From positions 128,001-192,000 of the forward strand of contig CBDHHL010000049.1 in assembly GCA_965263355.1 (NCBI GenBank): a stretch of DNA of 64,000 nt. The letters are read 5' to 3'. Both the position numbers and the translations under genes were made by a program. Each line of letters opens with the position of its first letter. Within the stretch, counting starts at the first letter, position 1. Below the pieces are notes generated by a model. The model did not search any database. It worked only from the letters and a program-made list of their open reading frames with translations, and was not told where the DNA came from. Below are positions 1 to 64,000 of this stretch, in pieces. Origin of the DNA: Leptolyngbyaceae cyanobacterium (lineage in GTDB: Bacteria; Cyanobacteriota; Cyanobacteriia; Phormidesmidales; Phormidesmidaceae).

Positions 1-1286
1 CTGACCGTATGACTCACCGCTTCAGCCGGATGAACGCCATTTTGCAAATGCACCCGCACTTCATCTACGACCACAATGGCATTGTCAATTAATAATCCCA
101 GGGCAATAATCAATCCCGTCACCGACATTTGATGTAGGGGAATGCCCAACATCTTCATGCTGCCAAATACCATCATTGTAGAAAGCGGTAACGCCATACC
201 TACAATCAATGCCGACCGCCACCCTAGCACCACCAATGAGATACCGATAACTAAAACAGAACTCAATAAAAGATTGCCAATGACACCATTCAGACGCTGC
301 TGCACATATTGACTTTGATCGAGAACCACGCTGATGCCCAAGCCATCTGACAGATTGGCTCCAAAGTTCTCGATCACCTTTCTGGCCTGTTGGGCCCATT
401 GATCCACACGGTAGTCAGACTCCACTGTTGCGGCTACCACTATCGCTGGCTTTCCTTCCACCAGAGCCAGGTCAGATACCGGCGTTCGCACCCCCTTACG
501 CACCTGGGCAATATCTCCTAACTGGGCAATCTGACCCGCTCCACCCACTCGAATCGGAATTTCCCTGATTCGATCTAATGAATCTAGCGCACTATCTACT
601 TCCAGTAACAGTTCAGTGGACCCACTGCGCAACTCTCCTGTGGAAATTTTTGCATCACTGGCGGCGATCTGTTGCGACAGCTGTTGAGCACTGATTCCTA
701 ATCGCAACAAGTCCGCCTGACTAATCTCCACCTGAATTTCTTCGTCCGGCTCCCCAAACAGCTCCACACTGTCTGTCCCCGGTAAATTCCGCAGATCTGT
801 CTCTAGCCCTTCTATCACTCGCCGTAAAATAGTATAGTTAACCGGCTCATCCAGCTCCCAGGTCAATCCCACAATCATGGCACTGGCCTTAACTTTGATA
901 TCCTCATACTCTGGGCGACTAGCACCAACAGGCAGCTGTGGAATCACATCATCAATCTGACTACGCACCTTTGCCCACACGGGGTCAATATTAGTAACGG
1001 TCTCTTTGATTTCTACCGTCACGGATGACACCCCCGGACTGGAAAACGAGATAATCTCCTCTACTTCCTCAATGCTGGACAGCTCTTCCTCCAGTCTGTC
1101 AGTTACCAGGGACTCAATCCGTTCAGCACTGGCCCCCGGAAAAATTGTAGTAATGGTTGAGAACCGCTGTGCAATCTCAGGATCCTCCAGCCGCGGCAAC
1201 GTAAAAAATGAGGATACCCCCCAGACAACAACCAGTGTCAGTGTCAAAAATAAAAGCTGTCGATTCCGAAAGAAAAGATTGAACAT
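1..1286 (-). CDS. RND efflux permease (AcrB/MdtB-like), 3'-truncated by window edge
   Basis: Not in the ORF track. ATG at 1286 reads MFNLFFRNRQLLFLTLTLVVVWGVSSFFTLPRLEDPEIAQR..., homologous to the N-terminus of the 19804 RND permease (MWTLFYRNSRLL...PRMEDP). Lies directly downstream of an RND adaptor. Confidence 0.9.
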   Translation of the reverse strand, partial: MFNLFFRNRQLLFLTLTLVVVWGVSSFFTLPRLEDPEIAQRFSTITTIFPGASAERIESLVTDRLEEELSSIEEVEEIISFSSPGVSSVTVEIKETVTNIDPVWAKVRSQIDDVIPQLPVGASRPEYEDIKVKASAMIVGLTWELDEPVNYTILRRVIEGLETDLRNLPGTDSVELFGEPDEEIQVEISQADLLRLGISAQQLSQQIAASDAKISTGELRSGSTELLLEVDSALDSLDRIREIPIRVGGAGQIAQLGDIAQVRKGVRTPVSDLALVEGKPAIVVAATVESDYRVDQWAQQARKVIENFGANLSDGLGISVVLDQSQYVQQRLNGVIGNLLLSSVLVIGISLVVLGWRSALIVGMALPLSTMMVFGSMKMLGIPLHQMSVTGLIIALGLLIDNAIVVVDEVRVHLQNGVHPAEAVSHTV

Positions 1287-1341
1287 AGTCTGAGATGGGT
1301 AACGGAGGGGGGAGGTGGTGTGGACAATTGTCCGAGTATTT

Positions 1342-2622
1342 CTAATTTTGAACAAGCTGTCCTGGCACAAGCCGATGGGTGCCACTTGTGATCACCTTCT
1401 CCTCTGGCTGTAATAGTCCCCTGACAAACGCTCTATCACCTTCGGTGTAAAGCACCTCTACTTCTCGACGGCTCACTTCATAGAGATTTTCAGCTGACTT
1501 ACCGATGGGGGCGTTTAACACATAGGCTGACCATAGTCCCCTTTCACCCGCAACCAGAGCACTGGTGGGGAGCCAGTAGCCAATTTCTTCCTGTTGATCC
1601 TGCAATGTTAGTCGGGCCGTAGCTCCAATGGTGGGCTGAGCTTCCGGTGGTAATGTCATCACCACGGTCACCGTTTGGCTGTCATCATCCAGTTCTGGCA
1701 GCAGGGATGTCACGTTTCCCCTAAACGATTGCCCATTCACGTCAATCGACTGCGGACTACCCAGGGTAATCCGACTGGCCATGGAACTCGGCACACCGAT
1801 ACGCGCCTCCAGAGCATCTCCTTCTACCAGGCGCATAACGGGTTGCCCTGGACTGACCACTACTCCCTCATCCACCAGTCGCAGTGACACTCGCCCATCA
1901 AAAGGAGCGTAAATAATGCTTTTTGCTATCGACACATCCAGATTTTTTAGACTGGCGTCGATTTGATCAATCTGAGCATCCTGGGCACTTACTTGTTCAA
2001 TACGGGTCCCAGCATTAAGTTCGTTTAACTGACTCTGGGCCTGATTTAGACGCGCCTCTAGGGCATCGGCATTAAATACAGCTGAATCTTTCTCCTCTAG
2101 GGAAATGGCACCTTGGGTATAGAGATTTTCGCGCCGTTCCTGCTGTAGACGGGCCAACGCAAGCTGGGCTTTCAAGTCTTGAACGGCAGCAGCGGCAGCA
2201 GCAATATCTTCCTGGCGTGGCCCCCGCTGTAATTCCTGAAAAATTGCCTGGGCCTGACGCTGTTGGGCCTCAAACTGCTGTCGCTGGGCTTGCAAACTGC
2301 GAGTATCTAACTGAGCAAGGGGGGTGCCCGCTACCACCCGATCTCCTTCATCCACAAACACATCCACCAAGGTACCCGCTTGTTCAAAGCCCAGATCACT
2401 ACTGCGACGAGCAACAATTTCTCCGGTAAAGGTGCGCTTTACTTGATAGTCAGTAACTTGCTCTAGGACCTGGGTTTGGACGGATAATGACGCCACCACA
2501 TCCTCAGTTACCGCCGAATTAGATCGAATTCGCCACACCCAAAAGGCAGGTGCTGCCAGCAACAGTAGCAATAACAGCCATCGCCAGTTAATGCTTCGAA
2601 CACCGTTAGTGTTATTAGACAT
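1342..2622 (-). CDS. RND efflux periplasmic adaptor (membrane fusion protein)
   Basis: N-terminal TM helix, VDEGDRVVAGTPLAQLD lipoyl half-motif, coiled coil, IYAPFDGRV. ATG at 2622 preferred to the track start at 2634. Confidence 0.92.
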   Translation of the reverse strand: MSNNTNGVRSINWRWLLLLLLLAAPAFWVWRIRSNSAVTEDVVASLSVQTQVLEQVTDYQVKRTFTGEIVARRSSDLGFEQAGTLVDVFVDEGDRVVAGTPLAQLDTRSLQAQRQQFEAQQRQAQAIFQELQRGPRQEDIAAAAAAVQDLKAQLALARLQQERRENLYTQGAISLEEKDSAVFNADALEARLNQAQSQLNELNAGTRIEQVSAQDAQIDQIDASLKNLDVSIAKSIIYAPFDGRVSLRLVDEGVVVSPGQPVMRLVEGDALEARIGVPSSMASRITLGSPQSIDVNGQSFRGNVTSLLPELDDDSQTVTVVMTLPPEAQPTIGATARLTLQDQQEEIGYWLPTSALVAGERGLWSAYVLNAPIGKSAENLYEVSRREVEVLYTEGDRAFVRGLLQPEEKVITSGTHRLVPGQLVQN

Positions 2623-2685
2623 TGATGAAACCATTGGCTACTATACAAATAGTTTATATTCAACATATTGGGCAACTTTCCCTTA

Positions 2686-2850
2686 TGGGGAATCCTCTAG
2701 AGAATTTCCAGGCTAAAGAAGCCTACTTTGGTGAGGCTAACGCTTCCATAGAACAACAGTTTAAATACCTCACCATGAAACGGATAATTGCCTATGAAGA
2801 GAGCTGGTTAAAGTGGTGTTCGAATGTACTTGCATTTTTGGATAAGCATC
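2686..2850 (+). pseudogene. C-terminal remnant of a PadR-family transcriptional regulator
   Basis: LENFQAKEAYF...YLTMKRIIAYEESWLKWCSNVLAFL resembles the PadR/AphA C-terminal helices. No N-terminal winged helix is present. Boundaries approximate. Confidence 0.55.
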
Positions 2851-2905
2851 CAGCGTCTGATGACACTTCTCATAACCTTGCTCAATGGATGCAAAAAGCT
2901 CACTC

Positions 2906-3307
2906 TCAATATCGATACCATCTAAAGCTTTTTCCCATCAGACCCATAGCATCAATCGACGCTCTTAAATTCAGGGTATCTTTATTGTCAAGGAACCACA
3001 CTTTTAGATGATAGGTTTTCCCGTCTTCAGGGCTATAAAGCTGGCCACATTGCCATTCCTTCTTTTTCTCATTAAATTGCAATCCAGTAATAAAATCCAA
3101 ACCAGCGATGGGCCGTTGCTTAAGGTTGTTATCTGGATTCAGCGCATCTAATACCGGACCATCAGGATTGGTTTCATCTTCAATGACCCAGGTTATTTTT
3201 CCAGTAAAACAACTGGAATCAGTATTTTCATAAATCCGTATTTTTACTTCTTTATTTTCACTAATCCAGTTGCCTGAAAGATCGCTTTTTGCTATCATTC
3301 TCTTCAT
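2906..3307 (-). CDS. DUF2147-like small beta protein
   Basis: GNW...IRIY...GKITW...DALNPD...RPIAGLDF...GQLYSPEDGKTY pattern. Confidence 0.75.
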   Translation of the reverse strand: MKRMIAKSDLSGNWISENKEVKIRIYENTDSSCFTGKITWVIEDETNPDGPVLDALNPDNNLKQRPIAGLDFITGLQFNEKKKEWQCGQLYSPEDGKTYHLKVWFLDNKDTLNLRASIDAMGLMGKSFRWYRY

Positions 3308-3386
3308 TTTTAATCTTTGTAGATTACATTTGAAAGGCTTATTGATAACAATTGCCCACTTTATGAGTTATGTCGGAATACTTTAA

Positions 3387-3495
3387 CTAGTACCGAAAAT
3401 AATAAACAATGCAACATAACAAAATCTGAAAACCTTTCCAGGATAAAGGCTTTTAATTTCAGCTGTGTTTCACTGTTTTATAATCACTGTACTAG
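3387..3495. repeat. ~109 bp imperfect palindrome, possible MITE
   Basis: Ends CTAGTAC...GTACTAG with further imperfect arm complementarity (ataaacaatgcaaca vs tgtttcactgtttta). Confidence 0.4.
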
Positions 3496-3877
3496 CATAC
3501 CTTTAGATTAAACTTAAGACCTTTTCAGATAGAGAAAAACCGTATGTGTCTAACTAAATACCACATAATCTAACCTAATCTTATTTACCTAAATTTAGGC
3601 CAAATAACGGGCACGATGCTCAAGCCCGAATCGCTGACCGTATTGCCAAAATAGGAAAGGTGATGGACGCTTGAAAAAAAAACATCATTTTCAAGGTGCA
3701 TCACAATGGATACCTTACAGTCTACCTCCCGTCTTGCCGTCCGCCAACGAGTTAGACCGTCACTATTCGGCAGGGCATAGCCAGGTGTTGTTGGACCCTC
3801 TACAGATAAGAAAAAAGGGATAGGATAATAGGCCTATGGTTAACCTAAGCCAGGGAGTCGCCTCCCCGACTCGGCTT

Positions 3878-6296
3878 GTCGGGTAAGGGAGAATAAGTCG
3901 CCTTATCACCCTCCCCTCAGAACCGGACGTGGCACTTACATGCCATCCGGCTCAAGCCTTCTGCGATTCAGATGGTTATGTCCCATGTGTAGGTGCTGAT
4001 GACAAACTTTGTGGAGGTGGAGCAGGTTTTCAACTTTGTCCGTCCCTCCATCTGCCACGTTGAGAATATGGTGGGTATGCAGTTGCTCTCCGTTGAACAG
4101 GTGTTCTTTACATACCGGACATTGCCAATTTTGGTTCTCAGCCACTTGGTAGTGTTTCGAGCCTTTGGCCCAGTAAGTTTTACCTTGCCGAGTTTGACGC
4201 TGTTGCCAGTATGTTTTGAGCTTAGGGTCATCTGGTGAAGCCTTGCCAATCACTTTGACATGGCGTTCGATGGGGATGGTTGCCAATTGAGTCAGAGAGT
4301 AGTTGATGACTCGACCGTCTCGGCTTATGGCCGGAGCAGTAAAGTACCATTTCTTTCCCCGAATCGTTTTGAAGTATTGGTTCACAACCCATCGTTTCCC
4401 TTTTCTGGGATGCCTTCTCCTGCACCATTTGAAGATGGCCTGCCAGATGTAATGGTCGAGGGAAGAGAAGACCCTGGCACTATTGACATGCCTGTAGTAA
4501 TTGGCCCATCCTCTGAGAATTGGATTGAGGTGTTCGATGACAACCTCTGGCTTATGCGAGGGATTGGCTCTGAGCCAGTCTCTGATTCGCTGGAGGAAGT
4601 CGTTCACCTTCTGTTTCGCCGGGGTGATCAGGCATTTGCCCTTGAATTGTCTGACATTAAATCCGAGGAAGTCGAAGCCCTGTTCGATATGAACAATTTT
4701 CGTCTTTTCTAGGTTGAATGTCAGTCCCCTTTGCTTTAGCCAGTCCTCTAGGATCGGTTTGATAGCTTCAATGTCTTCCTTAGAAGGCGCGGTCACGATG
4801 ATGTCATCCGCATAGCGGATAAATCCATACTTATTGCTCCGTACGCGTTTGGTTTGATATCTCCCTGTTTTCTGGTTGAAATTGTGATATTCCTTTACCT
4901 TTTTGAATTGAGATAAAAGTTCTTCTATTCCATCCAGTGCGATATTCGCTAGTACAGGTGAGATAATTCCACCCTGCGCAGTTCCGCTTTCTGTCGGATG
5001 AAACACTTCTGCTTCAATATACCCTGCTTTCAGCCATTGTTTGATTAGTTCTCTGCCAGGGATTAGTCCGATAGCGTTGAGGATATAATCGTGGCTGATA
5101 TTGTCAAATGCGCCTTTTATATCGGCATCTAAAGCCCAAGTATCGACTCCTTTTCTCAGTCGATGATGACATTGTTTTATGGCATCTTGACAACTGCGAC
5201 CAGGGCGAAAACCGTAGCTATGAGCCTCAAATCGAGCTTCCCAGCTGGGTTCGAGCGCATTTTTCACAATTGCTTGTGCGATTCGATTTTTGATTGTAGG
5301 AATGCTTAATGGACGACGTTTCTTGCCGTTATCCTTGGGGATATAGACCCTTCGAGCAGGGTGAACTTTCCATAAGCAGTAAGCCTGCATCTCATTAACC
5401 AGATTGACCCTTGCCTGAGGGGTCAGGGCTACCTGGCCATCAATGCCAGCTGTCTTTTTCCCTCGATTTTGCTGGGTCACTCGTCGCACTGCTAGCAGTA
5501 AGTTAGAGTAACTGCGAAGCATCAGTTTCATCAGGCTTCTCACCCGATTCCATTGATGTTCCTGAGTCGCACGATAAATCCGCAGTCTTAGATTTCGTAC
5601 CTTCTTCTTGACGCGTTTCCAATTGATGGAAGCCCATTCTTGAAGACGGCCCACCGCTCCGATGTCTGAGTTGACTCTATCTTTCACGTTGGCTCGATTT
5701 CTTTACGTTAGTTTATCGTTGAAGACCTGTTGAAAGTCAGCTACCTTTTCGGTATCGGGTAAAGTTTGAGCCCGTATCTCCCGCATTACCAGGAGCGTTC
5801 GCTTTTTCCAACCTCCCTTACCCTCTAGGTAATTGTGTCGTCCTTGCGGTTGACCTACTCTGGTTATCGACCTTTGCCAGAGAACCTATAGGGCTTACCG
5901 TGTTCCGTGCGTTTGACCTACGACTGAATTAGGTTCCATCTATACCCCGGTGGGACTGTTGTCCTTTCGCTTTGAGCGTTCTGAAACTCATCGCCTACCC
6001 ACTTACCATTTTGGTTAAGGTGTGTCAGCCTGATTTCACCTTTCACGCATCACGAGGCTTAGGATGATTCACTTGCGTTAACCCGTTTCAGTCTTCCCTT
6101 TGCTCTCCATATCAACTTGGGCTGTCAATATCGTGAGCTTTCGTGCTTTGCTTCCCGCCAGTTTCATTACTTACTCCTGGCGTAAGCAGAGTCGGTGACT
6201 CTTTTACGTAGGGACAGAGAGAAAGGCTCCTCTGGGGAAGTCGGCTTCCCAATCAAATGCGCCACTGGCGCTGAACGCACGACTTTCACGTCGCAC
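3878..6296 (-). mobile_element. Group II intron (inner member of twintron), apparently intact
   Basis: 5' end GTGCGACGTGAAAG at 6296. Domain V GAGCCGGATGGCATGTAAGTGCCACGTCCGGTTCTG near 3953-3918. 3' end ...CCTTACCCGAC at 3878. Full-length IEP inside. Confidence 0.92.
3936..5687 (-). CDS. ltrA: Group II intron reverse transcriptase/maturase with HNH endonuclease
   Basis: GKKTAGIDG, SYGFRPGRS, DADIKGAFDNI, QGGIISP, RYADD, FDFLGF, domain X (LNPILRGWANYY), C-terminal CPVC...HTHH...NLLHLHKVCHQH. Confidence 0.97.
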   Translation of the reverse strand: MKDRVNSDIGAVGRLQEWASINWKRVKKKVRNLRLRIYRATQEHQWNRVRSLMKLMLRSYSNLLLAVRRVTQQNRGKKTAGIDGQVALTPQARVNLVNEMQAYCLWKVHPARRVYIPKDNGKKRRPLSIPTIKNRIAQAIVKNALEPSWEARFEAHSYGFRPGRSCQDAIKQCHHRLRKGVDTWALDADIKGAFDNISHDYILNAIGLIPGRELIKQWLKAGYIEAEVFHPTESGTAQGGIISPVLANIALDGIEELLSQFKKVKEYHNFNQKTGRYQTKRVRSNKYGFIRYADDIIVTAPSKEDIEAIKPILEDWLKQRGLTFNLEKTKIVHIEQGFDFLGFNVRQFKGKCLITPAKQKVNDFLQRIRDWLRANPSHKPEVVIEHLNPILRGWANYYRHVNSARVFSSLDHYIWQAIFKWCRRRHPRKGKRWVVNQYFKTIRGKKWYFTAPAISRDGRVINYSLTQLATIPIERHVKVIGKASPDDPKLKTYWQQRQTRQGKTYWAKGSKHYQVAENQNWQCPVCKEHLFNGEQLHTHHILNVADGGTDKVENLLHLHKVCHQHLHMGHNHLNRRRLEPDGM

Positions 6297-6365
6297 CAGA
6301 ACCGTACGTGAGACTTTCGACCTCATACGGCTCCTCTCTAACCGGGCTCTTGTCATAAGTACCAG

Positions 6366-7196
6366 TCATCGACGGAGTGTTTGCTGAGTGTACCTGGTCA
6401 TGGCAGTGACGATGCAGCAACGCCAGGTTTTGACATCGGTGCCTAAGCGTTTGATATGACGTTCGAGTCCTTGGAGCGCAATCAGCGCGAGGAGGGGTGA
6501 GACGACTCCCCCCTGCGGACTTCCTCGTTCAGTGCGATGAAAGCCATTGTCGAGAACACCACATTTGAGCCAGCCTTTGATAAGCCTTTTCATCCAGGTT
6601 GGCGTTCGACTTTTCTTCAAGATGGCGTCATGGGAGATGTTATCAAAGCAGCCTCGAATATCAACGCTCAGCACGTATTTTGGCTGGCGGAAGATTGTTC
6701 GATAAACAGCTTCAATCGTATCTTGACAAGACCGTCCTGGTCGAAACCCATACATATTGGGGTCTAGCTTAGCTTCCCATTGGGGTTCTAGCGCTAGTTT
6801 GATGAGAGCCTGAGTGGCTCTATCCCGCATGACCGGAATCGAAAGCGGACGCTTTTCTGTTTTCCCTGGCTTGGGAATCCAGATACGGCGCAGGGGGCGG
6901 GGATTAGAGAAGTCTCCTAAGGTTTGAGCCATCTCTAACCGCTGGGGTGGCGGCAAATTCTTGATGCCATCGATACCAGCGGTACGCCTCCCTTTGTTAT
7001 CCTGGGTCACTCGCCTGACGGCCAGTAACCTCGCATACCAGGACTTTGCTAACAGACGTTGCAGTTTGTGAACCAACTTCACTTGACGACGACGACTGGC
7101 TTTGTAAATTCGACGTTGGAGCTTAAAGACCTTGACCTGGATTCGTTTCCAGGGCAGTGTCTCCCATCTATACCTCGTCTGAAGTGACGGGCTCAT
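6366..7196 (-). pseudogene. Truncated group II intron RT (internal deletion from before YADD to the end of HNH)
   Basis: RT0-4 present up to PQGGVVSPLL, no YADD. At ~6430 the sequence joins out of frame to NLALLHRHCHDQVH, the HNH C-terminus. Confidence 0.88.
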
Positions 7197-7877
7197 AACG
7201 TGTGCACTCTACTAAACGGCTTTACATCCCAGTTACAGTGTGTACGTCAGCGTATCTTGGGCATTACCCCAAGCGTTGGCTTCTTACACAATCCCAATCC
7301 TTCATCTCATTTGGTTAGCACCTACTCTCGGTATCGACCTGAGCCGAGAGAGACATGAAGGGTTCCTACGTTCCGATATCCGATAATCGCTATACTTAGG
7401 GCTCCACTCTAGACCGGGTTTATTGAGGGTAGTTCTTGGTCACCGGGGTCATGCCAAGCTCATATCCTTAGCCTTTTGGCCGTGGTGTATCAGCCTGATT
7501 TCACCACTTCACGATAACGATCCGTTAACATGGATTCCTTGCGTACCCGTATATAGCTTGCTAGACGGGATTCCAGCTTAGGCTGCCAGTTACCGCCGTT
7601 TATTCCCGCTTCAGGCGTTGATGGCTAGTCGCGAACCTGGGGAATAGGCTGCCACTCCACTACCGGGAGGGAGGGACTTTCATCCTCATCGAGATATCAG
7701 TTATCAAGGTTCTATCCTTGTCTCCCATCCCCCAGACTGAGCTGGTTTCGGAAGAACGCATCACACGCCCCGACTCGTGCGAAACTGGGCCACAAGGCTA
7801 AAATCCTTACCTAGAAAAGGTTACAGGGCTCAAAATCAAGCGGCCTCAGAAAAAGTACTAACTGACAGACATTCGGT

Positions 7878-8296
7878 TTATGAATCTGCCTGGTTTTCGA
7901 CATCAAGCCCCGTCATGAAGGGCAAGTCATAAAAGATAGGTGGAGGCTGCCGATTGACATCCAGATTGTATTGTTCCAACCGGATAACATGCTTGGTAAT
8001 GTAGGGATTTAACCCAGGGATTGCCTCTGGATCGATCTGATATCCCTCTTGTGTCAACTCATGGAGGATTCGACTCATCTCAAATACGTTGTAGAGAATC
8101 AAACAGTTGGCAACAAGATGATTATACTTGATGAGCTTCCGCTGTTCCTCACGATTGTTGGTTCTTAAAATTCCTTCACCCCCAAAGGCAAGCCATTGAA
8201 CAAAGGCATGAACGACTCGCTTTTGTTCGTGGCTCCTTGAATGGTAGAGCGCAGCTTGACGTCATGGATATACTGCATCAGAAAGCCCATTCTGAC
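7878..8296 (-). pseudogene. Tn3-family transposase C-terminal remnant
   Basis: VRMGFLMQYIHDVKLRSTIQGATNKSESF / (frameshift) FVQWLAFGGEGILRTNNREEQRKLIKYNHLVANCLILYN...NPYITKH. Cut at 8296 by the IS66 end. Confidence 0.8.
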
Positions 8297-9950
8297 GTAG
8301 CTGTCTATTTCTCCGTCAGGAGAGATGCTGAGAGGCAGTATAATAAAGAAGCCCCCAACCCCGATAATTTATTGGATTCAAGGTTAGCGTTAGATGCCTT
8401 CAGATGCTCTGACCCTACTCATCACTCAGCTCGGACTACGTCTCGAAGAACAAGGACGTCAGCTTCAGTGTCAGGCAGAGCAGCTCGAAGAGCAACGCAC
8501 TCAAATTAAGGAGCAAGCAGACCGGATAAAGGAGTTAGAGACTGAGAATAGTCGTTTGAAAGACCTTTTGAAGCAGCAAGGGGATTCCAAGGGGTCAAAA
8601 GCCCCGAAATTCAACGAGAACTATAGTGTCGATACGCATCAGGGTAATAAAAAAAGCAAACGATGACGTCAAGCGACAGGACGACGTTCTCATCAAAGCA
8701 AGTTATCGTTAATCGATGTTTACCAGGACGTGTATGAGCCAGGGGTGGATGCATCAGAGTGCATCGAACGGGGTCACCAGTATGTGTGGCGAATTATTGA
8801 TGGGAAGGCGACCTATGTGTGCTATCGGTTATTTGCTCGTCCGCAGACTCAGGAGTTACCAACCATTACCGGAGTTCGCAATCGCCTGAGTGAATACGGT
8901 ATCGAGATTATTGTGACAGTGGCGTTCTTGCACTATTGGGTGGGGATATCGTTGGATAATAGCTGTGGAGTGATTGGCTTCTTTACCGGATTAGTGTTGT
9001 CCAAGTCGCAAGCCAATTCCTTGCTTGAGCAATTGAGTCGTGACTGGCAAGCCCAATACGATACGATAGCGGAGTTACTGGCCCATCAATTGGTGCTCTA
9101 CATTGACGAGACCGGGTGGAAAGTGGGCAATGGGAGTTGTTACACTTGGGTGTTTTCAACGACAATGCATGTGTTGTTCCGATGTGGTGTAAGTCGGGGC
9201 AAAGCAGAAGCTCAGGCCGTGGTCGGAGAGCAGTTTTCTGGCATTGGGGTGAGTGATGATTATGGAGTGTACCAATCGTTATTCACCGAACACCAATTGT
9301 GTTGGGCACATCTACTGCGTAAAACAATTAAGTTGATGCTTCAGCATCCAGAGCAGACCGCATACAAGCCCTTTTTGGACAGTCTTTATCGAATTTATCA
9401 ACAGGCCGTTCGTTGGCAAAAGGACCAACGCTTAAGCTCAGGACGTGCCGACAAAGTTAAGCAGTTACAACACCGTATTCGCAAATTATGTTGTGAGGCA
9501 GGTACTCCCATTGACAAGGAGACGATGGACACTGATCAGCAGACTTTTATTCGGTTACAAAATGAATTGATCAATGGACTTGAGTCCTTATTTGTATTTG
9601 TGATTCATCCGGACGTGGAATCCACCAACAATCGTAGTGAACGGAATATCCGACGGGAGGCTGAAGTCAGAAAAGGGGGACGGACCAGTAAAACCCCACA
9701 AGGGGCAAAACGTCGAGGTATTATTATGACGGTATTAGCTACCTTGAATACTCGATTCGAGCACTTTACCCTCAACCTCCTGTTAACTGAAATTAACCGA
9801 TGGATAGAGGACGGACAATCTCTGTTTCAGTCTGAATTGGATAATATCTATCAGGCTCAGCCTCCACCCATTGCTTAATCTCTTAAACCAACGCTAATTA
9901 CCTTGGTCTCTCTGTAGAGGCAACAGTTAGTGGTTTAAATAGACACTTAC
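8297..9950 (+). mobile_element. IS66-family insertion sequence
   Basis: Terminal inverted repeats GTAGCTGTCTATTT (8297-8310) and AAATAGACACTTAC (9937-9950; reverse complement GTAAGTGTCTATTT, 12/14 match) flank a transposase. No target-site duplication. Confidence 0.85.
8394..9878 (+). pseudogene. IS66 transposase interrupted by an in-frame TGA at 8664-8666
   Basis: Coiled-coil N-terminal ORF (8394-8666) is in frame with 8730-9878, which has IDETGW, SDDYGVY, QLCWAHLLR and TNNRSERNIR motifs. Confidence 0.85.
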
Positions 9951-10044
9951 GTTTGATAGGGTGTTCCTGGGGAGATTTCACTTAGAGCAGCGAGGAGACT
10001 TTTTTGAGGCGTAAGGAATATAGCTGCATTGAAGCTAGAAAGGC

Positions 10045-11184
10045 TCATGTGTAATGTGAAAACTCTACTTCCGCTAGGGCTTCATCGGGCAACACATAGG
10101 AATTTTTGAGAAATTCATTTTCTTCGATAAACAGTTCAGGGAAGCGGATATTAGGGAGCACTTGAACCGCAAAAATTTCTTGTACCGCGTCCTCAAATTT
10201 TAAAAATGCTACTATTTCTTGAGTTTCAAGGTTAATTACCCATACTCCGCAGGTTCGTTCGGTTAGCCGCTCGGTCAGAGGCAACCCGCTAAATATTGCT
10301 GATTCTCTCACTTGGGATAGACCGATAAAGGCCAAAGGACCGAAGAAATCCAGACCTCGGGTAAATCCTGGTAGTTGGATAAAGGCCAAAGGACCGAAGA
10401 AATCCAGACCTCGGGTAAATCCTGGTAGTTGGATTATGGGTTTAACTTTTCTGGTAGCGACATTCACCTTTGCTAGGGTACCTTCTCCGGACTCTAGTAC
10501 CCATAGCTGATCGCGATACCATCGTGGGGAATGGGGCATCGATAACCCTTTGATGAGAATTTCATTAGTGGTGACATCCATCAAGATGCCACCACTAGCT
10601 TTTTGCTCTCGCCAGCCGCCAACTGTATTTGTTGTACCCAAAGCGGTCACGTATTTGGGCATACCGTCTATCAGTTCCAGCCCGTTGAGATGACAGCGGT
10701 CTTCAGGAGCATAGGCGCTGACAAAGGGAGGCCGCCAGCGGGGTACAAAACTATGATCGAGATCCTGCGTACACAGGCATGAAAATCGCGTATTGACAAA
10801 CCACAGACCGTCATCTCCCCAGGCCATTTCATGGATATCAATATCTCCTGTGACATGAATGTTACGAGGTAAAAAGCAGGCATCGTGCTTACCAAAAGGC
10901 TCAAGCTTGGCAGCGGCGGCAGGTACATTACGCAATTCCCAGATATAGGCACTGGTGCCAATGGCCATGCGTCCGGTGTGATCGGTGGCCAATCCCATGG
11001 GTTTTTGAAAGATCCGAAAATGGGTATTCAGCGTATTCCCATCGGCACGAATCAAGACGACTTTGCCAGCCTGATATGTCGAAACAACAAGGGATATTCC
11101 CAGGTGATTAAGTAAGGCTGGAAAATTATTAGTGTGGATGCTTCGTAGAGAGGCTTGTCCACTAGGGGCATCAAAATTTGTCAA
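10045..11184 (-). CDS. TIGR03032 / DUF4915 family protein
   Basis: VSTYQAGK, HVTGDIDIHEM, FVNTRFSCL, PEDRCHLNGL, GLSMPHSPRW, LPGFTRGL, GLSQVRE motifs. Contains an 18-aa duplication. Confidence 0.88.
   Translation of the reverse strand: MTNFDAPSGQASLRSIHTNNFPALLNHLGISLVVSTYQAGKVVLIRADGNTLNTHFRIFQKPMGLATDHTGRMAIGTSAYIWELRNVPAAAAKLEPFGKHDACFLPRNIHVTGDIDIHEMAWGDDGLWFVNTRFSCLCTQDLDHSFVPRWRPPFVSAYAPEDRCHLNGLELIDGMPKYVTALGTTNTVGGWREQKASGGILMDVTTNEILIKGLSMPHSPRWYRDQLWVLESGEGTLAKVNVATRKVKPIIQLPGFTRGLDFFGPLAFIQLPGFTRGLDFFGPLAFIGLSQVRESAIFSGLPLTERLTERTCGVWVINLETQEIVAFLKFEDAVQEIFAVQVLPNIRFPELFIEENEFLKNSYVLPDEALAEVEFSHYT
10324..10434. repeat. Exact 54-bp in-frame tandem duplication
   Basis: gataaaggccaaaggaccgaagaaatccagacctcgggtaaatcctggtagttg x2, giving IQLPGFTRGLDFFGPLAF twice. 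Confidence 0.95.
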
Positions 11185-11253
11185 TGGATATCTTCAATAA
11201 TTGAATAGTATCAATTGAATCAGTTTAACCATTTTTACGAGAGAATTAGCTCT

Positions 11254-12165
11254 TTAATGTGAAATTTTGGTTCCCAGCTGATTGCCAGCCTGAACCTGAA
11301 CCTCTAGGTGCTGTTGTGAGTCTTGAATTAAGTCTTCATCAAAAATGATTGCACCAGGCTCAAAAAGTAGCACTATCGTAGAACCCCCATATTGGAAATA
11401 GCCCTTCTCTTGACCCCTATCAACTATGCCGGGAGTATAGGTTTGAATAATACTGGCCACTGTAGTTGCTCCTATTTCAACATACGTAATTCGCCCAAAG
11501 TTTTGGGAGTAGAATTCGGTTACGGCTCGTTTATTTTGATACAAAATTCCAGGGACTCTGGACAAGGCGATGGGGTTAACTGAGTGATATGTTCCTCTAA
11601 TATATCGTGCACGATTCGCCTTTCCTTGATCGGGAAAATGAAAGCGATGGTAATCGCGGGGAGCCAGACGAAGAATCAGTGCGCTTCCGTCTTGATATGT
11701 CTGGGCCGCACTTTCAGAAGCTAACAGGGCCTCCACGGTGATTGCGGACCCCTTAACAGGGATTTGGGTTTGTTTGGTTAGTTTAGGGTAAACTAAAACC
11801 TTTCCATCGCCAGGGGAACAAAATATGTCTGCGTTCTTGATAAAAGGACGAGCATGGGATTTTAAATGACGTGAGAAAAAGGCATTAAAGTTCTGATAAT
11901 ATTCTAGGGGAAATTCGACTTCCTCAAGATTGATAGAGTATTCTTTGACAAACTCGAAAATTTTGCGACGACTGCTGGGTAGATCTTGTAATTTACCAAA
12001 AAGCCAACAGAAAGCTTGATTATTAAGAAAACAATTAAAAACTGTGAAACCTAGAGTGTCTTCATATAACCAGCGCAATAGATCTTCCGCAAAGATTTTT
12101 TCAGCCGTAATCTTCCCAGTTAGGCGATCGCGATAGCAAATTTCAGTTTTTGTAGTTGTTTCCAT
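11254..12165 (-). CDS. psd: Phosphatidylserine decarboxylase proenzyme
   Basis: FNAFFSR, SPGDG, RLAPRDYHRFHFP, YHSVNP, GYFQYGGSTIVLLF autocleavage motif. ATG at 12165 lies 5 bp after the pssA stop. Confidence 0.95.
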   Translation of the reverse strand: METTTKTEICYRDRLTGKITAEKIFAEDLLRWLYEDTLGFTVFNCFLNNQAFCWLFGKLQDLPSSRRKIFEFVKEYSINLEEVEFPLEYYQNFNAFFSRHLKSHARPFIKNADIFCSPGDGKVLVYPKLTKQTQIPVKGSAITVEALLASESAAQTYQDGSALILRLAPRDYHRFHFPDQGKANRARYIRGTYHSVNPIALSRVPGILYQNKRAVTEFYSQNFGRITYVEIGATTVASIIQTYTPGIVDRGQEKGYFQYGGSTIVLLFEPGAIIFDEDLIQDSQQHLEVQVQAGNQLGTKISH

Positions 12166-12170
12166 TTCTG

Positions 12171-12809
12171 TCAACCTAAAGCGATTACCCAACTATAGAA
12201 TCCTGTCAGTACAATTGCGCCTGACGCAAACACGCCATACCAAACACCTCGAATTTTAATCATTTTGAAGTTGCTTACCATAGCGATCGCAAGCATTAAA
12301 TAGACGCCATCTAGAACCCATTTCATCATCGAGTCAGATAACATAAAACTGGCTGTAAACGTAAGCGGAATAAACAGAGCTGCATAGGTAACAGGTAAAC
12401 CAGTAAAGTATTCTTCGTTTGTCTCACTAATGAGTCCCACGCTGTTAAAGTACGACAACCGTAAAGCATTTACTGAGACATAGAACATCAGCATCGAAAC
12501 AGACAAAAAATCCTGTAATCCGAAACAATAAGCGAAAATAACCGGAGCAAACCCGAAAGAACAAACATCCACAATGCTGTCAAGTTGCTTGCCAATTTCA
12601 GATTGGAGGTGAGTCCGCTCCATTTTTCTAGCAACTACACCATCTAACATATCAGTCAATCCTGCATACATCATGCAGATAATAGCGATGTAGAAATGCT
12701 CTTGAATAGCCAAAATAGCTGATGCTGAGCTAAATATCAATCCAGCTAAAGTTAAAAGGTTTGGCAGATCAAGTTGTTGCAGGATTGGATTTTTCATAGT
12801 TTCTATCAC
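12171..12809 (-). CDS. pssA: CDP-alcohol phosphatidyltransferase, probable phosphatidylserine synthase (type II)
   Basis: LPNLLTL, DMLDGVVARKM...GKQLDSIVDVCSFGFAP signature, RLSYFN, FTGLP. Adjacent to psd. Confidence 0.88.
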   Translation of the reverse strand: MIETMKNPILQQLDLPNLLTLAGLIFSSASAILAIQEHFYIAIICMMYAGLTDMLDGVVARKMERTHLQSEIGKQLDSIVDVCSFGFAPVIFAYCFGLQDFLSVSMLMFYVSVNALRLSYFNSVGLISETNEEYFTGLPVTYAALFIPLTFTASFMLSDSMMKWVLDGVYLMLAIAMVSNFKMIKIRGVWYGVFASGAIVLTGFYSWVIALG

Positions 12810-12864
12810 GCTAAATTTTACTGAAATAATTTCTCGAAAACAAAATCTTGTCTTGAAATCACTA

Positions 12865-13752
12865 TCAAAAAATAGGAAACCCGTGATTTATAAGAATATA
12901 GAAAAATGGTGCGGCGAATAAAATACTGTCAAATCGATCCAAGATTCCACCATGCCCAGGTAAAACCTCACTAAAGTCTTTGATTTCCAGCTTTCTTTTG
13001 AGTGAAGAAAACAATAAATCCCCCAAATTCCCAACTATCCATATAACGAGCAATAGGATAGCGTCTTGCAATAGATTGGTATGCAGGACAGGGATAAATG
13101 TATGTAGTAAGATGATTGCTAGAATAAGCCCTATACCTGCAAAAAGATATCCCTCTAATGTCTTGCCAGGACTGATCTCTGGGAATAGGTATGTCTTGCC
13201 GAATTTTTTCCCAAAAATATACCCAATATTGTCGTTAAACTGTATTAAAAAAAGAATAGCTAGTAATGAGCCTGGACTAATTTTTATGAGATTCGCTAAA
13301 AATGTTGAGCTAAGAACTAAAACAAATAAAGAAAATGCTAACAGGTAGCGTGGTTTTTGAATCAGCTCTTGTTGACTGTTGAAGGTTATAAAGCCCATTA
13401 AAATAAAACCAGGTGTCGCAAGCTCAATAAATTGGCTTTGAGTATAAAGACCAGTTACGAATACGATTAAAGTAACAACCCCTAAAAATATCTTATTAAT
13501 TGGATACTGCTGGCTTAATTCATAAATGCCGAGCATCAAAACACATCCGACAAAAATATTCCAACCCAATACCCCTTGGTAGATAGCCAGGAGGATTAAA
13601 TGTAACAAAATTGAAAGGCTGAATGCTCTCATGATTACCTCTTTATTTCCTTGAATGATGGAAACGATCAGAAAAGATAAATAACAAATCAATCCAACGA
13701 GATAAAAATGCAAGAGGTTTTGAGTGTCCATAACAATCTTGATAGGTTTCAC
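12865..13752 (-). CDS. cdsA: Phosphatidate cytidylyltransferase
   Basis: Polytopic membrane protein with DNIGYIFGKKFG, ISPGKTLEG, GDLLFSSLKR...IKDFS..LPGHGGILDRFDS. Confidence 0.93.
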   Translation of the reverse strand: MKPIKIVMDTQNLLHFYLVGLICYLSFLIVSIIQGNKEVIMRAFSLSILLHLILLAIYQGVLGWNIFVGCVLMLGIYELSQQYPINKIFLGVVTLIVFVTGLYTQSQFIELATPGFILMGFITFNSQQELIQKPRYLLAFSLFVLVLSSTFLANLIKISPGSLLAILFLIQFNDNIGYIFGKKFGKTYLFPEISPGKTLEGYLFAGIGLILAIILLHTFIPVLHTNLLQDAILLLVIWIVGNLGDLLFSSLKRKLEIKDFSEVLPGHGGILDRFDSILFAAPFFYILINHGFPIF

Positions 13753-13791
13753 ACAAGGGTTTCTTGTGTTTAGGGTGCCGGGATATAGAGG

Positions 13792-14718
13792 CTATTGAGT
13801 CGTGCAGTGATAGCTGCCCGACCAGTCATAGAGAGAATTGAGTGACAACAACGAACGATCTCTCTGTTGAAATGTTTTTCCTTTTAGTAGCTCAGCCAAT
13901 ACTAAAATGGGATAGGTATGGCTAGATTTGAGAGCCATGATGCCGCTTGCGCCGGGTTGCTTGCTGTTAAGCCAATCGTTAAGAAAAATGTCGACATCGC
14001 CTATCATCTCACTGTAGCCAAAAATGGTGGTTGAATGGAACGCAATTACATGTTCTGCATCGCCGTCATCTAACCGTTGACACTTGCTTGTATCTTTGAA
14101 TAATGGGCCAGCTGGCTCTAGGGCAATAATGGTGTTGATTGCACTGCCTGTTTGTTCTGCATAGCTAGCACCTGCATTACCTAAGATATGGGCACCAAGA
14201 CTATGGCCAATCAAGATGATTTTTGATGAGTGAACTCCTAAATCAGCCAGAAAATTTCCGAGCAAAGCCCCCACTTTCAGAGTGTTTTTCTTCACAAATG
14301 TGTAATTGAGATGATTGGCATATTCTGTCCAATCAACAAAAATTACATTGGCATTAGGGATATGGTGTTTAATTGCAATCAATAGATCTTGAAAGTCGCC
14401 ATCTCTTGCTCCACCGCTGCACCAACCATGGGTTACAACATAGGTTGTCCGATTGACATCAAAACTGGTATTTTGCCACAGATAATATGTAACTCCGTTC
14501 TTTTTCTCTAAAAGAGCGCACTGACTTAAATCTCTTAAGCCAAAGAAGCTATCGTATTTTTGCCTGACTTTCTGGTCAACCGGGTGAATGATCTCATCTT
14601 TAATCCAATTTTGTATATTGCTAACGCTATAAAATAATTGTCGATATATTTTCTGAGTAAAAGAAGCTGAGCTATTTGGTGGTTGATTTGTATAATTCAA
14701 GTTCGAAATATTGATCAT
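13792..14718 (-). CDS. Lipase/phospholipase A1-like alpha/beta hydrolase (pancreatic-lipase family)
   Basis: VTHGW, NVIFVDW, LIGHSLGAHI, ALEPAGPLF, RLDDGDA, SH. Confidence 0.85.
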   Translation of the reverse strand: MINISNLNYTNQPPNSSASFTQKIYRQLFYSVSNIQNWIKDEIIHPVDQKVRQKYDSFFGLRDLSQCALLEKKNGVTYYLWQNTSFDVNRTTYVVTHGWCSGGARDGDFQDLLIAIKHHIPNANVIFVDWTEYANHLNYTFVKKNTLKVGALLGNFLADLGVHSSKIILIGHSLGAHILGNAGASYAEQTGSAINTIIALEPAGPLFKDTSKCQRLDDGDAEHVIAFHSTTIFGYSEMIGDVDIFLNDWLNSKQPGASGIMALKSSHTYPILVLAELLKGKTFQQRDRSLLSLNSLYDWSGSYHCTTQ

Positions 14719-14804
14719 TAGTTGATTGTGTAAGTCATATAGAACCTATACACCTCGATATTGCCATTATCGTGAATCTTGAGGGCAGACAAAAGACTGA
14801 AAAG

Positions 14805-14833
14805 ATCAGTTTTTGTCAGGTAAATGTTCAGGT
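14805..14833 (-). promoter_or_regulatory. ACCTGAC-type direct-repeat array upstream of the lipase-cdsA-pssA-psd operon
   Basis: Minus strand reads ACCTGAAcatttACCTGACaaaAACTGAT, with spacings of 12 and 10 bp. Confidence 0.6.
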
Positions 14834-14972
14834 ATTGCCTAAAAAAAGATTTATAATGATGCCGACCTCGGTAATTCGATTGCATGTAATAACCTAACTC
14901 GTTGCAAAATCAGGCTAACTTCAACCCCTGATCCACATGTAACTTTTAGAACCTTCACAGTGAGTGCAGTTT

Positions 14973-16151
14973 ATGACTCGTGAATTAATACCGTTTTATC
15001 CACCCCAATCCAATCGTTGGATAACCTGGTTAATCCAGCACTTTGCCAAGCCAATCACTTACGCTCTTTATAAGTTTGATATTCGGGTGTCTCCAGCAGA
15101 TATCGTCAAGTTAAAAGCACTAGAGGAGAATCGGTTAGTCTACATCTGCAACCATCCATCTATGGAAGATGGACCAGCCATGTTCTGTTTATCCGCTCAG
15201 CTTGGCCAACAATTTAACTACATTGTGACATGGAACCTTTTCAGAGGGTTACAAGGTAAATTGCTTCAGGCATTAGGCTGTTATTCTATCCGTCGAGGTC
15301 TGGGCGATCGCGCAAGTATTATTCATACCTTAAATTTATTGAAATCACCTCGTTGTCGTCTGGCGATTTTTCCAGAGGGTGGCTGCACCTATCAAAACGA
15401 TAAAATAATTCCTTTCCTCTCAGGCGCAATCCAAATGCCATTAAAGGCGATGGATCAGTTAACCAAACGGGCGGATACTCAAGAAAATCATCTCAATCTG
15501 TATCTAGTGCCCGTCAGCTTAAGGTATAGCTATGTTCAGCCGCTAGAATCTATCATTGAGCGGAGCCTACAGGCTTTAGAAGCTGAATTGAATCTGCAAT
15601 TCTCTACCCATGCGTTTTATGACCGCTTGATTGCGATTGAAACACGCATACTTGAGCAGCTAGAAAGCGAATATAGCTTTGCAAGCGACAACCGACTTAC
15701 CCTGAACCAACGTATTGCTCGCCTGCGCCAACATGCTATGGCACAGTGCAAACAAAGACTTAGGCTTGACCTTCCCGATAATAGCTCCCTGCGTGAACGG
15801 GTTTACAAAATTCAAGCCATCTTGCAAGCAAAGTTACCGCAGACTCAAGATGATAAAGCTCTCTACTGGCAAACTGTTCGTTTGCTAAACTTTGATTCTA
15901 TCTATGATGATTATATTGACAAACACTCTTCCCTTGAGAGGTTTCTCGATACCCTGATGCGGCTGGAAAGTGAAACTTACAAAGCTGAGTATCTGAAGCC
16001 TAAAGCCTTTCGTCGAGCCAAAATCAGAATAGGAAACCCCATTAACCTTAAAGCTTATGTCGATGCCTATCGCGCTGATAAAACTGGCACAGTAGAGAAA
16101 CTCACTCAACAACTTCAAACAACGGTTCAGAATAATCTGTTGAACCTATGA
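14973..16151 (+). CDS. Glycerolipid (lysophospholipid) acyltransferase, PlsC superfamily
   Basis: ICNHPSMED (HxxxxD), GCYSIRRG, AIFPEGG, LVPVSLRY. ATG at 14973 (track GTG at 14964). Confidence 0.88.
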   Translation: MTRELIPFYPPQSNRWITWLIQHFAKPITYALYKFDIRVSPADIVKLKALEENRLVYICNHPSMEDGPAMFCLSAQLGQQFNYIVTWNLFRGLQGKLLQALGCYSIRRGLGDRASIIHTLNLLKSPRCRLAIFPEGGCTYQNDKIIPFLSGAIQMPLKAMDQLTKRADTQENHLNLYLVPVSLRYSYVQPLESIIERSLQALEAELNLQFSTHAFYDRLIAIETRILEQLESEYSFASDNRLTLNQRIARLRQHAMAQCKQRLRLDLPDNSSLRERVYKIQAILQAKLPQTQDDKALYWQTVRLLNFDSIYDDYIDKHSSLERFLDTLMRLESETYKAEYLKPKAFRRAKIRIGNPINLKAYVDAYRADKTGTVEKLTQQLQTTVQNNLLNL

Positions 16152-16247
16152 TGGAAGAATATTAAGAGCGAAAGTTGTTGCATCCACTACAAATTTTAGA
16201 GGCTCAAGGCTGCGATAGATTCTGGGTTCACTGTCTGAGCCTTGTTT

Positions 16248-16286
16248 ACCTGACAAAACCTGACTATTGACCAGACAAAACCTGAC
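16248..16286 (+). promoter_or_regulatory. ACCTGAC direct-repeat array upstream of the MFS/RND operon
   Basis: ACCTGAC 16248, ACCTGAC 16258, ACCAGAC 16270, ACCTGAC 16280 (spacing 10-12-10). Confidence 0.7.
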
Positions 16287-16561
16287 TGTTTATGTCTAGT
16301 TCCTGCTTAAAAGGATCACTACATTGGATTAAGCCTATAAGTCACTTAAGTTTAAATCACAGAGTAAGCAAACCAATTGGATGACAAATAATGAGAAACC
16401 AATAATATCACAGATTCTTTTAAGGGAGGAGAGTTGTGATATTCCCGAGGCCAGAGCCTCAAAAATCATTGGCAATAGCATCAGGCAAAAAGTGAGGGTC
16501 TGGATGTGGTCAAGGTGTATCACCTACTCAAAGGTATATTACCCGTTCAAAGAACCAAGAC

Positions 16562-18325
16562 ATGACTAAAACCGTCGTTCCCGAAAATCAAAAATTTAAG
16601 CAGAGAATTTTAGGGGTAGCCTTTGTCAGCGTCTTCATTGATTATATGGGTATCGGCCTTGTTGTCCCACTCTTACCCTTCTATGCTAAAGCCTTTGGGG
16701 CGTCTGCCTTTGAAGTGGGGGCACTATTTGGTATTTACTTTTTATTTGGAATTCTGGCCCCTGTAATCTGGGGGAGTTTAAGCGATCGCATCGGTCGTCG
16801 TCCAGCACTCCTTTTCAACATTGCGGGAACAGCCCTGTCATATCTATGGCTAGGTTTAGCGAACTCACTATGGATGCTTTTTATGGCCCGGATTTTAGCT
16901 GGAGCTTCTGGGGCCAGTATCGTCATTGCCCAGTCCTACGTTTCTGACCTAACCACCACTGAGAACCGCAGAAAGGCCCTAAGCCTTATCGAAGCAGCTT
17001 CGGTCATTGGTCTGGTGATTGGTCCCGCAATCGGAGGATTCTTGCTAGGAAACGAGCCGAACCAACCCAATTTCCGCTTGCCTGGTTTGGTTGCTGCAGT
17101 AGCCTCGGGGCTAATCTTTGGCCTTGCGTTGATAGCGTTACCCCCTGGAGGACCCCGTATACATACTTCATCGCCAGCAATGCCAACATCCCCCCGACAG
17201 GTCTTGGCTGACGTGAACCAGGTGCTTCAACGACCACTCATGGGGGCACTTTTGATCGTGGTCTTTCTAGCAGTGCTAGCTTTCACAGGCATTCAGGCGA
17301 TTTTTGCCCTGTGGTGTGAACAACGATTTGGTTGGGGGCCACAACAGTTTTGTTATTTCGTCATTTATTACTGTATTTGTGTTGTTACGCTACAAGTGGC
17401 TTTGACAAGGCCTCTTTCAAGGCGATTTGGTGATATTGGATTACTTTTATTCAGTCTCATAGTGGGGAGCTGCGGATTATTTATGGTGCCCCTCTCGCAG
17501 ACACTACCACAATTTCTAATACTAGTATTTGCAACAGCAACGGAGGCTCTATTTCATACGGGACGTGCCACTTTAGTAACACAGCTTGCAGGCACCAATC
17601 AACAAGGTAAAACCCTGGGTTTAATGCAATCGGTGATGGGATTATCTCGATTTTTGGGAGCCCTCCTGGCCGGGTATCTATTTGGTGCATTCGGTGCAAA
17701 CTGGCCCTATTGGGTGGGTGCCATTTTAATGATAGCTACCACTGTTATTTGTTGGCAGAAACTTACACAATCGAGCCTAGCTGCGGTAATGCGACAGCGG
17801 CGACGGCAAAAACTCATGCACCTATTTAACCTACTAGATCGAGATCAGAATGGCACAATTGAACGACAGGATTTACAACGAGTCGGTCAGGATTTAGCCA
17901 AACTTAGAAACTGGCTACCGGATACAGCTAAATATCAAAGGTTGCAAACTGCTTTTATGGAATTGAGTGACCGCTTGCAAACATTGGCGGATCGCGACAG
18001 TAACCAGCAGATTGATCAAATCGAATGGCTACATTGCTTGGAACAACCACAACAAGTAGATAATGAGTTTGCCCACCATTTCCTACAAATCATTGACGCG
18101 AATCAAGATAATCAGGTAACGCTGGAAGAATTGAGCACCTTCTACCAAGCATTGGGCATCGATACACCAGCACTCAAAGAAATTTTTGATACCCTTGATC
18201 TCAATCAGGATGGACATCTTTCGCAGACCGAATTCGAGGCTATATTTGCCCAGTTTTTATATAGTGATGACGTCCAGGTACCGGGGAACTGGATGTTTGG
18301 GGCGAGCTTGCCTCTGAAGTTGTAG
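16562..18325 (+). CDS. MFS transporter (TetA/DHA1-like) fused to a C-terminal EF-hand domain
   Basis: GSLSDRIGRRP motif A and about 12 TM segments, then DRDQNGTIERQD, DRDSNQQIDQIE, DANQDNQVTLEE, DLNQDGHLSQTE loops. Confidence 0.9.
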   Translation: MTKTVVPENQKFKQRILGVAFVSVFIDYMGIGLVVPLLPFYAKAFGASAFEVGALFGIYFLFGILAPVIWGSLSDRIGRRPALLFNIAGTALSYLWLGLANSLWMLFMARILAGASGASIVIAQSYVSDLTTTENRRKALSLIEAASVIGLVIGPAIGGFLLGNEPNQPNFRLPGLVAAVASGLIFGLALIALPPGGPRIHTSSPAMPTSPRQVLADVNQVLQRPLMGALLIVVFLAVLAFTGIQAIFALWCEQRFGWGPQQFCYFVIYYCICVVTLQVALTRPLSRRFGDIGLLLFSLIVGSCGLFMVPLSQTLPQFLILVFATATEALFHTGRATLVTQLAGTNQQGKTLGLMQSVMGLSRFLGALLAGYLFGAFGANWPYWVGAILMIATTVICWQKLTQSSLAAVMRQRRRQKLMHLFNLLDRDQNGTIERQDLQRVGQDLAKLRNWLPDTAKYQRLQTAFMELSDRLQTLADRDSNQQIDQIEWLHCLEQPQQVDNEFAHHFLQIIDANQDNQVTLEELSTFYQALGIDTPALKEIFDTLDLNQDGHLSQTEFEAIFAQFLYSDDVQVPGNWMFGASLPLKL

Positions 18326-18337
18326 CATTTCAGGACC

Positions 18338-19798
18338 ATGACGTTACCAAAACGACAAAGTACTAGCTCTCAGTCCAACCCGTTTCCTACCTCGGAAGGA
18401 AATAAAAATCTTCGTTCAACTCGAGTTTCTGTCAAAAAAACATCCAAAAAAGCACCTAACCTTAGGTTTCTCTGGCGTGGAATAATTCTAGCAGTATCAA
18501 GTTTTGGAATTTTTTTCTTTAGCCCAACTATCAAGGAGATTTTATCGCAAAATAAAGAGATTTTATCGCAAAATAGAAAGAGCACAGTCCAAGATACCGT
18601 ATCCTCTCTCAGTATTCTACCTGTCGAAGTAACCACTACCAACGCTGTTGACTCTTATCAAGTAGAGCACACCTATGCAGGAACAATTATTCCCCGTAAT
18701 AGCAGTGTGCTAAGTTTTGAACGTGCGGGTAAATTAGCCAAAATCGTGGTTGATGAAGGCGATTATGTTGAAATGGGGACTCCCATTGCGTTCCTTGACA
18801 CCCGTACCTTAAAAAACCAGCAATGGGAATTATCAGCGCGGCGCAAACAAATGGTTGCGCAACTGCGGGAAATGGAGGCAGGTGCTAGGGCCGAAACAAT
18901 TGCTGCAGCTGAGGCATCCGTAAGACAATTAAACGAGCAGCTTCAATTAGCTCGTCAAAAAAGCGAGCGTCGCGAGGCTTTATACAATCAAGGAGCAATT
19001 TCTCAAGAGCAAAGAGATGAAGCCTTTAATGAAACGAGCACATTGCAAGCTCGCCTAGATAATGCACAAAGTCAATTAGATGAACTACTGGCAGGAACCC
19101 GTTCAGAACAAATCGAAGCACAGCAAGCCCTGATCGAACAACAAGATGCCAAAATTGCCAATCTAGATATTGAACAAGAGAAAAGTATCCTCAAGGCTCC
19201 TTTTTCGGGCACGATATCTGACCGTTTAGCTGACGTCGGCACAGTTTTAGACGCGGGCCAGGCAATGTTTAAGCTAGTAGAAGATAATCAATTGGAAGCC
19301 CATGTTGGGATTCCCAGCAAGACAGCGTCAGCGACTCAAATTGGTGATATTTTCACCTTACAGGTTGAACAGAACACCTATCAAGCACGAGTCACTTCAA
19401 TTCTTCCAGAACTCGATCCGCAAACTTTAACAGTCACTATCGTCCTCAAACTAGACCAGACAGACTCAACCGCGATTTCGCTGGGGCAAGTGGTCAAATT
19501 ACAACTCACTGAAACAATTAATCAGCCTGGTTACTGGTTACCGATTACGGCCTTAGTAGAAACCGAGCAAGGGTTATGGTCTTGTTATGTATTAGGGAAA
19601 CAGCAAGACGTGACTACTGACAATCAACCAGTCTTTCAGGTTAACGAAAATATTGTGGAAATCTTACATACACAAAGCGATCGCGTCTTAGTTCGAGGAA
19701 CAATCCAGCCCAATCAAAAAGTAATTGTCGATGGCATTCACCGTATTGTCCCAGGCCAACAAGTTCGCATTAGTAATGGCAACCTAACCCCTGAGTAA
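18338..19798 (+). CDS. RND efflux periplasmic adaptor
   Basis: VDEGDYVEMGTPIAFLD, coiled coil, LKAPFSGTI. Paralog of 1342-2622. Confidence 0.92.
   Translation: MTLPKRQSTSSQSNPFPTSEGNKNLRSTRVSVKKTSKKAPNLRFLWRGIILAVSSFGIFFFSPTIKEILSQNKEILSQNRKSTVQDTVSSLSILPVEVTTTNAVDSYQVEHTYAGTIIPRNSSVLSFERAGKLAKIVVDEGDYVEMGTPIAFLDTRTLKNQQWELSARRKQMVAQLREMEAGARAETIAAAEASVRQLNEQLQLARQKSERREALYNQGAISQEQRDEAFNETSTLQARLDNAQSQLDELLAGTRSEQIEAQQALIEQQDAKIANLDIEQEKSILKAPFSGTISDRLADVGTVLDAGQAMFKLVEDNQLEAHVGIPSKTASATQIGDIFTLQVEQNTYQARVTSILPELDPQTLTVTIVLKLDQTDSTAISLGQVVKLQLTETINQPGYWLPITALVETEQGLWSCYVLGKQQDVTTDNQPVFQVNENIVEILHTQSDRVLVRGTIQPNQKVIVDGIHRIVPGQQVRISNGNLTPE
18536..18575. repeat. 21-bp-period tandem duplication (KEILSQN x2)
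   Basis: gagattttatcgcaaaata at 18536 and 18557. Confidence 0.85.
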
Positions 19799-19803
19799 TT
19801 CCC

Positions 19804-22800
19804 ATGTGGACTCTATTTTATCGTAATTCTAGACTCCTAATCCTGACAATTTGTCTCATTTTGATTGTGGGAATTTCTTCCTGGCAGTTAATTCCTCGCA
19901 TGGAAGATCCGGCACTGAGCCAATGGTATGGTTTTGTCTTAACCCCCTATCCTGGAGCCAGTGCTCAAAGAGTGGAATCGTTAGTAACGGAAAAAATTGA
20001 GCAGGAATTATTAACCATTGACTCTATTGAAACAATTAACTCCACGTCTAGTATTGGCAATTCGTTTATTGCTATCAACCTCAAAAATACAGTAACAGAT
20101 TTCGAACAAGTTTGGAGTCAGGTGCGAGATCGCCTTGCCGATGTCACGCCTCAACTCCCCCAAGGTGCTTTCGCCCCCGAATACCAGGAAGTTAACCAAA
20201 GAGCCTACACGCTGATAGTTGCCCTCACCTGGAATCTGGATACTCCAACTAACTATGCTGTCCTACGTCGCTTAGCTGAAGCACTCCAAAATGAATTGCG
20301 TCTTATGCCGGGTACGGAAGCAGTTGATTTAATCAGTGACCCCCTTGAGGAAATTGTGGTCGCCATTAATCCGACCCATTTAGCAGCTTTAAACCTCTCA
20401 CCTCAAGAACTCTCGCAACAAATTCAACTGAGCGATGCCAAAGTGGCAGCTGGTCAACTGCATGAAACCAACAATGAGCTACTTCTGGAAGTCGAAAGCG
20501 AACTTGAGTCTTTACAGCGGATTAGACAGATTCCTATCCGTTCAGGTAATCCAGGACAAGTCGCTTACTTAGGAGATATTGCCTCTGTCACCAAAGGTAT
20601 CAGAGAACCGCCAGCCGAGTTAGCAATTATTAATGGCAAGCCCGGAGTCGCTTTAGCGGTTCGCATGGAAGCTAATCAACGCATCGAGCAATGGACAACC
20701 GATGCACATCAAACATTACAACAATTTCGTCAACGGCAGCCCGCTGGCATTGAGTTGGAAACAGTTTTAGAACAGAGTCGTTATGTCGCCCATCGCCTCA
20801 ATAGTTTGTTCAAAAATCTGCTCCTGGGTGCCCTATTTGTCTTTGCCAGCACCTTGTTGATGATGGGATGGCAACCTGCCTTGGTAGTGGGGTCTGCCTT
20901 ACCTTTATCCATACTAATGGTGCTTGGAAGTATGCAGTTTCTGGGCATTCCTCTACATCAAATATCATTAACGGGTCTGGTAATTGCCCTAGGCATGCTA
21001 ATTGATAACCCAATTGTGATTGTCGATGAAATACAGCATCAACTTAAACAAGGGATACCGATTCAAAAAGCCCTTTCCAACAGTGTAAGTTACCTGGCCA
21101 TTCCTTTATTAGCCTCTAATTTAACGACCATTTTGACATTTGTTCCCATCATTTTACTGCCTGGGGATGCCGGAGAATTTGTGGGTACAGTTGCCCTCAG
21201 TGTTATCCTTGCTTTACTCAGTTCTCTATTCTTATCACTGACCATCATCCCTGCATTGCTGGGCAGGCTATTCTCAAAATCATCCCGACGTAAAAATTCA
21301 AGAAAAAATCCCTTAAACCATATCCAAGTCAGAAACTGGAGTTTCTCCTTTTGGAATCAAGGATTTTCCCACTCCAGCTTAAACCGAATATACAGTTTAA
21401 GCCTGGATTTTATTTTGGCAAAACCTATCTTAGGCATATTACTCGCGTTAGTTTTACCGATCACAGGATTTCTAATGGCGACAAGTCTAACAGAACAATT
21501 TTTTCCCCCAGCCACTAGAGATCAGTTTCATATTGAGTTGGAATTATCATCGTCTGCCTCACTGGAGAAAACTCAGGGTGTTGTTCAAGACGCCCGTGCC
21601 ATTATTTTGAATCATCCTGAAGTGACTAACGTCCATTGGTTTCTCGGGAATGAAGCCCCTGAGTTTTATTACAATCTGCCCAGAAGAAGTGAATCTCGGT
21701 CTAATTATGCCCATGGGATTGTCCAACTCACGTCTGAAAAACATCTCAACCAACTTATCAAGACATTACAAAATGACCTGAATCAAGGGTTGCCCTCCGT
21801 GCGTGTATTGGTCAGAAGACTTGAGCAGGGACCTTATATTGCGGCACCGATTGAACTGCGCCTGTATGGTTCTGATTTGCAAGTTCTTAGAAGACTAGGC
21901 AAACAGATTCGTTTGATTTTAGCCCAAGTGAACGGTATTACCTATACTCGTGCTAGTCTGGCTGAGGCTTTGCCTAAGTTAGCTTTACGTTTAGATGAAG
22001 AACACACTAAATTAACAGGCCTTGATAATACTGCCATTGCCGAACAACTCAATACCAGTCTTGAAGGGGCTTTGGGAGGCTCTATTCTAGAAGATACAGA
22101 AGAGTTACCCGTACGCGTTCGTTTGTCAGATCGCGATCGCAGTGACCTTGATCAAATCACAACTCTAGATTTACTTCCCAGAAACATTGCTGAGAATCGA
22201 TCGCCCATTCCTCTAGCGACTGTTGGTGACATCGAACTTGTCCCAGAGTTGGCAAAAATTACCCGACGCAATGGTCAGCGCGTCAATCGTATTCAGGGCT
22301 TTATTGCCCCTGATATTTTGCCTGCGCTCGTCCTCGAAGATTTCCAACAAAAATTTAGTTCGATTGACCTTCCATTACCCCCTGGCTATTCCTTAGAAAT
22401 TGGGGGAGAATCGGCAGAGCGTGATAAAACTGTGGCAAATCTCATGTCCATTGTGAGTGTCTTGCTGGTGGTAATGTTAGCCACGTTGGTGCTTTCTTTT
22501 AACTCTTTTCGGGCAGCAGGTATTATTACCCTGGTAGGTATCTGTTCGATTGGGTTGGGCCTGTTCTCCCTATGGTGTTTTGGGTATCCCTTTGGGTTTA
22601 TGGCTATCCTGGGTACGGTGGGTCTAATTGGTGTCGCTATCAACGATTCTATTGTGGTGCTTGCCGCTTTACGTACCCAACCGGCAACCTACCAAGGGAA
22701 TCCCCAAGCAATCAAAGGTGTTGTCTTGCGATCTACGCGCCATGTTCTGACCACCACAATTACAACGGTCGCCGGATTTATGCCTTTACTATTTTCAGGC

Positions 22801-22920
22801 AGTGATTTCTGGGCTCCGTTGGCGATTTGTATTGTTGGCGGCATTGGTGGTGCCACACTTCTAGCTCTCTACTTTGTTCCTTGTATTGTCATGTATACCT
22901 TCAAATATCGGAGCCACTAA
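19804..22920 (+). CDS. RND efflux permease (AcrB/MdtB-like)
   Basis: 1038 aa with YPGAS..VE..VT, IALGMLIDNPIV, GVAINDSIV, RHVLTTTITTVAG. Confidence 0.95.
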   Translation: MWTLFYRNSRLLILTICLILIVGISSWQLIPRMEDPALSQWYGFVLTPYPGASAQRVESLVTEKIEQELLTIDSIETINSTSSIGNSFIAINLKNTVTDFEQVWSQVRDRLADVTPQLPQGAFAPEYQEVNQRAYTLIVALTWNLDTPTNYAVLRRLAEALQNELRLMPGTEAVDLISDPLEEIVVAINPTHLAALNLSPQELSQQIQLSDAKVAAGQLHETNNELLLEVESELESLQRIRQIPIRSGNPGQVAYLGDIASVTKGIREPPAELAIINGKPGVALAVRMEANQRIEQWTTDAHQTLQQFRQRQPAGIELETVLEQSRYVAHRLNSLFKNLLLGALFVFASTLLMMGWQPALVVGSALPLSILMVLGSMQFLGIPLHQISLTGLVIALGMLIDNPIVIVDEIQHQLKQGIPIQKALSNSVSYLAIPLLASNLTTILTFVPIILLPGDAGEFVGTVALSVILALLSSLFLSLTIIPALLGRLFSKSSRRKNSRKNPLNHIQVRNWSFSFWNQGFSHSSLNRIYSLSLDFILAKPILGILLALVLPITGFLMATSLTEQFFPPATRDQFHIELELSSSASLEKTQGVVQDARAIILNHPEVTNVHWFLGNEAPEFYYNLPRRSESRSNYAHGIVQLTSEKHLNQLIKTLQNDLNQGLPSVRVLVRRLEQGPYIAAPIELRLYGSDLQVLRRLGKQIRLILAQVNGITYTRASLAEALPKLALRLDEEHTKLTGLDNTAIAEQLNTSLEGALGGSILEDTEELPVRVRLSDRDRSDLDQITTLDLLPRNIAENRSPIPLATVGDIELVPELAKITRRNGQRVNRIQGFIAPDILPALVLEDFQQKFSSIDLPLPPGYSLEIGGESAERDKTVANLMSIVSVLLVVMLATLVLSFNSFRAAGIITLVGICSIGLGLFSLWCFGYPFGFMAILGTVGLIGVAINDSIVVLAALRTQPATYQGNPQAIKGVVLRSTRHVLTTTITTVAGFMPLLFSGSDFWAPLAICIVGGIGGATLLALYFVPCIVMYTFKYRSH

Positions 22921-23017
22921 CATTTAGTCAGAGATAGCTAAAACTGGTTTCTTCGTATCTGCTTGACGTTATTACTAATAACGCTTCACAAACAATCTAC
23001 ATCACTCTTGTGGAAAG

Positions 23018-23056
23018 ACCTGACTAAACCTGACATTAAACCTGAATAAACCTGTA
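23018..23056 (+). promoter_or_regulatory. ACCTGAC direct-repeat array upstream of the FAAL-PKS operon
   Basis: ACCTGAC 23018, ACCTGAC 23028, ACCTGAA 23040, ACCTGTA 23050 (spacing 10-12-10). Confidence 0.7.
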
Positions 23057-23145
23057 TTTTCACCACTGAAAATTTGCGTGATTATGGTGGAAACACAAAA
23101 TACAGCGACACTAACACAAGTTCTCCTAGAAAGGACAGAGTCAAC

Positions 23146-25266
23146 ATGTTGTTATCGCACACGAACCAGAGAAATCTTTTGCAGGATGGTTTAAGCTTGA
23201 GCCTGATTGATGTATTCCTGAGGCAGATACAGGAGCAACCTGGTCAGCTTGCTTACACATTCCTAAAAGATGGCGAGGTTGAAACAACCCAGCTAACCTA
23301 TGGGAAACTGGGAACTCGGGTGCAGGCGATCGCAACCCATCTACAGTCCACACTATCGTCGGGAGAACGTGTCCTACTGTTGATTCCACCGGGTCTTGAG
23401 TTCGTTACAGCATTTTGGGGCTGCCTGTGTGCCAAGGTGATTGCGGTACCGGCCTATCCACCCCGACGTAATCAGCATCTGGAAAGAATTTTAGCGATTG
23501 TGCAAGATGCACAGCCCAGTCTGATTCTCACAGTCTCTGATCTGCTTGAGAGTCTTCGTTCAAAGTTTCCAGACTCCCCCCTAAGCCAACTACGCTTTCT
23601 CACCATTGATACGCTGCCCGATCACCTCGCCAGCGATTGGCAGCCAGTCGCCGTGAGTCCAGATACGTTAGCGCTTTTGCAATACACCTCAGGGTCAACT
23701 GGCTTACCTAAAGGCGCAATGGTTGCCCATGATAACTTGATGCACAATTGCCAGCTCATTCAAAATGCGGTTGAGCTCTCTGCTGAAAATCGGTCAGTTT
23801 CATGGTTACCGCCTTATCACGATATGGGGTTAATCAATGGACTCATTCAACCCCTATATACAGGCTGTTCGTCGATTTTAATGTCACCCACGGCCTTTCT
23901 GCAGAAGCCTATTCGTTGGTTGCAAGCGATTAGCACATTTCGTGCCACCCACAGTGGTGCCCCTAATTTTGCCTATGAACTCTGTGTTCAACGAATTCGT
24001 CCTGAACAGAAAGAGACCCTGGATTTAACCTCGTGGAAAGTTGCGTTTAATGGGGCAGAACCCATCCAAGCTCACGTCATGGAGAGGTTTGCTGATGCTT
24101 TTGGCGACTGTGGTTTTCAAAAACAAGCCTTTATGCCCTGTTATGGCTTAGCGGAATCTACGCTCATGGTGAGTTGGCAACCTATTCACCAAGCGCCCAA
24201 ATCCGTTACAGTTAGCACCCCTAATTTGGCGGACGGATATATTGAGCTGGTGAGTAACCGCTCTACTGATTCGACTCAATCCCTGGTGAGCTGTGGTGCT
24301 CCAGCAACAGACCTAACGGTACGGATCGTCAATCCTCAAACAGGACAAAGGTGTGCAGCTGGTACTATTGGCGAGATTTGGGTCGCGGGTGCTAGCGTTA
24401 CGCAGGGGTACTGGCAGCAACCAGAATTGACCCAAAAGACATTTCAGGCTTACTTGAGCGATGTCAAAGAAGGCCCCTTTTTACGTACCGGCGATTTGGG
24501 CTGCTTGCTCGCAGGTGAACTTTTTATCACGGGTCGCCTCAAAGAGTTGATTATTATCCGAGGTCGCAATTACTATCCTCACGATATTGAGCGGGTTGCA
24601 GAAAACAGTCATCCAGCCTTGCAACCCCAGAGTGGCGCTGCATTCTCAGTAACGATGGATGGTCAGGAGCAACTCATTGTCATTTACGAGGTAAACAGGA
24701 GCTATCTCCGCAAACTGAATGTGGCTGAAATTGCCAAAGCTGTTCGGCAAGCGGTATCGGTTCAGTTTGAACTTGCGGTTCACACTGTCGTACTGCTGAG
24801 ACCCAATAGTCTCTTAAAGACCTCAAGTGGCAAGGTTAGACGGTTGGCATGTCGTCAGGCATTTTTACAAGAAAGCCTTACCGTGGTGGGTCGGGATCAG
24901 CTAAAAACTTCAGAAATTCCCAGCGATACAGAGGTACCCCTTTTAGGGGCACGTTCATCGAGATCAGTTAAGGTGCCTGCTCAAATGACTGAGCATGACA
25001 TCCAAGATTGGTTGCGATCACGCGTAGCCCATTACTTAAAGATTGACCCTCATCAAGTTGCTTTGGAAGAGCCCCTAGCCTCCTATGGTTTAGAGTCTGC
25101 GGTAGTGGTCACGGTCACTGCAGAATTAGAAGAACTCTTGGGGTATGAGCTAGATCCAGCCTTTTTATTCTGGGAATATCCAACCATTCAAGAGATGGCC
25201 ATTTACCTTTCAACAAACGCGGTTTCCGAAGCAGCGCCGCGTCATAGTCACGCAGACGTTATTTGA
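23146..25266 (+). CDS. Fatty acyl-AMP ligase (FAAL) fused to ACP: PKS loading module
   Basis: AYTFL, LQYTSGSTGLPKG, SWLPPYHDMGL, PCYGLAESTL, FLRTGDLG, GRNYYPHDIE, KTSSGK, then ACP YGLESA...YPTI. ATG at 23146 preferred to the track TTG at 23074. Confidence 0.93.
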   Translation: MLLSHTNQRNLLQDGLSLSLIDVFLRQIQEQPGQLAYTFLKDGEVETTQLTYGKLGTRVQAIATHLQSTLSSGERVLLLIPPGLEFVTAFWGCLCAKVIAVPAYPPRRNQHLERILAIVQDAQPSLILTVSDLLESLRSKFPDSPLSQLRFLTIDTLPDHLASDWQPVAVSPDTLALLQYTSGSTGLPKGAMVAHDNLMHNCQLIQNAVELSAENRSVSWLPPYHDMGLINGLIQPLYTGCSSILMSPTAFLQKPIRWLQAISTFRATHSGAPNFAYELCVQRIRPEQKETLDLTSWKVAFNGAEPIQAHVMERFADAFGDCGFQKQAFMPCYGLAESTLMVSWQPIHQAPKSVTVSTPNLADGYIELVSNRSTDSTQSLVSCGAPATDLTVRIVNPQTGQRCAAGTIGEIWVAGASVTQGYWQQPELTQKTFQAYLSDVKEGPFLRTGDLGCLLAGELFITGRLKELIIIRGRNYYPHDIERVAENSHPALQPQSGAAFSVTMDGQEQLIVIYEVNRSYLRKLNVAEIAKAVRQAVSVQFELAVHTVVLLRPNSLLKTSSGKVRRLACRQAFLQESLTVVGRDQLKTSEIPSDTEVPLLGARSSRSVKVPAQMTEHDIQDWLRSRVAHYLKIDPHQVALEEPLASYGLESAVVVTVTAELEELLGYELDPAFLFWEYPTIQEMAIYLSTNAVSEAAPRHSHADVI

Positions 25267-25317
25267 AGACTAAATCCCAAGCTGAGTTGATGCACAGATT
25301 GTTGGCCAACGCGTTTA

Positions 25318-28300
25318 ATGAACAATTCTAAAATGACACACGCTTCTGACCCCATCGCAATTATTGGTACAGCCTGCCGCGTCCCAGGTGCTTGTAATCT
25401 AGATGATTTTTGGCACCTATTATCGACAGGTCAAGATCAAATTTCGATTTTATCTCCTCAACGTTGGTCACTTGCGCGTCCTCATCTTTCAGCACAGGAT
25501 CTGGAGAGTATTCGAAAACAATCACCAGTCTGTTGGGGTGGATTTCTCAGTCAAGTTGATCAGTTCGACCCATCATTTTTTGGTATCTCAGCCCGCGAAG
25601 CTGTGAGCATGTCTCCTCAACACCGAGTGTTATTGGAGGTAGCTTGGGAAACATTGGAAGATGCTGCTCTGAGACCGGATCAACTCAATAAAACAAATAC
25701 AGGTGTCTTTTTAGGATTAACGAATCGGGATTATTCTCACTTGGCTTGGAATCATCATGATCTAAAGGATCCTTATTTAACAACAGGAAACAGTTCAAGC
25801 ATTGCCGCTAACCGAATTTCTTATTTGTTGAATCTGTCGGGACCTTGTGTTGTTGTTGATACGGCTTGTTCCTCATCATTAGTTGCCATTCATCTGGCCT
25901 GTCAAAGCATACGAGCCGGTGAATCAACCATGGCGTTTGCCGGAGGCGTTAACTTAACGCTCGATCCCGATCTGATGTTTAACCTGGCTGCAGGTGGATT
26001 TCAGGCACCCGATGGGCGCTGTAAAACCTTTGATAGTCGTGCCGATGGCTATGTGCGGGGGGAAGGTGCAGGTCTTGTATTACTAAAGCCACTGGCTCAA
26101 GCCTTAACCGATGGGGATCCGATTCATGCCCTGATCTTGGGCAGTGCCGTAAACCAAGATGGACGCACTCAGGGGATTACAGCCCCTAAGCCAACAGCAC
26201 AAGAAGCCGTTGTAAGGCAGGCGTATCAACAAGCCGGTGTCTCTCCAGGTCAAGTGCAATATGTGGAAACCCATGGGACAGGAACAAAGCTGGGTGACCC
26301 TATCGAACTAGGGGCTCTGGGTAAAGTTCTTAAAGATGGGCGTAACCCTGACGATGTCTGTTTAGTGGGTGCGGTCAAAACCAATATTGGCCATCTTGAG
26401 GCGGCGTCAGGGATTGCCGGACTAATTAAAGTTGTCCTATCGCTCCAGCATCGTCAAATACCGCCCAACTTACATTTTCAATCCCCAAATCCCTATATTC
26501 CCTTTGGTAAGCTCCCGGTCGAGGTTCCTCAAGCGCTTACGGCCTGGCCTAGTTATGGAGATGATGCGATCGCAGGTGTAAGCGCCTTTAGCTTCGGTGG
26601 CACCAACGCCCATGTTGTTTTACAAGCAGCGCCCCATCGTGAGAAACCTGTAATTCAGATCGAGCGGCCGCTACATCTTCTCACTCTCTCAGCCAAAAGC
26701 ACAACAGCCCTCAAGGACTTTGCCCAACGCTATGAAAAGCATTTGCAATACCATACAGAGCAAACGCTAGGCGACATTTGCTATACCGCCAACATCGGGC
26801 GGGCTCATCATGATTGTCGCCTTGCGATTGTGAGCACTTCAAAAACCGACTTAATGGCAAAGTTAAAGGCTTTTGAACTTGGAGAAGATAACTCAAGTTT
26901 TCTTGAAGAACAGCGATCACCCAATACTCAATCTAATATCGCCTTTCTCTTTACCGGTCAAGGCTCCCAGTATGTAGATATGGGCCGAGAACTGTATGAA
27001 ACCCAACTCACCTTCGGGCGAGCATTGGATCAGTGTGCCGATATTTTGCATGAGGTCAATGTGCCTCTGTTAGAGGTGCTGTATGACCAGGCAGAAGGCG
27101 ATGAGCAGAAGATAAATAACACTGCCTACACTCAACCCGCCTTGTTTGCCCTGGAATATGCGCTGTATAAGCTATGGCAATCATGGGGGATCAACCCTTC
27201 TGTCGTGATGGGGCACAGTGTGGGGGAATATGTAGCGGCCTGTGTGGCGGGTGTCTTTAGCCTGGAAGATGGCCTTAAGCTGATTGCGGCGCGGGGTCGT
27301 CTGATGCAGCAGTTGCCCAGTGGGGGTGGCATGGTATCGTTGATGGCTTCGGTGGAGCAGGTTAAAACAGTCATCGCGGATCAACCAGACGGAACCATTG
27401 CAGCAATAAATGGTCCACAGAGTACGGTTATCTCAGGGCCGATACCAGCGCTTCAAACAATGGTTGAGCAGTTCGCGAGAGCGGGCGTTAAAGGTAAGTT
27501 TTTGTCTGTTTCCCATGCTTTCCATTCGCCGTTGATGGCACCGATGCTGGCTGAGTTTGAGCAAGTAGCCAAGCAGGTCAGTTATTCACCCCCCAAACTC
27601 AAACTGATTTCCAATGTTACCGGCCAGGTGGTTACCGAGGCTGTTGCTACCCCTGACTATTGGTGTGAGCATATTCTGGCCCCGGTTAATTTTGCGGCGG
27701 GAATGGAGCGTCTACAACAAGAGGAGATTAATATTTTTCTCGAATGTGGGCCTCAACCGGTTCTGTTGGGTATGGGTCGGCAATGTCTATCTGAAGATGA
27801 GGAGATAGCCTGGCTACCGTCTCTCAGACCAGGTCAAAACGATTGGCAACAAATACTATCTAGTCTAGGCAAACTCTATATCTGTGGGGTAAACATTGAC
27901 TGGATAGGCTTTGATCAGGACTATCCCAAACGCCGTAAAGTCACGTTGCCGACTTATCCCTTTCAACGGCAACATTACTGGATTGAAGCTGTTAAACAAT
28001 CAATGATTGGTCAGCGGGCTGATAAGCTAATCCATCCTCTTTTGGGACAACAGCTCTTTCTGCCAACGTCTCAAGAAATCCACTTTGAGGCAAATCTGAA
28101 TAAGAATTCACCCGCTTATCTAGGAGACCATCTAGTTTTTGATCAACTGGTTTTTCTCGGCGCAGGTTATTTGGAGATGGCTCTAGCAGCTAGTCTACAG
28201 ATTTTCCAGTGTCAAACTCTAGTGTTAGAGGACGTCAGCTTTGTTAAAGCTCTCGTTTTACCCAGCAACGGTGAAGATGTATCGTTGCATCTGGTCATGA

Positions 28301-31300
28301 AGTTAGAGAGCGACCAGTTTGAAAGGTCCATAGCTACCTGGCAGATTTTTAGTCTGAATAATCAATCTGGCACTGAAGAGTCTGATTGGATATTACATGC
28401 TCGTGGCAAAGCAATCCCACAACAAGCTGATGTAGCAACGGCACCAACTTGCGATTTAACTGCTCTCAAGGCCCGTTTTCCAGAAGAGTTTAACCAGAAT
28501 GTATACGATCAGGCACTAGGTTTATCTTATGGTCCTTTATTGCGCCACATCAAACAAATTTGGCTGGCCCAAGGTGAAGCTCTAGGCCATATTCAACTAC
28601 AAGATATGTTAGCTCTGGAGACAGAGCAGTATGTCTTGCACCCAGCTCTGTTGGATAGTTGTTTTCAAACCATGTTTACTCTAGTGGGAAACCACGATCA
28701 GAGTTTCCACATCTCAGAGAATCCTTACTTGCCAGTTGGTATCTCTCGTCTAACGCTACACCGTATGCCAACAACAGAGGTTTGGAGTCAAGGTCTACTA
28801 AACACCACCGATCTTGCCAACTCCCAGCAATCATCAACCGACATTAATTTATTTACACCCCAAGGTGAGGCAGTTGTAACCATTGAGGGTCTAAAGGCAC
28901 GTAAAACTTCAATTCAGGAGTTATTTAGTCACCAGCCCCAGGAGCCCCAGCCAGTTTATCAGGTTGAATGGCGCTCCCAGGCTCGTTTCGGTCGGTTGGC
29001 ATCTCCTGCATTCCTGCTGTCCTCGACTGAACTCAACACAGCCTTAGCTCTGCAGGTGCAAACCCTTTTGTTGGAAAATTCGACTCTGCATCAGCAGTAT
29101 GCGGATCTTTTCCCATTCTTAGAGTCAGCCAGTTTGCACTTCATTGTGAATGCTCTGAACACACTGGGCTGGACCTATCCACCGGGCGAACAGTTGCAAC
29201 TTAAACAGGTCGCCCAACGCTTGGGCATCGTGCCTCAACATCATCGTTTGTTGGGTCGTCTATTGGAAATACTGGTAGAAGCAGATATCCTCACTCACCA
29301 GCAAGGCCAATGGCAGGTTCTAAAATCGTTACCCACTGCCGAAACAATCCCCCCTTCTAGTTCGCTGGTGACAGAGTCTGCTGAATGGCAACTGCTGGAG
29401 CGCTGTGGCAGCCAATTGGCCGCCGTCTTACGGGGTGCTATTGATCCTGTGCAACTGGTCTTTCCAGGTGGTGACTTGAGTCATGCCACCCGGCTCTATC
29501 AGGACTCACCCACCGCTCAAAGCTTCAATCGTCTGGTGCAGCAGGTTGTGACGACAGCTGTGGCCAACTGCCCGGCCAATAGAGGCTTACGTATCCTTGA
29601 AATTGGTGCAGGCACTGGTGGTACCACCAGTGCTCTCCTACCCCATCTATCTGCTGAAAAAACCTGTTATTGCTTCACCGATATCGGTGCAATGTTTACC
29701 CAAAAAGCGCAAGAACGGTTTTGGGAAGCGTATCCTTTTGTCACCTATCAAACCCTTGATATTGAACAAAACCCCAGCGATCAGGGATTTGAGATGCAGC
29801 AACAGGATATCGTGATTGCGGCCAATGTGCTGCATGCTACCCGTGACCTTAAACAGACCTTAAGTCATGTGCGACAGCTCTTGGCACCGGGGGGGCTGCT
29901 GGTGCTGCTGGAGGGGACTGCCCGTCAACGCTGGGTAGATTTGATTTTTGGCTTACTCGATGGCTGGTGGCGCTTTAGCGATCGCGACCTACGACCGGAC
30001 TATCCCCTACTCAATCGTGCTCAGTGGCAACAGACCTTAACAGAAACTGGTTTTGAGTCGGTCACGGTACTACCGAGCGAGGGTGTGGGAGATGATCTGG
30101 GACAAGCGGTCATCGTTGCCCAAACAGACTTATCAGCAGCTGTTGAATCTGAGCTTGAGCCTACTAAGGGGTGGCTGCTTCTTGCAGACCAGCAAGGTGT
30201 GGCGCAACAAATAGCACAGCAATTGGAAGCTAAAGGCGAACGCTTTATCGTGGTGTCGCAGGTGCCCCAGGACATGGCAGGGTATCAGCACTTGGTAGCC
30301 CAGATACAGACGCCAGAGACTGAACTAAAGGGCGTGATTCATTGTTGGGGATTAGAAACAGAAAATATCCAGACAATGGATACCCAGACCTTGGCAGACG
30401 CATTTCGGTTAGGCTGTGGCACTCTGTTGCCTTTAGTTCAGGCGTTGGTCCAGCAAGAAGCAACCCCCAGACTTTGGATTGTTACCCGTGGCGCACAAGC
30501 GGTGGGGACTGTCTCAGAAAACCTATCGGGTGTGAGTCAGGCTTCGCTGTGGGGCATGGGCAAAGTCATTGCTTTGGAGCATCCTGAATTCCACTGCACC
30601 TGTATTGATCTAGATGTGGACACAGCGGTTGAAGATCAAGCCGAGCAGCTCTGGGCTGAGGTCTGGTCAGGCGAGAGCGAAGATCAGGTAGCCCTGCGAC
30701 AAGATGAGCGCTTTGTTGCCAGGCTAACTAGAAGTGAGCCATTGGTACCTGCTGAAAATGAAGATGCGATGACCCTATCTGAGGGGACTTATCTAATTAC
30801 TGGAGGGCTGGGTGGCTTAGGGCTATTGGTTGCCGATTGGTTTATTGACCATCAGGCCAAGCATCTAGTCCTAGTCAATCGAAGCGCTCCCAGCGAATCT
30901 GTCCAGGCTCAACTGCAGAAATTTAGAGAGAAAGGCGCTCAGATAACTGTTGCCCAAGCCGATGTCACTGATACATCAGCGATGGCCACGATTATTGATA
31001 GCATCCGACAATCAGATTTTCTGCTCAAAGGCATCATCCATGCCGCTGGGGTGCTCGATGATGGCACCTTACTGCAACAAAGTTGGTCTAAGTTTGCCAC
31101 GGTTCTAGGTCCCAAGGTGCAGGGTGCTTGGAATTTGCATCAGCTCACCCAGTCAGAGCCGCTGGACTTTTTTGTTTCATTCTCATCAGTTGCGGCGTTG
31201 CTCGGGTCTCCTGGTCAAGCCAATCATGCCGCTGCCAACGCCTTCCTGGATCGTCTGGCTCACTACCGGCAATCCTTAGGGTTAGCAGGTCAAAGTTTTC

Positions 31301-34300
31301 AGCTTGGGGCGATTACTCAAATCGGAAAAGTAGCCGAACGCGGGGCTGATATCCGAGCCCAGCAACAGGGCATGGGTATCATTAGACCGCAACAGGTGTT
31401 AGAAGTTCTAAAGCAATTATTACGGCACTCTGGTATAACCCAAATTGGATTGGTGCCCGTTGATTGGGCATCTGCTCAGTTGCCCCCCCAGTGGCAAAAT
31501 TGGTCCTATCTCTCCGATTTGACTAAGGTGGCTCAAGAGACATCCCTGGGCTCGTCCTCTGCCTTTATGCAGCAGTTGCAAGCAACGGCTGGGCCGGAAC
31601 AAAAATCGCTATTGACAGCCTTTGTGCGCAAACAAGTAGCGCAGGTATTAGGCATTGCCAATCCTCAAGAGATTAATGAATCCGCTAGCTTCTTCGACTT
31701 AGGCATGGATTCGCTCACTTCAGTGGAGTTCCGCAATCGATTGCAACAACAATTGGGCAATTCCTACGCTGTTTCCAGTACTCTTGCCTTTGACTATCCC
31801 ACCGTCAATCGTTTAGCCACCTATCTAGCAGAACAACTGGGCGCTTTGCCTGCAGCAGCTCCGAAACAGAAACCAATCATTGCTCGTTCGCTGGAGACCG
31901 ATGCCGTGGCCATTGTGGGACTAGCCTGTCGGTTTCCCGGTGCACCGGATAAGGACGCTTACTGGCAATTGCTCACAGACGGGATTGACGCCATTCGCGA
32001 AGTGCCGCCAGAGCGTTGGGATATTGATGCCTACTATGACCCAGACCCCAATGCGCCAGGAAAGATGACCACTCGCTATGGTGGGTTCATTGAGGCGATT
32101 GACCAGTTTGACGCCGCCTTCTTTGGCATTGCCCCCCGTGAAGTCATTGAACTGGACCCGCAACAGCGGTTTTTGCTGGAGATCAGCTGGCAGGCCTTGG
32201 AAGATGCCAATATTGCGCCAGAGACATTGGTGGGTAGCCAAACTGGGGTCTATGTTGGCATCAGCACTAATGACTATAGCCAGTTGATTGCCCGAGGCGG
32301 GGAACAGGCCATTGGTCAATACATGGGCACTGGCAATGCTGCTTCAGCCGCCGCCGGTCGACTCAGCTATGTGCTGGGCTTACAAGGACCGAGTTTGGCC
32401 ATTGATACCGCCTGCAGTTCGTCTTTGGTGGCTCTCCATCAGGCCTCCCATGGATTGCTCAAGGGGGACTGTGAGTTGGCTTTAGTGGGTGGAGTCAACG
32501 CCATCTTGAGTCCAGAGAATACTATTTACTTTAGTAAAGGTCGTTTTATGGCCCCCGATGGTCGCTGCAAAACCTTTGATGCCACTGCCGATGGCTTTGT
32601 GCGCTCAGAAGGTTGTGGTGTGGTGATACTCAAGCGCTTATCAGAGGCAGAACGGGACGGTAACCACATTTACGGCGTCATTCGCGGGTCGGCGGTCAAC
32701 CAGGATGGGGCTTCCGGGGGCTTAACCGTGCCCAATGGTCCGGCCCAGCAGCGTGTCATTGAACAAGCCCTGACGATAGCCAAGATTGAGCCAGAGTCGG
32801 TCTCCTATGTCGAAGCCCACGGTACTGGAACCAGTCTGGGTGACCCGATAGAAATTCAAGCGCTCCAGCAGGTCCTAGGGCAGGCTCACAGCTCAGAACA
32901 GCCCCTTTGGGTAGGTTCTGTCAAAACCAACATTGGTCATCTTGAAGCGGCGGCTGGCATCGCCAGTATCATCAAGGTGGCCTTGAGTTTCGATCACGGT
33001 GTGATTCCGGGACAGTTGCATTTCCACACACCTTCGCCGCGTATTCCCTGGGAAAATATCAATATTCAGGTGGTTGCCACCGCTCAGGGATGGCCAAGCC
33101 GTCGCAGAATTGCTGGGGTCAGTGGTTTTGCTTTCCAGGGCACCAATGCCCATTTGGTCTTAGAAGGCTATGGGCCATCCCAAGTGGTTGATGCAACACC
33201 AACAGAACAGAAAAATGACAGTTCTGCTGAGCCATCTCTCATGCTGTTGCCGCTCAGTGGCAAGAGTGAGGCAGCGGTGCAAGCCTTAGCTGCGGTCTAT
33301 GCTAATTGGCTGGAAATCCACGATGATATCCCCCTGAAGGATGTGTGCTTTACCGCTGGGGTGGGTCGTAATCATTTTGGCTATCGGACGACGGTCGTCG
33401 CTCAAACCCAAGCTCAGTTCCGACAGGGATTGCAGCAGGTGGCAGCGGGTACTGTAGATTTACAACGCATTCAACAGCAGCCACAAATCGCGGTTCTGTT
33501 CACCGGCCAGGGGGCACAGTACATAGACATGGCCCGTGAGCTTTATGAGACTCAGCCATCCTTTGGACAAACCTTAGACCAGTGCAGTGAGATTCTCAAT
33601 GCTTATCTGGAGAGCCCTTTGCTCGATGTGCTTTATCCAGATGAGAGAACAGAACAAGCCGATGACTTACTGAATCAAACAGCTTACACCCAACCAGCGT
33701 TGTTTGCCATTGAGTATTCGCTCTACCAACTCTGGCAATCCTGGGGTATCACTCCGTCTGTCGTTATGGGTCATAGTATCGGCGAGATAGTCGCTGCCTG
33801 TGTCGCAGGTATCTTTAGTCTAGAAGATGGATTGAAGCTCAGCGCCATGCGGGGCAAACTGATGGGGCGGTTACCCTCCGGGGGAGCGATGCTCTCGGTG
33901 ATGGCCTCCGTTAATCAGGTGAGAACTCTCATTGCTGAAAGAGGCAACATCACCATTGCCGCTATCAATGGCCCTGAGAGTACGGCCATTTCTGGAGAAG
34001 CATCAGTTGTTCGAGTCGTTTCTCAACAATTAGAGGCCCAGGGGATTAAGACTAAGCAACTGCAGGTTTCCCATGCTTTCCATTCGCTCTTGATGGAACC
34101 GATACTGGCCGAGTTTGAGCAGGTGGCTAGACAGATACGCTATTCACGCCCCAAACTCAAACTCATTTCCAATGTCACCGGACAGGTGGTTACCGAGGAA
34201 ATCGCCACCCCTGAGTATTGGTGTGAGCATATTCTAGCTCCAGTCAACTTTGTTGCTGGCATGGAGCGTCTGCAACAGGAAGAGATAGATATCTTCCTCG

Positions 34301-37300
34301 AATGTGGTCCTCAACCGATTCTGTTGGGCATGGGTCGGCAATGCCTCCCCGAGGATGAGGATAAAGTATTGCTGCCGTCTCTCAGACCTGGTCAAAATGA
34401 TTGGCAACAGATGCTTTCCAGTTTGAGCCAGCTCTATGTCCGTGGTGTGAGCATTGATTGGATGGGCTTTAACCAAGACTCTCCTCAACATTGCAAAGTC
34501 TCCCTACCCACCTATCCTTTCCAACGTCAACGCTATTGGATTGATGTTCAAGCCTCGACGAATGCACTGACGGCTAAAACGGCCCATGATGAAACTTTGC
34601 ATCCCTTGCTTGGCCATAAAGTCTCTCTGGCCGGTTCTCAGGTTTACTTTGAATCCGTTGTGAGCTCTCATCAACCGACCTATCTAGCCGAGCATCGCGT
34701 CTTCAACCGGACATTGTTCCCCACCACAGCCTACCTGGAAATGGGGCTGGCTGCTGGCCATCAAGTGTTTCCAGAACAACCCTTCACCCTTGAGCAATTC
34801 GAAATCGAACGGGGTCTGATTCTGCCTGAATCCAGTCCTACCCAAGTGCAAACCCTGATTACGCGTGATGCCCCAGATAGCTATCGCTTCGAAATCTATA
34901 GCTTATCCCCTGCCTCAGATGCTGGTACAGAATCTCAATGGCAACGCCATAGCCACGGCCTGATTCGGTTAGCGTCTCAAGTCGTGTCAATTCCCACCGT
35001 CTCGCTGAGCCAGTATCAAACCGAGTGTTCACATCGCTGTGAGGTCGCCGCCCATTACCGTCGTTTCTGCCAGCAACAGATTGACTACGGCGATAGTTTC
35101 CAGGGTATTCAGCAGCTGTGGCAAGGCGATGGCAAAGCCCTGGCTCAACTACAACTGCCCATGGCCCTGGTGGGCGATAGTGCCGACTATGATATCCATC
35201 CAGCCCTTTTAGATGCAGCTCTGCAGGTTCTCTCTGCCCTCGATGCTGGAACCGAGACAACCACCACTTATCTGCCCGTTGCGATTGAGCGATTTGAGGT
35301 CTATCGCTGCCCTGGATTGAGCCTATGGGTACTCGGCCAATGGCAAACGACAGAACAATCTACTGGACTAAGTGCACAAGTCCAACTGCTGGATAAGACC
35401 GGTCAGCTGATTGCCCGCATCGATGGCCTGCATGTCAGGGCTGCTACTCCTGCCGCACTGCTAGGTCAACCCCGCAATTTGGACCCGCATCTCTACCAGG
35501 TTGACTGGCGGGTCCAATCTCGCTTCGGTCGCTTGACACCCCCAGACTTCTTGCTGTCGCCACCTGAACTCTCCACTACCTTAGCCCCTCAGGTGCAGAC
35601 CCTGTTGTTAGATAATCCCACCCTGCAACAGCATTATGCCACCCTGTTACCCTCGCTAGAACAGGTCAGTGTAGACTTCATCGTGAAGGCTTTCGGCCAA
35701 CTGGGCTGGGCCTATCAACCGGGTGAACAGTTGCAACTGGAGAAGATTGCTCAACGCCTGGGCATCGTACCCCAACATCATCGCTTGCTGGCTCGCTTGC
35801 TGGAGATTCTCTCAGATGTAAAAATCCTCACCCCTCAGCAAGACTCCTGGCAGGTGCTACAAGCGTTACCCGCGACTGAGGCCATCACCCCTCCAACTCC
35901 ATTAGTGGCAGCGTCCGCCGAATGGCTGCTGCTGGAGCGCTGTGGCAGCCAGCTAGCAGCGGTCTTACGAGGGGCTATCGACCCTGTACAGCTGGTGTTC
36001 CCATCGGGTGACTTGAGCAATGCCACTCGACTTTATCAAGACTCACCCGCCGCTCACAGCTTTAATCGCCTGGTGCAGCAGGTTGTTACAACGGCTGTAA
36101 CCCATGCTCCGGCTACTCGAGGCCTGCGTATCCTTGAAATTGGTGCCGGTACCGGTGGAACGACCAGTACCCTACTGCCTCACTTACCGACTGCACAAAC
36201 TCGCTATTGCTTCACCGACATTGGTGCGCTCTTCACCCAGAAAGCCCAGGAACGCTTTGGCCATGACTATCCCTTTGTCAGCTATCAAACTCTTGATATC
36301 GAACAAGACCCGGCTGAGCAGGGCTTTGCAGAGCAGCAACAGGATATTGTGATTGCAGCCAATGTGTTGCATGCCACCTGTGACCTGAAGCAAACCTTGA
36401 GCCATGTGCGACAGTTGCTGGCACCGGGAGGGATGCTGGTACTGCGGGAGGGAACGGCTCGTCAACGCTGGGTAGATTTGATTTTTGGTCTACTAGATGG
36501 CTGGTGGCGATTTAGCGATCGCAACCTACGCCCCGATTATCCCCTGCTCAATTGCACCCAGTGGCAACAGCTCTTAATGGAAACGGGGTTTGAGTCAGTC
36601 ACAGTCCTACCGGATGAGAGTGCTGGAGATGATCTGGGCCAAGCGGTAATTGTTGCCAAAACCAGTGCTCAAACAAGTACAGACTTATCCAAAACTGATA
36701 AATCTGTGATTAAGCCTGCTAAGGGTTGGTTACTCTTAGCCGATCAGCAAGGGATAGCACAACAGCTGGTGCAGCGATTGGCAGCCCAAGGAGAGGCTTG
36801 CACTGTGGTACAGCAGGTACTGCAAGATGTCGCAGGATACCAGCACCTGTTAACCCAGCTACAGACACCAGAAACGGAATTGCAAGGGGTGATTCATTGT
36901 TGGGGGCTAGATGTGCCTGATAGTCAGACAATGGATGCCCCAGACTTAGCAGCAGCCTCTCAGTTAGGCTGTGGTACCCTATTGCCCTTAGTACAGGTGC
37001 TGGTCCAGCAAAAAGCGATCGCAACACCCAGACTCTGGATTGTCACTCGTGGGGCTCAGCCAGTGGGTGCATCCCCTGAGAATTTATCGGGGGTGAGTCA
37101 GGCCTCAATGTGGGGCATGGGCAAAGTAATTGGCCTGGAGCATCCGGAACTCTCCTGCACCCATATTGACCTGGATGGGAATGCGACCATTGCAGCCCAA
37201 GCCGAGAGTCTCTGGGCTGAGATCTGGTCTCAAGACAAGGAAGACCAGGTGGCGCTGCGACAAGATCAACGCTTTGTTGCCAGACTGGCTAAAAATGAGC

Positions 37301-38574
37301 AGTTGACAATGGCTGACAACGAAGCTGCGATGCCCCGACCAGAGGGTACCTATCTGATTACTGGAGGCCTGGGTGGCTTGGGTCTATTGGTGGCCGATTG
37401 GTTTATTGACCATCAGGTTAAACATCTGGTTCTGACCAATCGACGCGAACCCAGCGAATCGGTCCAGGCCCAGCTCCAGAAATTGAGGGAGAAAGGGGCT
37501 CAGGTCACCGTTGCCCAGGCCGATGTCACCGATGCAGTCGTAATGGCTACCGTCATTGACAACATCCGAAAATCGGGTTTTCCGCTCAAGGGCATCATCC
37601 ATGCCGCTGGAGTGCTCGACGACGGCACCCTATTGCAACAAAGCTGGCCTAAGTTTGAGGCGGTGCTCGGCCCAAAGGTACAAGGAGCCTGGAATCTGCA
37701 TCAGCTGACCCAAACAGAGTCAATTGACTTCTTTATCTCGTTCTCTTCAGCTGCTGCATTACTCGGCTCTCCCGGTCAAGCCAATCATTCAGCCGCCAAT
37801 GCCTTTCTCGATGGTCTGGCGCACTACCGACGGTCCCTAGGCTTAGCCGGTCAGAGTTTTCAGCTAGGAGCCGTTACCCGCATAGGAGAAGCGGCTGAGC
37901 GGGGGGCTGATGTTAGGGCACAAAAACAGGGAATGGGGGTGATTGAGCCTCAACAGGTATTAACCATCCTGGAGCGATTGTTACGCCAACCTCAAGTCAC
38001 TCAGGTTGGTCTTGTCCCCATTGATTGGAAATTAGCGCAGCTACCTGTCCAGTGGCATCGTTGGCCCTACTTATCAGATTGGACAAAGTTGAGTCAAAGC
38101 AACGCCGTTGACCAGACATCAGCAGTCATCAAGCAACTGCAATCAACGCCTGTCCAAGAACAAAAGGTACTTTTAGTTGCTTTTATCCGTCAGCAAGTGG
38201 CCCAAGTACTGGGCCTGAAGGATGCTCAACAGTTAGACATCTATCAGTCTCTCTTTCATATCGGTCTGGACTCTTTGATGGCGGTGGAACTAAGAAGCCA
38301 ATTACAAAACCAATTGAACCTATCGTTAAGCTCAACCCTGTTGTTTAACTACCCCACCATTGATGCATTAACAAACTACATTCTGAGTGAAAAATTATCG
38401 ACTACATCACAAAGCTCAGAAAGTGATGCATTCAACAACAGCTCCAGGACAAATTTACAGGCTGAGGAAAGTCTAAAACAATCTCGTTCAGATGCGCTAG
38501 ACGGGCTTTCAGAGGATGAACTAGCGGATCTACTCAGCAAAAAGATTCATCAACGTAGAGGAAATAACAAATGA
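25318..38574 (+). CDS. Bimodular cis-AT type I PKS: (KS-AT-DH-cMT-KR-ACP) x2
   Basis: Two each of DTACSSS/HGTGT (KS), GHSxG and HAFH (malonyl AT), H...HPALLD (DH), ILEIGAGTGG (MT), GGLGGLG/HAAGVLDD (KR), GMDSL or GLDSL (ACP). Confidence 0.96.
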   Translation: MNNSKMTHASDPIAIIGTACRVPGACNLDDFWHLLSTGQDQISILSPQRWSLARPHLSAQDLESIRKQSPVCWGGFLSQVDQFDPSFFGISAREAVSMSPQHRVLLEVAWETLEDAALRPDQLNKTNTGVFLGLTNRDYSHLAWNHHDLKDPYLTTGNSSSIAANRISYLLNLSGPCVVVDTACSSSLVAIHLACQSIRAGESTMAFAGGVNLTLDPDLMFNLAAGGFQAPDGRCKTFDSRADGYVRGEGAGLVLLKPLAQALTDGDPIHALILGSAVNQDGRTQGITAPKPTAQEAVVRQAYQQAGVSPGQVQYVETHGTGTKLGDPIELGALGKVLKDGRNPDDVCLVGAVKTNIGHLEAASGIAGLIKVVLSLQHRQIPPNLHFQSPNPYIPFGKLPVEVPQALTAWPSYGDDAIAGVSAFSFGGTNAHVVLQAAPHREKPVIQIERPLHLLTLSAKSTTALKDFAQRYEKHLQYHTEQTLGDICYTANIGRAHHDCRLAIVSTSKTDLMAKLKAFELGEDNSSFLEEQRSPNTQSNIAFLFTGQGSQYVDMGRELYETQLTFGRALDQCADILHEVNVPLLEVLYDQAEGDEQKINNTAYTQPALFALEYALYKLWQSWGINPSVVMGHSVGEYVAACVAGVFSLEDGLKLIAARGRLMQQLPSGGGMVSLMASVEQVKTVIADQPDGTIAAINGPQSTVISGPIPALQTMVEQFARAGVKGKFLSVSHAFHSPLMAPMLAEFEQVAKQVSYSPPKLKLISNVTGQVVTEAVATPDYWCEHILAPVNFAAGMERLQQEEINIFLECGPQPVLLGMGRQCLSEDEEIAWLPSLRPGQNDWQQILSSLGKLYICGVNIDWIGFDQDYPKRRKVTLPTYPFQRQHYWIEAVKQSMIGQRADKLIHPLLGQQLFLPTSQEIHFEANLNKNSPAYLGDHLVFDQLVFLGAGYLEMALAASLQIFQCQTLVLEDVSFVKALVLPSNGEDVSLHLVMKLESDQFERSIATWQIFSLNNQSGTEESDWILHARGKAIPQQADVATAPTCDLTALKARFPEEFNQNVYDQALGLSYGPLLRHIKQIWLAQGEALGHIQLQDMLALETEQYVLHPALLDSCFQTMFTLVGNHDQSFHISENPYLPVGISRLTLHRMPTTEVWSQGLLNTTDLANSQQSSTDINLFTPQGEAVVTIEGLKARKTSIQELFSHQPQEPQPVYQVEWRSQARFGRLASPAFLLSSTELNTALALQVQTLLLENSTLHQQYADLFPFLESASLHFIVNALNTLGWTYPPGEQLQLKQVAQRLGIVPQHHRLLGRLLEILVEADILTHQQGQWQVLKSLPTAETIPPSSSLVTESAEWQLLERCGSQLAAVLRGAIDPVQLVFPGGDLSHATRLYQDSPTAQSFNRLVQQVVTTAVANCPANRGLRILEIGAGTGGTTSALLPHLSAEKTCYCFTDIGAMFTQKAQERFWEAYPFVTYQTLDIEQNPSDQGFEMQQQDIVIAANVLHATRDLKQTLSHVRQLLAPGGLLVLLEGTARQRWVDLIFGLLDGWWRFSDRDLRPDYPLLNRAQWQQTLTETGFESVTVLPSEGVGDDLGQAVIVAQTDLSAAVESELEPTKGWLLLADQQGVAQQIAQQLEAKGERFIVVSQVPQDMAGYQHLVAQIQTPETELKGVIHCWGLETENIQTMDTQTLADAFRLGCGTLLPLVQALVQQEATPRLWIVTRGAQAVGTVSENLSGVSQASLWGMGKVIALEHPEFHCTCIDLDVDTAVEDQAEQLWAEVWSGESEDQVALRQDERFVARLTRSEPLVPAENEDAMTLSEGTYLITGGLGGLGLLVADWFIDHQAKHLVLVNRSAPSESVQAQLQKFREKGAQITVAQADVTDTSAMATIIDSIRQSDFLLKGIIHAAGVLDDGTLLQQSWSKFATVLGPKVQGAWNLHQLTQSEPLDFFVSFSSVAALLGSPGQANHAAANAFLDRLAHYRQSLGLAGQSFQLGAITQIGKVAERGADIRAQQQGMGIIRPQQVLEVLKQLLRHSGITQIGLVPVDWASAQLPPQWQNWSYLSDLTKVAQETSLGSSSAFMQQLQATAGPEQKSLLTAFVRKQVAQVLGIANPQEINESASFFDLGMDSLTSVEFRNRLQQQLGNSYAVSSTLAFDYPTVNRLATYLAEQLGALPAAAPKQKPIIARSLETDAVAIVGLACRFPGAPDKDAYWQLLTDGIDAIREVPPERWDIDAYYDPDPNAPGKMTTRYGGFIEAIDQFDAAFFGIAPREVIELDPQQRFLLEISWQALEDANIAPETLVGSQTGVYVGISTNDYSQLIARGGEQAIGQYMGTGNAASAAAGRLSYVLGLQGPSLAIDTACSSSLVALHQASHGLLKGDCELALVGGVNAILSPENTIYFSKGRFMAPDGRCKTFDATADGFVRSEGCGVVILKRLSEAERDGNHIYGVIRGSAVNQDGASGGLTVPNGPAQQRVIEQALTIAKIEPESVSYVEAHGTGTSLGDPIEIQALQQVLGQAHSSEQPLWVGSVKTNIGHLEAAAGIASIIKVALSFDHGVIPGQLHFHTPSPRIPWENINIQVVATAQGWPSRRRIAGVSGFAFQGTNAHLVLEGYGPSQVVDATPTEQKNDSSAEPSLMLLPLSGKSEAAVQALAAVYANWLEIHDDIPLKDVCFTAGVGRNHFGYRTTVVAQTQAQFRQGLQQVAAGTVDLQRIQQQPQIAVLFTGQGAQYIDMARELYETQPSFGQTLDQCSEILNAYLESPLLDVLYPDERTEQADDLLNQTAYTQPALFAIEYSLYQLWQSWGITPSVVMGHSIGEIVAACVAGIFSLEDGLKLSAMRGKLMGRLPSGGAMLSVMASVNQVRTLIAERGNITIAAINGPESTAISGEASVVRVVSQQLEAQGIKTKQLQVSHAFHSLLMEPILAEFEQVARQIRYSRPKLKLISNVTGQVVTEEIATPEYWCEHILAPVNFVAGMERLQQEEIDIFLECGPQPILLGMGRQCLPEDEDKVLLPSLRPGQNDWQQMLSSLSQLYVRGVSIDWMGFNQDSPQHCKVSLPTYPFQRQRYWIDVQASTNALTAKTAHDETLHPLLGHKVSLAGSQVYFESVVSSHQPTYLAEHRVFNRTLFPTTAYLEMGLAAGHQVFPEQPFTLEQFEIERGLILPESSPTQVQTLITRDAPDSYRFEIYSLSPASDAGTESQWQRHSHGLIRLASQVVSIPTVSLSQYQTECSHRCEVAAHYRRFCQQQIDYGDSFQGIQQLWQGDGKALAQLQLPMALVGDSADYDIHPALLDAALQVLSALDAGTETTTTYLPVAIERFEVYRCPGLSLWVLGQWQTTEQSTGLSAQVQLLDKTGQLIARIDGLHVRAATPAALLGQPRNLDPHLYQVDWRVQSRFGRLTPPDFLLSPPELSTTLAPQVQTLLLDNPTLQQHYATLLPSLEQVSVDFIVKAFGQLGWAYQPGEQLQLEKIAQRLGIVPQHHRLLARLLEILSDVKILTPQQDSWQVLQALPATEAITPPTPLVAASAEWLLLERCGSQLAAVLRGAIDPVQLVFPSGDLSNATRLYQDSPAAHSFNRLVQQVVTTAVTHAPATRGLRILEIGAGTGGTTSTLLPHLPTAQTRYCFTDIGALFTQKAQERFGHDYPFVSYQTLDIEQDPAEQGFAEQQQDIVIAANVLHATCDLKQTLSHVRQLLAPGGMLVLREGTARQRWVDLIFGLLDGWWRFSDRNLRPDYPLLNCTQWQQLLMETGFESVTVLPDESAGDDLGQAVIVAKTSAQTSTDLSKTDKSVIKPAKGWLLLADQQGIAQQLVQRLAAQGEACTVVQQVLQDVAGYQHLLTQLQTPETELQGVIHCWGLDVPDSQTMDAPDLAAASQLGCGTLLPLVQVLVQQKAIATPRLWIVTRGAQPVGASPENLSGVSQASMWGMGKVIGLEHPELSCTHIDLDGNATIAAQAESLWAEIWSQDKEDQVALRQDQRFVARLAKNEQLTMADNEAAMPRPEGTYLITGGLGGLGLLVADWFIDHQVKHLVLTNRREPSESVQAQLQKLREKGAQVTVAQADVTDAVVMATVIDNIRKSGFPLKGIIHAAGVLDDGTLLQQSWPKFEAVLGPKVQGAWNLHQLTQTESIDFFISFSSAAALLGSPGQANHSAANAFLDGLAHYRRSLGLAGQSFQLGAVTRIGEAAERGADVRAQKQGMGVIEPQQVLTILERLLRQPQVTQVGLVPIDWKLAQLPVQWHRWPYLSDWTKLSQSNAVDQTSAVIKQLQSTPVQEQKVLLVAFIRQQVAQVLGLKDAQQLDIYQSLFHIGLDSLMAVELRSQLQNQLNLSLSSTLLFNYPTIDALTNYILSEKLSTTSQSSESDAFNNSSRTNLQAEESLKQSRSDALDGLSEDELADLLSKKIHQRRGNNK

Positions 38575-41500
38575 TGGATATTTCTACTAATCGCGATTAT
38601 CGTCCTCTCTTGAAAGAGGCTCTGCTAGAGATTGAAGCACTCCAGTCGGAACTAAAAGCTGTTCAGCACACCCAAACCGAACCTTTAGCCATTATCGGCA
38701 TGGGGTGTCGCTTCCCTGGTGGTGGTAATAATCCAGAAGCCTTCTGGCAACTGCTGAAAAACGGTTCTAATCTTTGTGTTGACATTCCGGCGTCGCGTTG
38801 GGAAATTGACGCGTTCTATGACCCTGACCCAGCAGCGCCCGGTAAGATTTACACTCGCATGGGCCATTTCCTCAACGTTCCCATTGACAGATTTGATCCT
38901 CAGTTCTTTGGGTTGTCTCCCCGCGAAGCCAGGAGCCTGGATCCCCAGCAACGATTGCTCCTGGAAGTGTGTTGGGAAAGTCTGGAACATGCAGGCCTGG
39001 ATGCCACCGGTCTCCTCGCTTCGAAAACGGGTGTCTTTGTCGGTTTGATGAATGTTGAATATCCGAGGCTGGCGTTTCCCTCCTACGAGGCCATTGATAT
39101 GCATTCGGCCTCGGGAAATGCACCCAGTACGGCGGCGGGTCGTATTGCTTACACCTTTGGTTTTCAAGGACCTACCCTGGCCATTGATACCGCTTGCTCA
39201 TCATCGCTTGTGGCTGTGCATATGGCCTGTCAGAGTCTGCGGTTGGGTGAATGCGATATGGCGTTGGCCTGTGGCACCAATTTGATGTTGGGTCCTGAAA
39301 TGTATATCGGCGAATGTCGCAGTCAGATGCTGTCGACGGACGGCTTGTGTAAGACCTTTGATATTGCCGCCGATGGTTTTGGTCGTGGAGAAGGGTGTGG
39401 GGTGGTTGTGCTCAAACGACTCTCTGATGCCCAGCGCGATCGCGATACTATCCTAGCTTTGATCCGGGGCTCAGCGGTGAATCAAGATGGGCGTAGTGGC
39501 GGGTTAACGGTACCCAATGGCTTGGCTCAAGAGCAGGTGATTGGCGCTGCGCTCAACAATGGCCAGGTTGAGCCCCATCAATTGCAGTATGTCGAAGCCC
39601 ATGGCACCGGAACGTCTCTAGGAGACCCGATTGAAATTACGGCCCTGGGCAATGTGTTTGGTCAGAGTCATTCCCAAGAGCAGCCTTTGATGGTGGGATC
39701 AGTCAAGACCAATATTGGTCATACCGAAGCGACGGCGGGGATTGCAGGCTTGATTAAGTTGGTGTTGCAGTTGCAGCACGATGAGATCGCACCGCACTTA
39801 AATTTGAGTACCTCCAATCCCTACATTGATTGGGAGAAAGCACCCGTCACAATTCCCACAACACTGACCCCATGGCCTCGGAGGCAGACACCGCGATTGG
39901 CGGGGGTGAGTTCCTTTGGGTTTAGTGGCACCAATGCCCATGTGATTGTTGAAGAGGCACCGATTGCTGTACCCACTCAGCCAGATGTAAGTCCAGAGTC
40001 ACCATGGCAGATATTAACCCTATCGGCCAAAGAACAAACAGCCCTGCAGCAGCTGGCTAAGCAGTATGAGAGCTATTTAGAGACAATGCCAGCCGATGAC
40101 CTGGCGGATGTGTGCTTTAGTACTCGGGTCGGTCGAGCCCATTTTGAGAAAAGATTGGCCTTAGTGGGTCAAGATAAAGGTGATTTTTTAGCTCAACTCA
40201 GAGGCTGGTCATCTGAAGAACAATCTAGTACAGGGACTGGGAAAAAAGGCAAAACCGCGGTTCTGTTCACAGGACAGGGGTCCCAGTATGTGGATATGGG
40301 GCGTCAATTATACGAGACTCAACCACTGTTCCGGCAGACCCTCGACCACTGTAACACCATTCTCCAAGCCTACCTAGATCTAGATATTCTCAATATCCTC
40401 TACCCAGATACCTCAGAAACAGGGCAGGCACAAGACCAGCCCCTACAGTCTGCTTCCCCCTCACCCCTCGACCAAACCACATACACCCAGCCAGCATTAT
40501 TTGTCATTGAGTATGCACTCTATAAACTCTGGCAATCTTGGGGGATCACACCGTCTGTGGTGATGGGCCATAGCATCGGTGTGATAGTGGCCGCCTGTGT
40601 TGCTGATGTCTTTAGCCTGGAAGATGGACTAAAGCTGAGTGCGATGCGGGGAAAACTGATGGGGCAGTTACCCTCTGGGGGAGCGATGCTCTCGGTAATG
40701 GCCTCCGTTGATCAGTTGGGAACTCTCATTGCCGAAAGAGGCAACGTCACCATAGCCGCGATCAACGGTCCTGAGAGTACGGTTATTTCTGGAGAACAAT
40801 CCGCTGTTCGAGCCGTTGGGCAACAATTAGCAGCTCAGGGGATTAAGACCAAGCAGCTGCAGGTTTCCCATGCCTTCCATTCACCTTTGATGAAACCGAT
40901 GCTGGCCGAGTTTGAACAGGTGGCCAAACAGATTAACTATGCTCCCCCCAAACTCAAACTAATCTCCAATGTCACCGGACAGATTGTTACCGAAGAAGTA
41001 ACCACCCCTGAGTATTGGTGTGATCATATTCTGGCCCCAGTCAACTTTGCCGCTGGCATGGACAGACTACAGCAAGAGGAGATAGACGTCTTCCTCGAAT
41101 GTGGGCCTCAACCGATTCTGTTGGGGATGGGCCGTCAATGTTTGCCTGAGGATGAAGAGAACGCCTGGCTACCCTCCCTAAGAGTTGGGCAAGATGATTG
41201 GAAACAGATGCTCTCTAGTCTGAGGCAGCTCTATATCCGCGGGGTAGCCATTGATTGGAGAGGCTTTGATAAGGACTATCCCCAACGCCGCAAAGTCTCC
41301 CTACCCACCTATCCCTTCCAACGTCAACGCTATTGGATTGATGTTCCTCCTCAACATCGAATGCTGCCTGCTCATGCACTTGTGGGCAGCAAATTAGAGC
41401 TGGCTTCTACCGGACAAACTGTTTACCACCAAATCATTAATCTGGCCCAACAACCTTGGATTGGTGACCACCGGGTGTATGACACCGTCGTCATTCCAGG

Positions 41501-44147
41501 CGTCAGCTACATCGCCATGACCCTGGCAACTGTTGAGCTGCCCGCCACGGTTGACGCTGTTAGTTTCCTCGAACCCCTATTCCTGGCAACGCCCAAGGGT
41601 GAACGTGAAACTGAATTGATAATAGGGCCTGTTGCAGGAGAGGACACTCGTCGGGTCGAGGTCTTTAGTCGTGATGTCGCTAACCAAGATGAGTGGCGAC
41701 ATCATGCCAATCTGACTGTACAGAATACTCCACAACCATTAGCCCCTCTGAGTATCAATATTGCTAGTCTAAAAGAACAACTAGACCCGATTGCTGCCGA
41801 TACCCTGAATGAATTCTATGAGGGTATTTCAGTTACTTATGGTCCCATGCTATCAGCGGTTCAACAGGCCTGGGTCGGTGATGGGGTTGCCCTGTCGGAA
41901 ATCGTCGTGCCCGAGGCACTGGTTTCCCAGTTGTCTGATGAACCCATTCATCCTGTCTTGCTTGATGCCTGCACCCGACTAGCCGCAGATCTATTCGACG
42001 TTGATGATGAACCTGGGGTGTTTTGGGCTCCCTGGCAAGTGGAAAGAGTGACTCTCATGCGTCCGGCTCCTCGACACTTCTATACCTATGTGCATCAACC
42101 CACACGCATTAATGAACAATTACAGACGCGTGCCCATAACATTCATCTGCTTGATGAGGCTGGTCAGACATTTGGATATATCGATGGCTTTACCATCAAG
42201 CGGGCCCCACGGGAGCGCTTCTTAAAGTATTTGCAAGCCGATACCTATCAATGGCTCTATCAACTGCAATGGAAAGGATCAGTGCTGCCGCCAACGACAA
42301 CGCTACCTGCTTCAGGAACCTGGTTATTGTTAGTTCCAACAAAAGCATGGGCCGAACTGCTTAGAGATATGCTTGCTCAACAGCAACAATCCTGTGTAGT
42401 AGTCTCCATCGGCGAAACATTCCAGCAGTTGGATGAATATCACTATCAAGTCTGTCCTACCCAAGAAAATACCTTTGAAAAACTTTTGCAACAGCTGCAA
42501 GAGAATAACATTACGCTAAAGGGCATCGTCCATCTATGGAGCCTGACTAGCGACCTTGAGAACTTAACTGCCAGCTTGAAGATAACCTGTGGCAGTACAC
42601 TACATCTGCTGCAAAGTTTACTATCTCGGTCACTATCCCCTGCGCTCTGGCTGGTTACCCAGGGCAGCCAACATTTGGGACGAGAGCAAGAGGCTCAAAT
42701 CGAGCAAACGCCGCTTTGGGGCCTCGGTCGCGTAATTGCGCTAGAACATCCTGAGGTGCACTGCCACTTGCTCGATTTGGATGCTGCCTCTCCAATGGCA
42801 GAAGCGGTGTCAATTGTGGTTCAGGAACTCTTGAATTCTGACACAGAAAATCTGATTGCTTATCATCAGACTCAACGCCATGTGGCTCGCCTCCACCCCT
42901 ATTCCACCAATGCAGACGCACTGCCTCCAAGTAATGAAGCTCTCGTCCAAGCAGATGCCAGCTACTTAATTGCCGGCGGCTTGGGTGCTCTAGGTCTGCA
43001 GGTTGCCCAATGGCTTGGGCAATTGGGGGCAACCTCGCTGGTGCTGATGGGAAGACGCCCGCCCTCAGAGAGTGCAGCCTCTATCATCAATGTGCTCAGG
43101 CAAGCTGGCGTGCATGTTTCGGTGGTGCAGGCAGATGTGGCGAATGCGGCAGATGTGGCCACGATTCTGAGTGAGATTGACACTCAGCTACCCCCCTTAA
43201 AAGGCATTATTCATGCCGCTGGGGTAATTGCCGATGGCCTGCTACAAAATCAGAGCTGGTCCCAATTTGAACTCGTTATGGCGGCCAAAGTGTTAGGTAG
43301 TTGGCATCTGCACCAGTTGACTCAGGATAAACCGTTAGACTTTTTCGTCTGCTTTTCGTCAGCGGCTTCTCTAATTGGTTCCTCGGGTCAAGGCAATTAT
43401 GCGGCAGCCAATGCCTTTATGGATGGCTTAGCCCATCATCGACGTAGCCAGGGTCTACCAGGATTGAGCATCAATTGGGGTCCCTGGGCAGGAGGTGGCA
43501 TGGCCGCTCAGCTGAGCCATCAACATCTAAGACGGTTTGAGCAGGCCGGATTCCAACCGCTTGATGTTGAGGTCGGTCTTTCAGTGTTACAGCAGTGTCT
43601 TCAGCTGGGGATGCCTCAAGTGGGTGTATTGCCGATCAATTGGTCAAAGTGGTCAGCCCAAGCCACCGCCGCGACGCCGCTGCTCAAAACAGTGCTGCCT
43701 GAGAGTGTCCAACCGTCTCAGGCAGGATGGTTGTTGCAACAGCTAGAAACGACTCCGATGGCACAGCGTCGGACAGTTTTGATGGCTCAGGTGCGGTTAC
43801 AGGTGGCTCAGGTGCTGGGGATTTCTGATTCAACTATCCTGGATGCCCATACAGGCTTATTTGACCTGGGAATAGATTCCCTGATGGTTACCGAACTAAG
43901 AAATCGATTACAGAGTTGTTTAGGGTGTCGATTGTCGGCGACAGATTTGTTTAATTACAACACCCTAGATGACTTAGTGAACTATTTGGTTCACGAGGTT
44001 TTTCAATGGGATGAGATTACCTTAGAGAACCCAATTCAGACAAAAGACGAGGTACTCAGGAATGGCATTACTGAAATTGAGATTATGGATCTCGATGAGC
44101 TAAATGCCTGTATTTCTGAGGAATTAGAAGAATTAGAAACTTTATAA
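38571..44147 (+). CDS. Type I PKS module: KS-AT-DH-KR-ACP
   Basis: DTACSSS, GHSIG/HAFH, HRVYDTVVIP...HPVLLD, GGLGALG...[14 protein letters not shown]. Overlaps the upstream stop. Confidence 0.96.
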   Translation: MMDISTNRDYRPLLKEALLEIEALQSELKAVQHTQTEPLAIIGMGCRFPGGGNNPEAFWQLLKNGSNLCVDIPASRWEIDAFYDPDPAAPGKIYTRMGHFLNVPIDRFDPQFFGLSPREARSLDPQQRLLLEVCWESLEHAGLDATGLLASKTGVFVGLMNVEYPRLAFPSYEAIDMHSASGNAPSTAAGRIAYTFGFQGPTLAIDTACSSSLVAVHMACQSLRLGECDMALACGTNLMLGPEMYIGECRSQMLSTDGLCKTFDIAADGFGRGEGCGVVVLKRLSDAQRDRDTILALIRGSAVNQDGRSGGLTVPNGLAQEQVIGAALNNGQVEPHQLQYVEAHGTGTSLGDPIEITALGNVFGQSHSQEQPLMVGSVKTNIGHTEATAGIAGLIKLVLQLQHDEIAPHLNLSTSNPYIDWEKAPVTIPTTLTPWPRRQTPRLAGVSSFGFSGTNAHVIVEEAPIAVPTQPDVSPESPWQILTLSAKEQTALQQLAKQYESYLETMPADDLADVCFSTRVGRAHFEKRLALVGQDKGDFLAQLRGWSSEEQSSTGTGKKGKTAVLFTGQGSQYVDMGRQLYETQPLFRQTLDHCNTILQAYLDLDILNILYPDTSETGQAQDQPLQSASPSPLDQTTYTQPALFVIEYALYKLWQSWGITPSVVMGHSIGVIVAACVADVFSLEDGLKLSAMRGKLMGQLPSGGAMLSVMASVDQLGTLIAERGNVTIAAINGPESTVISGEQSAVRAVGQQLAAQGIKTKQLQVSHAFHSPLMKPMLAEFEQVAKQINYAPPKLKLISNVTGQIVTEEVTTPEYWCDHILAPVNFAAGMDRLQQEEIDVFLECGPQPILLGMGRQCLPEDEENAWLPSLRVGQDDWKQMLSSLRQLYIRGVAIDWRGFDKDYPQRRKVSLPTYPFQRQRYWIDVPPQHRMLPAHALVGSKLELASTGQTVYHQIINLAQQPWIGDHRVYDTVVIPGVSYIAMTLATVELPATVDAVSFLEPLFLATPKGERETELIIGPVAGEDTRRVEVFSRDVANQDEWRHHANLTVQNTPQPLAPLSINIASLKEQLDPIAADTLNEFYEGISVTYGPMLSAVQQAWVGDGVALSEIVVPEALVSQLSDEPIHPVLLDACTRLAADLFDVDDEPGVFWAPWQVERVTLMRPAPRHFYTYVHQPTRINEQLQTRAHNIHLLDEAGQTFGYIDGFTIKRAPRERFLKYLQADTYQWLYQLQWKGSVLPPTTTLPASGTWLLLVPTKAWAELLRDMLAQQQQSCVVVSIGETFQQLDEYHYQVCPTQENTFEKLLQQLQENNITLKGIVHLWSLTSDLENLTASLKITCGSTLHLLQSLLSRSLSPALWLVTQGSQHLGREQEAQIEQTPLWGLGRVIALEHPEVHCHLLDLDAASPMAEAVSIVVQELLNSDTENLIAYHQTQRHVARLHPYSTNADALPPSNEALVQADASYLIAGGLGALGLQVAQWLGQLGATSLVLMGRRPPSESAASIINVLRQAGVHVSVVQADVANAADVATILSEIDTQLPPLKGIIHAAGVIADGLLQNQSWSQFELVMAAKVLGSWHLHQLTQDKPLDFFVCFSSAASLIGSSGQGNYAAANAFMDGLAHHRRSQGLPGLSINWGPWAGGGMAAQLSHQHLRRFEQAGFQPLDVEVGLSVLQQCLQLGMPQVGVLPINWSKWSAQATAATPLLKTVLPESVQPSQAGWLLQQLETTPMAQRRTVLMAQVRLQVAQVLGISDSTILDAHTGLFDLGIDSLMVTELRNRLQSCLGCRLSATDLFNYNTLDDLVNYLVHEVFQWDEITLENPIQTKDEVLRNGITEIEIMDLDELNACISEELEELETL

Positions 44148-44159
44148 GCGAACAAATAA

Positions 44160-47100
44160 ATGAACAAGATTTCTGCTCAATCATCTGAACAACTTCAATC
44201 TGCTCAGAATGTCCTGTTGGCGTTGCGTAATGCTAAAAACAAACTTAAAGCTATTAAACAAGCTAAGACAGAACCGATTGCCATCATTGGCTTAGGGTGT
44301 CGTTTCCCAAAATCCAATAGTCCAGCTGATTTCTGGCGGTTACTGGAACAGGGCATGGATGCTGTGACTGAGGTGCCTGCAGAGCGTTGGGACATTGACC
44401 AATATTATGACCCCGACCCAGAGGTTCTGGGCAAAATGCATACCCGCCATGCCAGCTTCCTGTCCGACGTAGATCAATTTGATGCTGACTTTTTCAAAAT
44501 CTCTCCTCGCGAAGCCAAGAGTCTCGATCCTCAACATCGATTGTTGTTGGAAGTGTGTTGGGAAAGTCTCGAAGATGCAGGGGTGTCGCCACTGGCGTTG
44601 AAAGGTACTCAAACCAGTGTCTTTATTGGCATGATGACCCATGACTATGGACACCTTGCGGCCCAGACTGCAGATATCCATACAGGTTTTGGCAATGGGG
44701 CTCCCCTGGCCGCTGGTCGGATTGCCTATACCTTAGGTCTTAATGGACCTACATTGACGGTCGAAACAGCCTGTTCTTCTTCTCTAGTTGCTTGTCATTT
44801 GGCGTGTCAGAGTTTGCGTAACCAAGAGAGTAATCTGGCCTTGGTCGGTGGTATCAACCTGATGTTGACACCCGAGATGAGTATCCTTGAGGCTCAAGCT
44901 CAGATGAATTCACCCGATGGTCGGTGCAAAACCTTTGATGAGGGTGCTGATGGCTATGGGCGCGGTGAGGGCTGTGGCATTGTGGTGCTCAAGCGATTGA
45001 GCGATGCCCAAGCCGATGGTGACCGAATTTTAGGGTTGATTCGGGGGTCTGCCATTAATCATGATGGCCCCAGTAGTAGCTTGACAGTGCCTAATGGATT
45101 AGCGCAAAAAACATTGATCGAGCAAGCCTTAGCCAATGCCAATGTGCAGGCAGCTCAGGTGGACTATGTGGAATGTCATGGCACTGGAACAGCCTTGGGA
45201 GATCCCATTGAGGTCGATGCGTTAGTCAAGGCTTACGGTCAGCATCGCGCTTTGAATCATCCGATCATGCTTGGTTCTGTTAAGACGAACATTGGTCATA
45301 CCGAAGGGGCTGCCGGTATTGCGGGATTAATCAAGGTAATTTTGTCTTTACAACACGAGAAGATTCCACCGCATCTGCATCTGAAGCAGCCCAATCGACG
45401 CATTGCCTGGGATGACATACCTGTGGTTGTGCCGACGGCAATCCAACCCTGGCAACGGGGAGAGAAGACTAGACTGGCTGGGGTGAGTTCCTTTGGCCTC
45501 AGTGGCACCAATGCCCATGTGATTGTCGAAGAAGCGCCTTTATCCCGACCGATGCCAGCCCCCCTGGAGCGTCCCTGGCATGTGCTGACCCTATCCGCCA
45601 AAACAGAGGATGCGTTGCAAGCACTGGTTGAGCAGTATGAGCGATACTTCAACGCTCACCCAGAGTTAACACTTGCAGACATTGGCTATACGGTTAATAC
45701 CGGTCGAGCACACTTTCAAAATCGTTTAGCGATTGCGGGAACTTCTTTAGCTGAGGTGTCTGAGAAACTGAGACAACTTAGAGAAGCAAAACAGACACAG
45801 GGAACCAACCTGGGGCAATTTGATCACCGGCAGGCTGCACAGATAGCTGTTCTGTTTACGGGACAAGGTTCGCAGTATGTAGGCATGGCCCGAGAACTTT
45901 ATAAGACGCAACCGACCTTCAGACAGACGCTTGAGCAGTGCGATGAGATTCTTAATGCTTATCTCGATCTGCCCTTGCTCGATATTCTCTATCCAGATGA
46001 GAGAACAGAACAAGCCGATGCTCTATTGCATCAGACGGCCTATACCCAACCGGCTCTATTTGCCATTGAGTATGCACTCTATCAACTCTGGCAATCTTGG
46101 GGCATTGCACCTTCTGTGGTGATGGGGCATAGCATTGGTGAGATAGTAGCGGCTTGTGTTGCAGGTGTCTTCTCTCTCGAAGATGGCTTGAAGCTGAGTG
46201 CGATGCGGGGCCAGCTGATGCAACAAATACCCGCTGGTGGCGCAATGCTATCGGTGATGGCCTCCGTTGAGCAGGTTAGAACTATCATTGCTGATTCAGA
46301 AAGAAACAACGTTGAGATCGCGGCTATCAATGGCCCTGAGAGTACGGTTATTTCAGGTGAAGCATCTGCCGTTCAATCGATTGCTCAACACCTCGAAGCT
46401 CAGGGAATTAAAACCAAACAACTTCAAGTCTCCCATGCTTTCCATTCACCGTTGATGGCACCGATGCTGGCTGAGTTTGAGCAGGTGGCTCAGCAGATCA
46501 GCTATTCACTGCCTCAGCTCAAACTGATTTCCAATGTCACCGGACAGGTGGTGACTGAGCAAGTGGCGACGCCTGAGTATTGGTGTGAGCATATTCTGGC
46601 ACCAGTGAACTTTTCTGCTGGCATGGAGTGTCTGCAGCATGAAGAGATTAATATCTTGCTTGAATGTGGGCCTCAACCGATTCTGCTAGGAATGGGACGA
46701 CAGTGTCTACCAGCGGATGAGGAGAACGCTTGGTTACCGTCTCTTAGACCGGATCAGAGCAACTGGCAGCAGATGCTCTCCAGCTTAGGTCAGCTCTATA
46801 TCCGTGGGGTGAACATTGATTGGGAGGGCTTTGAGACGGACTATCCCCAACGCCGTAAAGTCTCCCTACCCACCTATCCCTTCCAGCGTCAACGTTACTG
46901 GGTGGAAACTCAACCCAATCCAACTCGAATGATGGCCGCCAGAGATCGCATCCATCCACTGCTGGGTCAACGATTACAATTAGCAGGCCGCTGCCAAGAC
47001 ATTTTCTTTGAAACCAGCCTGAGTGCGGCGAGTCCGGTCTACTTGTCAGACCATCGTGTCTTGGACCAGGTGGTTCTCCCAGGAGCCGCTTATGTAGAGA

Positions 47101-50100
47101 TGGTTCTGGCGGCTGGAGCCCAAATTTTTCAATCCCACTGCCTGGTATTAGAACAGGTCTTTATGGCTCACCCCCTGCTCCTATCAGCCACTCAATCTAC
47201 CACAGTACAGGTTGTCCTGAGTCCAACCGAAAAAGGCGTTTACACATTTGAGGTGGCCAGCTTGAAAACGGCTTCTGACGCTGACAGTTGGCAAGTCCAT
47301 GTCTCGGGGAAGCTACGCGCAGGAGGCACCCGACCGGACAAAGTGATGTTAGAGCAATGGCATGACCGAGGGGCACCGCTGCCATTGGAGCCATTTTACC
47401 GACAGTCTCAAGCGCAGGGGCTGGCGTTTGGCGAGTGCTTCCAATCTTTAACACAAGCCTGGACTGAGTCTGGCGAAGGGTATGCCCAGGTGAAATTGCC
47501 CCTAGCTATTGGGGACGCTGATAACTATCATCTGCATCCCATTCTGCTGGATGGCGGCTTTCAATTAACCGGGGCCATGCTGGCAGTCGGTAACCAAACC
47601 CAGTCAAACTCGCTGTATTTGCCCGTGGCCATTGAGCGTCTGGAGGTCTATGGCCAGGCGGGACCGCAACTATGGGTGCAAGCAAACGTACGTGATGCGG
47701 ATACTGGGAACAGTTTGAGCAGTGACTTTCGGTTGGTAGACCCAACGGGGAACGTTGTTGCTCAAGTGGAGGGTTTCACCCTTCGCCAGGCTACTCGTCA
47801 AGGACTGCAGCGAGCTTTGGAACCAGATTTGAGTGATTGGTTCTACACGCTAGACTGGCGGCTGCACCCCCTGGAGAGATCGCACCCACTACCATCTGGA
47901 GGTCGCTGGCTGGTATTCACCTCAGGCGGAGACTTGGGTGAGCAATTACTTCAACAGCTTCAGCAGCAAGGTCATACCTGCATCCAAGTTGCTGTGGGTT
48001 CCAGCTATCAACGCTTGAGCGACGCATACTACCAGGTGAATCCTCTAGAACCCGATGATTTTCGGCAACTGCTGCAAGCGTGTTGTCACGAGCAGCCGCA
48101 AGGGATTATCCACCTGTGGTCCCTGGAAAGTGCCGCAGTGGCAGAGTTGGATACGGATGGCTTGTACCAGTCACAGGTACTCAGCTGCGGCAGTGTGCTG
48201 CATCTGTTGCAGGGATTGTCGTCGGCTCAGGCCGTGCCCCTGTACTTGGTGACCCAAGGGGCACAATCAATCCGCTCTCATCCAACAGAGGTACAGGTGC
48301 AGCAAGCTCCCTTGTGGGGCTTGGGGCGAGTCATTGCGATGGAATATCCGGCGATTAAGTGTCAGCGCTTAGACTTAGACCCCAATGCTTCTGTAGAGAC
48401 GAATGTGGGTGCGATCGCAGCTGAACTGCATAGCAGCCATGACGAAGATCAAGTCGCCTATCGCCACAATCAGCGCTTTGTGGCCCGCCTGCTGCGACAG
48501 CGAGAAGCCGCTCAAAGAGCGGGGCAACGTGCCATCCCTCAAGGGCAACCCTATCAGTTAAAGCTGTCAGCCTATGGCTCCCCCGACCACCTCAGTCTGC
48601 AACCCATGACCCGTCGTGCTCCTGCCGCTGGGGAAGTGGAAGTGCAGATGCAAGCGGTCGGTTTGAACTTTCGCGATGTCCTGAACGCCCTCGGCGTGCT
48701 CAAGGATTACTATGCCGAGCACTTTGGGATTACCGACCCGCAGCAGTTAACCTTTGGATTTGAAGGAGTGGGGCGCATTGTGGCGCTGGGAGCAGAGGTT
48801 ACACATCTGCAGATCGGCGATGAGGTGATAGTGACGATGATACCGGATGGCTTCAGCAGCCATGTCACCACAAAAGCCGCCTGGGTGTTCAAAAAGCCAC
48901 CACAGCTTAGTGCCACTGCCGCTGCCACGCTTCCCTTGGTATTTTTAACTGCTCAGTACGGGTTGAGTCAGTTGGCCCAGCTGCAGCCAGGGGAGCGGGT
49001 GCTGATCCATGCAGCGGCAGGTGGCGTGGGCCAGGCCGCCGTACAAATTGCCCAACGGCTGGGGGCTGAGATTTACGCCACAGCCAGTCCAGGAAAATGG
49101 GCATTTCTTCGCTCCCAGGGCATTCAACACATCTTCAACTCACGCAGCCTGACGTTTGCCGACCAGATAAAGCAAGCGACTGGCGGCGTGGGAGTGGATG
49201 TCGTCCTCAACAGTTTGAATGGCGAACATATTCCCAAGAGCCTGGATGTTTTAGCTCCAGGCGGGCGATTTATTGAAATCGGCAAGGCTGGCATCTGGAG
49301 TACCGCACAAGTGCGCCAGCAGCGGCCTGATGTGGCCTATTTCCCCTTTGATCTAGGTGAAGTGGGTCAAGCCAATCCGCCGTTGATGCGAGCAATATTT
49401 GAGCAATTTCAGCAGGCGGTTACAGAAGGTGACCTAAAATCACTACGCCAGCAGGTATATCCGATTACCCAAGTGGTCGAGGCGTTCCGGTTGATGCAAC
49501 GGGGTCAGCACCTAGGTAAGGTGGTGGTGACGCTACCAGATGTTGAGGCCGCTGAAACCGGTGTCCAAAGTGAAGGCAGTTACCTGATCACGGGTGGATT
49601 GGGAGCCCTGGGGCTACAGTTGGCACAAGCATTAGCAGACCAGGGAGCCCGTTCCTTGGTGCTGATGGGACGTCGTTCGCCCTCCGCTCAAGCCCAAACT
49701 GTGATTACGGCACTGCAGACCCAGGGGATTAAGGTGAGTGTGGAGCTTGCGGATGTAGCCGATTTTCCAGCCGTCGCTCAGATGATGGCGAAAATTGAGG
49801 CCGAACTCCCTCCGTTACGGGGCGTGGTCCATGCCGCTGGAGTCCTGGAGGATGGTCTCCTACAGCAGATGAGCTGGCCCAGTTTTACCAAGGTGATGGC
49901 CCCCAAGGTGCTAGGTGCTTGGAATTTACATCAGCTGACACAGCAGCAGCCATTAGATTTCTTTGTCTGCTTCTCTTCAATCGCAGCCCTGATGGGAAAT
50001 GCCACTCAGGGAAACTATGCGGCCGCGAATACGTTTCTCGATGCCCTGGCTCATCATCGTCGAGTCAGGGGATTGCCCGGCTTAAGTATCAATTGGGGGC

Positions 50101-51398
50101 CTTGGGCAGCGGACGGCATGGCAGCCTGCTTAGGCACACAGTATCAAAGTCATCTGCAAGCCTTGGGCATTGCATCCATGACTCCCCAACAGGGCCTTAA
50201 ATCATTCACTCAGTTGTTGTCAGAACCCGACACGCAAGTTGGTGTATTCTCGATTAATTGGTCTAATTTTTTGAAACACCTACCCGGTAGAGTAAATCCT
50301 CCGTTTTTAGAAGAATTTGCTTCTAATGTAGTCGTTGAGACTAAAAATGATCGCCTCATTGAGCAATTGAGAACAGCTCCAGCAGATGAAAAAGAGAATA
50401 TCCTAACCCCTTATCTGCAAAATAAGATTGCGCGGGTTTTAGGGATGACAGCGTCCCTAATAGATGTTGAAGAACCACTTAATCAGATGGGACTTGATTC
50501 TCTGATGACGATCGAGGTACGTGCCCAAATTCAAAGAGAGTTGACCGTGGATTTGCCCATCGAAAAGCTCATAGAGGGGCCTAGTATTACTCAAGTCGCT
50601 ATATTACTGCTTGAGCAATTGGCGTTGACCGATGTTAGTGCATCAACCCAGCCAGATTTAACGGTTCACCCTGAAACTCACGAGGCTGCAGCGACTGAAC
50701 CTACCGAAGACCTTTTGACTGGAGAGCCTAAAGCGGTTCTACCAGGCCCTAGAAATTTAATTGCCCGTGTTATCCTCTGGATTTTTGGCTTTCTGACCCG
50801 ATTCATCTGGTCCATTGAAGTCGTTGGCCAGGAACACCTTTCACCCGAACCGCCTTTTATTCTTTGTGCTAACCATGAATCGCATTTTGATTCGCTATGG
50901 ATCACGTCGTACTTATCACCACAGCTGCGATATCAATTCTGTACTTTGGCGAAGCAAGAGCATTTTGAAAAACGAATACCGAGACTGTTGATGAGCCTTC
51001 TTGGTAGCATACCTGTGGACCGTCAAGGAGATTCGCTGCCAGCGCTCCGAACAGCAGCCCAAGGATTACTGGCGAAACGACCTTTATTTATTCACCCAGA
51101 AGGGACGCGTACGCGAACCGGTGAACTTTTACCCTTTCGAAGGGGAGCTGCCAAATTAGCCATTGCCACTAGTTCACCGATAATTCCCGTAAGGATCATT
51201 GGGGCGTACGCAATCTTTCCGCCTGATCAGAAATGGCCTAGCTTGTTTGACTGGAAAAACTGGCGACGGCGGCAGCTGAAGATTGTTTTTGGGGCACCAA
51301 TTGAACCATCAAAGCAAGAAAGGGGGTTGCAGGCAGAAATTCTTTTGACTGAACAACTCCGCCAGGCCATCATTGCACTTCACTGTTCTGAGTGTTAA
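44160..51398 (+). CDS. Terminal type I PKS: KS-AT-DH-ER-KR-ACP plus PlsC-like acyltransferase domain
   Basis: [36 protein letters not shown] (ER), [13 protein letters not shown], then [41 protein letters not shown]. No thioesterase GxSxG. Confidence 0.95.
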
Positions 51399-51537
51399 TT
51401 TTGTGCGAGAAGTAGAGCCTTGAAGAATTGCTACCGTTTTGTATTAGACGACAATTATTTTGGGCTCTTCTGAGCTTTTAGTGAGCTGTTAAAGCTTGGT
51501 GCTAGCAAGACCTAAAGCAGAGCGTAGTGGATGTTTT

Positions 51538-52590
51538 ATGAATAGCGCATCTCCATTGGAACGTCTACCTATGGTTCATTTGAGTACAGAAAAAATTCCG
51601 CAAGAACATCAGCTCGAAGTTTGGCAACAGACAGCCTCTCCTCTATTTGATGTGATTCCCATGAAGGATATGCGGTCTTTTTCGTGTTCAGTCACCAGTT
51701 ACTTGGTAGGGCAGTTGACCTTTAATCACACAACATTTGATCGAACACAATTTATTCGTACATCGCGACATCTTTCAATTCATGGGTCTGATTGTATTAC
51801 TCTCCAGTATTACTGTTCTGGGCAAATTCAGGGAAATCTGGAGAGTGGCGTTCAGTTACAGATGGCGAGCGATCGCATCTCAATTCATGATTTTGCCCAT
51901 CCCTACACTGGCATTGGTGAAACAAGTAACCAGTTTGCCATTGTCATTCCGCGCCATTTAATTACGGTTCATGACCAAATTTATAAAAATTATCCTGTGT
52001 TTTCTTGGTCTGTCAATTCGTCGGTTGGTCGCATCCTGACCCATGCATGGCTGACGATTTGGAAAAATCTCCCCGATATGTCTCAGGCAGATGCCTCAGC
52101 AATCGCACAGGGATTTATTGGCCTACTCAATGGCCTATTATCTAGCAAGCTGGATATGGCAACTCGTGCCCAGGTAGAACTGTCCACAATAGATGCGATG
52201 AAAGCCCATTTACAGGCTAATCTCCATCTAATTAATCTGGGAGTAGAAAGTCTGTGTGAGATATTTCACTGCTCACGTTCCACCGTTTATCGGTTATTTA
52301 AAGCTGAGGGGGGAGTCCAAGCCTATGTGCGAGAACAACGCTTGAAGTACTGCTATCAAGAACTGCAACAATTACCACCCTCTTCACGTAAAACGATTAG
52401 TGAAATTGCCGGAAAGTGGGGGTTTGCTGATGCAGCATCCTTTAGCCGTCTCTTTCGAAAACATTACGGCATATCGCCATCAGAGGTGAATGCCTCCCTG
52501 TCTGAAGCCATCGCTCCAGTGATGAAAACACAGGCAAGTTATTGGTCTGAAAGCGATCGTCTAAAACAGTGGTTAGAGAATTATTCATAA
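51538..52590 (+). CDS. AraC-family transcriptional regulator (FeaR-like N-domain)
   Basis: C-terminal CSRSTVYRLF...REQRL...ISEIAGKWGFADAASFSRLFRKHYGISPSE. ATG at 51538 (track start 51496). Confidence 0.92.
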   Translation: MNSASPLERLPMVHLSTEKIPQEHQLEVWQQTASPLFDVIPMKDMRSFSCSVTSYLVGQLTFNHTTFDRTQFIRTSRHLSIHGSDCITLQYYCSGQIQGNLESGVQLQMASDRISIHDFAHPYTGIGETSNQFAIVIPRHLITVHDQIYKNYPVFSWSVNSSVGRILTHAWLTIWKNLPDMSQADASAIAQGFIGLLNGLLSSKLDMATRAQVELSTIDAMKAHLQANLHLINLGVESLCEIFHCSRSTVYRLFKAEGGVQAYVREQRLKYCYQELQQLPPSSRKTISEIAGKWGFADAASFSRLFRKHYGISPSEVNASLSEAIAPVMKTQASYWSESDRLKQWLENYS

Positions 52591-52604
52591 TTTACCTGAC
52601 TGCC

Positions 52605-52642
52605 TGAGACAAATTAACAAGGAAATTGAGACGTCTTCCCAA
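52605..52642 (+). promoter_or_regulatory. Tandem TGAGAC-N7-CAA direct repeat, candidate AraC operator
   Basis: TGAGACaaattaaCAA at 52605 and TGAGACgtcttccCAA at 52627 (22-bp period), between the araC gene and the S8 operon. Confidence 0.55.
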
Positions 52643-52795
52643 GACGACGCAAAAACACCTCAAATATACTGAAGCAGTAAATCTACGGTATTCCTTAGAT
52701 CACCACAGTAATTGATCTGCAAATCTGCGACAAATCAGATTAATTAGGCTGAAAAACAATCTCAAGCCAATACGTTTAGGGGCATCAAGACACTG

Positions 52796-54091
52796 ATGAA
52801 ACCTCATATTAAGCTGACCTTAAAACAGGATATTGTTCCCGATCAGATTCCGTATTGGGAGGATGTAGCCTCTGGAAAAGCTACTGCTCCAACTTCTATC
52901 TTGCCTGCGATTGATCAGGTGATTAAACAATATGGTTGTTCTGTAAGAGTTACGAGAGAATATCAGCCTGCTAGTAAAACCTGGGGCCAGGATGAGCGTA
53001 TCAGTGGGTTTAATCGAGTGTATCGCCTGATTTTGAGGCGAAAAACAGCTATTCCACCTGAGATGATACGCGCGATCGCAGCGCTGCCCATAGTCGCAGC
53101 GGTGACACCAAGTAAAGTAGCCACAGCTGTTCTGCCTTCGGTGATGGCACATTCTTTTTCCCTGGAGACCAATCAGCGATCGCGAGATGCGATCTATCTA
53201 CCAGAGGCCCATCACTACAGCCGGGGCAATTCGCAAATCACTGTGGCCGTGCTGGATACAGGGGTTGATCTCGATCATCCTGAGTTAACTGAAGCACTGT
53301 TGCCAGGCCATGACTTCGTCAACATTATTAATGGGGCCAGGAAGTTTGTTGGAGACTATTTAGGCTATGACGCCGACCCTGATGATGAGGTTGGGCATGG
53401 CACCCATGTAGCTGGCATTATTGCGGGTCAGGGATTAGCCATGCCGCTAGGGGTGGTGCCCCGCTGTAAGATTTTGCCCGTGAGAGTTTTGGGGGCGATG
53501 AAGAGAGGGTCTAAACGAGTCGGGGCAGGGTTGTTAGACAACATCAACGTCGGCATTAAATGGGCAATTGATCAGGGCGCGCATGTGATCAACATGAGCC
53601 TGGGCATTAAGCATACTGGGGGGGGACTACCGCATCAAGAGGTAGTGGAGTATGCCCGACGGAAGGGGGTTACGATCGTAGCCGCCTCTGGCAATGATGG
53701 GCAGGAAGAACGCTACTATCCCGGTGCCCTGCCCCATGTAATTACAGTGGGCGCGGTGGATGACATGGGCCAGATGGCAGCTTTTTCCACCTATGGACAG
53801 CAGGTGGATTTGGTCGCCCCCGGTACGGATATTTACAGTGCCTATCGCGGCCAGACCTATGGCTTTTCCACCGGCACATCCCATGCGACTCCCTTTGTGA
53901 CAGGGGCCGTGGCGTTATTAAAGTCCTATGCCTGGACCCATGGGGGAGTTTATTTGTTGGATCAGCAGGTTAAATATCTGCTGCAACAAACCACGGACAA
54001 AGTCGACCACCATTTCAAACACCGCAAAGCTGGGTTTGGTCAACTTAACCTTATTGATGCCTTGCGATTACTGGATTACAAACTGAGGTGA
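52796..54091 (+). CDS. S8 subtilisin-like serine protease, no evident signal peptide
   Basis: VAVLDTG (Asp), GHGTHVAG (His), AASGNDG (oxyanion Asn), TGTSHATPFV (Ser), N-terminal prodomain. Confidence 0.95.
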   Translation: MKPHIKLTLKQDIVPDQIPYWEDVASGKATAPTSILPAIDQVIKQYGCSVRVTREYQPASKTWGQDERISGFNRVYRLILRRKTAIPPEMIRAIAALPIVAAVTPSKVATAVLPSVMAHSFSLETNQRSRDAIYLPEAHHYSRGNSQITVAVLDTGVDLDHPELTEALLPGHDFVNIINGARKFVGDYLGYDADPDDEVGHGTHVAGIIAGQGLAMPLGVVPRCKILPVRVLGAMKRGSKRVGAGLLDNINVGIKWAIDQGAHVINMSLGIKHTGGGLPHQEVVEYARRKGVTIVAASGNDGQEERYYPGALPHVITVGAVDDMGQMAAFSTYGQQVDLVAPGTDIYSAYRGQTYGFSTGTSHATPFVTGAVALLKSYAWTHGGVYLLDQQVKYLLQQTTDKVDHHFKHRKAGFGQLNLIDALRLLDYKLR

Positions 54092-54243
54092 GTCGTGGAT
54101 TTACAGTCGAGATGGATTCAAGCAGAAACAACTAGAGCTAAAGATTTCCTCAAAGGGTTTCTATTGAGGATAAGCATCCGGACTTCAAATCGGCACACCC
54201 GCTGATTGATATGACGAAGTAATATCACACATCGAGGTAAACC

Positions 54244-55740
54244 ATGATGATACAGAAGAGATGGAGTAAAGCAGGATCAAATAGTGATAAAGCACAACAA
54301 GAAGTTGTCCAAGCAATCGCCGTTGATAAATCTGGAAATCTCTATGCAGCAGGTTATCGCACTGCAGCAACTAACAGAAAATATGCCTGGATTGGCCACT
54401 ATGATGTTGATTCAGGAAAATTCACCGAACTCGATGACTTAAAAAGAGAGACTAACGATGCTCAGGTATCAGTCTCAGCCATTGCCCTGGGTAACAATAA
54501 CCGCCTTTACGTAGCAGGGACCACCAAGGTCGTGTTTGGTTCTACGAGTATAGACAAAGGAGCAATCTTTGAGACTGATAAGGGGGAGCCGCTAGATCCT
54601 AAATCTGATAATCTTCTCAGCAATAAGGGCGCTTTAAATCACGTTTGGGTTGCTGAATATGTAGTCACTCAGCAAAGTAATGGCCAATGGAAGGCTGCTC
54701 AAAAGTGGGTGGTTGTGCTTAATCATCATGGTGATCAAGACGTCCATAGTATTGTGACTGATGGTAGTAGCGTTTATTTAACCGGGTCAACCAACACTAA
54801 CTTCTCCACAAGTGTGCCCAGTCCATACCCAACACCCAGTAGCCCCACAACTGCATGGGTGGCAAAAGTTACAGGAGGACAACACACAACTAATTGGATT
54901 GATCAAGTTTATCCAATTGAATCCGATAAAACCAGCAAGAATAGCAGAGGTCTCAACGTTCTTATTAATGGGAGTGGCAACTTAGAGGTCATAGGAGTAA
55001 GAGATAATACCCCTCATCCCACTGCATACTCAATTTGGGTGGCCGAATATAATCTCAATAAATACAATTCTAGCACTAGGGAGGGAAAGTCACTAACATC
55101 ACCTTCTAACATGTCTCTCAGTAAGGCAGTTCACGAAGACGTTACTGATATCACAACAGATGGTCAGCATATTTATGTTGCAGGACACACTGTAGATAGT
55201 CCTGTAGGATTTAGTTCAGCATTTTCACCATTTAAAGTTGGCGGCAAATGGCACTTTGTGGCTGGATTTGATATTAGTACTGGTAGGGAACTTTGGCCTT
55301 TAGAGAATAATCTAATCCTTAAAAACAGTGGCGGAGCTATTCAGAAAACAGCGATCGCTGTCCATGGCCAAAATCTTTATGTGACAGGGGATAACGTTTC
55401 TGCCGCAGCTGCGTGGGTGGCGAATATCGATGCTTTTACAGGGGAGCATTATGGGATTACCGACATATCTTTGTTAAAGCAACCTAATCATGACCAAGAT
55501 GCCTATGCAATTGCTGCCAATGATTTTGGTATTTACATTGCGGGAAGTACAGCCCAAAAATCGAACGGCGTGGTGGCCAGACTGGTAACTCATCTCAATG
55601 TCATCCTGGAGTATATCCGCAAAGCTTCTCGTCCTAGTTCTGTTTCTAGCGGTGTGAGACCCCCATTAGAAACAGAACTAGGAATTCCGACTTCACCTGT
55701 GCGCACAATCCTCAAGCACATCGGTTATCCGATTGCTTAA
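54244..55740 (+). CDS. Beta-propeller repeat protein (SBBP-like)
   Basis: Repeated blades: AIAVDKSGNLYAAG, IALGNNNRLYVAG, IVTDGSSVYLTG, ITTDGQHIYVAG, IAVHGQNLYVTG, IAANDFGIYIAG, often followed by AWV/AWI. Confidence 0.75.
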   Translation: MMIQKRWSKAGSNSDKAQQEVVQAIAVDKSGNLYAAGYRTAATNRKYAWIGHYDVDSGKFTELDDLKRETNDAQVSVSAIALGNNNRLYVAGTTKVVFGSTSIDKGAIFETDKGEPLDPKSDNLLSNKGALNHVWVAEYVVTQQSNGQWKAAQKWVVVLNHHGDQDVHSIVTDGSSVYLTGSTNTNFSTSVPSPYPTPSSPTTAWVAKVTGGQHTTNWIDQVYPIESDKTSKNSRGLNVLINGSGNLEVIGVRDNTPHPTAYSIWVAEYNLNKYNSSTREGKSLTSPSNMSLSKAVHEDVTDITTDGQHIYVAGHTVDSPVGFSSAFSPFKVGGKWHFVAGFDISTGRELWPLENNLILKNSGGAIQKTAIAVHGQNLYVTGDNVSAAAAWVANIDAFTGEHYGITDISLLKQPNHDQDAYAIAANDFGIYIAGSTAQKSNGVVARLVTHLNVILEYIRKASRPSSVSSGVRPPLETELGIPTSPVRTILKHIGYPIA

Positions 55741-55800
55741 TGAGACAAATTAATCCGACGATCTTCAAGGATAAATACTCTATTTAATGGAGAAACAATA

Positions 55801-57570
55801 ATGAATCAAACCAGTTCTGTTGATGCAATCTTACAGGTCAACGCACCTAACATTCCTCTTGATACTTATACTCAAAAGGCTCTAGAAGAATTAGCCGCTA
55901 TGCTGCGATCAGAAGCAAGTCAAGGAAAGGAGCAAATAAAGTCTCAAGGATTAACTAGTAGGGTCTCTCAGGTTACCGCACAGTTAAATGCGACATCTTT
56001 GAAGGGGGTAACCCAACTCCTTCTCTCAAACAAAACTATCTACTCGGCTATGCTTTGTAGGGCCCTCAAAGAGGGGGCGAATGACGAACAGGCTCTGCAA
56101 AACGCTGTTTTACGATACCTTGAAGATGTCAAAAAGGTGCTCTACGCTCGAATGATTGATCTTGTGCGTGCGGACAATCACATTGACATTAAGCAAGACA
56201 CAAACAAGTGGCAGATGCTCGGGGAGTTGGTTCTAGCACAGGGAATTCCCATTGAATCAGGGAAGGTGAAACCTGCTGTGTTAGGTATGTTTAACACGAT
56301 TCATGAGCGGGGACTGCTGGACTATTACCTGGATGAATATATCAAGCGGGGGGAAATCGAGCCAAGTAAGTTCACCCCTGCCATCAAGACCAAGATGCTG
56401 GATCATCTGGTCAAGCTCAATCTGAAGATAAATGACAACCTTAGCGTTGCCCAACAAACAGCCTATGATGAGTATTTTGCCTTAGCTTACAGTGAGGCGA
56501 TTGGCAGTGGTTCAGCAACCAACGATCCCATTGACCAGGTTTATACAACTGGCTTTAAGAATAGCTGGGATTTTACCGTTGATGATCTCACGAAGTACGA
56601 CAAGCAAAATGTTGAACCCGAGAACATTCTGGCTGCCGGAGCCCTGGATTATATTTACTGTGTGGGTGAGGCAATGCGGGTTTTCGATGCAACCGATGCT
56701 CTGGTTTTACGCTGGGCCAGCGGTCTGTTAGATATTCCCGATGGTTCTACAGCCTCGGCCCTTTATCGGTATTACAAACGCCGGGACGATCGCTCCTCAG
56801 CCGAAGAGCGGGCCATGCTCTACAAGCGTGTGCTAAACCGAGGCAACGGCCAGCTGCTGACGCGCATGGTCGCCAATACTGGCTTTACCGATTTGTGGAA
56901 TGAACTTATGCAGGCTGTCATGGCCTACATCCGCAAGTCAGAGCACAAAGTCTATTGGAACTCCTGGCAAGACAACGGTTTGTCCTTGACCCACATCTAC
57001 CGCGTCACCGAAGACTTGCAATATAATCTCACCCTGCATATGACTGGGATGGCCCATCTGCAAGTGACGGAAGACTATCACCATCTTAAAGAAGCCCTCG
57101 ATATTATCAGCAGTCATGATATCCGCAACTACTATGGCGGCAGCAATCGCCAGAGCGTGTGGAACACCATTGCTCGGATTGTGCAGGAAGAGTTCCACGC
57201 TGGTCTCAATACTGAAGTCATCAAAACCATGGCCACTGAAGGCAATAAGGTGTTCCAGTGGTTGGCCAACTTTAATGAAAACACCGTAACAGCCGCTCAG
57301 TTTCAAACCTTTGCCAAAGCTGCCGAAGCCTGGGCGATCGCTCAATCAAGCCTCAGTGGCGGGCGTGTCGCTTATCACCCCCACTACGAATTACCCGGTG
57401 CCTCTCTGCCTGTACCGGCTGGTTACCACTCCAATGGTTATGGCCACCGCCACGGCCATGGATATTTGGGTCATAACGCGCTGCCTGGGGCCGACTTTAA
57501 CGGCAGCCACGGGCTGTCACAGGCGGAGGCTGTTTACGCCGATGCCAGTGATGAGTTTGACCAATGGTAA
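55801..57570 (+). CDS. Hypothetical protein, mostly helical, with His/Gly-rich tail
   Basis: 589-aa ORF with GGAG RBS, in operon orientation. Confidence 0.85.
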   Translation: MNQTSSVDAILQVNAPNIPLDTYTQKALEELAAMLRSEASQGKEQIKSQGLTSRVSQVTAQLNATSLKGVTQLLLSNKTIYSAMLCRALKEGANDEQALQNAVLRYLEDVKKVLYARMIDLVRADNHIDIKQDTNKWQMLGELVLAQGIPIESGKVKPAVLGMFNTIHERGLLDYYLDEYIKRGEIEPSKFTPAIKTKMLDHLVKLNLKINDNLSVAQQTAYDEYFALAYSEAIGSGSATNDPIDQVYTTGFKNSWDFTVDDLTKYDKQNVEPENILAAGALDYIYCVGEAMRVFDATDALVLRWASGLLDIPDGSTASALYRYYKRRDDRSSAEERAMLYKRVLNRGNGQLLTRMVANTGFTDLWNELMQAVMAYIRKSEHKVYWNSWQDNGLSLTHIYRVTEDLQYNLTLHMTGMAHLQVTEDYHHLKEALDIISSHDIRNYYGGSNRQSVWNTIARIVQEEFHAGLNTEVIKTMATEGNKVFQWLANFNENTVTAAQFQTFAKAAEAWAIAQSSLSGGRVAYHPHYELPGASLPVPAGYHSNGYGHRHGHGYLGHNALPGADFNGSHGLSQAEAVYADASDEFDQW

Positions 57571-57639
57571 GTCCCATCCAAACATGTCTGGGCATCGCAT
57601 CCGTGGGCATTGCAACCACAGTACTGAATAGGAATTGAG

Positions 57640-58701
57640 ATGATGACCAACAATGGAAACTTAATGGAACAGGCTAAGCAATTAGCCCGTGAAGAATTTA
57701 GTCGCGATCAAACCTTCCAAAAGCTCGATCGTAGCCAACAGTTTGAACTGTATCGCGATCGCGTAAATGACATCCACAACCAGCTTGCCCAACAACAAAC
57801 TGTGTCGGATGCCATGTCAGCGGACCAACTCGTAAATAAGAAATTTCTCCAAAACCAACGGATTGATCAGGAAGGTGAGCAGGCCGGTAGAGTGCTGCGG
57901 GACGTAAATTTCCCCAAGTTTGTTAAAGATCTGCTCAAAGGGGTGTTTGACGCCAATTTGACAGTGATGAAGGAGCAGATGGAATCCTACGTGGATTTGG
58001 TCGAGAAAATCACCAAGCCAGCCAGCGAGTTTATTAAGACCATTGACGATGTTGCGGCCTACACCTTTATGGCGGAAAGCCAGCCCAATCGTTTCCAGTT
58101 GTTACCGCCAAAGGCTCCCTCAAACCTGCCGGGGGGAACTCCGCCGGGTGTGGGAAGTGTTCCTCAGCTATCCACCAGTAGCGGCACGCAATTGGCGGAT
58201 AAGGACGGTAATCCACTGAGTAAAGACGATATCCGTGGGGAGGTAATGCAGGCCAAACTACAGCTTGCCAATCAGCATCAGCAGTTGTTGGAAGAGATGT
58301 TGCTGATGGGGGTCACCCGTCTAGTCGTAGACCACGGTAAGGTGAAGGCCAGCGTTGATTTCCAAATTAAAGCCCATGAGGCTCTCAATGCAAGCGATAG
58401 TGCCTACGAAAACAAGCAACACTCCCAAACAAAAGGCTTTCATCTTGGTTACTCACCCTTTTTTCGGGGACCCTCTTTTGGTATTAGTCACTCCAAGACC
58501 AACACCCAAATCCAGATTTCAACTGCGGGTGCTACTGGTACCGGAACAACGGACGAAACGACCAAGGTCCATGGCGAAGTGGAAATCAACTTCAAGTCAG
58601 ATTACTTCAAGTTGGATAATTTCCGCGATATCTTAGCCCAGACTAAACCCAAAACGGACCAGAAAGACAAGACCCAACCGGTTGACCAATCGGAGTCTTA
58701 A
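57640..58701 (+). CDS. Hypothetical protein
   Basis: 353-aa ORF with conserved-looking blocks VNFPKFVKDLLKGVFDA, LLMGVTRLVVDHGKV, GEVEINFKSDYF and a Ser/Thr-rich beta segment. Confidence 0.85.
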   Translation: MMTNNGNLMEQAKQLAREEFSRDQTFQKLDRSQQFELYRDRVNDIHNQLAQQQTVSDAMSADQLVNKKFLQNQRIDQEGEQAGRVLRDVNFPKFVKDLLKGVFDANLTVMKEQMESYVDLVEKITKPASEFIKTIDDVAAYTFMAESQPNRFQLLPPKAPSNLPGGTPPGVGSVPQLSTSSGTQLADKDGNPLSKDDIRGEVMQAKLQLANQHQQLLEEMLLMGVTRLVVDHGKVKASVDFQIKAHEALNASDSAYENKQHSQTKGFHLGYSPFFRGPSFGISHSKTNTQIQISTAGATGTGTTDETTKVHGEVEINFKSDYFKLDNFRDILAQTKPKTDQKDKTQPVDQSES

Positions 58702-58737
58702 ACGACATTAAGCAACGGTTAGCGGAGAGTAACCCCG

Positions 58738-59073
58738 ATGGCGCTGGCGATTTTGCACTACGAAGACAGCAATAGTACCCACTGCCGGTTTCGTATCGAC
58801 ATTGGCACAACAAATCGGTTCTATACCTATGCCATTGGCGATCATCGCATGTTGCAACGCCATGGTCTGGTGGTGTTTGCCCAGCCAAAGGTGGTTTCAC
58901 CTCTGTTGTCACTAGCGGCATACCGCCTGGGGCGGGGCGTTTTGACAATTCCCCACCCGCAGTTTGATACCCGTCATTGTTATGTGCAACTGATCAGCTA
59001 TCGAACCGCAGATAAACAGGGGCCAGCCCTGTCCACCATCATTAGGGTCCCGTTGTTCTCCTCCAGTCGATAA
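58738..59073 (+). CDS. Small hypothetical protein
   Basis: 111-aa ORF with GGAG RBS, in operon orientation. Confidence 0.65.
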   Translation: MALAILHYEDSNSTHCRFRIDIGTTNRFYTYAIGDHRMLQRHGLVVFAQPKVVSPLLSLAAYRLGRGVLTIPHPQFDTRHCYVQLISYRTADKQGPALSTIIRVPLFSSSR

Positions 59074-59085
59074 CATGCGGGTCTC

Positions 59086-59127
59086 GGTCTGTTATTCCAA
59101 TCTGTTATCTCAATCTGTTATCTCAAT
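59086..59127. repeat. 13-bp tandem repeat
   Basis: tctgttattccaa tctgttatctcaa tctgttatctcaa. Confidence 0.8.
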
Positions 59128-59190
59128 GGCAACCGCGATCGCAATTGTCATGTCTTTCTCCCATCTGTAATTTTGTTTATCCGTGAAGCA

Positions 59191-60882
59191 ATGACCATGG
59201 ATCACCAACCCACTTACACCATGTCTTTTGCCTACGACGAAATCCGCCCTGACACCTACAGTCTGGGCCAGGGATTCTTAGGCAAGTTATTCAAAGGGGC
59301 TACCAAAGTCATATCCGGGGTTGTCAAAGGCGTATCCCACGCCATCCCTGTGGTCAGCAAGCTTGCCGGGAAGCTATTACCGGCCCTTATGCCTGCGTTA
59401 GAACCCGTTTTGGGTAAAAAAGGGGCCTCCCTGGTGGGGCAACTGGCTGGCATTTTAGGCGGCAGCGGCGGCAAGATAACGGATGTTCTCAAAGACCCTG
59501 CCAAAGTAGCCCAAATCGCTAAGCTTCTAAAGACGACTGGCCTGACGCAAAAACTGGCTCATGCGAAGGGAGAACCAGTGGAGGCCATGGGGCATTCGTA
59601 CGGTTTTTCTCAAGGGTATGGGGCCATGGCCCCCACCTATGGGGAATACGGATACCCCGATGAAGAATACCAACACCCCGAGCGCATCCTAACCCAGCTG
59701 CTGGAACATTCGCTGCACCCAGAAACGTTGCAGGGACTGATGGTCGATACCCTACGTCCTGCCGTTATGCGAGGGATGGTGGTCCATGGCCTTATAGATA
59801 CCTTTAAGCTAATTCCAGGGTTTCCTGATGCGTTGGAGCGGATGGTAACAGAAGAGTCATGGTCCACAGGTCAACCACCCGCGATCGCAGGGCTGGCCTC
59901 CCACTCTCCCGAATACCCCTACCATCGGGTGGAAGCCGTCACCCTGCATTTTACGGATATTGAACCGCTGAGCGTAGGCGGGCGATCGCGGGTGCTTTAC
60001 TACATCGGGGATGACCTGGCGTTTCCCCTGGAACTAGAGACACCTCGCCCCATCCGCCACGGGACACTGCAGATTTTGGTCAAGTGTCCCGAGACGCTAA
60101 AGGTGATGGTGGAGCAAACGTTTCAGCTCCATCACCTCGTGTCAGGTGAGCTAGATACAGTACCTTACCTGAGCCGGTCCCAGCTGCGATCGCTCCAACC
60201 CAATGCCGAGTATCTGATCTGTGCCGTTTTGACCTGGACGGCGCGCTCCAGCCAGAGCGGGCACGAACGACGCTTAGGCACCAGCACCAGTGTGTTAGCG
60301 ACGCTGATGGGCAACTATATTTTTGACCAGCTAGACGGGGTTACTGAGACCTTTGCCCTCAACGATCCCCAGACGCATCGCCCCTACTGGCATAAAGTCT
60401 GGACGGGCGGGATGGCCACCGATGACCAAACCCTGGCCCTAGATTGCAAATACTATTACGTCCTGGAGGCTGAGCCATCTCAGCATGCCCGCATGGAAAC
60501 CCTTATCCGCATGGATGCCCACGGCGGCGATGCCTCCGGTAAATTAAAAACGGGGTTGGTATTGAGTCTCACCCAGCTCAATCAGCTAGCGGCCTGGATG
60601 TTCGAGCAGCCCCCCCTGGACACTGACGAAATCGTCGCCCTGGCCTGTTGTGAATTTTGCGATCGCTTTCACCAATTAGCCCGCACCCAGGTGACTTTTA
60701 CCGGCGACGCTGGCGATCGCGCCACCCTTTGGGTCTATCCCGAATTCGATCAGCAGCGAGTGGTGCTAAAGCAGGTTAGCGATCGTGATGCCAATGGCCG
60801 CGTACAACAACTTGTTGACCACATTATTCAGTTCCCCATACCAACAACCGCTCACTTTGTAGGCACCACTACCGCCGTCTAA
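59191..60882 (+). CDS. Hypothetical protein with amphipathic Gly/Lys-rich N-terminal region
   Basis: Long ORF (track start 59173; ATG at 59191 or 59197). GFLGKLFKGATKVISGVVKG... followed by beta-rich domains. Confidence 0.85.
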   Translation: MTMDHQPTYTMSFAYDEIRPDTYSLGQGFLGKLFKGATKVISGVVKGVSHAIPVVSKLAGKLLPALMPALEPVLGKKGASLVGQLAGILGGSGGKITDVLKDPAKVAQIAKLLKTTGLTQKLAHAKGEPVEAMGHSYGFSQGYGAMAPTYGEYGYPDEEYQHPERILTQLLEHSLHPETLQGLMVDTLRPAVMRGMVVHGLIDTFKLIPGFPDALERMVTEESWSTGQPPAIAGLASHSPEYPYHRVEAVTLHFTDIEPLSVGGRSRVLYYIGDDLAFPLELETPRPIRHGTLQILVKCPETLKVMVEQTFQLHHLVSGELDTVPYLSRSQLRSLQPNAEYLICAVLTWTARSSQSGHERRLGTSTSVLATLMGNYIFDQLDGVTETFALNDPQTHRPYWHKVWTGGMATDDQTLALDCKYYYVLEAEPSQHARMETLIRMDAHGGDASGKLKTGLVLSLTQLNQLAAWMFEQPPLDTDEIVALACCEFCDRFHQLARTQVTFTGDAGDRATLWVYPEFDQQRVVLKQVSDRDANGRVQQLVDHIIQFPIPTTAHFVGTTTAV

Positions 60883-60941
60883 GAGAGGCGCACAAAAATC
60901 TCTCCCCTTCTCCCCAACCGACTCATCCACGGAGCAAACCC

Positions 60942-61223
60942 ATGTCCTCTCCCTCTCCCCCACCCTTGCACTCCCCCTTCTCCCAGGTTGTAGAACAACT
61001 CACCGGCTGGGAAGCCCCCCTCGAAGATTCAACCTGGGGGCATCGTCTCACCGTGGACGCCTTAAAGGTGACTATGCCCATAGAACTGAGCATTGACGTC
61101 GACAATACCGGCGCGGTCACAGTCAACGGGTCGGCCCCCACCCAAACGGTCGAAACCACAATCATGCCAGTGTTTCATCGTGTGCGGATGCGTTTGACGG
61201 TGGACGAGGAAGCGACGCCATGA
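60942..61223 (+). CDS. Small hypothetical protein
   Basis: 93-aa ORF with GGAG RBS and ATGA overlap with the next gene. Confidence 0.8.
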   Translation: MSSPSPPPLHSPFSQVVEQLTGWEAPLEDSTWGHRLTVDALKVTMPIELSIDVDNTGAVTVNGSAPTQTVETTIMPVFHRVRMRLTVDEEATP

Positions 61224-61963
61224 ACACCACCAACCAGCCCTGGAACCTCAATTCCTTTATCGACGCGCTGATCTACGAACTCGATCGCGCCCACGATACT
61301 TTGTCAGTAAAAGGCACCAACCGCAAGCTCACCTATATGGTCAAAGACTTAGATCTGGACTTGCAGTTATTTCCCGAATTTGATGGAGATGCGGTTTACT
61401 TTACCACCGCTCAACCAGGTGACATCGGAGCCTCTAAAATCAGTGTGAAATTAGGGTCTATTCGCGACCATCAAATCCAGGAAATTGCCAAAAAACCTGT
61501 TAGCCATGCCGACATTGCCCTGGAAGAAACCCAACTACCGCTAGCCACGCGCAAAATCTTAAAGAAGCTAGGCATTCACTCCGCCGAAGACCTGCGCCAC
61601 ACCATCGAAGATCGCGGTATCGACCTAAACATTGCTACCGACGGCCAGGTCGATTACCAGCAGCTTACCGACATTCTCCACCAGGCCCACCGCCAGCACT
61701 ATCCACCGACCGTCGCCAGCGCCAAATTTGACCAGGTCGACGGCCAGCCCGTCCTCACCCTACAGGGCAAAAATCTCGCTGTCACCCAATCCACCAATGG
61801 CTTTCCCGCCGCCCTGCTCGATGGCCACCCCATCCCGATGTTGACTGCCAGGGAAGATGAGATTCAGTTTCAGCTTGACCCGCAACAACTGCACAATCGC
61901 CCCGGACAGTTAAAAGTAGCACTGGACCCGTATGCGGTGGTGGCGATGAAATTGGCGGTTTGA
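61220..61963 (+). CDS. Hypothetical protein (helix + beta N-domain, HhH-like middle, Ig/IPT-like C-domain)
   Basis: 247-aa ORF, translationally coupled. LKKLGIHSAEDL resembles HhH; PTVASA...LTLQGKNL resembles IPT/TIG. Confidence 0.8.
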   Translation: MNTTNQPWNLNSFIDALIYELDRAHDTLSVKGTNRKLTYMVKDLDLDLQLFPEFDGDAVYFTTAQPGDIGASKISVKLGSIRDHQIQEIAKKPVSHADIALEETQLPLATRKILKKLGIHSAEDLRHTIEDRGIDLNIATDGQVDYQQLTDILHQAHRQHYPPTVASAKFDQVDGQPVLTLQGKNLAVTQSTNGFPAALLDGHPIPMLTAREDEIQFQLDPQQLHNRPGQLKVALDPYAVVAMKLAV

Positions 61964-61967
61964 TAGA

Positions 61968-62077
61968 AGTAACGAGTTGCGAGTAACAAGTTGCAAGTAA
62001 TAACAACTAAGCATCAGCGACTAAGAACCAACAACTAAATAAACGTTTTTCACTTTTTACTTTTCACTTTTCACTTT
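61968..62077. repeat. Heptamer STRR-like intergenic repeats
   Basis: agtaacg-agttgcg-agtaaca-agttgca, (ca)actaa units and (ttttcac)n. Related units in the opposite sense at ~63316-63350. Confidence 0.7.
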
Positions 62078-62098
62078 CCCCCTCCCTTTTTCTCTCCC

Positions 62099-63313
62099 AT
62101 GTCTAATGCGTCTTCCTATTACAATCGTCTCCGATCGCTCGAATCTGAGCTGTTGGATCGGGGTGGGGCGGTGTCAGCAGATAGGCCGGTTACACCGCAG
62201 CGGAGATTGCTGGATACGGGTGTTGAGACTTCCCACAGGAGCTGGATATCTCCCGGTTGGCGAAGAGAAGGAGCCCATCGAGAACAGTGGCCATCGCAGC
62301 CAAGTGACATATCTAGCGGTAATCGACTGCTAGGGTTGGCACACCATTTGGATCGGGGGCGTGTCAGCGCCTCAGCTACCCCTGAGAGAGTATCACCTTC
62401 GGTCTCCTCAGCTCGGCGTTCTGTCGCTGACAACGGCTTTGCAGCCTATGTCTTTGATCAGGGTGAGCACATCCAGGTGGGCTACAGACCAAAGGTGTCT
62501 CTCCCAGAAGATGAAGTGGAGGATTGGGCAGATGAAGCGCCCGACTGGACTGATCAGTGGGATAACCACTGGGACGGTGACTGGGAGGACGATGAGTCAG
62601 AATATTGGGAGCCTGACGAGGATCTGACAGAGGATGAACAGTCTGCTTGGGAGGAGGAAGAGGCTGAGTGGGAGGAGGACCGGCCCCAACCGTTGACCCA
62701 GCGACCACAGGCAGCGCCCGGTCACCCGTCGGCTCCTGGGCCTACTTCCAAAACACCGGTTCAGCGCAATGGGCAGCGCCCGGTCACCCGGACCGTCGTA
62801 GTCGATGACGTTCCGGCTAAGTCACCTAGCAAACCACCTGCCCAGCGCCCCGCCACGCAGACCGTCACGGTCAAACCGATTCCTGTAGATGACGGAGCGG
62901 CCCCGACAACAGAGGCCAGTCCGCCACCGCCAGCTGCCCGGAATGGCCATGCCGCCCGAGCACCCAAAGCCATCCCCCGGACCCGCCCGCCCAAGGCAAA
63001 GGGCACCACACCGCCACGCCCGTCGGCTCCGCGGCCCCCGACCCCAAAAGCGAACCCAGCCCCGTCTCCGGCCAGGGCGAATGGCAATAACCCGCACGCG
63101 GCCTTTGGCAAGCTTAGTCAATCGTTAAACCACGCCACTGCCTTCAACCTGGGCACTGTCCCCGTTGAAATCCCCTTCGATGACTTTGATCATCGCATTA
63201 CCCAAGAGACCACCGCCCAGGCCCAAGCCCTAGAGCACCGCTTTAAAGAATTCGATCGCGTACTCACCCGCAAGCCTAAAACCAAACCTTCCGAACGCGC
63301 CCCGCCATCCTAA
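62099..63313 (+). CDS. Low-complexity protein: acidic Trp-repeat segment plus Pro-rich linker
   Basis: 404-aa ORF with EDW/PDW/DQW/NHW/GDW/EYW/SAW/AEW acidic tract, P/A/R-rich region and C-terminal FDDFD...FKEFD. Confidence 0.8.
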   Translation: MSNASSYYNRLRSLESELLDRGGAVSADRPVTPQRRLLDTGVETSHRSWISPGWRREGAHREQWPSQPSDISSGNRLLGLAHHLDRGRVSASATPERVSPSVSSARRSVADNGFAAYVFDQGEHIQVGYRPKVSLPEDEVEDWADEAPDWTDQWDNHWDGDWEDDESEYWEPDEDLTEDEQSAWEEEEAEWEEDRPQPLTQRPQAAPGHPSAPGPTSKTPVQRNGQRPVTRTVVVDDVPAKSPSKPPAQRPATQTVTVKPIPVDDGAAPTTEASPPPPAARNGHAARAPKAIPRTRPPKAKGTTPPRPSAPRPPTPKANPAPSPARANGNNPHAAFGKLSQSLNHATAFNLGTVPVEIPFDDFDHRITQETTAQAQALEHRFKEFDRVLTRKPKTKPSERAPPS

Positions 63314-63370
63314 ATCTTACCTTTTACCTGTTACTCGTCACTTGTTCCTTTCTCTTCCCCCGAGGTACCC

Positions 63371-64000
63371 ATGACCCAAACTACCTTGCCCAACCGCCTA
63401 TTTGCCCTCGACCAACATCTCACTCACAAACGCATGCATGCCAATGCGCCGCCTGGTACGAGGGTAGCCTACCGATTTGATCAGGGGGCACCCATCCGGG
63501 CCATGGGGTATCCCGAATGGGATACCGACTCGGAGTACGCCGAGGCCAACGACTGGGACGACGAGGACTTCGAGAATGAAGCCTATGCCGAGGCCAGTGA
63601 TTGGGATGACGAGGACTTCGACGTCGATGGGGACTATGCCGAGGCGAGTGATTGGGACGATGACGACCTCGAGGACGAAGCAGAATACGCCGAAGCCAAT
63701 GCCTGGGACGACGAGGACTTCGAGAACGACTCGGAGTACGCCGAGGCCAGTGCCTGGGACGATGACGACTTCGACGTCGATGGGGACTATGCCGAGGCCA
63801 GTGCCTGGGACGACGAGGACCCCGACCACGACGCCTATGCTGAGGCGAGTGATTGGGACAATGGCGATTTTGAGGACGCCTCGGAGTATGCCGAGGCTAA
63901 TGACTATGTGGATGCCTACGATGTCGACGCGGACCACCTAGATGGCTTAGAAGCGGAGGCCGACGAAGACATCTATGCCGAGGCCAGTGAGTACTCCGAC
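63371..64000 (+). CDS. Hyper-acidic tandem-repeat protein (YAEA[SN]xWDDED...), 3'-truncated by window edge
   Basis: Not in the ORF track. GAGG RBS, ATG at 63371, open to the window end: MTQTTLPNRLFALDQHL...AYRFDQGAPIRAMGYPEWDTDSEYAEANDWDDEDFENEAYAEASDW... Confidence 0.85.
   Translation, partial: MTQTTLPNRLFALDQHLTHKRMHANAPPGTRVAYRFDQGAPIRAMGYPEWDTDSEYAEANDWDDEDFENEAYAEASDWDDEDFDVDGDYAEASDWDDDDLEDEAEYAEANAWDDEDFENDSEYAEASAWDDDDFDVDGDYAEASAWDDEDPDHDAYAEASDWDNGDFEDASEYAEANDYVDAYDVDADHLDGLEAEADEDIYAEASEYSD

Follow-up and report, generated by a model that had tools for sequence, protein, structure and literature searches.

The window analysed here, a stretch of 64,000 nt from a Leptolyngbyaceae cyanobacterium, raises the question of whether an unusual polyketide chain, branched and unsaturated, might be built directly into a phospholipid, and into one with a serine or ethanolamine head group, which cyanobacteria normally lack. 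We read the locus as a hybrid polyketide-phospholipid cluster whose most likely product would be a polyketide-acylated phosphatidylserine (PS) or phosphatidylethanolamine (PE); we put the probability of this reading at about 0.6, with the acceptor, the acylation position, the serine head group, the role of the lipase, the export and the chain structure all predicted from the genes themselves. An earlier, sequence-only reading had listed these genes and their positions, and profile matches and motifs bear out that list gene for gene.

Synthase genes and the terminal acyltransferase domain

The genes on the plus strand run in the order PlsC-like acyltransferase, MFS transporter with EF-hands, RND pair, a FAAL-ACP protein and the PKS genes, which encode four cis-AT modules in all. 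The loading protein (23074..25266), a fatty acyl-AMP ligase with a carrier domain according to profile matches, has fatty-acid--AMP ligase and FadD32 as its best specific NCBIfam names, below cut-off, and would activate a fatty acid and pass it to the modules encoded downstream on the same strand. These are found in PKS1 (25318..38574), with two modules that each read KS-AT-DH-cMT-KR-ACP by domain scan and active-site motifs, and, by domain scan, in PKS2 (38571..44147; KS-AT-DH-KR-ACP) and PKS3 (44160..51398; KS-AT-DH-ER-KR-ACP-AGPAT). All four KS domains have the Cys-His-His residues and all four AT domains have GHSxG and HAFH. Malonyl extenders and two C-methylations would yield a chain of the form R-CH=C(Me)-CH=C(Me)-CH=CH-CH2-CH2-CO-S-ACP with an uncertain third double bond; the DH domain of module 3 (PKS2) is the weaker one and lacks a clear second catalytic motif, so that a conjugated triene remains a prediction. 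Directly downstream of PKS3 a profile match identifies an AraC-family regulator (51496..52590, plus strand), a possible regulator of the cluster.

The domain scan detected no thioesterase in any part of the PKS, and PKS3 ends in a PlsC/AGPAT domain (about aa 2160-2412, positions 50637-51395; PF01553 match at aa 2219-2346, E 3.5e-24) with intact HX4D (NHESHFD) and EGTR (HPEGTRT) motifs. Such an ending suggests that the chain on the last ACP would be transferred to a glycerol-phosphate lipid, the likeliest acceptor being the sn-2 hydroxyl of lysophosphatidic acid. By its sequence the domain belongs to a carrier-protein-fused clade, its closest relatives among the matches listed all being fused in this way. 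An architecture scan of 19 of the best 150 listed representatives found AMP-binding-(ACP)-AGPAT in 10, C-A-PCP-AGPAT in four, short ACP-AGPAT pieces in three, and one case each of KS-AT remnant-ACP-AGPAT and of AGPAT alone. Against a link with the lipid operon, neither PssA nor Psd was found near more distant members of the clade at any of 80 metagenome loci. Other PKS-AGPAT proteins (P0122-P0126) were also encountered, one of them from Candidatus Entotheonella factor.

The same strand carries a stand-alone PlsC-like acyltransferase of 395 aa (14964..16151; PF01553), which the sequence-only reading had counted as a second acyltransferase of the pathway. Its HX4D motif is intact, and HX4D and FPEGG are invariant across its family, whose members, at 42-56% identity, are common throughout the cyanobacteria; only three closer relatives were observed (91, 92 and 65%). 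At none of 80 loci with homologues was a lipid-operon or PKS gene found nearby; this is a generic cyanobacterial gene that is not conserved in the clusters, and its membership of the pathway is uncertain. It is followed, on profile matches, by an MFS transporter with a C-terminal EF-hand calcium-binding domain (16562..18325) and by an RND adaptor, or membrane-fusion protein (18338..19798), and permease (19804..22920), all on the plus strand, which would export the lipid or a lyso-lipid.

The phospholipid operon

On the minus strand an operon begins with a lipase gene and continues with genes for CdsA, PssA, Psd and a TIGR03032 protein; the reading frames of psd and pssA share 22 nt, and 39-69 nt separate the other genes. 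The 245 bp that separate the operon from the plus-strand genes (14719..14963) are bridged by Logan contigs from two runs, a single contig of run X1 that covers 9924-17665 and one of run X3 (same study, another sample) that covers the lipase/acyltransferase junction at 13773-15373, and the joining of the two halves is thus not a mis-assembly of this record alone.

The phosphatidate cytidylyltransferase CdsA (12865..13752; PF01148, E 3e-46) is of a divergent, second-copy type and would turn the unusual phosphatidic acid into CDP-diacylglycerol. The PssA-like CDP-alcohol phosphatidyltransferase, a candidate phosphatidylserine synthase (12171..12809; PF01066), has a complete D-x2-DG-x2-AR...G-x3-D-x3-D motif, with archaetidylserine synthase and pssA as its best NCBIfam names; it would add serine, and the phosphatidylserine decarboxylase Psd (11254..12192; PF02666, E 5e-54), with the self-cleavage motif GST intact at aa 270, would decarboxylate the product, giving polyketide-bearing PS and PE. 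The NCBIfam equivalog scores of all three enzymes lie below the curated cut-offs, and we therefore infer the serine or ethanolamine head group from enzyme family and the pssA-psd overlap. Genomes with a cassette of this kind have one high-scoring CdsA (about 212-219 bits) and one cassette copy (152-157 bits), whereas G001 and G004, without a cassette, have one copy each. An extra, lower-scoring CdsA beside the standard one speaks for entry of the odd chain ahead of the CDP-diacylglycerol step.

The lipase (13792..14718) is a single-domain member of PF00151, the pancreatic/lipoprotein lipase and phospholipase A1 (PLA1) family, with an intact GHSLG motif and PDB matches that include lipoprotein lipase, PLRP2 and the 300-aa hornet venom phospholipase A1. 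Only seven bacterial relatives were found, those with names being cyanobacterial; the enzyme probably cleaves off one acyl chain in the manner of a PLA1. Its absence from G859, and the failure to detect it close to the G918, G1099 and G903 cassettes, count against a fixed place in the proposed pathway. The last gene of the operon encodes a TIGR03032/DUF4915 protein (10045..11184; 433 bits, cut-off 251.5) and contains a perfect 54-nt tandem duplication that the Logan contigs skip. It too had been listed with the operon, but membership of a conserved pathway is not supported: copies with 63-68% identity lie away from the lipid genes in G859, G544 and G004, and copies occur in genomes both with and without the cassette. 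It is probably a bystander, a widespread cyanobacterial gene that is not conserved in these clusters.

Cassettes in related genomes

Genes of PE synthesis are unusual in this part of the bacterial tree. Matches to PF02666 were found in five of 401 sampled genomes of the class Cyanobacteriia and in none of five named relatives; four of the matches are 23-29% identical to the window Psd, and for the fifth genome the window Psd had no tblastn match in the 4-kb contig. Psd is thus rare in the class. In the order to which G859 belongs, 6 of 341 genomes have a PssA of the window type; for that of G544 the figure is 1 of 17. Neither this PssA nor a Psd of the window type turned up elsewhere in the Cyanobacteriia searched, a sporadic distribution resembling that of biosynthetic gene clusters (6/341, 1/17, 1/52 and 0/172 genomes). 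The window PssA is 54-72% identical to the cassette copies, and the window Psd 57-68% identical to those of the cassettes of G859, G918, G1099, G899, G903 and G1006. Six cassette Psd sequences form one group in the tree (support 92/92), within a wider starred clade (95/97) that adds G1006 and three Psd from phylum-sample genomes, two of which (G075 and G060) are without PsaA/PsaB.

Two of the cassettes (G899 and G1006) lie at contig ends and were left out of the count of informative contexts. The other four differ in their chain-building genes. G859 has, on one strand, a CMAS-like methyltransferase, KS-AT remnant-ACP-AGPAT, CdsA, an alpha/beta-hydrolase-like ORF, PssA, Psd and MFS, with identities to the window of 63% for the AGPAT domain, 72% for PssA and 68% for Psd. 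In G918, FAAL and ACP-AGPAT are followed by a methyltransferase, CdsA, a hydrolase-like ORF of the G859 type, PssA, Psd and MFS, and in G1099 the order is FAAL, ACP-luciferase-like-MT-reductase-ACP-AGPAT, HAD, ADH, LarA-like, lipid kinase, CdsA, PssA and Psd, with MFS further on. G903 has a desaturase, SDR, CdsA and PssA, with Psd and a FAD-linked oxidase on the opposite strand. In all four a second, divergent CdsA is adjacent and chain-building enzymes are present, and a carrier-protein-fused AGPAT occurs in three (G859, G918 and G1099).

The closest relative with a genome, G544, has PKS-AGPAT (79% identity) on one contig, followed directly by MFS-EF (80%), then by the MFP (74%) and RND (83%) genes in the order of the window, FAAL (76%) and, downstream of it, PKS. 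A second contig carries PssA (64-65%), CdsA (71%) and, adjoining CdsA, the lipase (70%). The cassette CdsA of G544 has an internal TAA and transposases on its flanks, and the cluster, judged from these features, may be decaying. No Psd was detected in G544, so that PE is not an obligatory end product; Psd is part of the cassettes of G859, G918, G1099 and G903 and is not universal.

The link between synthase and lipid genes goes beyond adjacency, AGPAT-fused synthases being recurrently co-located with cdsA-pssA-psd. The original idea, that the PKS chain feeds a dedicated PS/PE line, gains support from the rare PssA and Psd, the second CdsA, the fused AGPAT or other chain-building enzyme, and G544.

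Known systems and competing explanations

In aryl-polyene and flexirubin clusters, type II PKS/FAS-like enzymes make a polyene on a carrier protein; cluster acyltransferases probably anchor it to a lipid, and exporters of RND-like or LolA-like type would move it. Such clusters are not known to contain cdsA-pssA-psd, and their likeness to the window is one of general scheme. The sole PDB match of the fused domain, PlsC of T. maritima (an LPAAT; 5KYM, E 2.4e-11), shares HX4D and EGTR with it but is a free-standing housekeeping enzyme, whereas the domain in the window is fused behind an ACP. The myxobacterial PUFA synthase Pfa3 also carries an AGPAT domain (PMC6731297): there too the megasynthase, of PKS type, has a 1-acylglycerol-3-phosphate acyltransferase domain at its end in place of a thioesterase, and the product is thought to enter phospholipid directly. 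Pfa is, however, an iterative synthase, in contrast to the FAAL-primed window synthase, whose four cis-AT modules are colinear and include C-methyltransferases, and a dedicated cdsA-pssA-psd set is not described for pfa clusters in the available parts of that source; the likeness is one of architecture. The ElbD ether-lipid cluster (elb) of Myxococcus xanthus, which has ethanolamine lipids as end products (PMC9131029), likewise combines an acyl-activating domain, an ACP and an AGPAT-like domain. According to a 2026 preprint, homologues of elbD in sponge symbionts adjoin genes for G3P acyltransferases, DAG kinases and CDP-alcohol phosphatidyltransferases, and the preprint, in the portion available, places such homologues in Poribacteria, Acidobacteriota and Latescibacterota and not in cyanobacteria (10.64898/2026.06.23.733905). 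The window differs in having no reductase (FAR) domain and no ElbB/ElbE-like neighbours, and its loading step is separated from AGPAT by four PKS modules. An ElbD-like appearance is seen instead in the G1099 cassette, with its FAAL, reductase-ACP-AGPAT, HAD and lipid kinase. AGPAT-terminated synthases are already known, and the claim that no characterised cluster has this architecture stands in the searches made, the principle not being new.

Escherichia coli Aas, an acyl-ACP synthetase and lyso-PE acyltransferase with a repair function, and its MFS flippase LplT suggest a different use of the same parts. They and the window alike bring together an acyl-activating enzyme, a carrier-bound acyl group, a transferase of the PlsC family that works on phospholipid (in the window, by prediction) and an MFS transporter. 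In a remodelling scheme of this Lands-cycle kind, the operon would make ordinary PS and PE, the lipase would produce lyso-PE or lyso-PS, and the PKS-fused AGPAT would re-acylate it with the polyketide. The AGPAT region scores nearly as well against PRK08633, acyl-[ACP]--phospholipid O-acyltransferase, as against TIGR00530, AGP_acyltrn (E 6e-19 and 3e-22, both below cut-off), a hydrolase recurs (in the window and G544 as the PF00151 lipase, in G859 and G918 as the alpha/beta-hydrolase-like ORF that separates cdsA from pssA), and so does the MFS neighbour, much as LplT accompanies Aas. Yet the domain order is the reverse of that in Aas, which has no PKS modules, the Aas-type matches of the window fall below cut-off, and the models that its MFS matches best are those of Tet-type efflux and not that of a lysophospholipid transporter. 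A private, divergent CdsA, kept in every informative cassette despite a standard one, is hard to explain with ordinary phosphatidic acid alone, and we regard remodelling as rather unlikely.

Less probable still is a scheme in which the phospholipid serves as a carrier or intermediate and the lipase releases the exported product, which could be the polyketide as a free acid, a lyso-lipid or a derivative with another head group. The two efflux systems conserved with the PKS in G544, the recurrent MFS, the PLA1 enzymes in the lipase family, and the AraC regulator and sporadic distribution would all suit a secreted product, but a full CdsA-PssA-Psd line would be costly merely for chain release. 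The lipase, moreover, has no evident signal peptide when judged by eye and is missing from G859. That an acquired PE operon simply came to lie beside a PKS cluster, whose AGPAT would load ordinary precursors of the PG or glycolipid pathway, is very improbable and already disfavoured: the 33 kb and opposite strands between operon and AGPAT domain count against a pathway link, as do the multi-copy IS66 at the border of the operon, the group II intron genes nearby and the generic nature of TIGR03032 and the neighbouring acyltransferase, but the pairing recurs within single operons in G859, G918 and G1099 and again in G544, with PssA and Psd of a type confined to such genomes in the Cyanobacteriia searched. 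If polyketide acylation ahead of the head-group steps is the correct reading, these cyanobacteria would make PS or PE with a polyketide chain in a lineage that is otherwise without PE.

Gene order, borders and the predicted chain

An ORF listing combined with Pfam and NCBIfam scans located all of the genes that the sequence-only reading had named in the cluster. A minus-strand operon encodes, in its order of transcription, a PF00151 lipase (13792-14718), CdsA (12865-13752), a PssA-like CDP-alcohol phosphatidyltransferase (12171-12809), Psd (11254-12192, its gene sharing 22 nt with pssA) and a TIGR03032/DUF4915 protein (10045-11184). Beyond a divergent gap of 245 bp, the plus strand encodes a 395-aa PlsC-like acyltransferase, an MFS transporter with C-terminal EF-hands, an RND adaptor and permease, a FAAL-ACP protein and the three polyketide synthases PKS1 to PKS3, after which an AraC regulator is the next gene. 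Logan contigs of two sequencing runs, one of which may be the window's own source, span the point where the lipid operon meets the plus-strand genes. Within the TIGR03032 gene there is a perfect tandem duplication of 54 nt (18 aa) at 10323-10378, and the Logan contigs of both runs, X1 and X3, skip exactly 54 nt at this repeat; either the duplication is an artefact of the window assembly, or the k-mer assembler has collapsed it.

On its left the cluster is bordered by a multi-copy IS66 element. Contig depth over the transposase gene (8730-9950) is ~3-4 times as high as over the cluster, and both runs show loose ends at 9950/9953. Farther left are two minus-strand ORFs for group II intron reverse transcriptase/maturases (3936-5687 and 6366-7196), the second of which (276 aa) matches no more than positions 1-212 of a 353-position model, and another minus-strand RND adaptor/permease pair (3-2634), 46-49% identical to that of the cluster. 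Megablast returned no plasmid match to 10045-25266.

The PKS proteins, scanned as 400-aa in-frame pieces, form a modular cis-AT type I assembly line with intact motifs and colinear modules. PKS1 has the order KS-AT-DH-cMT-KR-ACP twice over, PKS2 has KS-AT-DH-KR-ACP and PKS3 has KS-AT-DH-ER-KR-ACP-PF01553; no thioesterase domain was seen in these scans. All four KS domains have the Cys-His-His set, the four ACPs have the GxDSL serine motif, and all four AT domains have GHSxG and HAFH, the latter being presumably of the malonyl-specific type. The catalytic His was found in each of the four DH domains; in the module-3 DH no clear second motif was seen. The chain predicted from this order of domains would be R-CH=C(Me)-CH=C(Me)-CH=CH-CH2-CH2-CO-, its third double bond being uncertain.

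The acyltransferase domain fused to PKS3

The terminal domain of PKS3 (aa 2219-2346) belongs to the PlsC-like acyltransferase (AGPAT) superfamily, matching PF01553 with 85.5 bits against a gathering cut-off of 23. The HX4D and EGTR-type catalytic motifs of the superfamily, present as NHESHFD and HPEGTRT, are invariant across eight aligned AGPAT domains fused to carriers. Against models of narrower families the domain scores below cut-off: 78.7 bits against TIGR00530 (cut-off 102.95), an LPAAT activity with 1-acyl-glycerol-3-phosphate as acceptor being a prediction, and 67 bits against PRK08633, an acyl-[ACP]--phospholipid O-acyltransferase model with a cut-off of 1221, which is a match at the level of the domain only. 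Among solved structures, the PlsC of T. maritima was the sole match.

An exhaustive HMMER search of 1.84 billion representatives with the 253-aa domain gave 119 matches at E<=1e-30. Pfam scans of 19 of 150 listed matches revealed ten AMP-binding-(ACP)-AGPAT proteins (~860-950 aa, or fragments thereof), four C-A-PCP-AGPAT NRPS modules, three short ACP-AGPAT pieces, one lone AGPAT domain and a single KS-AT remnant-ACP-AGPAT protein (P0192), whose domain is 63% identical to that of the window. These architectures place the PKS3 domain in a clade specialised in taking acyl, or aminoacyl, groups from a fused carrier protein. The AGPAT domains of the four NRPS modules (P0245, P0265, P0271 and P0273) are 42-46% identical to that of the window, and lyso-lipids may be the acceptors onto which these proteins release aminoacyl or peptidyl groups. 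Fusion to a PKS is rare: a word-indexed search (1326-4221 aa) found PF01553 in only six PKS proteins (P0121-P0126), one of them from the named source Candidatus Entotheonella factor.

Head-group genes and their pairing with chain-building enzymes

The operon matches the three families of the CDP-DAG route to PE (PF01148, PF01066 and PF02666), and the GST motif of Psd, the complete CDP-alcohol motif of PssA and the GHSLG motif of the lipase are all intact. The scores for the NCBIfam equivalogs are all below their cut-offs (Psd 343 against 371, pssA 72 against 107, CdsA 85 against 385). To our knowledge, PG is the only phospholipid in the textbook account of the Cyanobacteriia. Psd was absent from the five named cyanobacterial genomes tested and was found in 34 of 401 genomes sampled across the phylum. 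Near the nine of these phylum matches that are most like the Psd of the window (50-57%), CdsA was present in all nine and PssA in four, and no lipase, FAAL, PKS or fused acyltransferase was found in any; neither PsaA nor PsaB was detected in the five of these genomes tested, so these members of the phylum are not photosynthetic. In a class-level sample of 401 genomes, five had a Psd-family match, four of them only 23-29% identical to the Psd of the window and the fifth on a 4-kb contig in which tblastn with that Psd gave no match; none of the five had PssA or CdsA beside it. This distribution indicates that the lipid operon is unusual for Cyanobacteriia, and its rarity agrees with the PG-only statement. 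The bacterial relatives of the lipase are only cyanobacterial MAG proteins or unnamed, and a lipase probe gave weak matches, without any real relative, in 2 of 172 genomes of the order that includes the comparison genomes G001 (Leptolyngbya sp. PCC 7375) and G002. The better of the two matches, in genome G739, was rejected: it is a frame of 749 aa, and the only cluster-type genes in its surroundings are an RND pair 15 kb away.

The sequence-only reading had tied the PKS to a dedicated PS/PE line, and that proposal is supported in part, strongly so in its core. Decisive here was the recurrence of an AGPAT-fused synthase together with cdsA, pssA and psd in genomes G859, G918 and G1099 and, on separate contigs and with no Psd found, in G544. 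According to NCBI, four Symploca MAGs have members of the P0192 cluster. Among 52 genomes of the family to which Moorena producens 3L (G005) belongs, the AGPAT probe matched one, G859. The genes of G859 lie on one strand, starting 436 nt from a contig end, in the order CMAS-like methyltransferase, KS-AT remnant-ACP-AGPAT, CdsA (49% identical to that of the window), a 266-aa ORF, PssA (72%), Psd (68%), MFS and then housekeeping genes. The window's PssA as a probe found 6 of 341 sampled genomes in the order of G859. In G918, a FAAL and an ACP-AGPAT (in two frames) precede a methyltransferase, CdsA, a homologue of the 266-aa ORF, PssA, Psd and MFS. The ORF between cdsA and pssA in these two genomes (L140:6217-7017 and L256:265-1137; mutually 54% identical) has no Pfam match and is grouped with alpha/beta hydrolases by a protein atlas with a score of 0.95, a lead only; in these cassettes it would take the place that the lipase has in the window.

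The group of genes in G1099 runs from a FAAL through a 1586-aa ACP-luciferase-like-methyltransferase-NAD_binding_4 reductase-ACP-AGPAT protein, HAD, Zn-ADH, LarA-like and DAG-kinase-like proteins to CdsA, PssA, Psd, HTH, octopine-DH-like and MFS proteins. In G903, a fatty-acid desaturase and an SDR precede CdsA and PssA, and Psd and an FAD-linked oxidase, which we take to be of the alkyl-DHAP synthase family, are on the other strand. With an ElbD-like FAAL, reductase-ACP-AGPAT, HAD and lipid kinase beside cdsA-pssA-psd in the one (L259/L260, G1099 contig 34), and the desaturase, SDR and oxidase in the other (L261/L262, G903 contig 28), the two cassettes resemble pathways for ether lipids coupled with the head-group genes. 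Genomes G899 and G1006 have only PssA-Psd(-MFS) at contig ends.

A class-wide sample gave AGPAT matches at E<=1e-25 in 4 of 401 genomes. Three are stand-alone or FAAL-type (36-50% identical), in genomes with no Psd, PssA or lipase; the fourth, G544, placed in the class of G001, is the closest genome found, with an AGPAT 80% identical. One of its contigs has the end of a PKS-AGPAT followed by MFS-EF (80%), MFP (74%), RND (83%), FAAL-ACP (76%) and a PKS, and a second has a trans-ER/AT-like gene, PssA (64-65%), MFS, a transposase, lipase (70%), CdsA (71%, with an internal TAA) and IS66. Psd was not found in G544 by family or protein search, and a window-type PssA occurs in 1 of 17 genomes of its order. 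A third short contig (L247, G544:C277:1-8429) has a cassette-type CdsA (46%), a 436-aa PlsC-like protein and a 1279-aa KS-AT-ACP protein side by side. The fusion of MFS with an EF-hand region (aa ~404-565; window 16562-18325) is kept in G544 with 80% identity (L152:1380-3140), an unusual transporter architecture that hints at a calcium control of export.

No fused AGPAT was found in the 172 genomes of the order of G001 and G002, where three matches at E<=1e-15 were all stand-alone frames of 216-243 aa with 27-33% identity. A metagenome search with the AGPAT alignment was uninformative for the cluster: at 80 loci among the matches listed, the best of which were 48-49% identical and on short contigs, no Psd or PssA was nearby, and CdsA-like and AMP-binding neighbours occurred at 2 and 13 loci, respectively. 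In its scattered occurrence the cluster resembles those of secondary metabolism. Common to the cassettes are PssA, usually Psd, MFS and a divergent CdsA that is extra to the standard copy, a single CdsA being present in G001 and G004. A hydrolase is also kept, either the PF00151 lipase (window, G544) or the hydrolase-like ORF (G859, G918), as is an enzyme that loads the chain, in most cases together with an AGPAT fused to a carrier. In a tree of 39 Psd sequences from within the phylum, with one row dropped for low coverage, those of the window, G859, G1099, G903, G918 and G899 form one group (92/92), nested in a clade (95/97) with G1006 and three Psd of the phylum sample.

Two further proteins that had been counted as parts of the pathway do not travel with it. 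The stand-alone acyltransferase (PF01553, 50 bits; HPSMED and FPEGG present) belongs to a widespread family (42-56% identity), almost all cyanobacterial where named among the best 120 listed homologues. At 80 loci of such homologues there were no lipid-operon, FAAL or PKS genes, so that it is a poor marker of the cluster; one RND-like match of 24% (L010) and one DUF4915 copy (L073) were the neighbours found. The G544 copy is 40% identical and located elsewhere, and the best match in G859 is 24%; three nearer metagenomic relatives (91, 92 and 65%) make a cluster-specific paralogue possible. The TIGR03032 homologues of G859, G544 and G004 are on other contigs or in other places, and the cassette regions retrieved showed no copy. 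At L073 in Lusitaniella coriacea (G004, contig 1, near 3.67 Mb), the DUF4915 copy (39-44%) lies ~2 kb upstream of the acyltransferase homologue and points away from it, an arrangement like that of the window minus the four lipid genes, seen at this one of the 80 loci.

A proposed polyketide-phospholipid pathway and its alternatives

We give a probability of about 0.6 to the mechanism that explains the genes most economically, in which FAAL-ACP would prime the PKS, four modules would extend and methylate the chain, the fused PlsC domain would off-load it onto a glycerol-phosphate lipid, and the private CdsA, PssA and Psd would then yield CDP-DAG, PS and PE bearing the polyketide chain, with the lipase trimming and the transporters moving the product. 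The main rival is an Aas-like remodelling, by which the fused AGPAT would re-acylate a lyso-lipid with the polyketide chain. The recurrent hydrolase of the cassettes and the domain-level similarity of the AGPAT to acyl-ACP:phospholipid acyltransferase models are consistent with such a late step, but that the cassettes keep a CdsA of their own would speak more for a chain that enters at the level of phosphatidic acid. As G544 shows, Psd can be missing, and PS may therefore be an end product in some variants.

AGPAT-terminated systems are known from myxobacteria, in Pfa3 of the PUFA synthases (PMC6731297) and ElbD of Myxococcus ether-lipid synthesis (PMC9131029), and a 2026 preprint describes sponge-symbiont elbD-like clusters flanked by genes for a G3P acyltransferase, a DAG kinase and a CDP-alcohol phosphatidyltransferase. 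ElbD is not mentioned in PMC7487321. Pfa-type synthases are iterative, with tandem ACPs and a FabA-like DH, whereas the window has single ACPs, PKS-type DH domains and cMT. The acyl-activating, ACP and AGPAT-like parts of the ElbD type are all in the window, but split over FAAL-ACP and PKS3 with four modules between them, and the FAR-like reductase (NAD_binding_4) and the ElbB (HAD) and ElbE neighbours (PMC9131029) are absent from the scanned genes of the window and present in the G1099 cassette. The window thus belongs to neither family, although the principle is the same. New in it are the colinear C-methylating modular PKS, the complete cdsA-pssA-psd line and a host group lacking PE. The statement that no characterised cluster has this architecture held in searches of the literature, in which nothing relevant came up by title or abstract.

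More tentatively, and with odds somewhat on the unfavourable side, a portable head-group cassette (divergent cdsA, pssA, usually psd, a hydrolase and MFS) might have been coupled in scattered Cyanobacteriia to a FAAL, an ElbD-like reductase synthase, a one-module PKS or a four-module PKS, giving a family of specialised serine/ethanolamine phospholipids in a group whose only phospholipid is taken to be PG. The window would be its most elaborate member, making a dimethyl-polyene acyl PE/PS, trimmed in the manner of PLA1 and secreted by RND/MFS, as a new class of natural product, the polyketide-phospholipids.

The comparative set of the window, G544, G859, G918, G1099 and G903 makes the idea directly testable, and the idea offers natural-product chemists a concrete mass-spectrometric target and lipid biochemists natural variants of cdsA, pssA and psd that are presumably tolerant of odd acyl chains. 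If the proposed mechanism is true, off-loading onto a glycerophospholipid via a fused PlsC domain would be a new way of chain release from a modular PKS, and some cyanobacteria would make lipids of the PS/PE type, against the textbook lipid inventory of the group.

What the first reader, a model, noticed from the sequence alone, without database searches (positions are those of the whole stretch)
50740..51398. PKS chain release by a fused PlsC-like acyltransferase instead of TE/R/C domain
Seen: after the last ACP (GLDSL) and a linker comes NHESHFD (HxxxxD), AKQE, IPVDR, HPEGTRT, PFRRG, PIIPV, i.e. all the LPLAT blocks. No thioesterase is evident anywhere in the cluster. Established: PlsC enzymes use acyl-ACP donors. 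Inference: the finished polyketide is transferred directly from the ACP onto glycerol-3-phosphate or lysophosphatidic acid, an unusual off-loading mode for a modular PKS.
Basis: partly seen in the sequence, partly recalled or inferred. Interest (0 to 1): 0.88.

Follow-up and report, generated by a model that had tools for sequence, protein, structure and literature searches.

The report
Polyketide line ending in lipid acyltransferase
A cyanobacterium-like genome carries a polyketide assembly line that ends in a membrane-lipid acyltransferase instead of the usual release enzyme and sits beside genes for building phosphatidylserine and phosphatidylethanolamine, so it probably makes a phospholipid with a custom polyketide tail.

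Summary
Confirmed. ORF 44160-51398 is KS-AT-DH-ER-KR-ACP-PlsC (PF01553 E 3.5e-24; His, Asp, Lys and Arg match Thermotoga PlsC; best fold hit 5KYM). It ends a FAAL-primed, four-module cis-AT PKS; none of 28 ORFs scanned has a thioesterase. The fusion recurs in other cyanobacteria and Entotheonella and is bridged by an independent study's contig, so it is not an assembly artefact. All three units carry an ACCTGA repeat (4 matches, 0.04 expected). Adjacent cdsA+pssA is present at 3 of 5 independent PKS- or ACP-PlsC loci, counting this one. Best reading: the domain offloads a dimethyl-trienoyl chain onto lysophosphatidic acid, and the product becomes PS/PE, perhaps trimmed and exported (0.6; release by this domain about 0.85). 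The acceptor is untested. The same PlsC clade also ends FAAL/ACS-ACP, trans-AT PKS and NRPS proteins, and the PKS fusions are not one clade (AU p 0.0004). Acyltransferase release is already proposed for the iterative myxobacterial PUFA synthase Pfa3; I found no paper on a modular PKS case. The scan noted only a Pfa3-like DH-AGPAT on other DNA.

The parts
50745..51398 (+). C-terminal PlsC/LPLAT acyltransferase domain of PKS3 (residues ~2196-2412). It has an N-terminal hydrophobic, amphipathic helix and His2239, Asp2244, Lys2265, Arg2317 (= Thermotoga PlsC H84, D89, K105, R159). Proposed release domain.
   Evidence: PF01553 E 3.5e-24; phmmer to 5KYM E 2.2e-11 with alignment; model pLDDT 90.5 and best Foldseek hit 5KYM, E 2.4e-11, rmsd 3.2; helix hydropathy
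50412..50600 (+). Terminal ACP (GLDSL, Ser2114), followed by a flexible acidic linker of about 48 residues
   Evidence: PF00550 residues 2085-2147; linker has pLDDT under 50 at model residues 106-122
44160..51398 (+). PKS3, module 4: KS-AT(malonyl)-DH-ER-KR-ACP-PlsC, 2412 aa
38571..44147 (+). PKS2, module 3: KS-AT-DH-KR-ACP
25318..38574 (+). PKS1, modules 1-2: (KS-AT-DH-cMT-KR-ACP) x2; both KRs have His where the catalytic Tyr usually stands
23074..25266 (+). FAAL-ACP starter (fatty acyl-AMP ligase plus ACP)
   Evidence: Pfam; best single-domain NCBIfam matches are fatty acyl-AMP ligases, below their cut-offs
16562..22920 (+). Export unit: MFS transporter with C-terminal EF-hands (16562-18325), membrane fusion protein (18338-19798), RND permease (19804-22920)
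   Evidence: orthologues at 71-83% beside the PKS-PlsC in L001/L018
14964..16151 (+). Second, stand-alone PF01553 acyltransferase (395 aa, long cyanobacterial type; HX4D present, FPEGGC without the Arg159 equivalent); acceptor unknown
13792..14718 (-). Lipase (PF00151, GHSLG)
12865..13752 (-). CdsA-type phosphatidate cytidylyltransferase
   Evidence: PF01148 E 3.4e-46; NCBIfam PRK11624 below cut-off
12171..12809 (-). PssA-type CDP-alcohol phosphatidyltransferase (serine-type models score best)
   Evidence: PF01066; TIGR04217 and TIGR00473 best, both below cut-off
11254..12192 (-). Phosphatidylserine decarboxylase (Psd)
   Evidence: PF02666 E 5e-54; TIGR00163 128.9 bits, above cut-off 111.75
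14816..14833 (-). ACCTGA direct-repeat site between the divergent lipase-cdsA-pssA-psd operon and the second acyltransferase
16248..16286 (+). ACCTGA direct-repeat site upstream of the export unit
   Evidence: conserved in G001 at 93% over 58 nt
23018..23045 (+). ACCTGA direct-repeat site upstream of FAAL-PKS

Best explanation
The locus is an assembly line for a polyketide-tailed phospholipid. SHOWN (sequence and profile): a FAAL-ACP, four malonyl-extending modules, a terminal ACP joined by a flexible linker to an intact PlsC-fold domain, and adjacent cdsA, pssA, psd, lipase, second acyltransferase and exporter genes. INFERRED: (1) FAAL loads a fatty acid. If every domain acts once, the modules give R-CH=C(CH3)-CH=C(CH3)-CH=CH-CH2-CH2-CO-S-ACP, a 6,8-dimethyl-4,6,8-trienoyl chain (starter length unknown). 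(2) The PlsC domain, anchored at the membrane by its hydrophobic helix, uses the His2239/Asp2244 relay to move the chain from the ACP onto the sn-2 hydroxyl of 1-acyl-glycerol-3-phosphate. This is the release step and replaces a thioesterase. (3) The resulting phosphatidic acid goes through the cluster's own CdsA, PssA and Psd to phosphatidylserine and phosphatidylethanolamine. (4) Less sure: the lipase trims it to a lyso-lipid or frees the acid, and MFS/RND export the product.
For: The domain is above the Pfam cut-off and sits right after the last ACP; no TE in 28 ORFs scanned. H84/D89/K105/R159 of Thermotoga PlsC are all matched (roles of K105 and R159 from passages of 10.1101/2021.02.05.429882). 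The best fold match is the LPA acyltransferase 5KYM, ahead of GPATs and PatA. Block III reads EGTR as in E. coli PlsC, not EGRI as in Aas. 6 of 61 hits in the long-protein search carry PF01553 on a PKS, and 6 of 120 listed hits in the second search do (P0003 is in both). The upstream tail-building genes differ between loci while the ACP-PlsC end is kept. cdsA+pssA lie directly downstream of the PKS-PlsC in L024 (with psd) and of the ACP-PlsC in L022/L023. The ACCTGA repeat has 4 matches against 0.04 expected, all in the intergenic gaps heading the lipid, export and PKS units. This psd has a match in only 26 of 401 genomes sampled from the phylum, and 4 of the 8 best-matching psd loci lie beside a Pfa-type protein ending in an acyltransferase.
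Against: No activity, product or expression data. The domain scores 80 bits on TIGR00530, below its cut-off of 102.95. PF01553 members acylate other acceptors too: ornithine lipid, sulfur aminolipid, glucoselipid (passages). 2 of 5 independent loci lack adjacent head-group genes. The Entotheonella contig (17.8 kb) has none. In G001 the lipase, a split cdsA and pssA lie on another contig and no psd was found (incomplete genome). The repeat motif was picked by eye before it was tested and is absent from L022-L024. Tail structure is uncertain: KR1 and KR2 have His for Tyr, DH1 lacks the usual Pro, KR3 lacks the LDD motif. For ElbD no acyltransferase activity was detected in vitro (passage), and for Pfa3 the step is called 'presumably'.
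Confidence: 0.6

Rival explanations
1. Remodelling route: CdsA/PssA/Psd first make ordinary PS/PE, the lipase makes the lyso-lipid, and the fused domain re-acylates lyso-PE or lyso-PS (Aas-like), or N-acylates the ethanolamine. It is still the release domain, but the acceptor is not LPA.
For: A lipase heads the lipid operon. 106 of the 120 listed relatives are acyl-activating enzyme(-ACP)-PlsC proteins, similar in function to Aas. There are weak matches to Aas-family models. N-acyl-PE formation by a PF01553 enzyme is recalled, not checked.
Against: Block III is EGTR (PlsC type), not Aas EGRI, and E. coli Aas scores only 50.6 bits on the clade profile against 379 for this domain (E. coli PlsC scores a similar 52.2, so only the motif discriminates). 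No BLAST match to the window's lipase in L024. A dedicated CdsA is most simply explained by an unusual phosphatidic acid.
Confidence: 0.15
2. The fused domain acylates glycerol-3-phosphate itself, and the stand-alone acyltransferase (14964-16151) adds the second chain, so the cluster builds its phosphatidic acid without the housekeeping PlsX/PlsY.
For: There are two PF01553 enzymes in one cluster sharing a divergent promoter region. A PlsC-like mycobacterial enzyme takes part in a pathway with reversed acylation order (abstract start and passages of PMC10593935).
Against: The second acyltransferase lacks the Arg159 equivalent and has no BLAST match in L022-L024 or beside the PKS in G001. The fold is closer to 5KYM than to GPATs.
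Confidence: 0.12
3. The PKS and the head-group genes are separate neighbours. The domain acylates a non-phospholipid acceptor (sugar, aminolipid), or is a passenger while the lipase or another hydrolase releases a free acid.
For: Head-group genes are not adjacent in Entotheonella or G001. psd-pssA-cdsA also occurs without a nearby PKS match in 4 of 8 loci fetched. The family is promiscuous in its acceptors.
Against: Catalytic and phosphate-binding residues are invariant among the five aligned PKS fusions. cdsA-pssA lie directly downstream in L022-L024. The upstream repeat is shared.
Confidence: 0.12
4. The fusion is an assembly or frameshift artefact.
For: None found.
Against: One open frame; the same fusion in several independent assemblies; bridging contigs in two studies.
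Confidence: 0.01

Closest known systems
Myxobacterial PUFA synthase Pfa3 with C-terminal AGPAT domain (Aetherobacter, Sorangium, Minicystis; PMC4882568, PMC6731297, PMC8436480, passages read)
   Same: A PF01553 domain fused to a PKS-like synthase is proposed to end synthesis by moving the chain from the ACP to 1-acyl-G3P, giving phosphatidic acid.
   Different: Pfa3 is part of an iterative synthase and its AGPAT follows DH domains, with the ACPs on another protein. Here the line is modular and collinear, FAAL-primed, methylating, and the acyltransferase directly follows its own ACP. Acyltransferases from two Pfa-type clusters in my loci score only 16-23 bits on this clade's profile; the myxobacterial sequences themselves were not compared. 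Head-group genes are in the cluster here.
Myxococcus xanthus ElbD (FAR-ACS-ACP-AGPAT; PMC9131029, PMC9426513, passages read)
   Same: A carrier protein fused to an AGPAT-like domain for glycerolipid synthesis; most relatives of this domain are ACS/FAAL-ACP-PlsC proteins.
   Different: No FAR domain; the acyl chain is built by PKS modules; an ester lipid, not an ether lipid, is expected. ElbD's acyltransferase activity was not detected in vitro.
Thermotoga maritima PlsC (PDB 5KYM) and E. coli PlsC
   Same: Fold, HX4D, Lys105 and Arg159 equivalents, EGTR block.
   Different: Those are free-standing housekeeping enzymes. This domain is tethered to its donor ACP, lies in a separate clade from the cyanobacterial fabD-linked plsC and is below the TIGR00530 cut-off.
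E. coli Aas (2-acyl-GPE acyltransferase/acyl-ACP synthetase)
   Same: PF01553 domain coupled to acyl activation and ACP.
   Different: Domain order differs, block III is EGRI, and there is no PKS.
FAAL-primed cyanobacterial lipid PKS lines (malyngamide/jamaicamide/columbamide type; recalled, not compared here)
   Same: FAAL-ACP start and cis-AT modules; a last DH-KR then DH-ER-KR pair giving a 4-enoyl chain.
   Different: Those continue into NRPS modules or end in TE or reductase domains; none that I recall ends in a glycerolipid acyltransferase.

Membership tests
PF01553 / LPLAT glycerolipid acyltransferases | Profile score above the curated cut-off | tested here: met
   85.5 bits against 23
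PF01553 / LPLAT glycerolipid acyltransferases | HX4D catalytic motif and block III (xPEGTR) | tested here: met
   NHESHFD and HPEGTRT; aligned to 5KYM H84, D89, R159
PF01553 / LPLAT glycerolipid acyltransferases | PlsC fold | tested here: met
   Model pLDDT 90.5; Foldseek rank 1 is 5KYM, E 2.4e-11, rmsd 3.2
PlsC / 1-acyl-G3P acyltransferases (TIGR00530) | NCBIfam curated cut-off | tested here: not met
   80 bits against 102.95; lowers 'is a PlsC', not 'works like one'
PlsC / 1-acyl-G3P acyltransferases (TIGR00530) | Lys105 and Arg159 equivalents for donor and LPA phosphate binding | tested here: met
   Lys2265 and Arg2317
PlsC / 1-acyl-G3P acyltransferases (TIGR00530) | Acylates LPA at sn-2 from acyl-ACP | not testable with these tools
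   Needs an enzyme assay
Myxobacterial Pfa3-type AGPAT-terminated PUFA synthase | Iterative Pfa architecture (FabA-type DH, chain-length factor, tandem ACPs on a separate protein) | tested here: not met
   No FabA (PF07977) family listed for the three PKS proteins; four single-ACP modules; TIGR02813 477 bits against 1010
Myxobacterial Pfa3-type AGPAT-terminated PUFA synthase | AGPAT domain of the Pfa3 clade | tested here: inconclusive
   Only non-myxobacterial Pfa-cluster acyltransferases were at hand; they are remote (16-23 bits, long branch)
ElbD ether-lipid synthase | N-terminal FAR domain plus ACS-ACP-AGPAT | tested here: not met
   No FAR or ACS family in the PKS3 Pfam list
Aas | Acyltransferase fused to acyl-ACP synthetase; Aas-family score | tested here: not met
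   36-69 bits against whole-protein cut-offs of 886-1349 (partly a length effect); block III differs
Modular cis-AT type I PKS | Collinear KS-AT-(DH/MT/ER)-KR-ACP modules with active-site motifs | tested here: met
   4 of 4 KS have Cys-His-His, 4 of 4 AT have GHSxG and HAFH, 4 of 4 ACP have the Ser
Modular cis-AT type I PKS | Canonical release domain (TE, reductase, C) after the last ACP | tested here: not met
   PF01553 stands in its place

The most novel reading that the evidence does not exclude
A mobile ACP-PlsC end cassette is a general, undescribed release module for modular thiotemplate assembly lines. It has been joined several times to cis-AT PKS, trans-AT PKS, NRPS (C-A-T-PlsC) and FAAL proteins. 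In marine cyanobacteria it is coupled to a cdsA-pssA-psd cassette to make a hidden class of aminophospholipids (PS/PE or their lyso forms) with programmed polyketide tails (methyl-branched trienes here; cyclopropane/methyl- or desaturase-tailored chains in other loci), in organisms thought to have PG as their only phospholipid.
Probability: 0.5. Interest if true: 0.87.

Novelty: new variant of a known kind. Interest (0 to 1): 0.73.

Why it matters
If right, it adds a release mode to modular PKS logic: the product leaves the line as a membrane lipid, so it would be missed by searches for free acids, lactones or amides, and such clusters would be annotated as lacking a release domain. It predicts PS/PE-type lipids with designed tails in cyanobacteria, which are held to contain only PG as phospholipid (recalled). 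It gives a small, in-cis ACP-PlsC didomain for testing acyltransferase termination directly, a step still only presumed for Pfa3 and not detected for ElbD in the papers read. A portable end domain could also let engineers put PKS-made chains into phospholipids.

Tried and rejected
No whole genome is held for the window, so housekeeping plsC/plsX/plsY and any distant thioesterase of the host could not be checked; the related genome G001 served as a proxy. No DNA match in the plasmid collection. No RNA holder listed. The sigma-70 promoter and terminator scan was at chance level (24 found against 29 expected; 10 against 14) and was not used. Literature searches for a modular PKS with a terminal PlsC/AGPAT/LPLAT domain gave 0 papers, and nothing relevant by title and abstract start. 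The search for a statement that cyanobacteria lack PE gave 0 papers. A review on chain release and the 5KYM paper are not held. The 75-row tree finished only as a quick tree with long-branch warnings, so I used it for broad placement and rebuilt 34 of the 75 rows carefully, leaving out the long-branch housekeeping, Pfa-type and short fragment rows and some near-duplicates. The downstream AraC gene (51496) was considered as the repeat-binding regulator and set aside: relatives' contigs diverge at 51484 and in G001 the MFS follows the PKS directly. The Atlas gave only a generic name for the second acyltransferase and nothing useful for ORF 55801. A complex prediction was not run.

Full report
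OBSERVATION. The window holds a 2412-aa ORF at 44160-51398 (+). Pfam reads it as KS-AT-DH-ER-KR-ACP-PF01553, with the ACP at residues 2085-2147 and the acyltransferase at 2219-2346 (E 3.5e-24, 85.5 bits, cut-off 23). A preprint describes K105 as contacting the acyl-ACP intermediate and R159 as holding the LPA phosphate (10.1101/2021.02.05.429882, passages). An AlphaFold2 model of the ACP-PlsC didomain from 52 sequences has mean pLDDT 90.5 with a disordered linker; its best Foldseek hit is 5KYM (E 2.4e-11, rmsd 3.2), ahead of GPATs and PatA. The domain is below the NCBIfam cut-off for TIGR00530 (80 against 102.95 bits), so I do not file it as a housekeeping PlsC.

NOT AN ARTEFACT. A search with residues 2060-2412 among proteins of 1326-4221 aa gave 61 hits, 6 of which carry PF01553 on a PKS: P0003 (90%), P0004-P0007 (37-44%; P0006 is from Candidatus Entotheonella factor) and P0008, which has a C domain in between. 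A genome scan gave 11 loci, 2 of them PKS fusions: L001 (a cyanobacterial MAG, 83%) and L002 (Entotheonella). The closest named relative is a partial Leptolyngbya protein at 94%, so the host is inferred to be a cyanobacterium. Contigs of two studies bridge the ACP-PlsC junction; the one that cannot be the source differs at 23 letters and has a 6-base in-frame gap in the linker.

THE CLUSTER. Upstream on the same strand lie PKS2 (KS-AT-DH-KR-ACP), PKS1 (two KS-AT-DH-cMT-KR-ACP modules) and a FAAL-ACP, with gaps of 12, -4 and 51 bases. All 4 KS, 4 AT (HAFH, malonyl type) and 4 ACP motifs are intact. No thioesterase was listed for the 28 of 47 ORFs scanned. Collinearity gives R-CH=C(CH3)-CH=C(CH3)-CH=CH-CH2-CH2-CO-; this is inference, weakened by His for Tyr in KR1 and KR2, a missing Pro in DH1 and no LDD motif in KR3. 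Further upstream are an MFS-MFP-RND export unit, a second PF01553 acyltransferase, and, divergently, an operon of lipase, cdsA, pssA and psd with gaps of 39, 55 and -22 bases. CdsA, PssA and Psd are the established route from phosphatidic acid to PS and PE.

LINKING THE LIPID GENES TO THE PKS. First, recurrence. Among 42 metagenome loci I listed ORFs for 18. L024 reads CMAS-ACP-desaturase-FAAL-PKS(KS-AT-ACP-PlsC)-methyltransferase-cdsA-pssA-DUF6962-psd-MFS. L022/L023 (same protein, counted once) read FAAL/desaturase-(ACP-PlsC)-cdsA-pssA. Against this, the 17.8-kb Entotheonella contig has desaturases, DUF1365, CMAS, ACP and FAAL but no head-group gene. In G001 the orthologous PKS-PlsC is followed by MFS-MFP-RND-FAAL-PKS, while the lipase, a split cdsA and pssA lie on another contig among insertion sequences and no psd was found. 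So 3 of 5 independent loci, counting the window, have adjacent cdsA+pssA. Second, a shared repeat. ACCTGA-N4-6-ACCTGA has 4 matches in the window against 0.04 expected (0 of 100 shuffles reach 4), all in the gaps heading the lipid, export and PKS units. In G001 6 of 19 genome-wide matches lie beside the lipase/cdsA genes, but the motif is absent from L022-L024 and I chose it by eye. Third, rarity. The window's Psd has a match at E <= 1e-40 in 26 of 401 genomes drawn from G001's phylum. Of the 8 best loci fetched more widely, 4 lie beside a long Pfa-type protein ending in an acyltransferase (one confirmed by Pfam as FabA plus PF01553) and 4 show no PKS match. That cyanobacteria normally have PG as their only phospholipid is recalled; my one search for it found nothing.

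THE DOMAIN'S FAMILY. A profile search of 1.84 billion representatives and a second search for longer proteins show what this clade is usually attached to. Of 120 listed hits, 106 carry an acyl-activating (AMP-binding type) domain without a C domain, mostly ACS- or FAAL-(ACP)-PlsC; 6 are PKS fusions, 5 are C-A-T-PlsC NRPS modules and 3 are fragments or stand-alone. P0104 is a 4519-aa PKS with three KS, no AT hit and a C-terminal PF01553, so trans-AT type. In a careful 34-row tree the window's domain and its two closest cyanobacterial relatives are sister to a FAAL-ACP-PlsC (98/99), and the Entotheonella-type fusions form a separate group (100/100). A single clade of the 10 cis-AT PKS rows (one of them a partial ACP-PlsC protein placed there by 94% identity) is rejected (AU p 0.0004; I named the group after seeing the quick tree). 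The carrier-PlsC end has therefore been moved between assembly lines more than once, while the upstream tailoring varies: the module after the FAAL in G001 has an ER and no cMT motif.

MECHANISM. Most likely the domain takes the finished chain from its own ACP onto sn-2 of LPA, and the cluster's CdsA, PssA and Psd convert the unusual phosphatidic acid to PS/PE, with the lipase and exporters acting afterwards (0.6). Release by this domain on some acceptor I put near 0.85. Rivals are re-acylation of lyso-PE/PS or N-acylation (0.15), G3P acylation paired with the second acyltransferase (0.12), and an unrelated acceptor or a passenger domain (0.12). Family members do use other acceptors: OlsA, SalA, GlcB (passages of PMC12299268 and the SalA preprint). 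None of the chemistry is shown.

WHAT IS KNOWN. Myxobacterial Pfa3 carries a C-terminal AGPAT, and transfer to 1-acyl-G3P is regarded as the chain-terminating step (passages of PMC4882568; PMC8436480); PMC6731297 says 'presumably' (passages). ElbD joins FAR, ACS, ACP and an AGPAT-like domain, but no acyltransferase activity was detected in vitro (passages of PMC9131029; PMC9426513). So the principle has precedent in iterative and single-step systems. Six searches for a modular PKS or NRPS ending this way found none (three gave 0 papers, three were judged from titles and abstract starts, with PMC4882568 read in passages). The library lacks most subscription journals, where much natural-product work appears; a review on chain release was not held and no supplements were read, so 'not described' is provisional. 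The scan's own notes held nothing like this sequence and one Pfa3-like DH-AGPAT on other DNA.

VERDICT. Real, conserved and rare; a new variant of acyltransferase chain release, here on a modular PKS and coupled to an aminophospholipid head-group pathway. Interest 0.73.

Noticed in passing
window 16562-18325 (+): MFS transporter fused to a C-terminal EF-hand domain; the fusion is kept at 80% identity in L001/L018, suggesting calcium-linked control of export.
   Followed up: partly
window 10045-11184 (-): TIGR03032/DUF4915 protein just downstream of psd; it has an exact 18-residue tandem duplication near residue 250-285 (seen in the translation).
   Followed up: no
window 3936-5687 (-), 6366-7196 (-), 8730-9878 (+): Two group II intron-type reverse transcriptases (one with maturase and HNH domains, one short) and an IS66 transposase border the cluster on the left.
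   Followed up: no
window 54244-63941: A run of same-strand ORFs of 111-589 aa after a subtilase; apart from a beta-propeller repeat in the first they have no significant Pfam or NCBIfam match, and the Atlas gave nothing for the 589-aa one.
   Followed up: partly
P0149, P0151, P0166, P0172, P0289, P0294, P0310, P0312, P0313; L047:3-2930: NRPS modules of the form C-A-T-PlsC, two named from or as Clostridia-type/gut assemblies; they may offload an acyl-amino acid onto a glycerolipid. Worth a finding of their own.
   Followed up: partly
P0104: 4519-aa trans-AT-type PKS (three KS, five ACP, no AT hit) ending in the same PlsC clade.
   Followed up: partly
L021:1-13896 (Entotheonella) and L024:2498-10660: PKS-PlsC clusters with CMAS-type methyltransferase, desaturases, ACP and FAAL; L021 also has an amine-oxidase-family FAD enzyme and DUF1365, a set recalled from furan/methyl-branched fatty acid pathways.
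   Followed up: partly
L109, L110, L112, L113; L064 with L017: High-GC genomes of the cyanobacterial phylum have Pfa-type synthases ending in an acyltransferase next to pssA-like, cdsA and psd genes; G001 has cdsA-acyltransferase-pfaA on one contig and pfaD-pssA on another. A second route to specialised PS/PE.
   Followed up: partly
L026:602-10660, L038, L003: Pfa-type clusters that hold an ACS-ACP-PlsC gene of this clade, in L026 together with a KR-DH protein carrying its own PF01553 domain: two acyltransferases per cluster.
   Followed up: partly
L017:11475-14000: Start of a very large ORF with a Pfam VRP1 match, which looks like a Tc-type toxin component, preceded by the same ACCTGA repeat at 10467-10515.
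   Followed up: no
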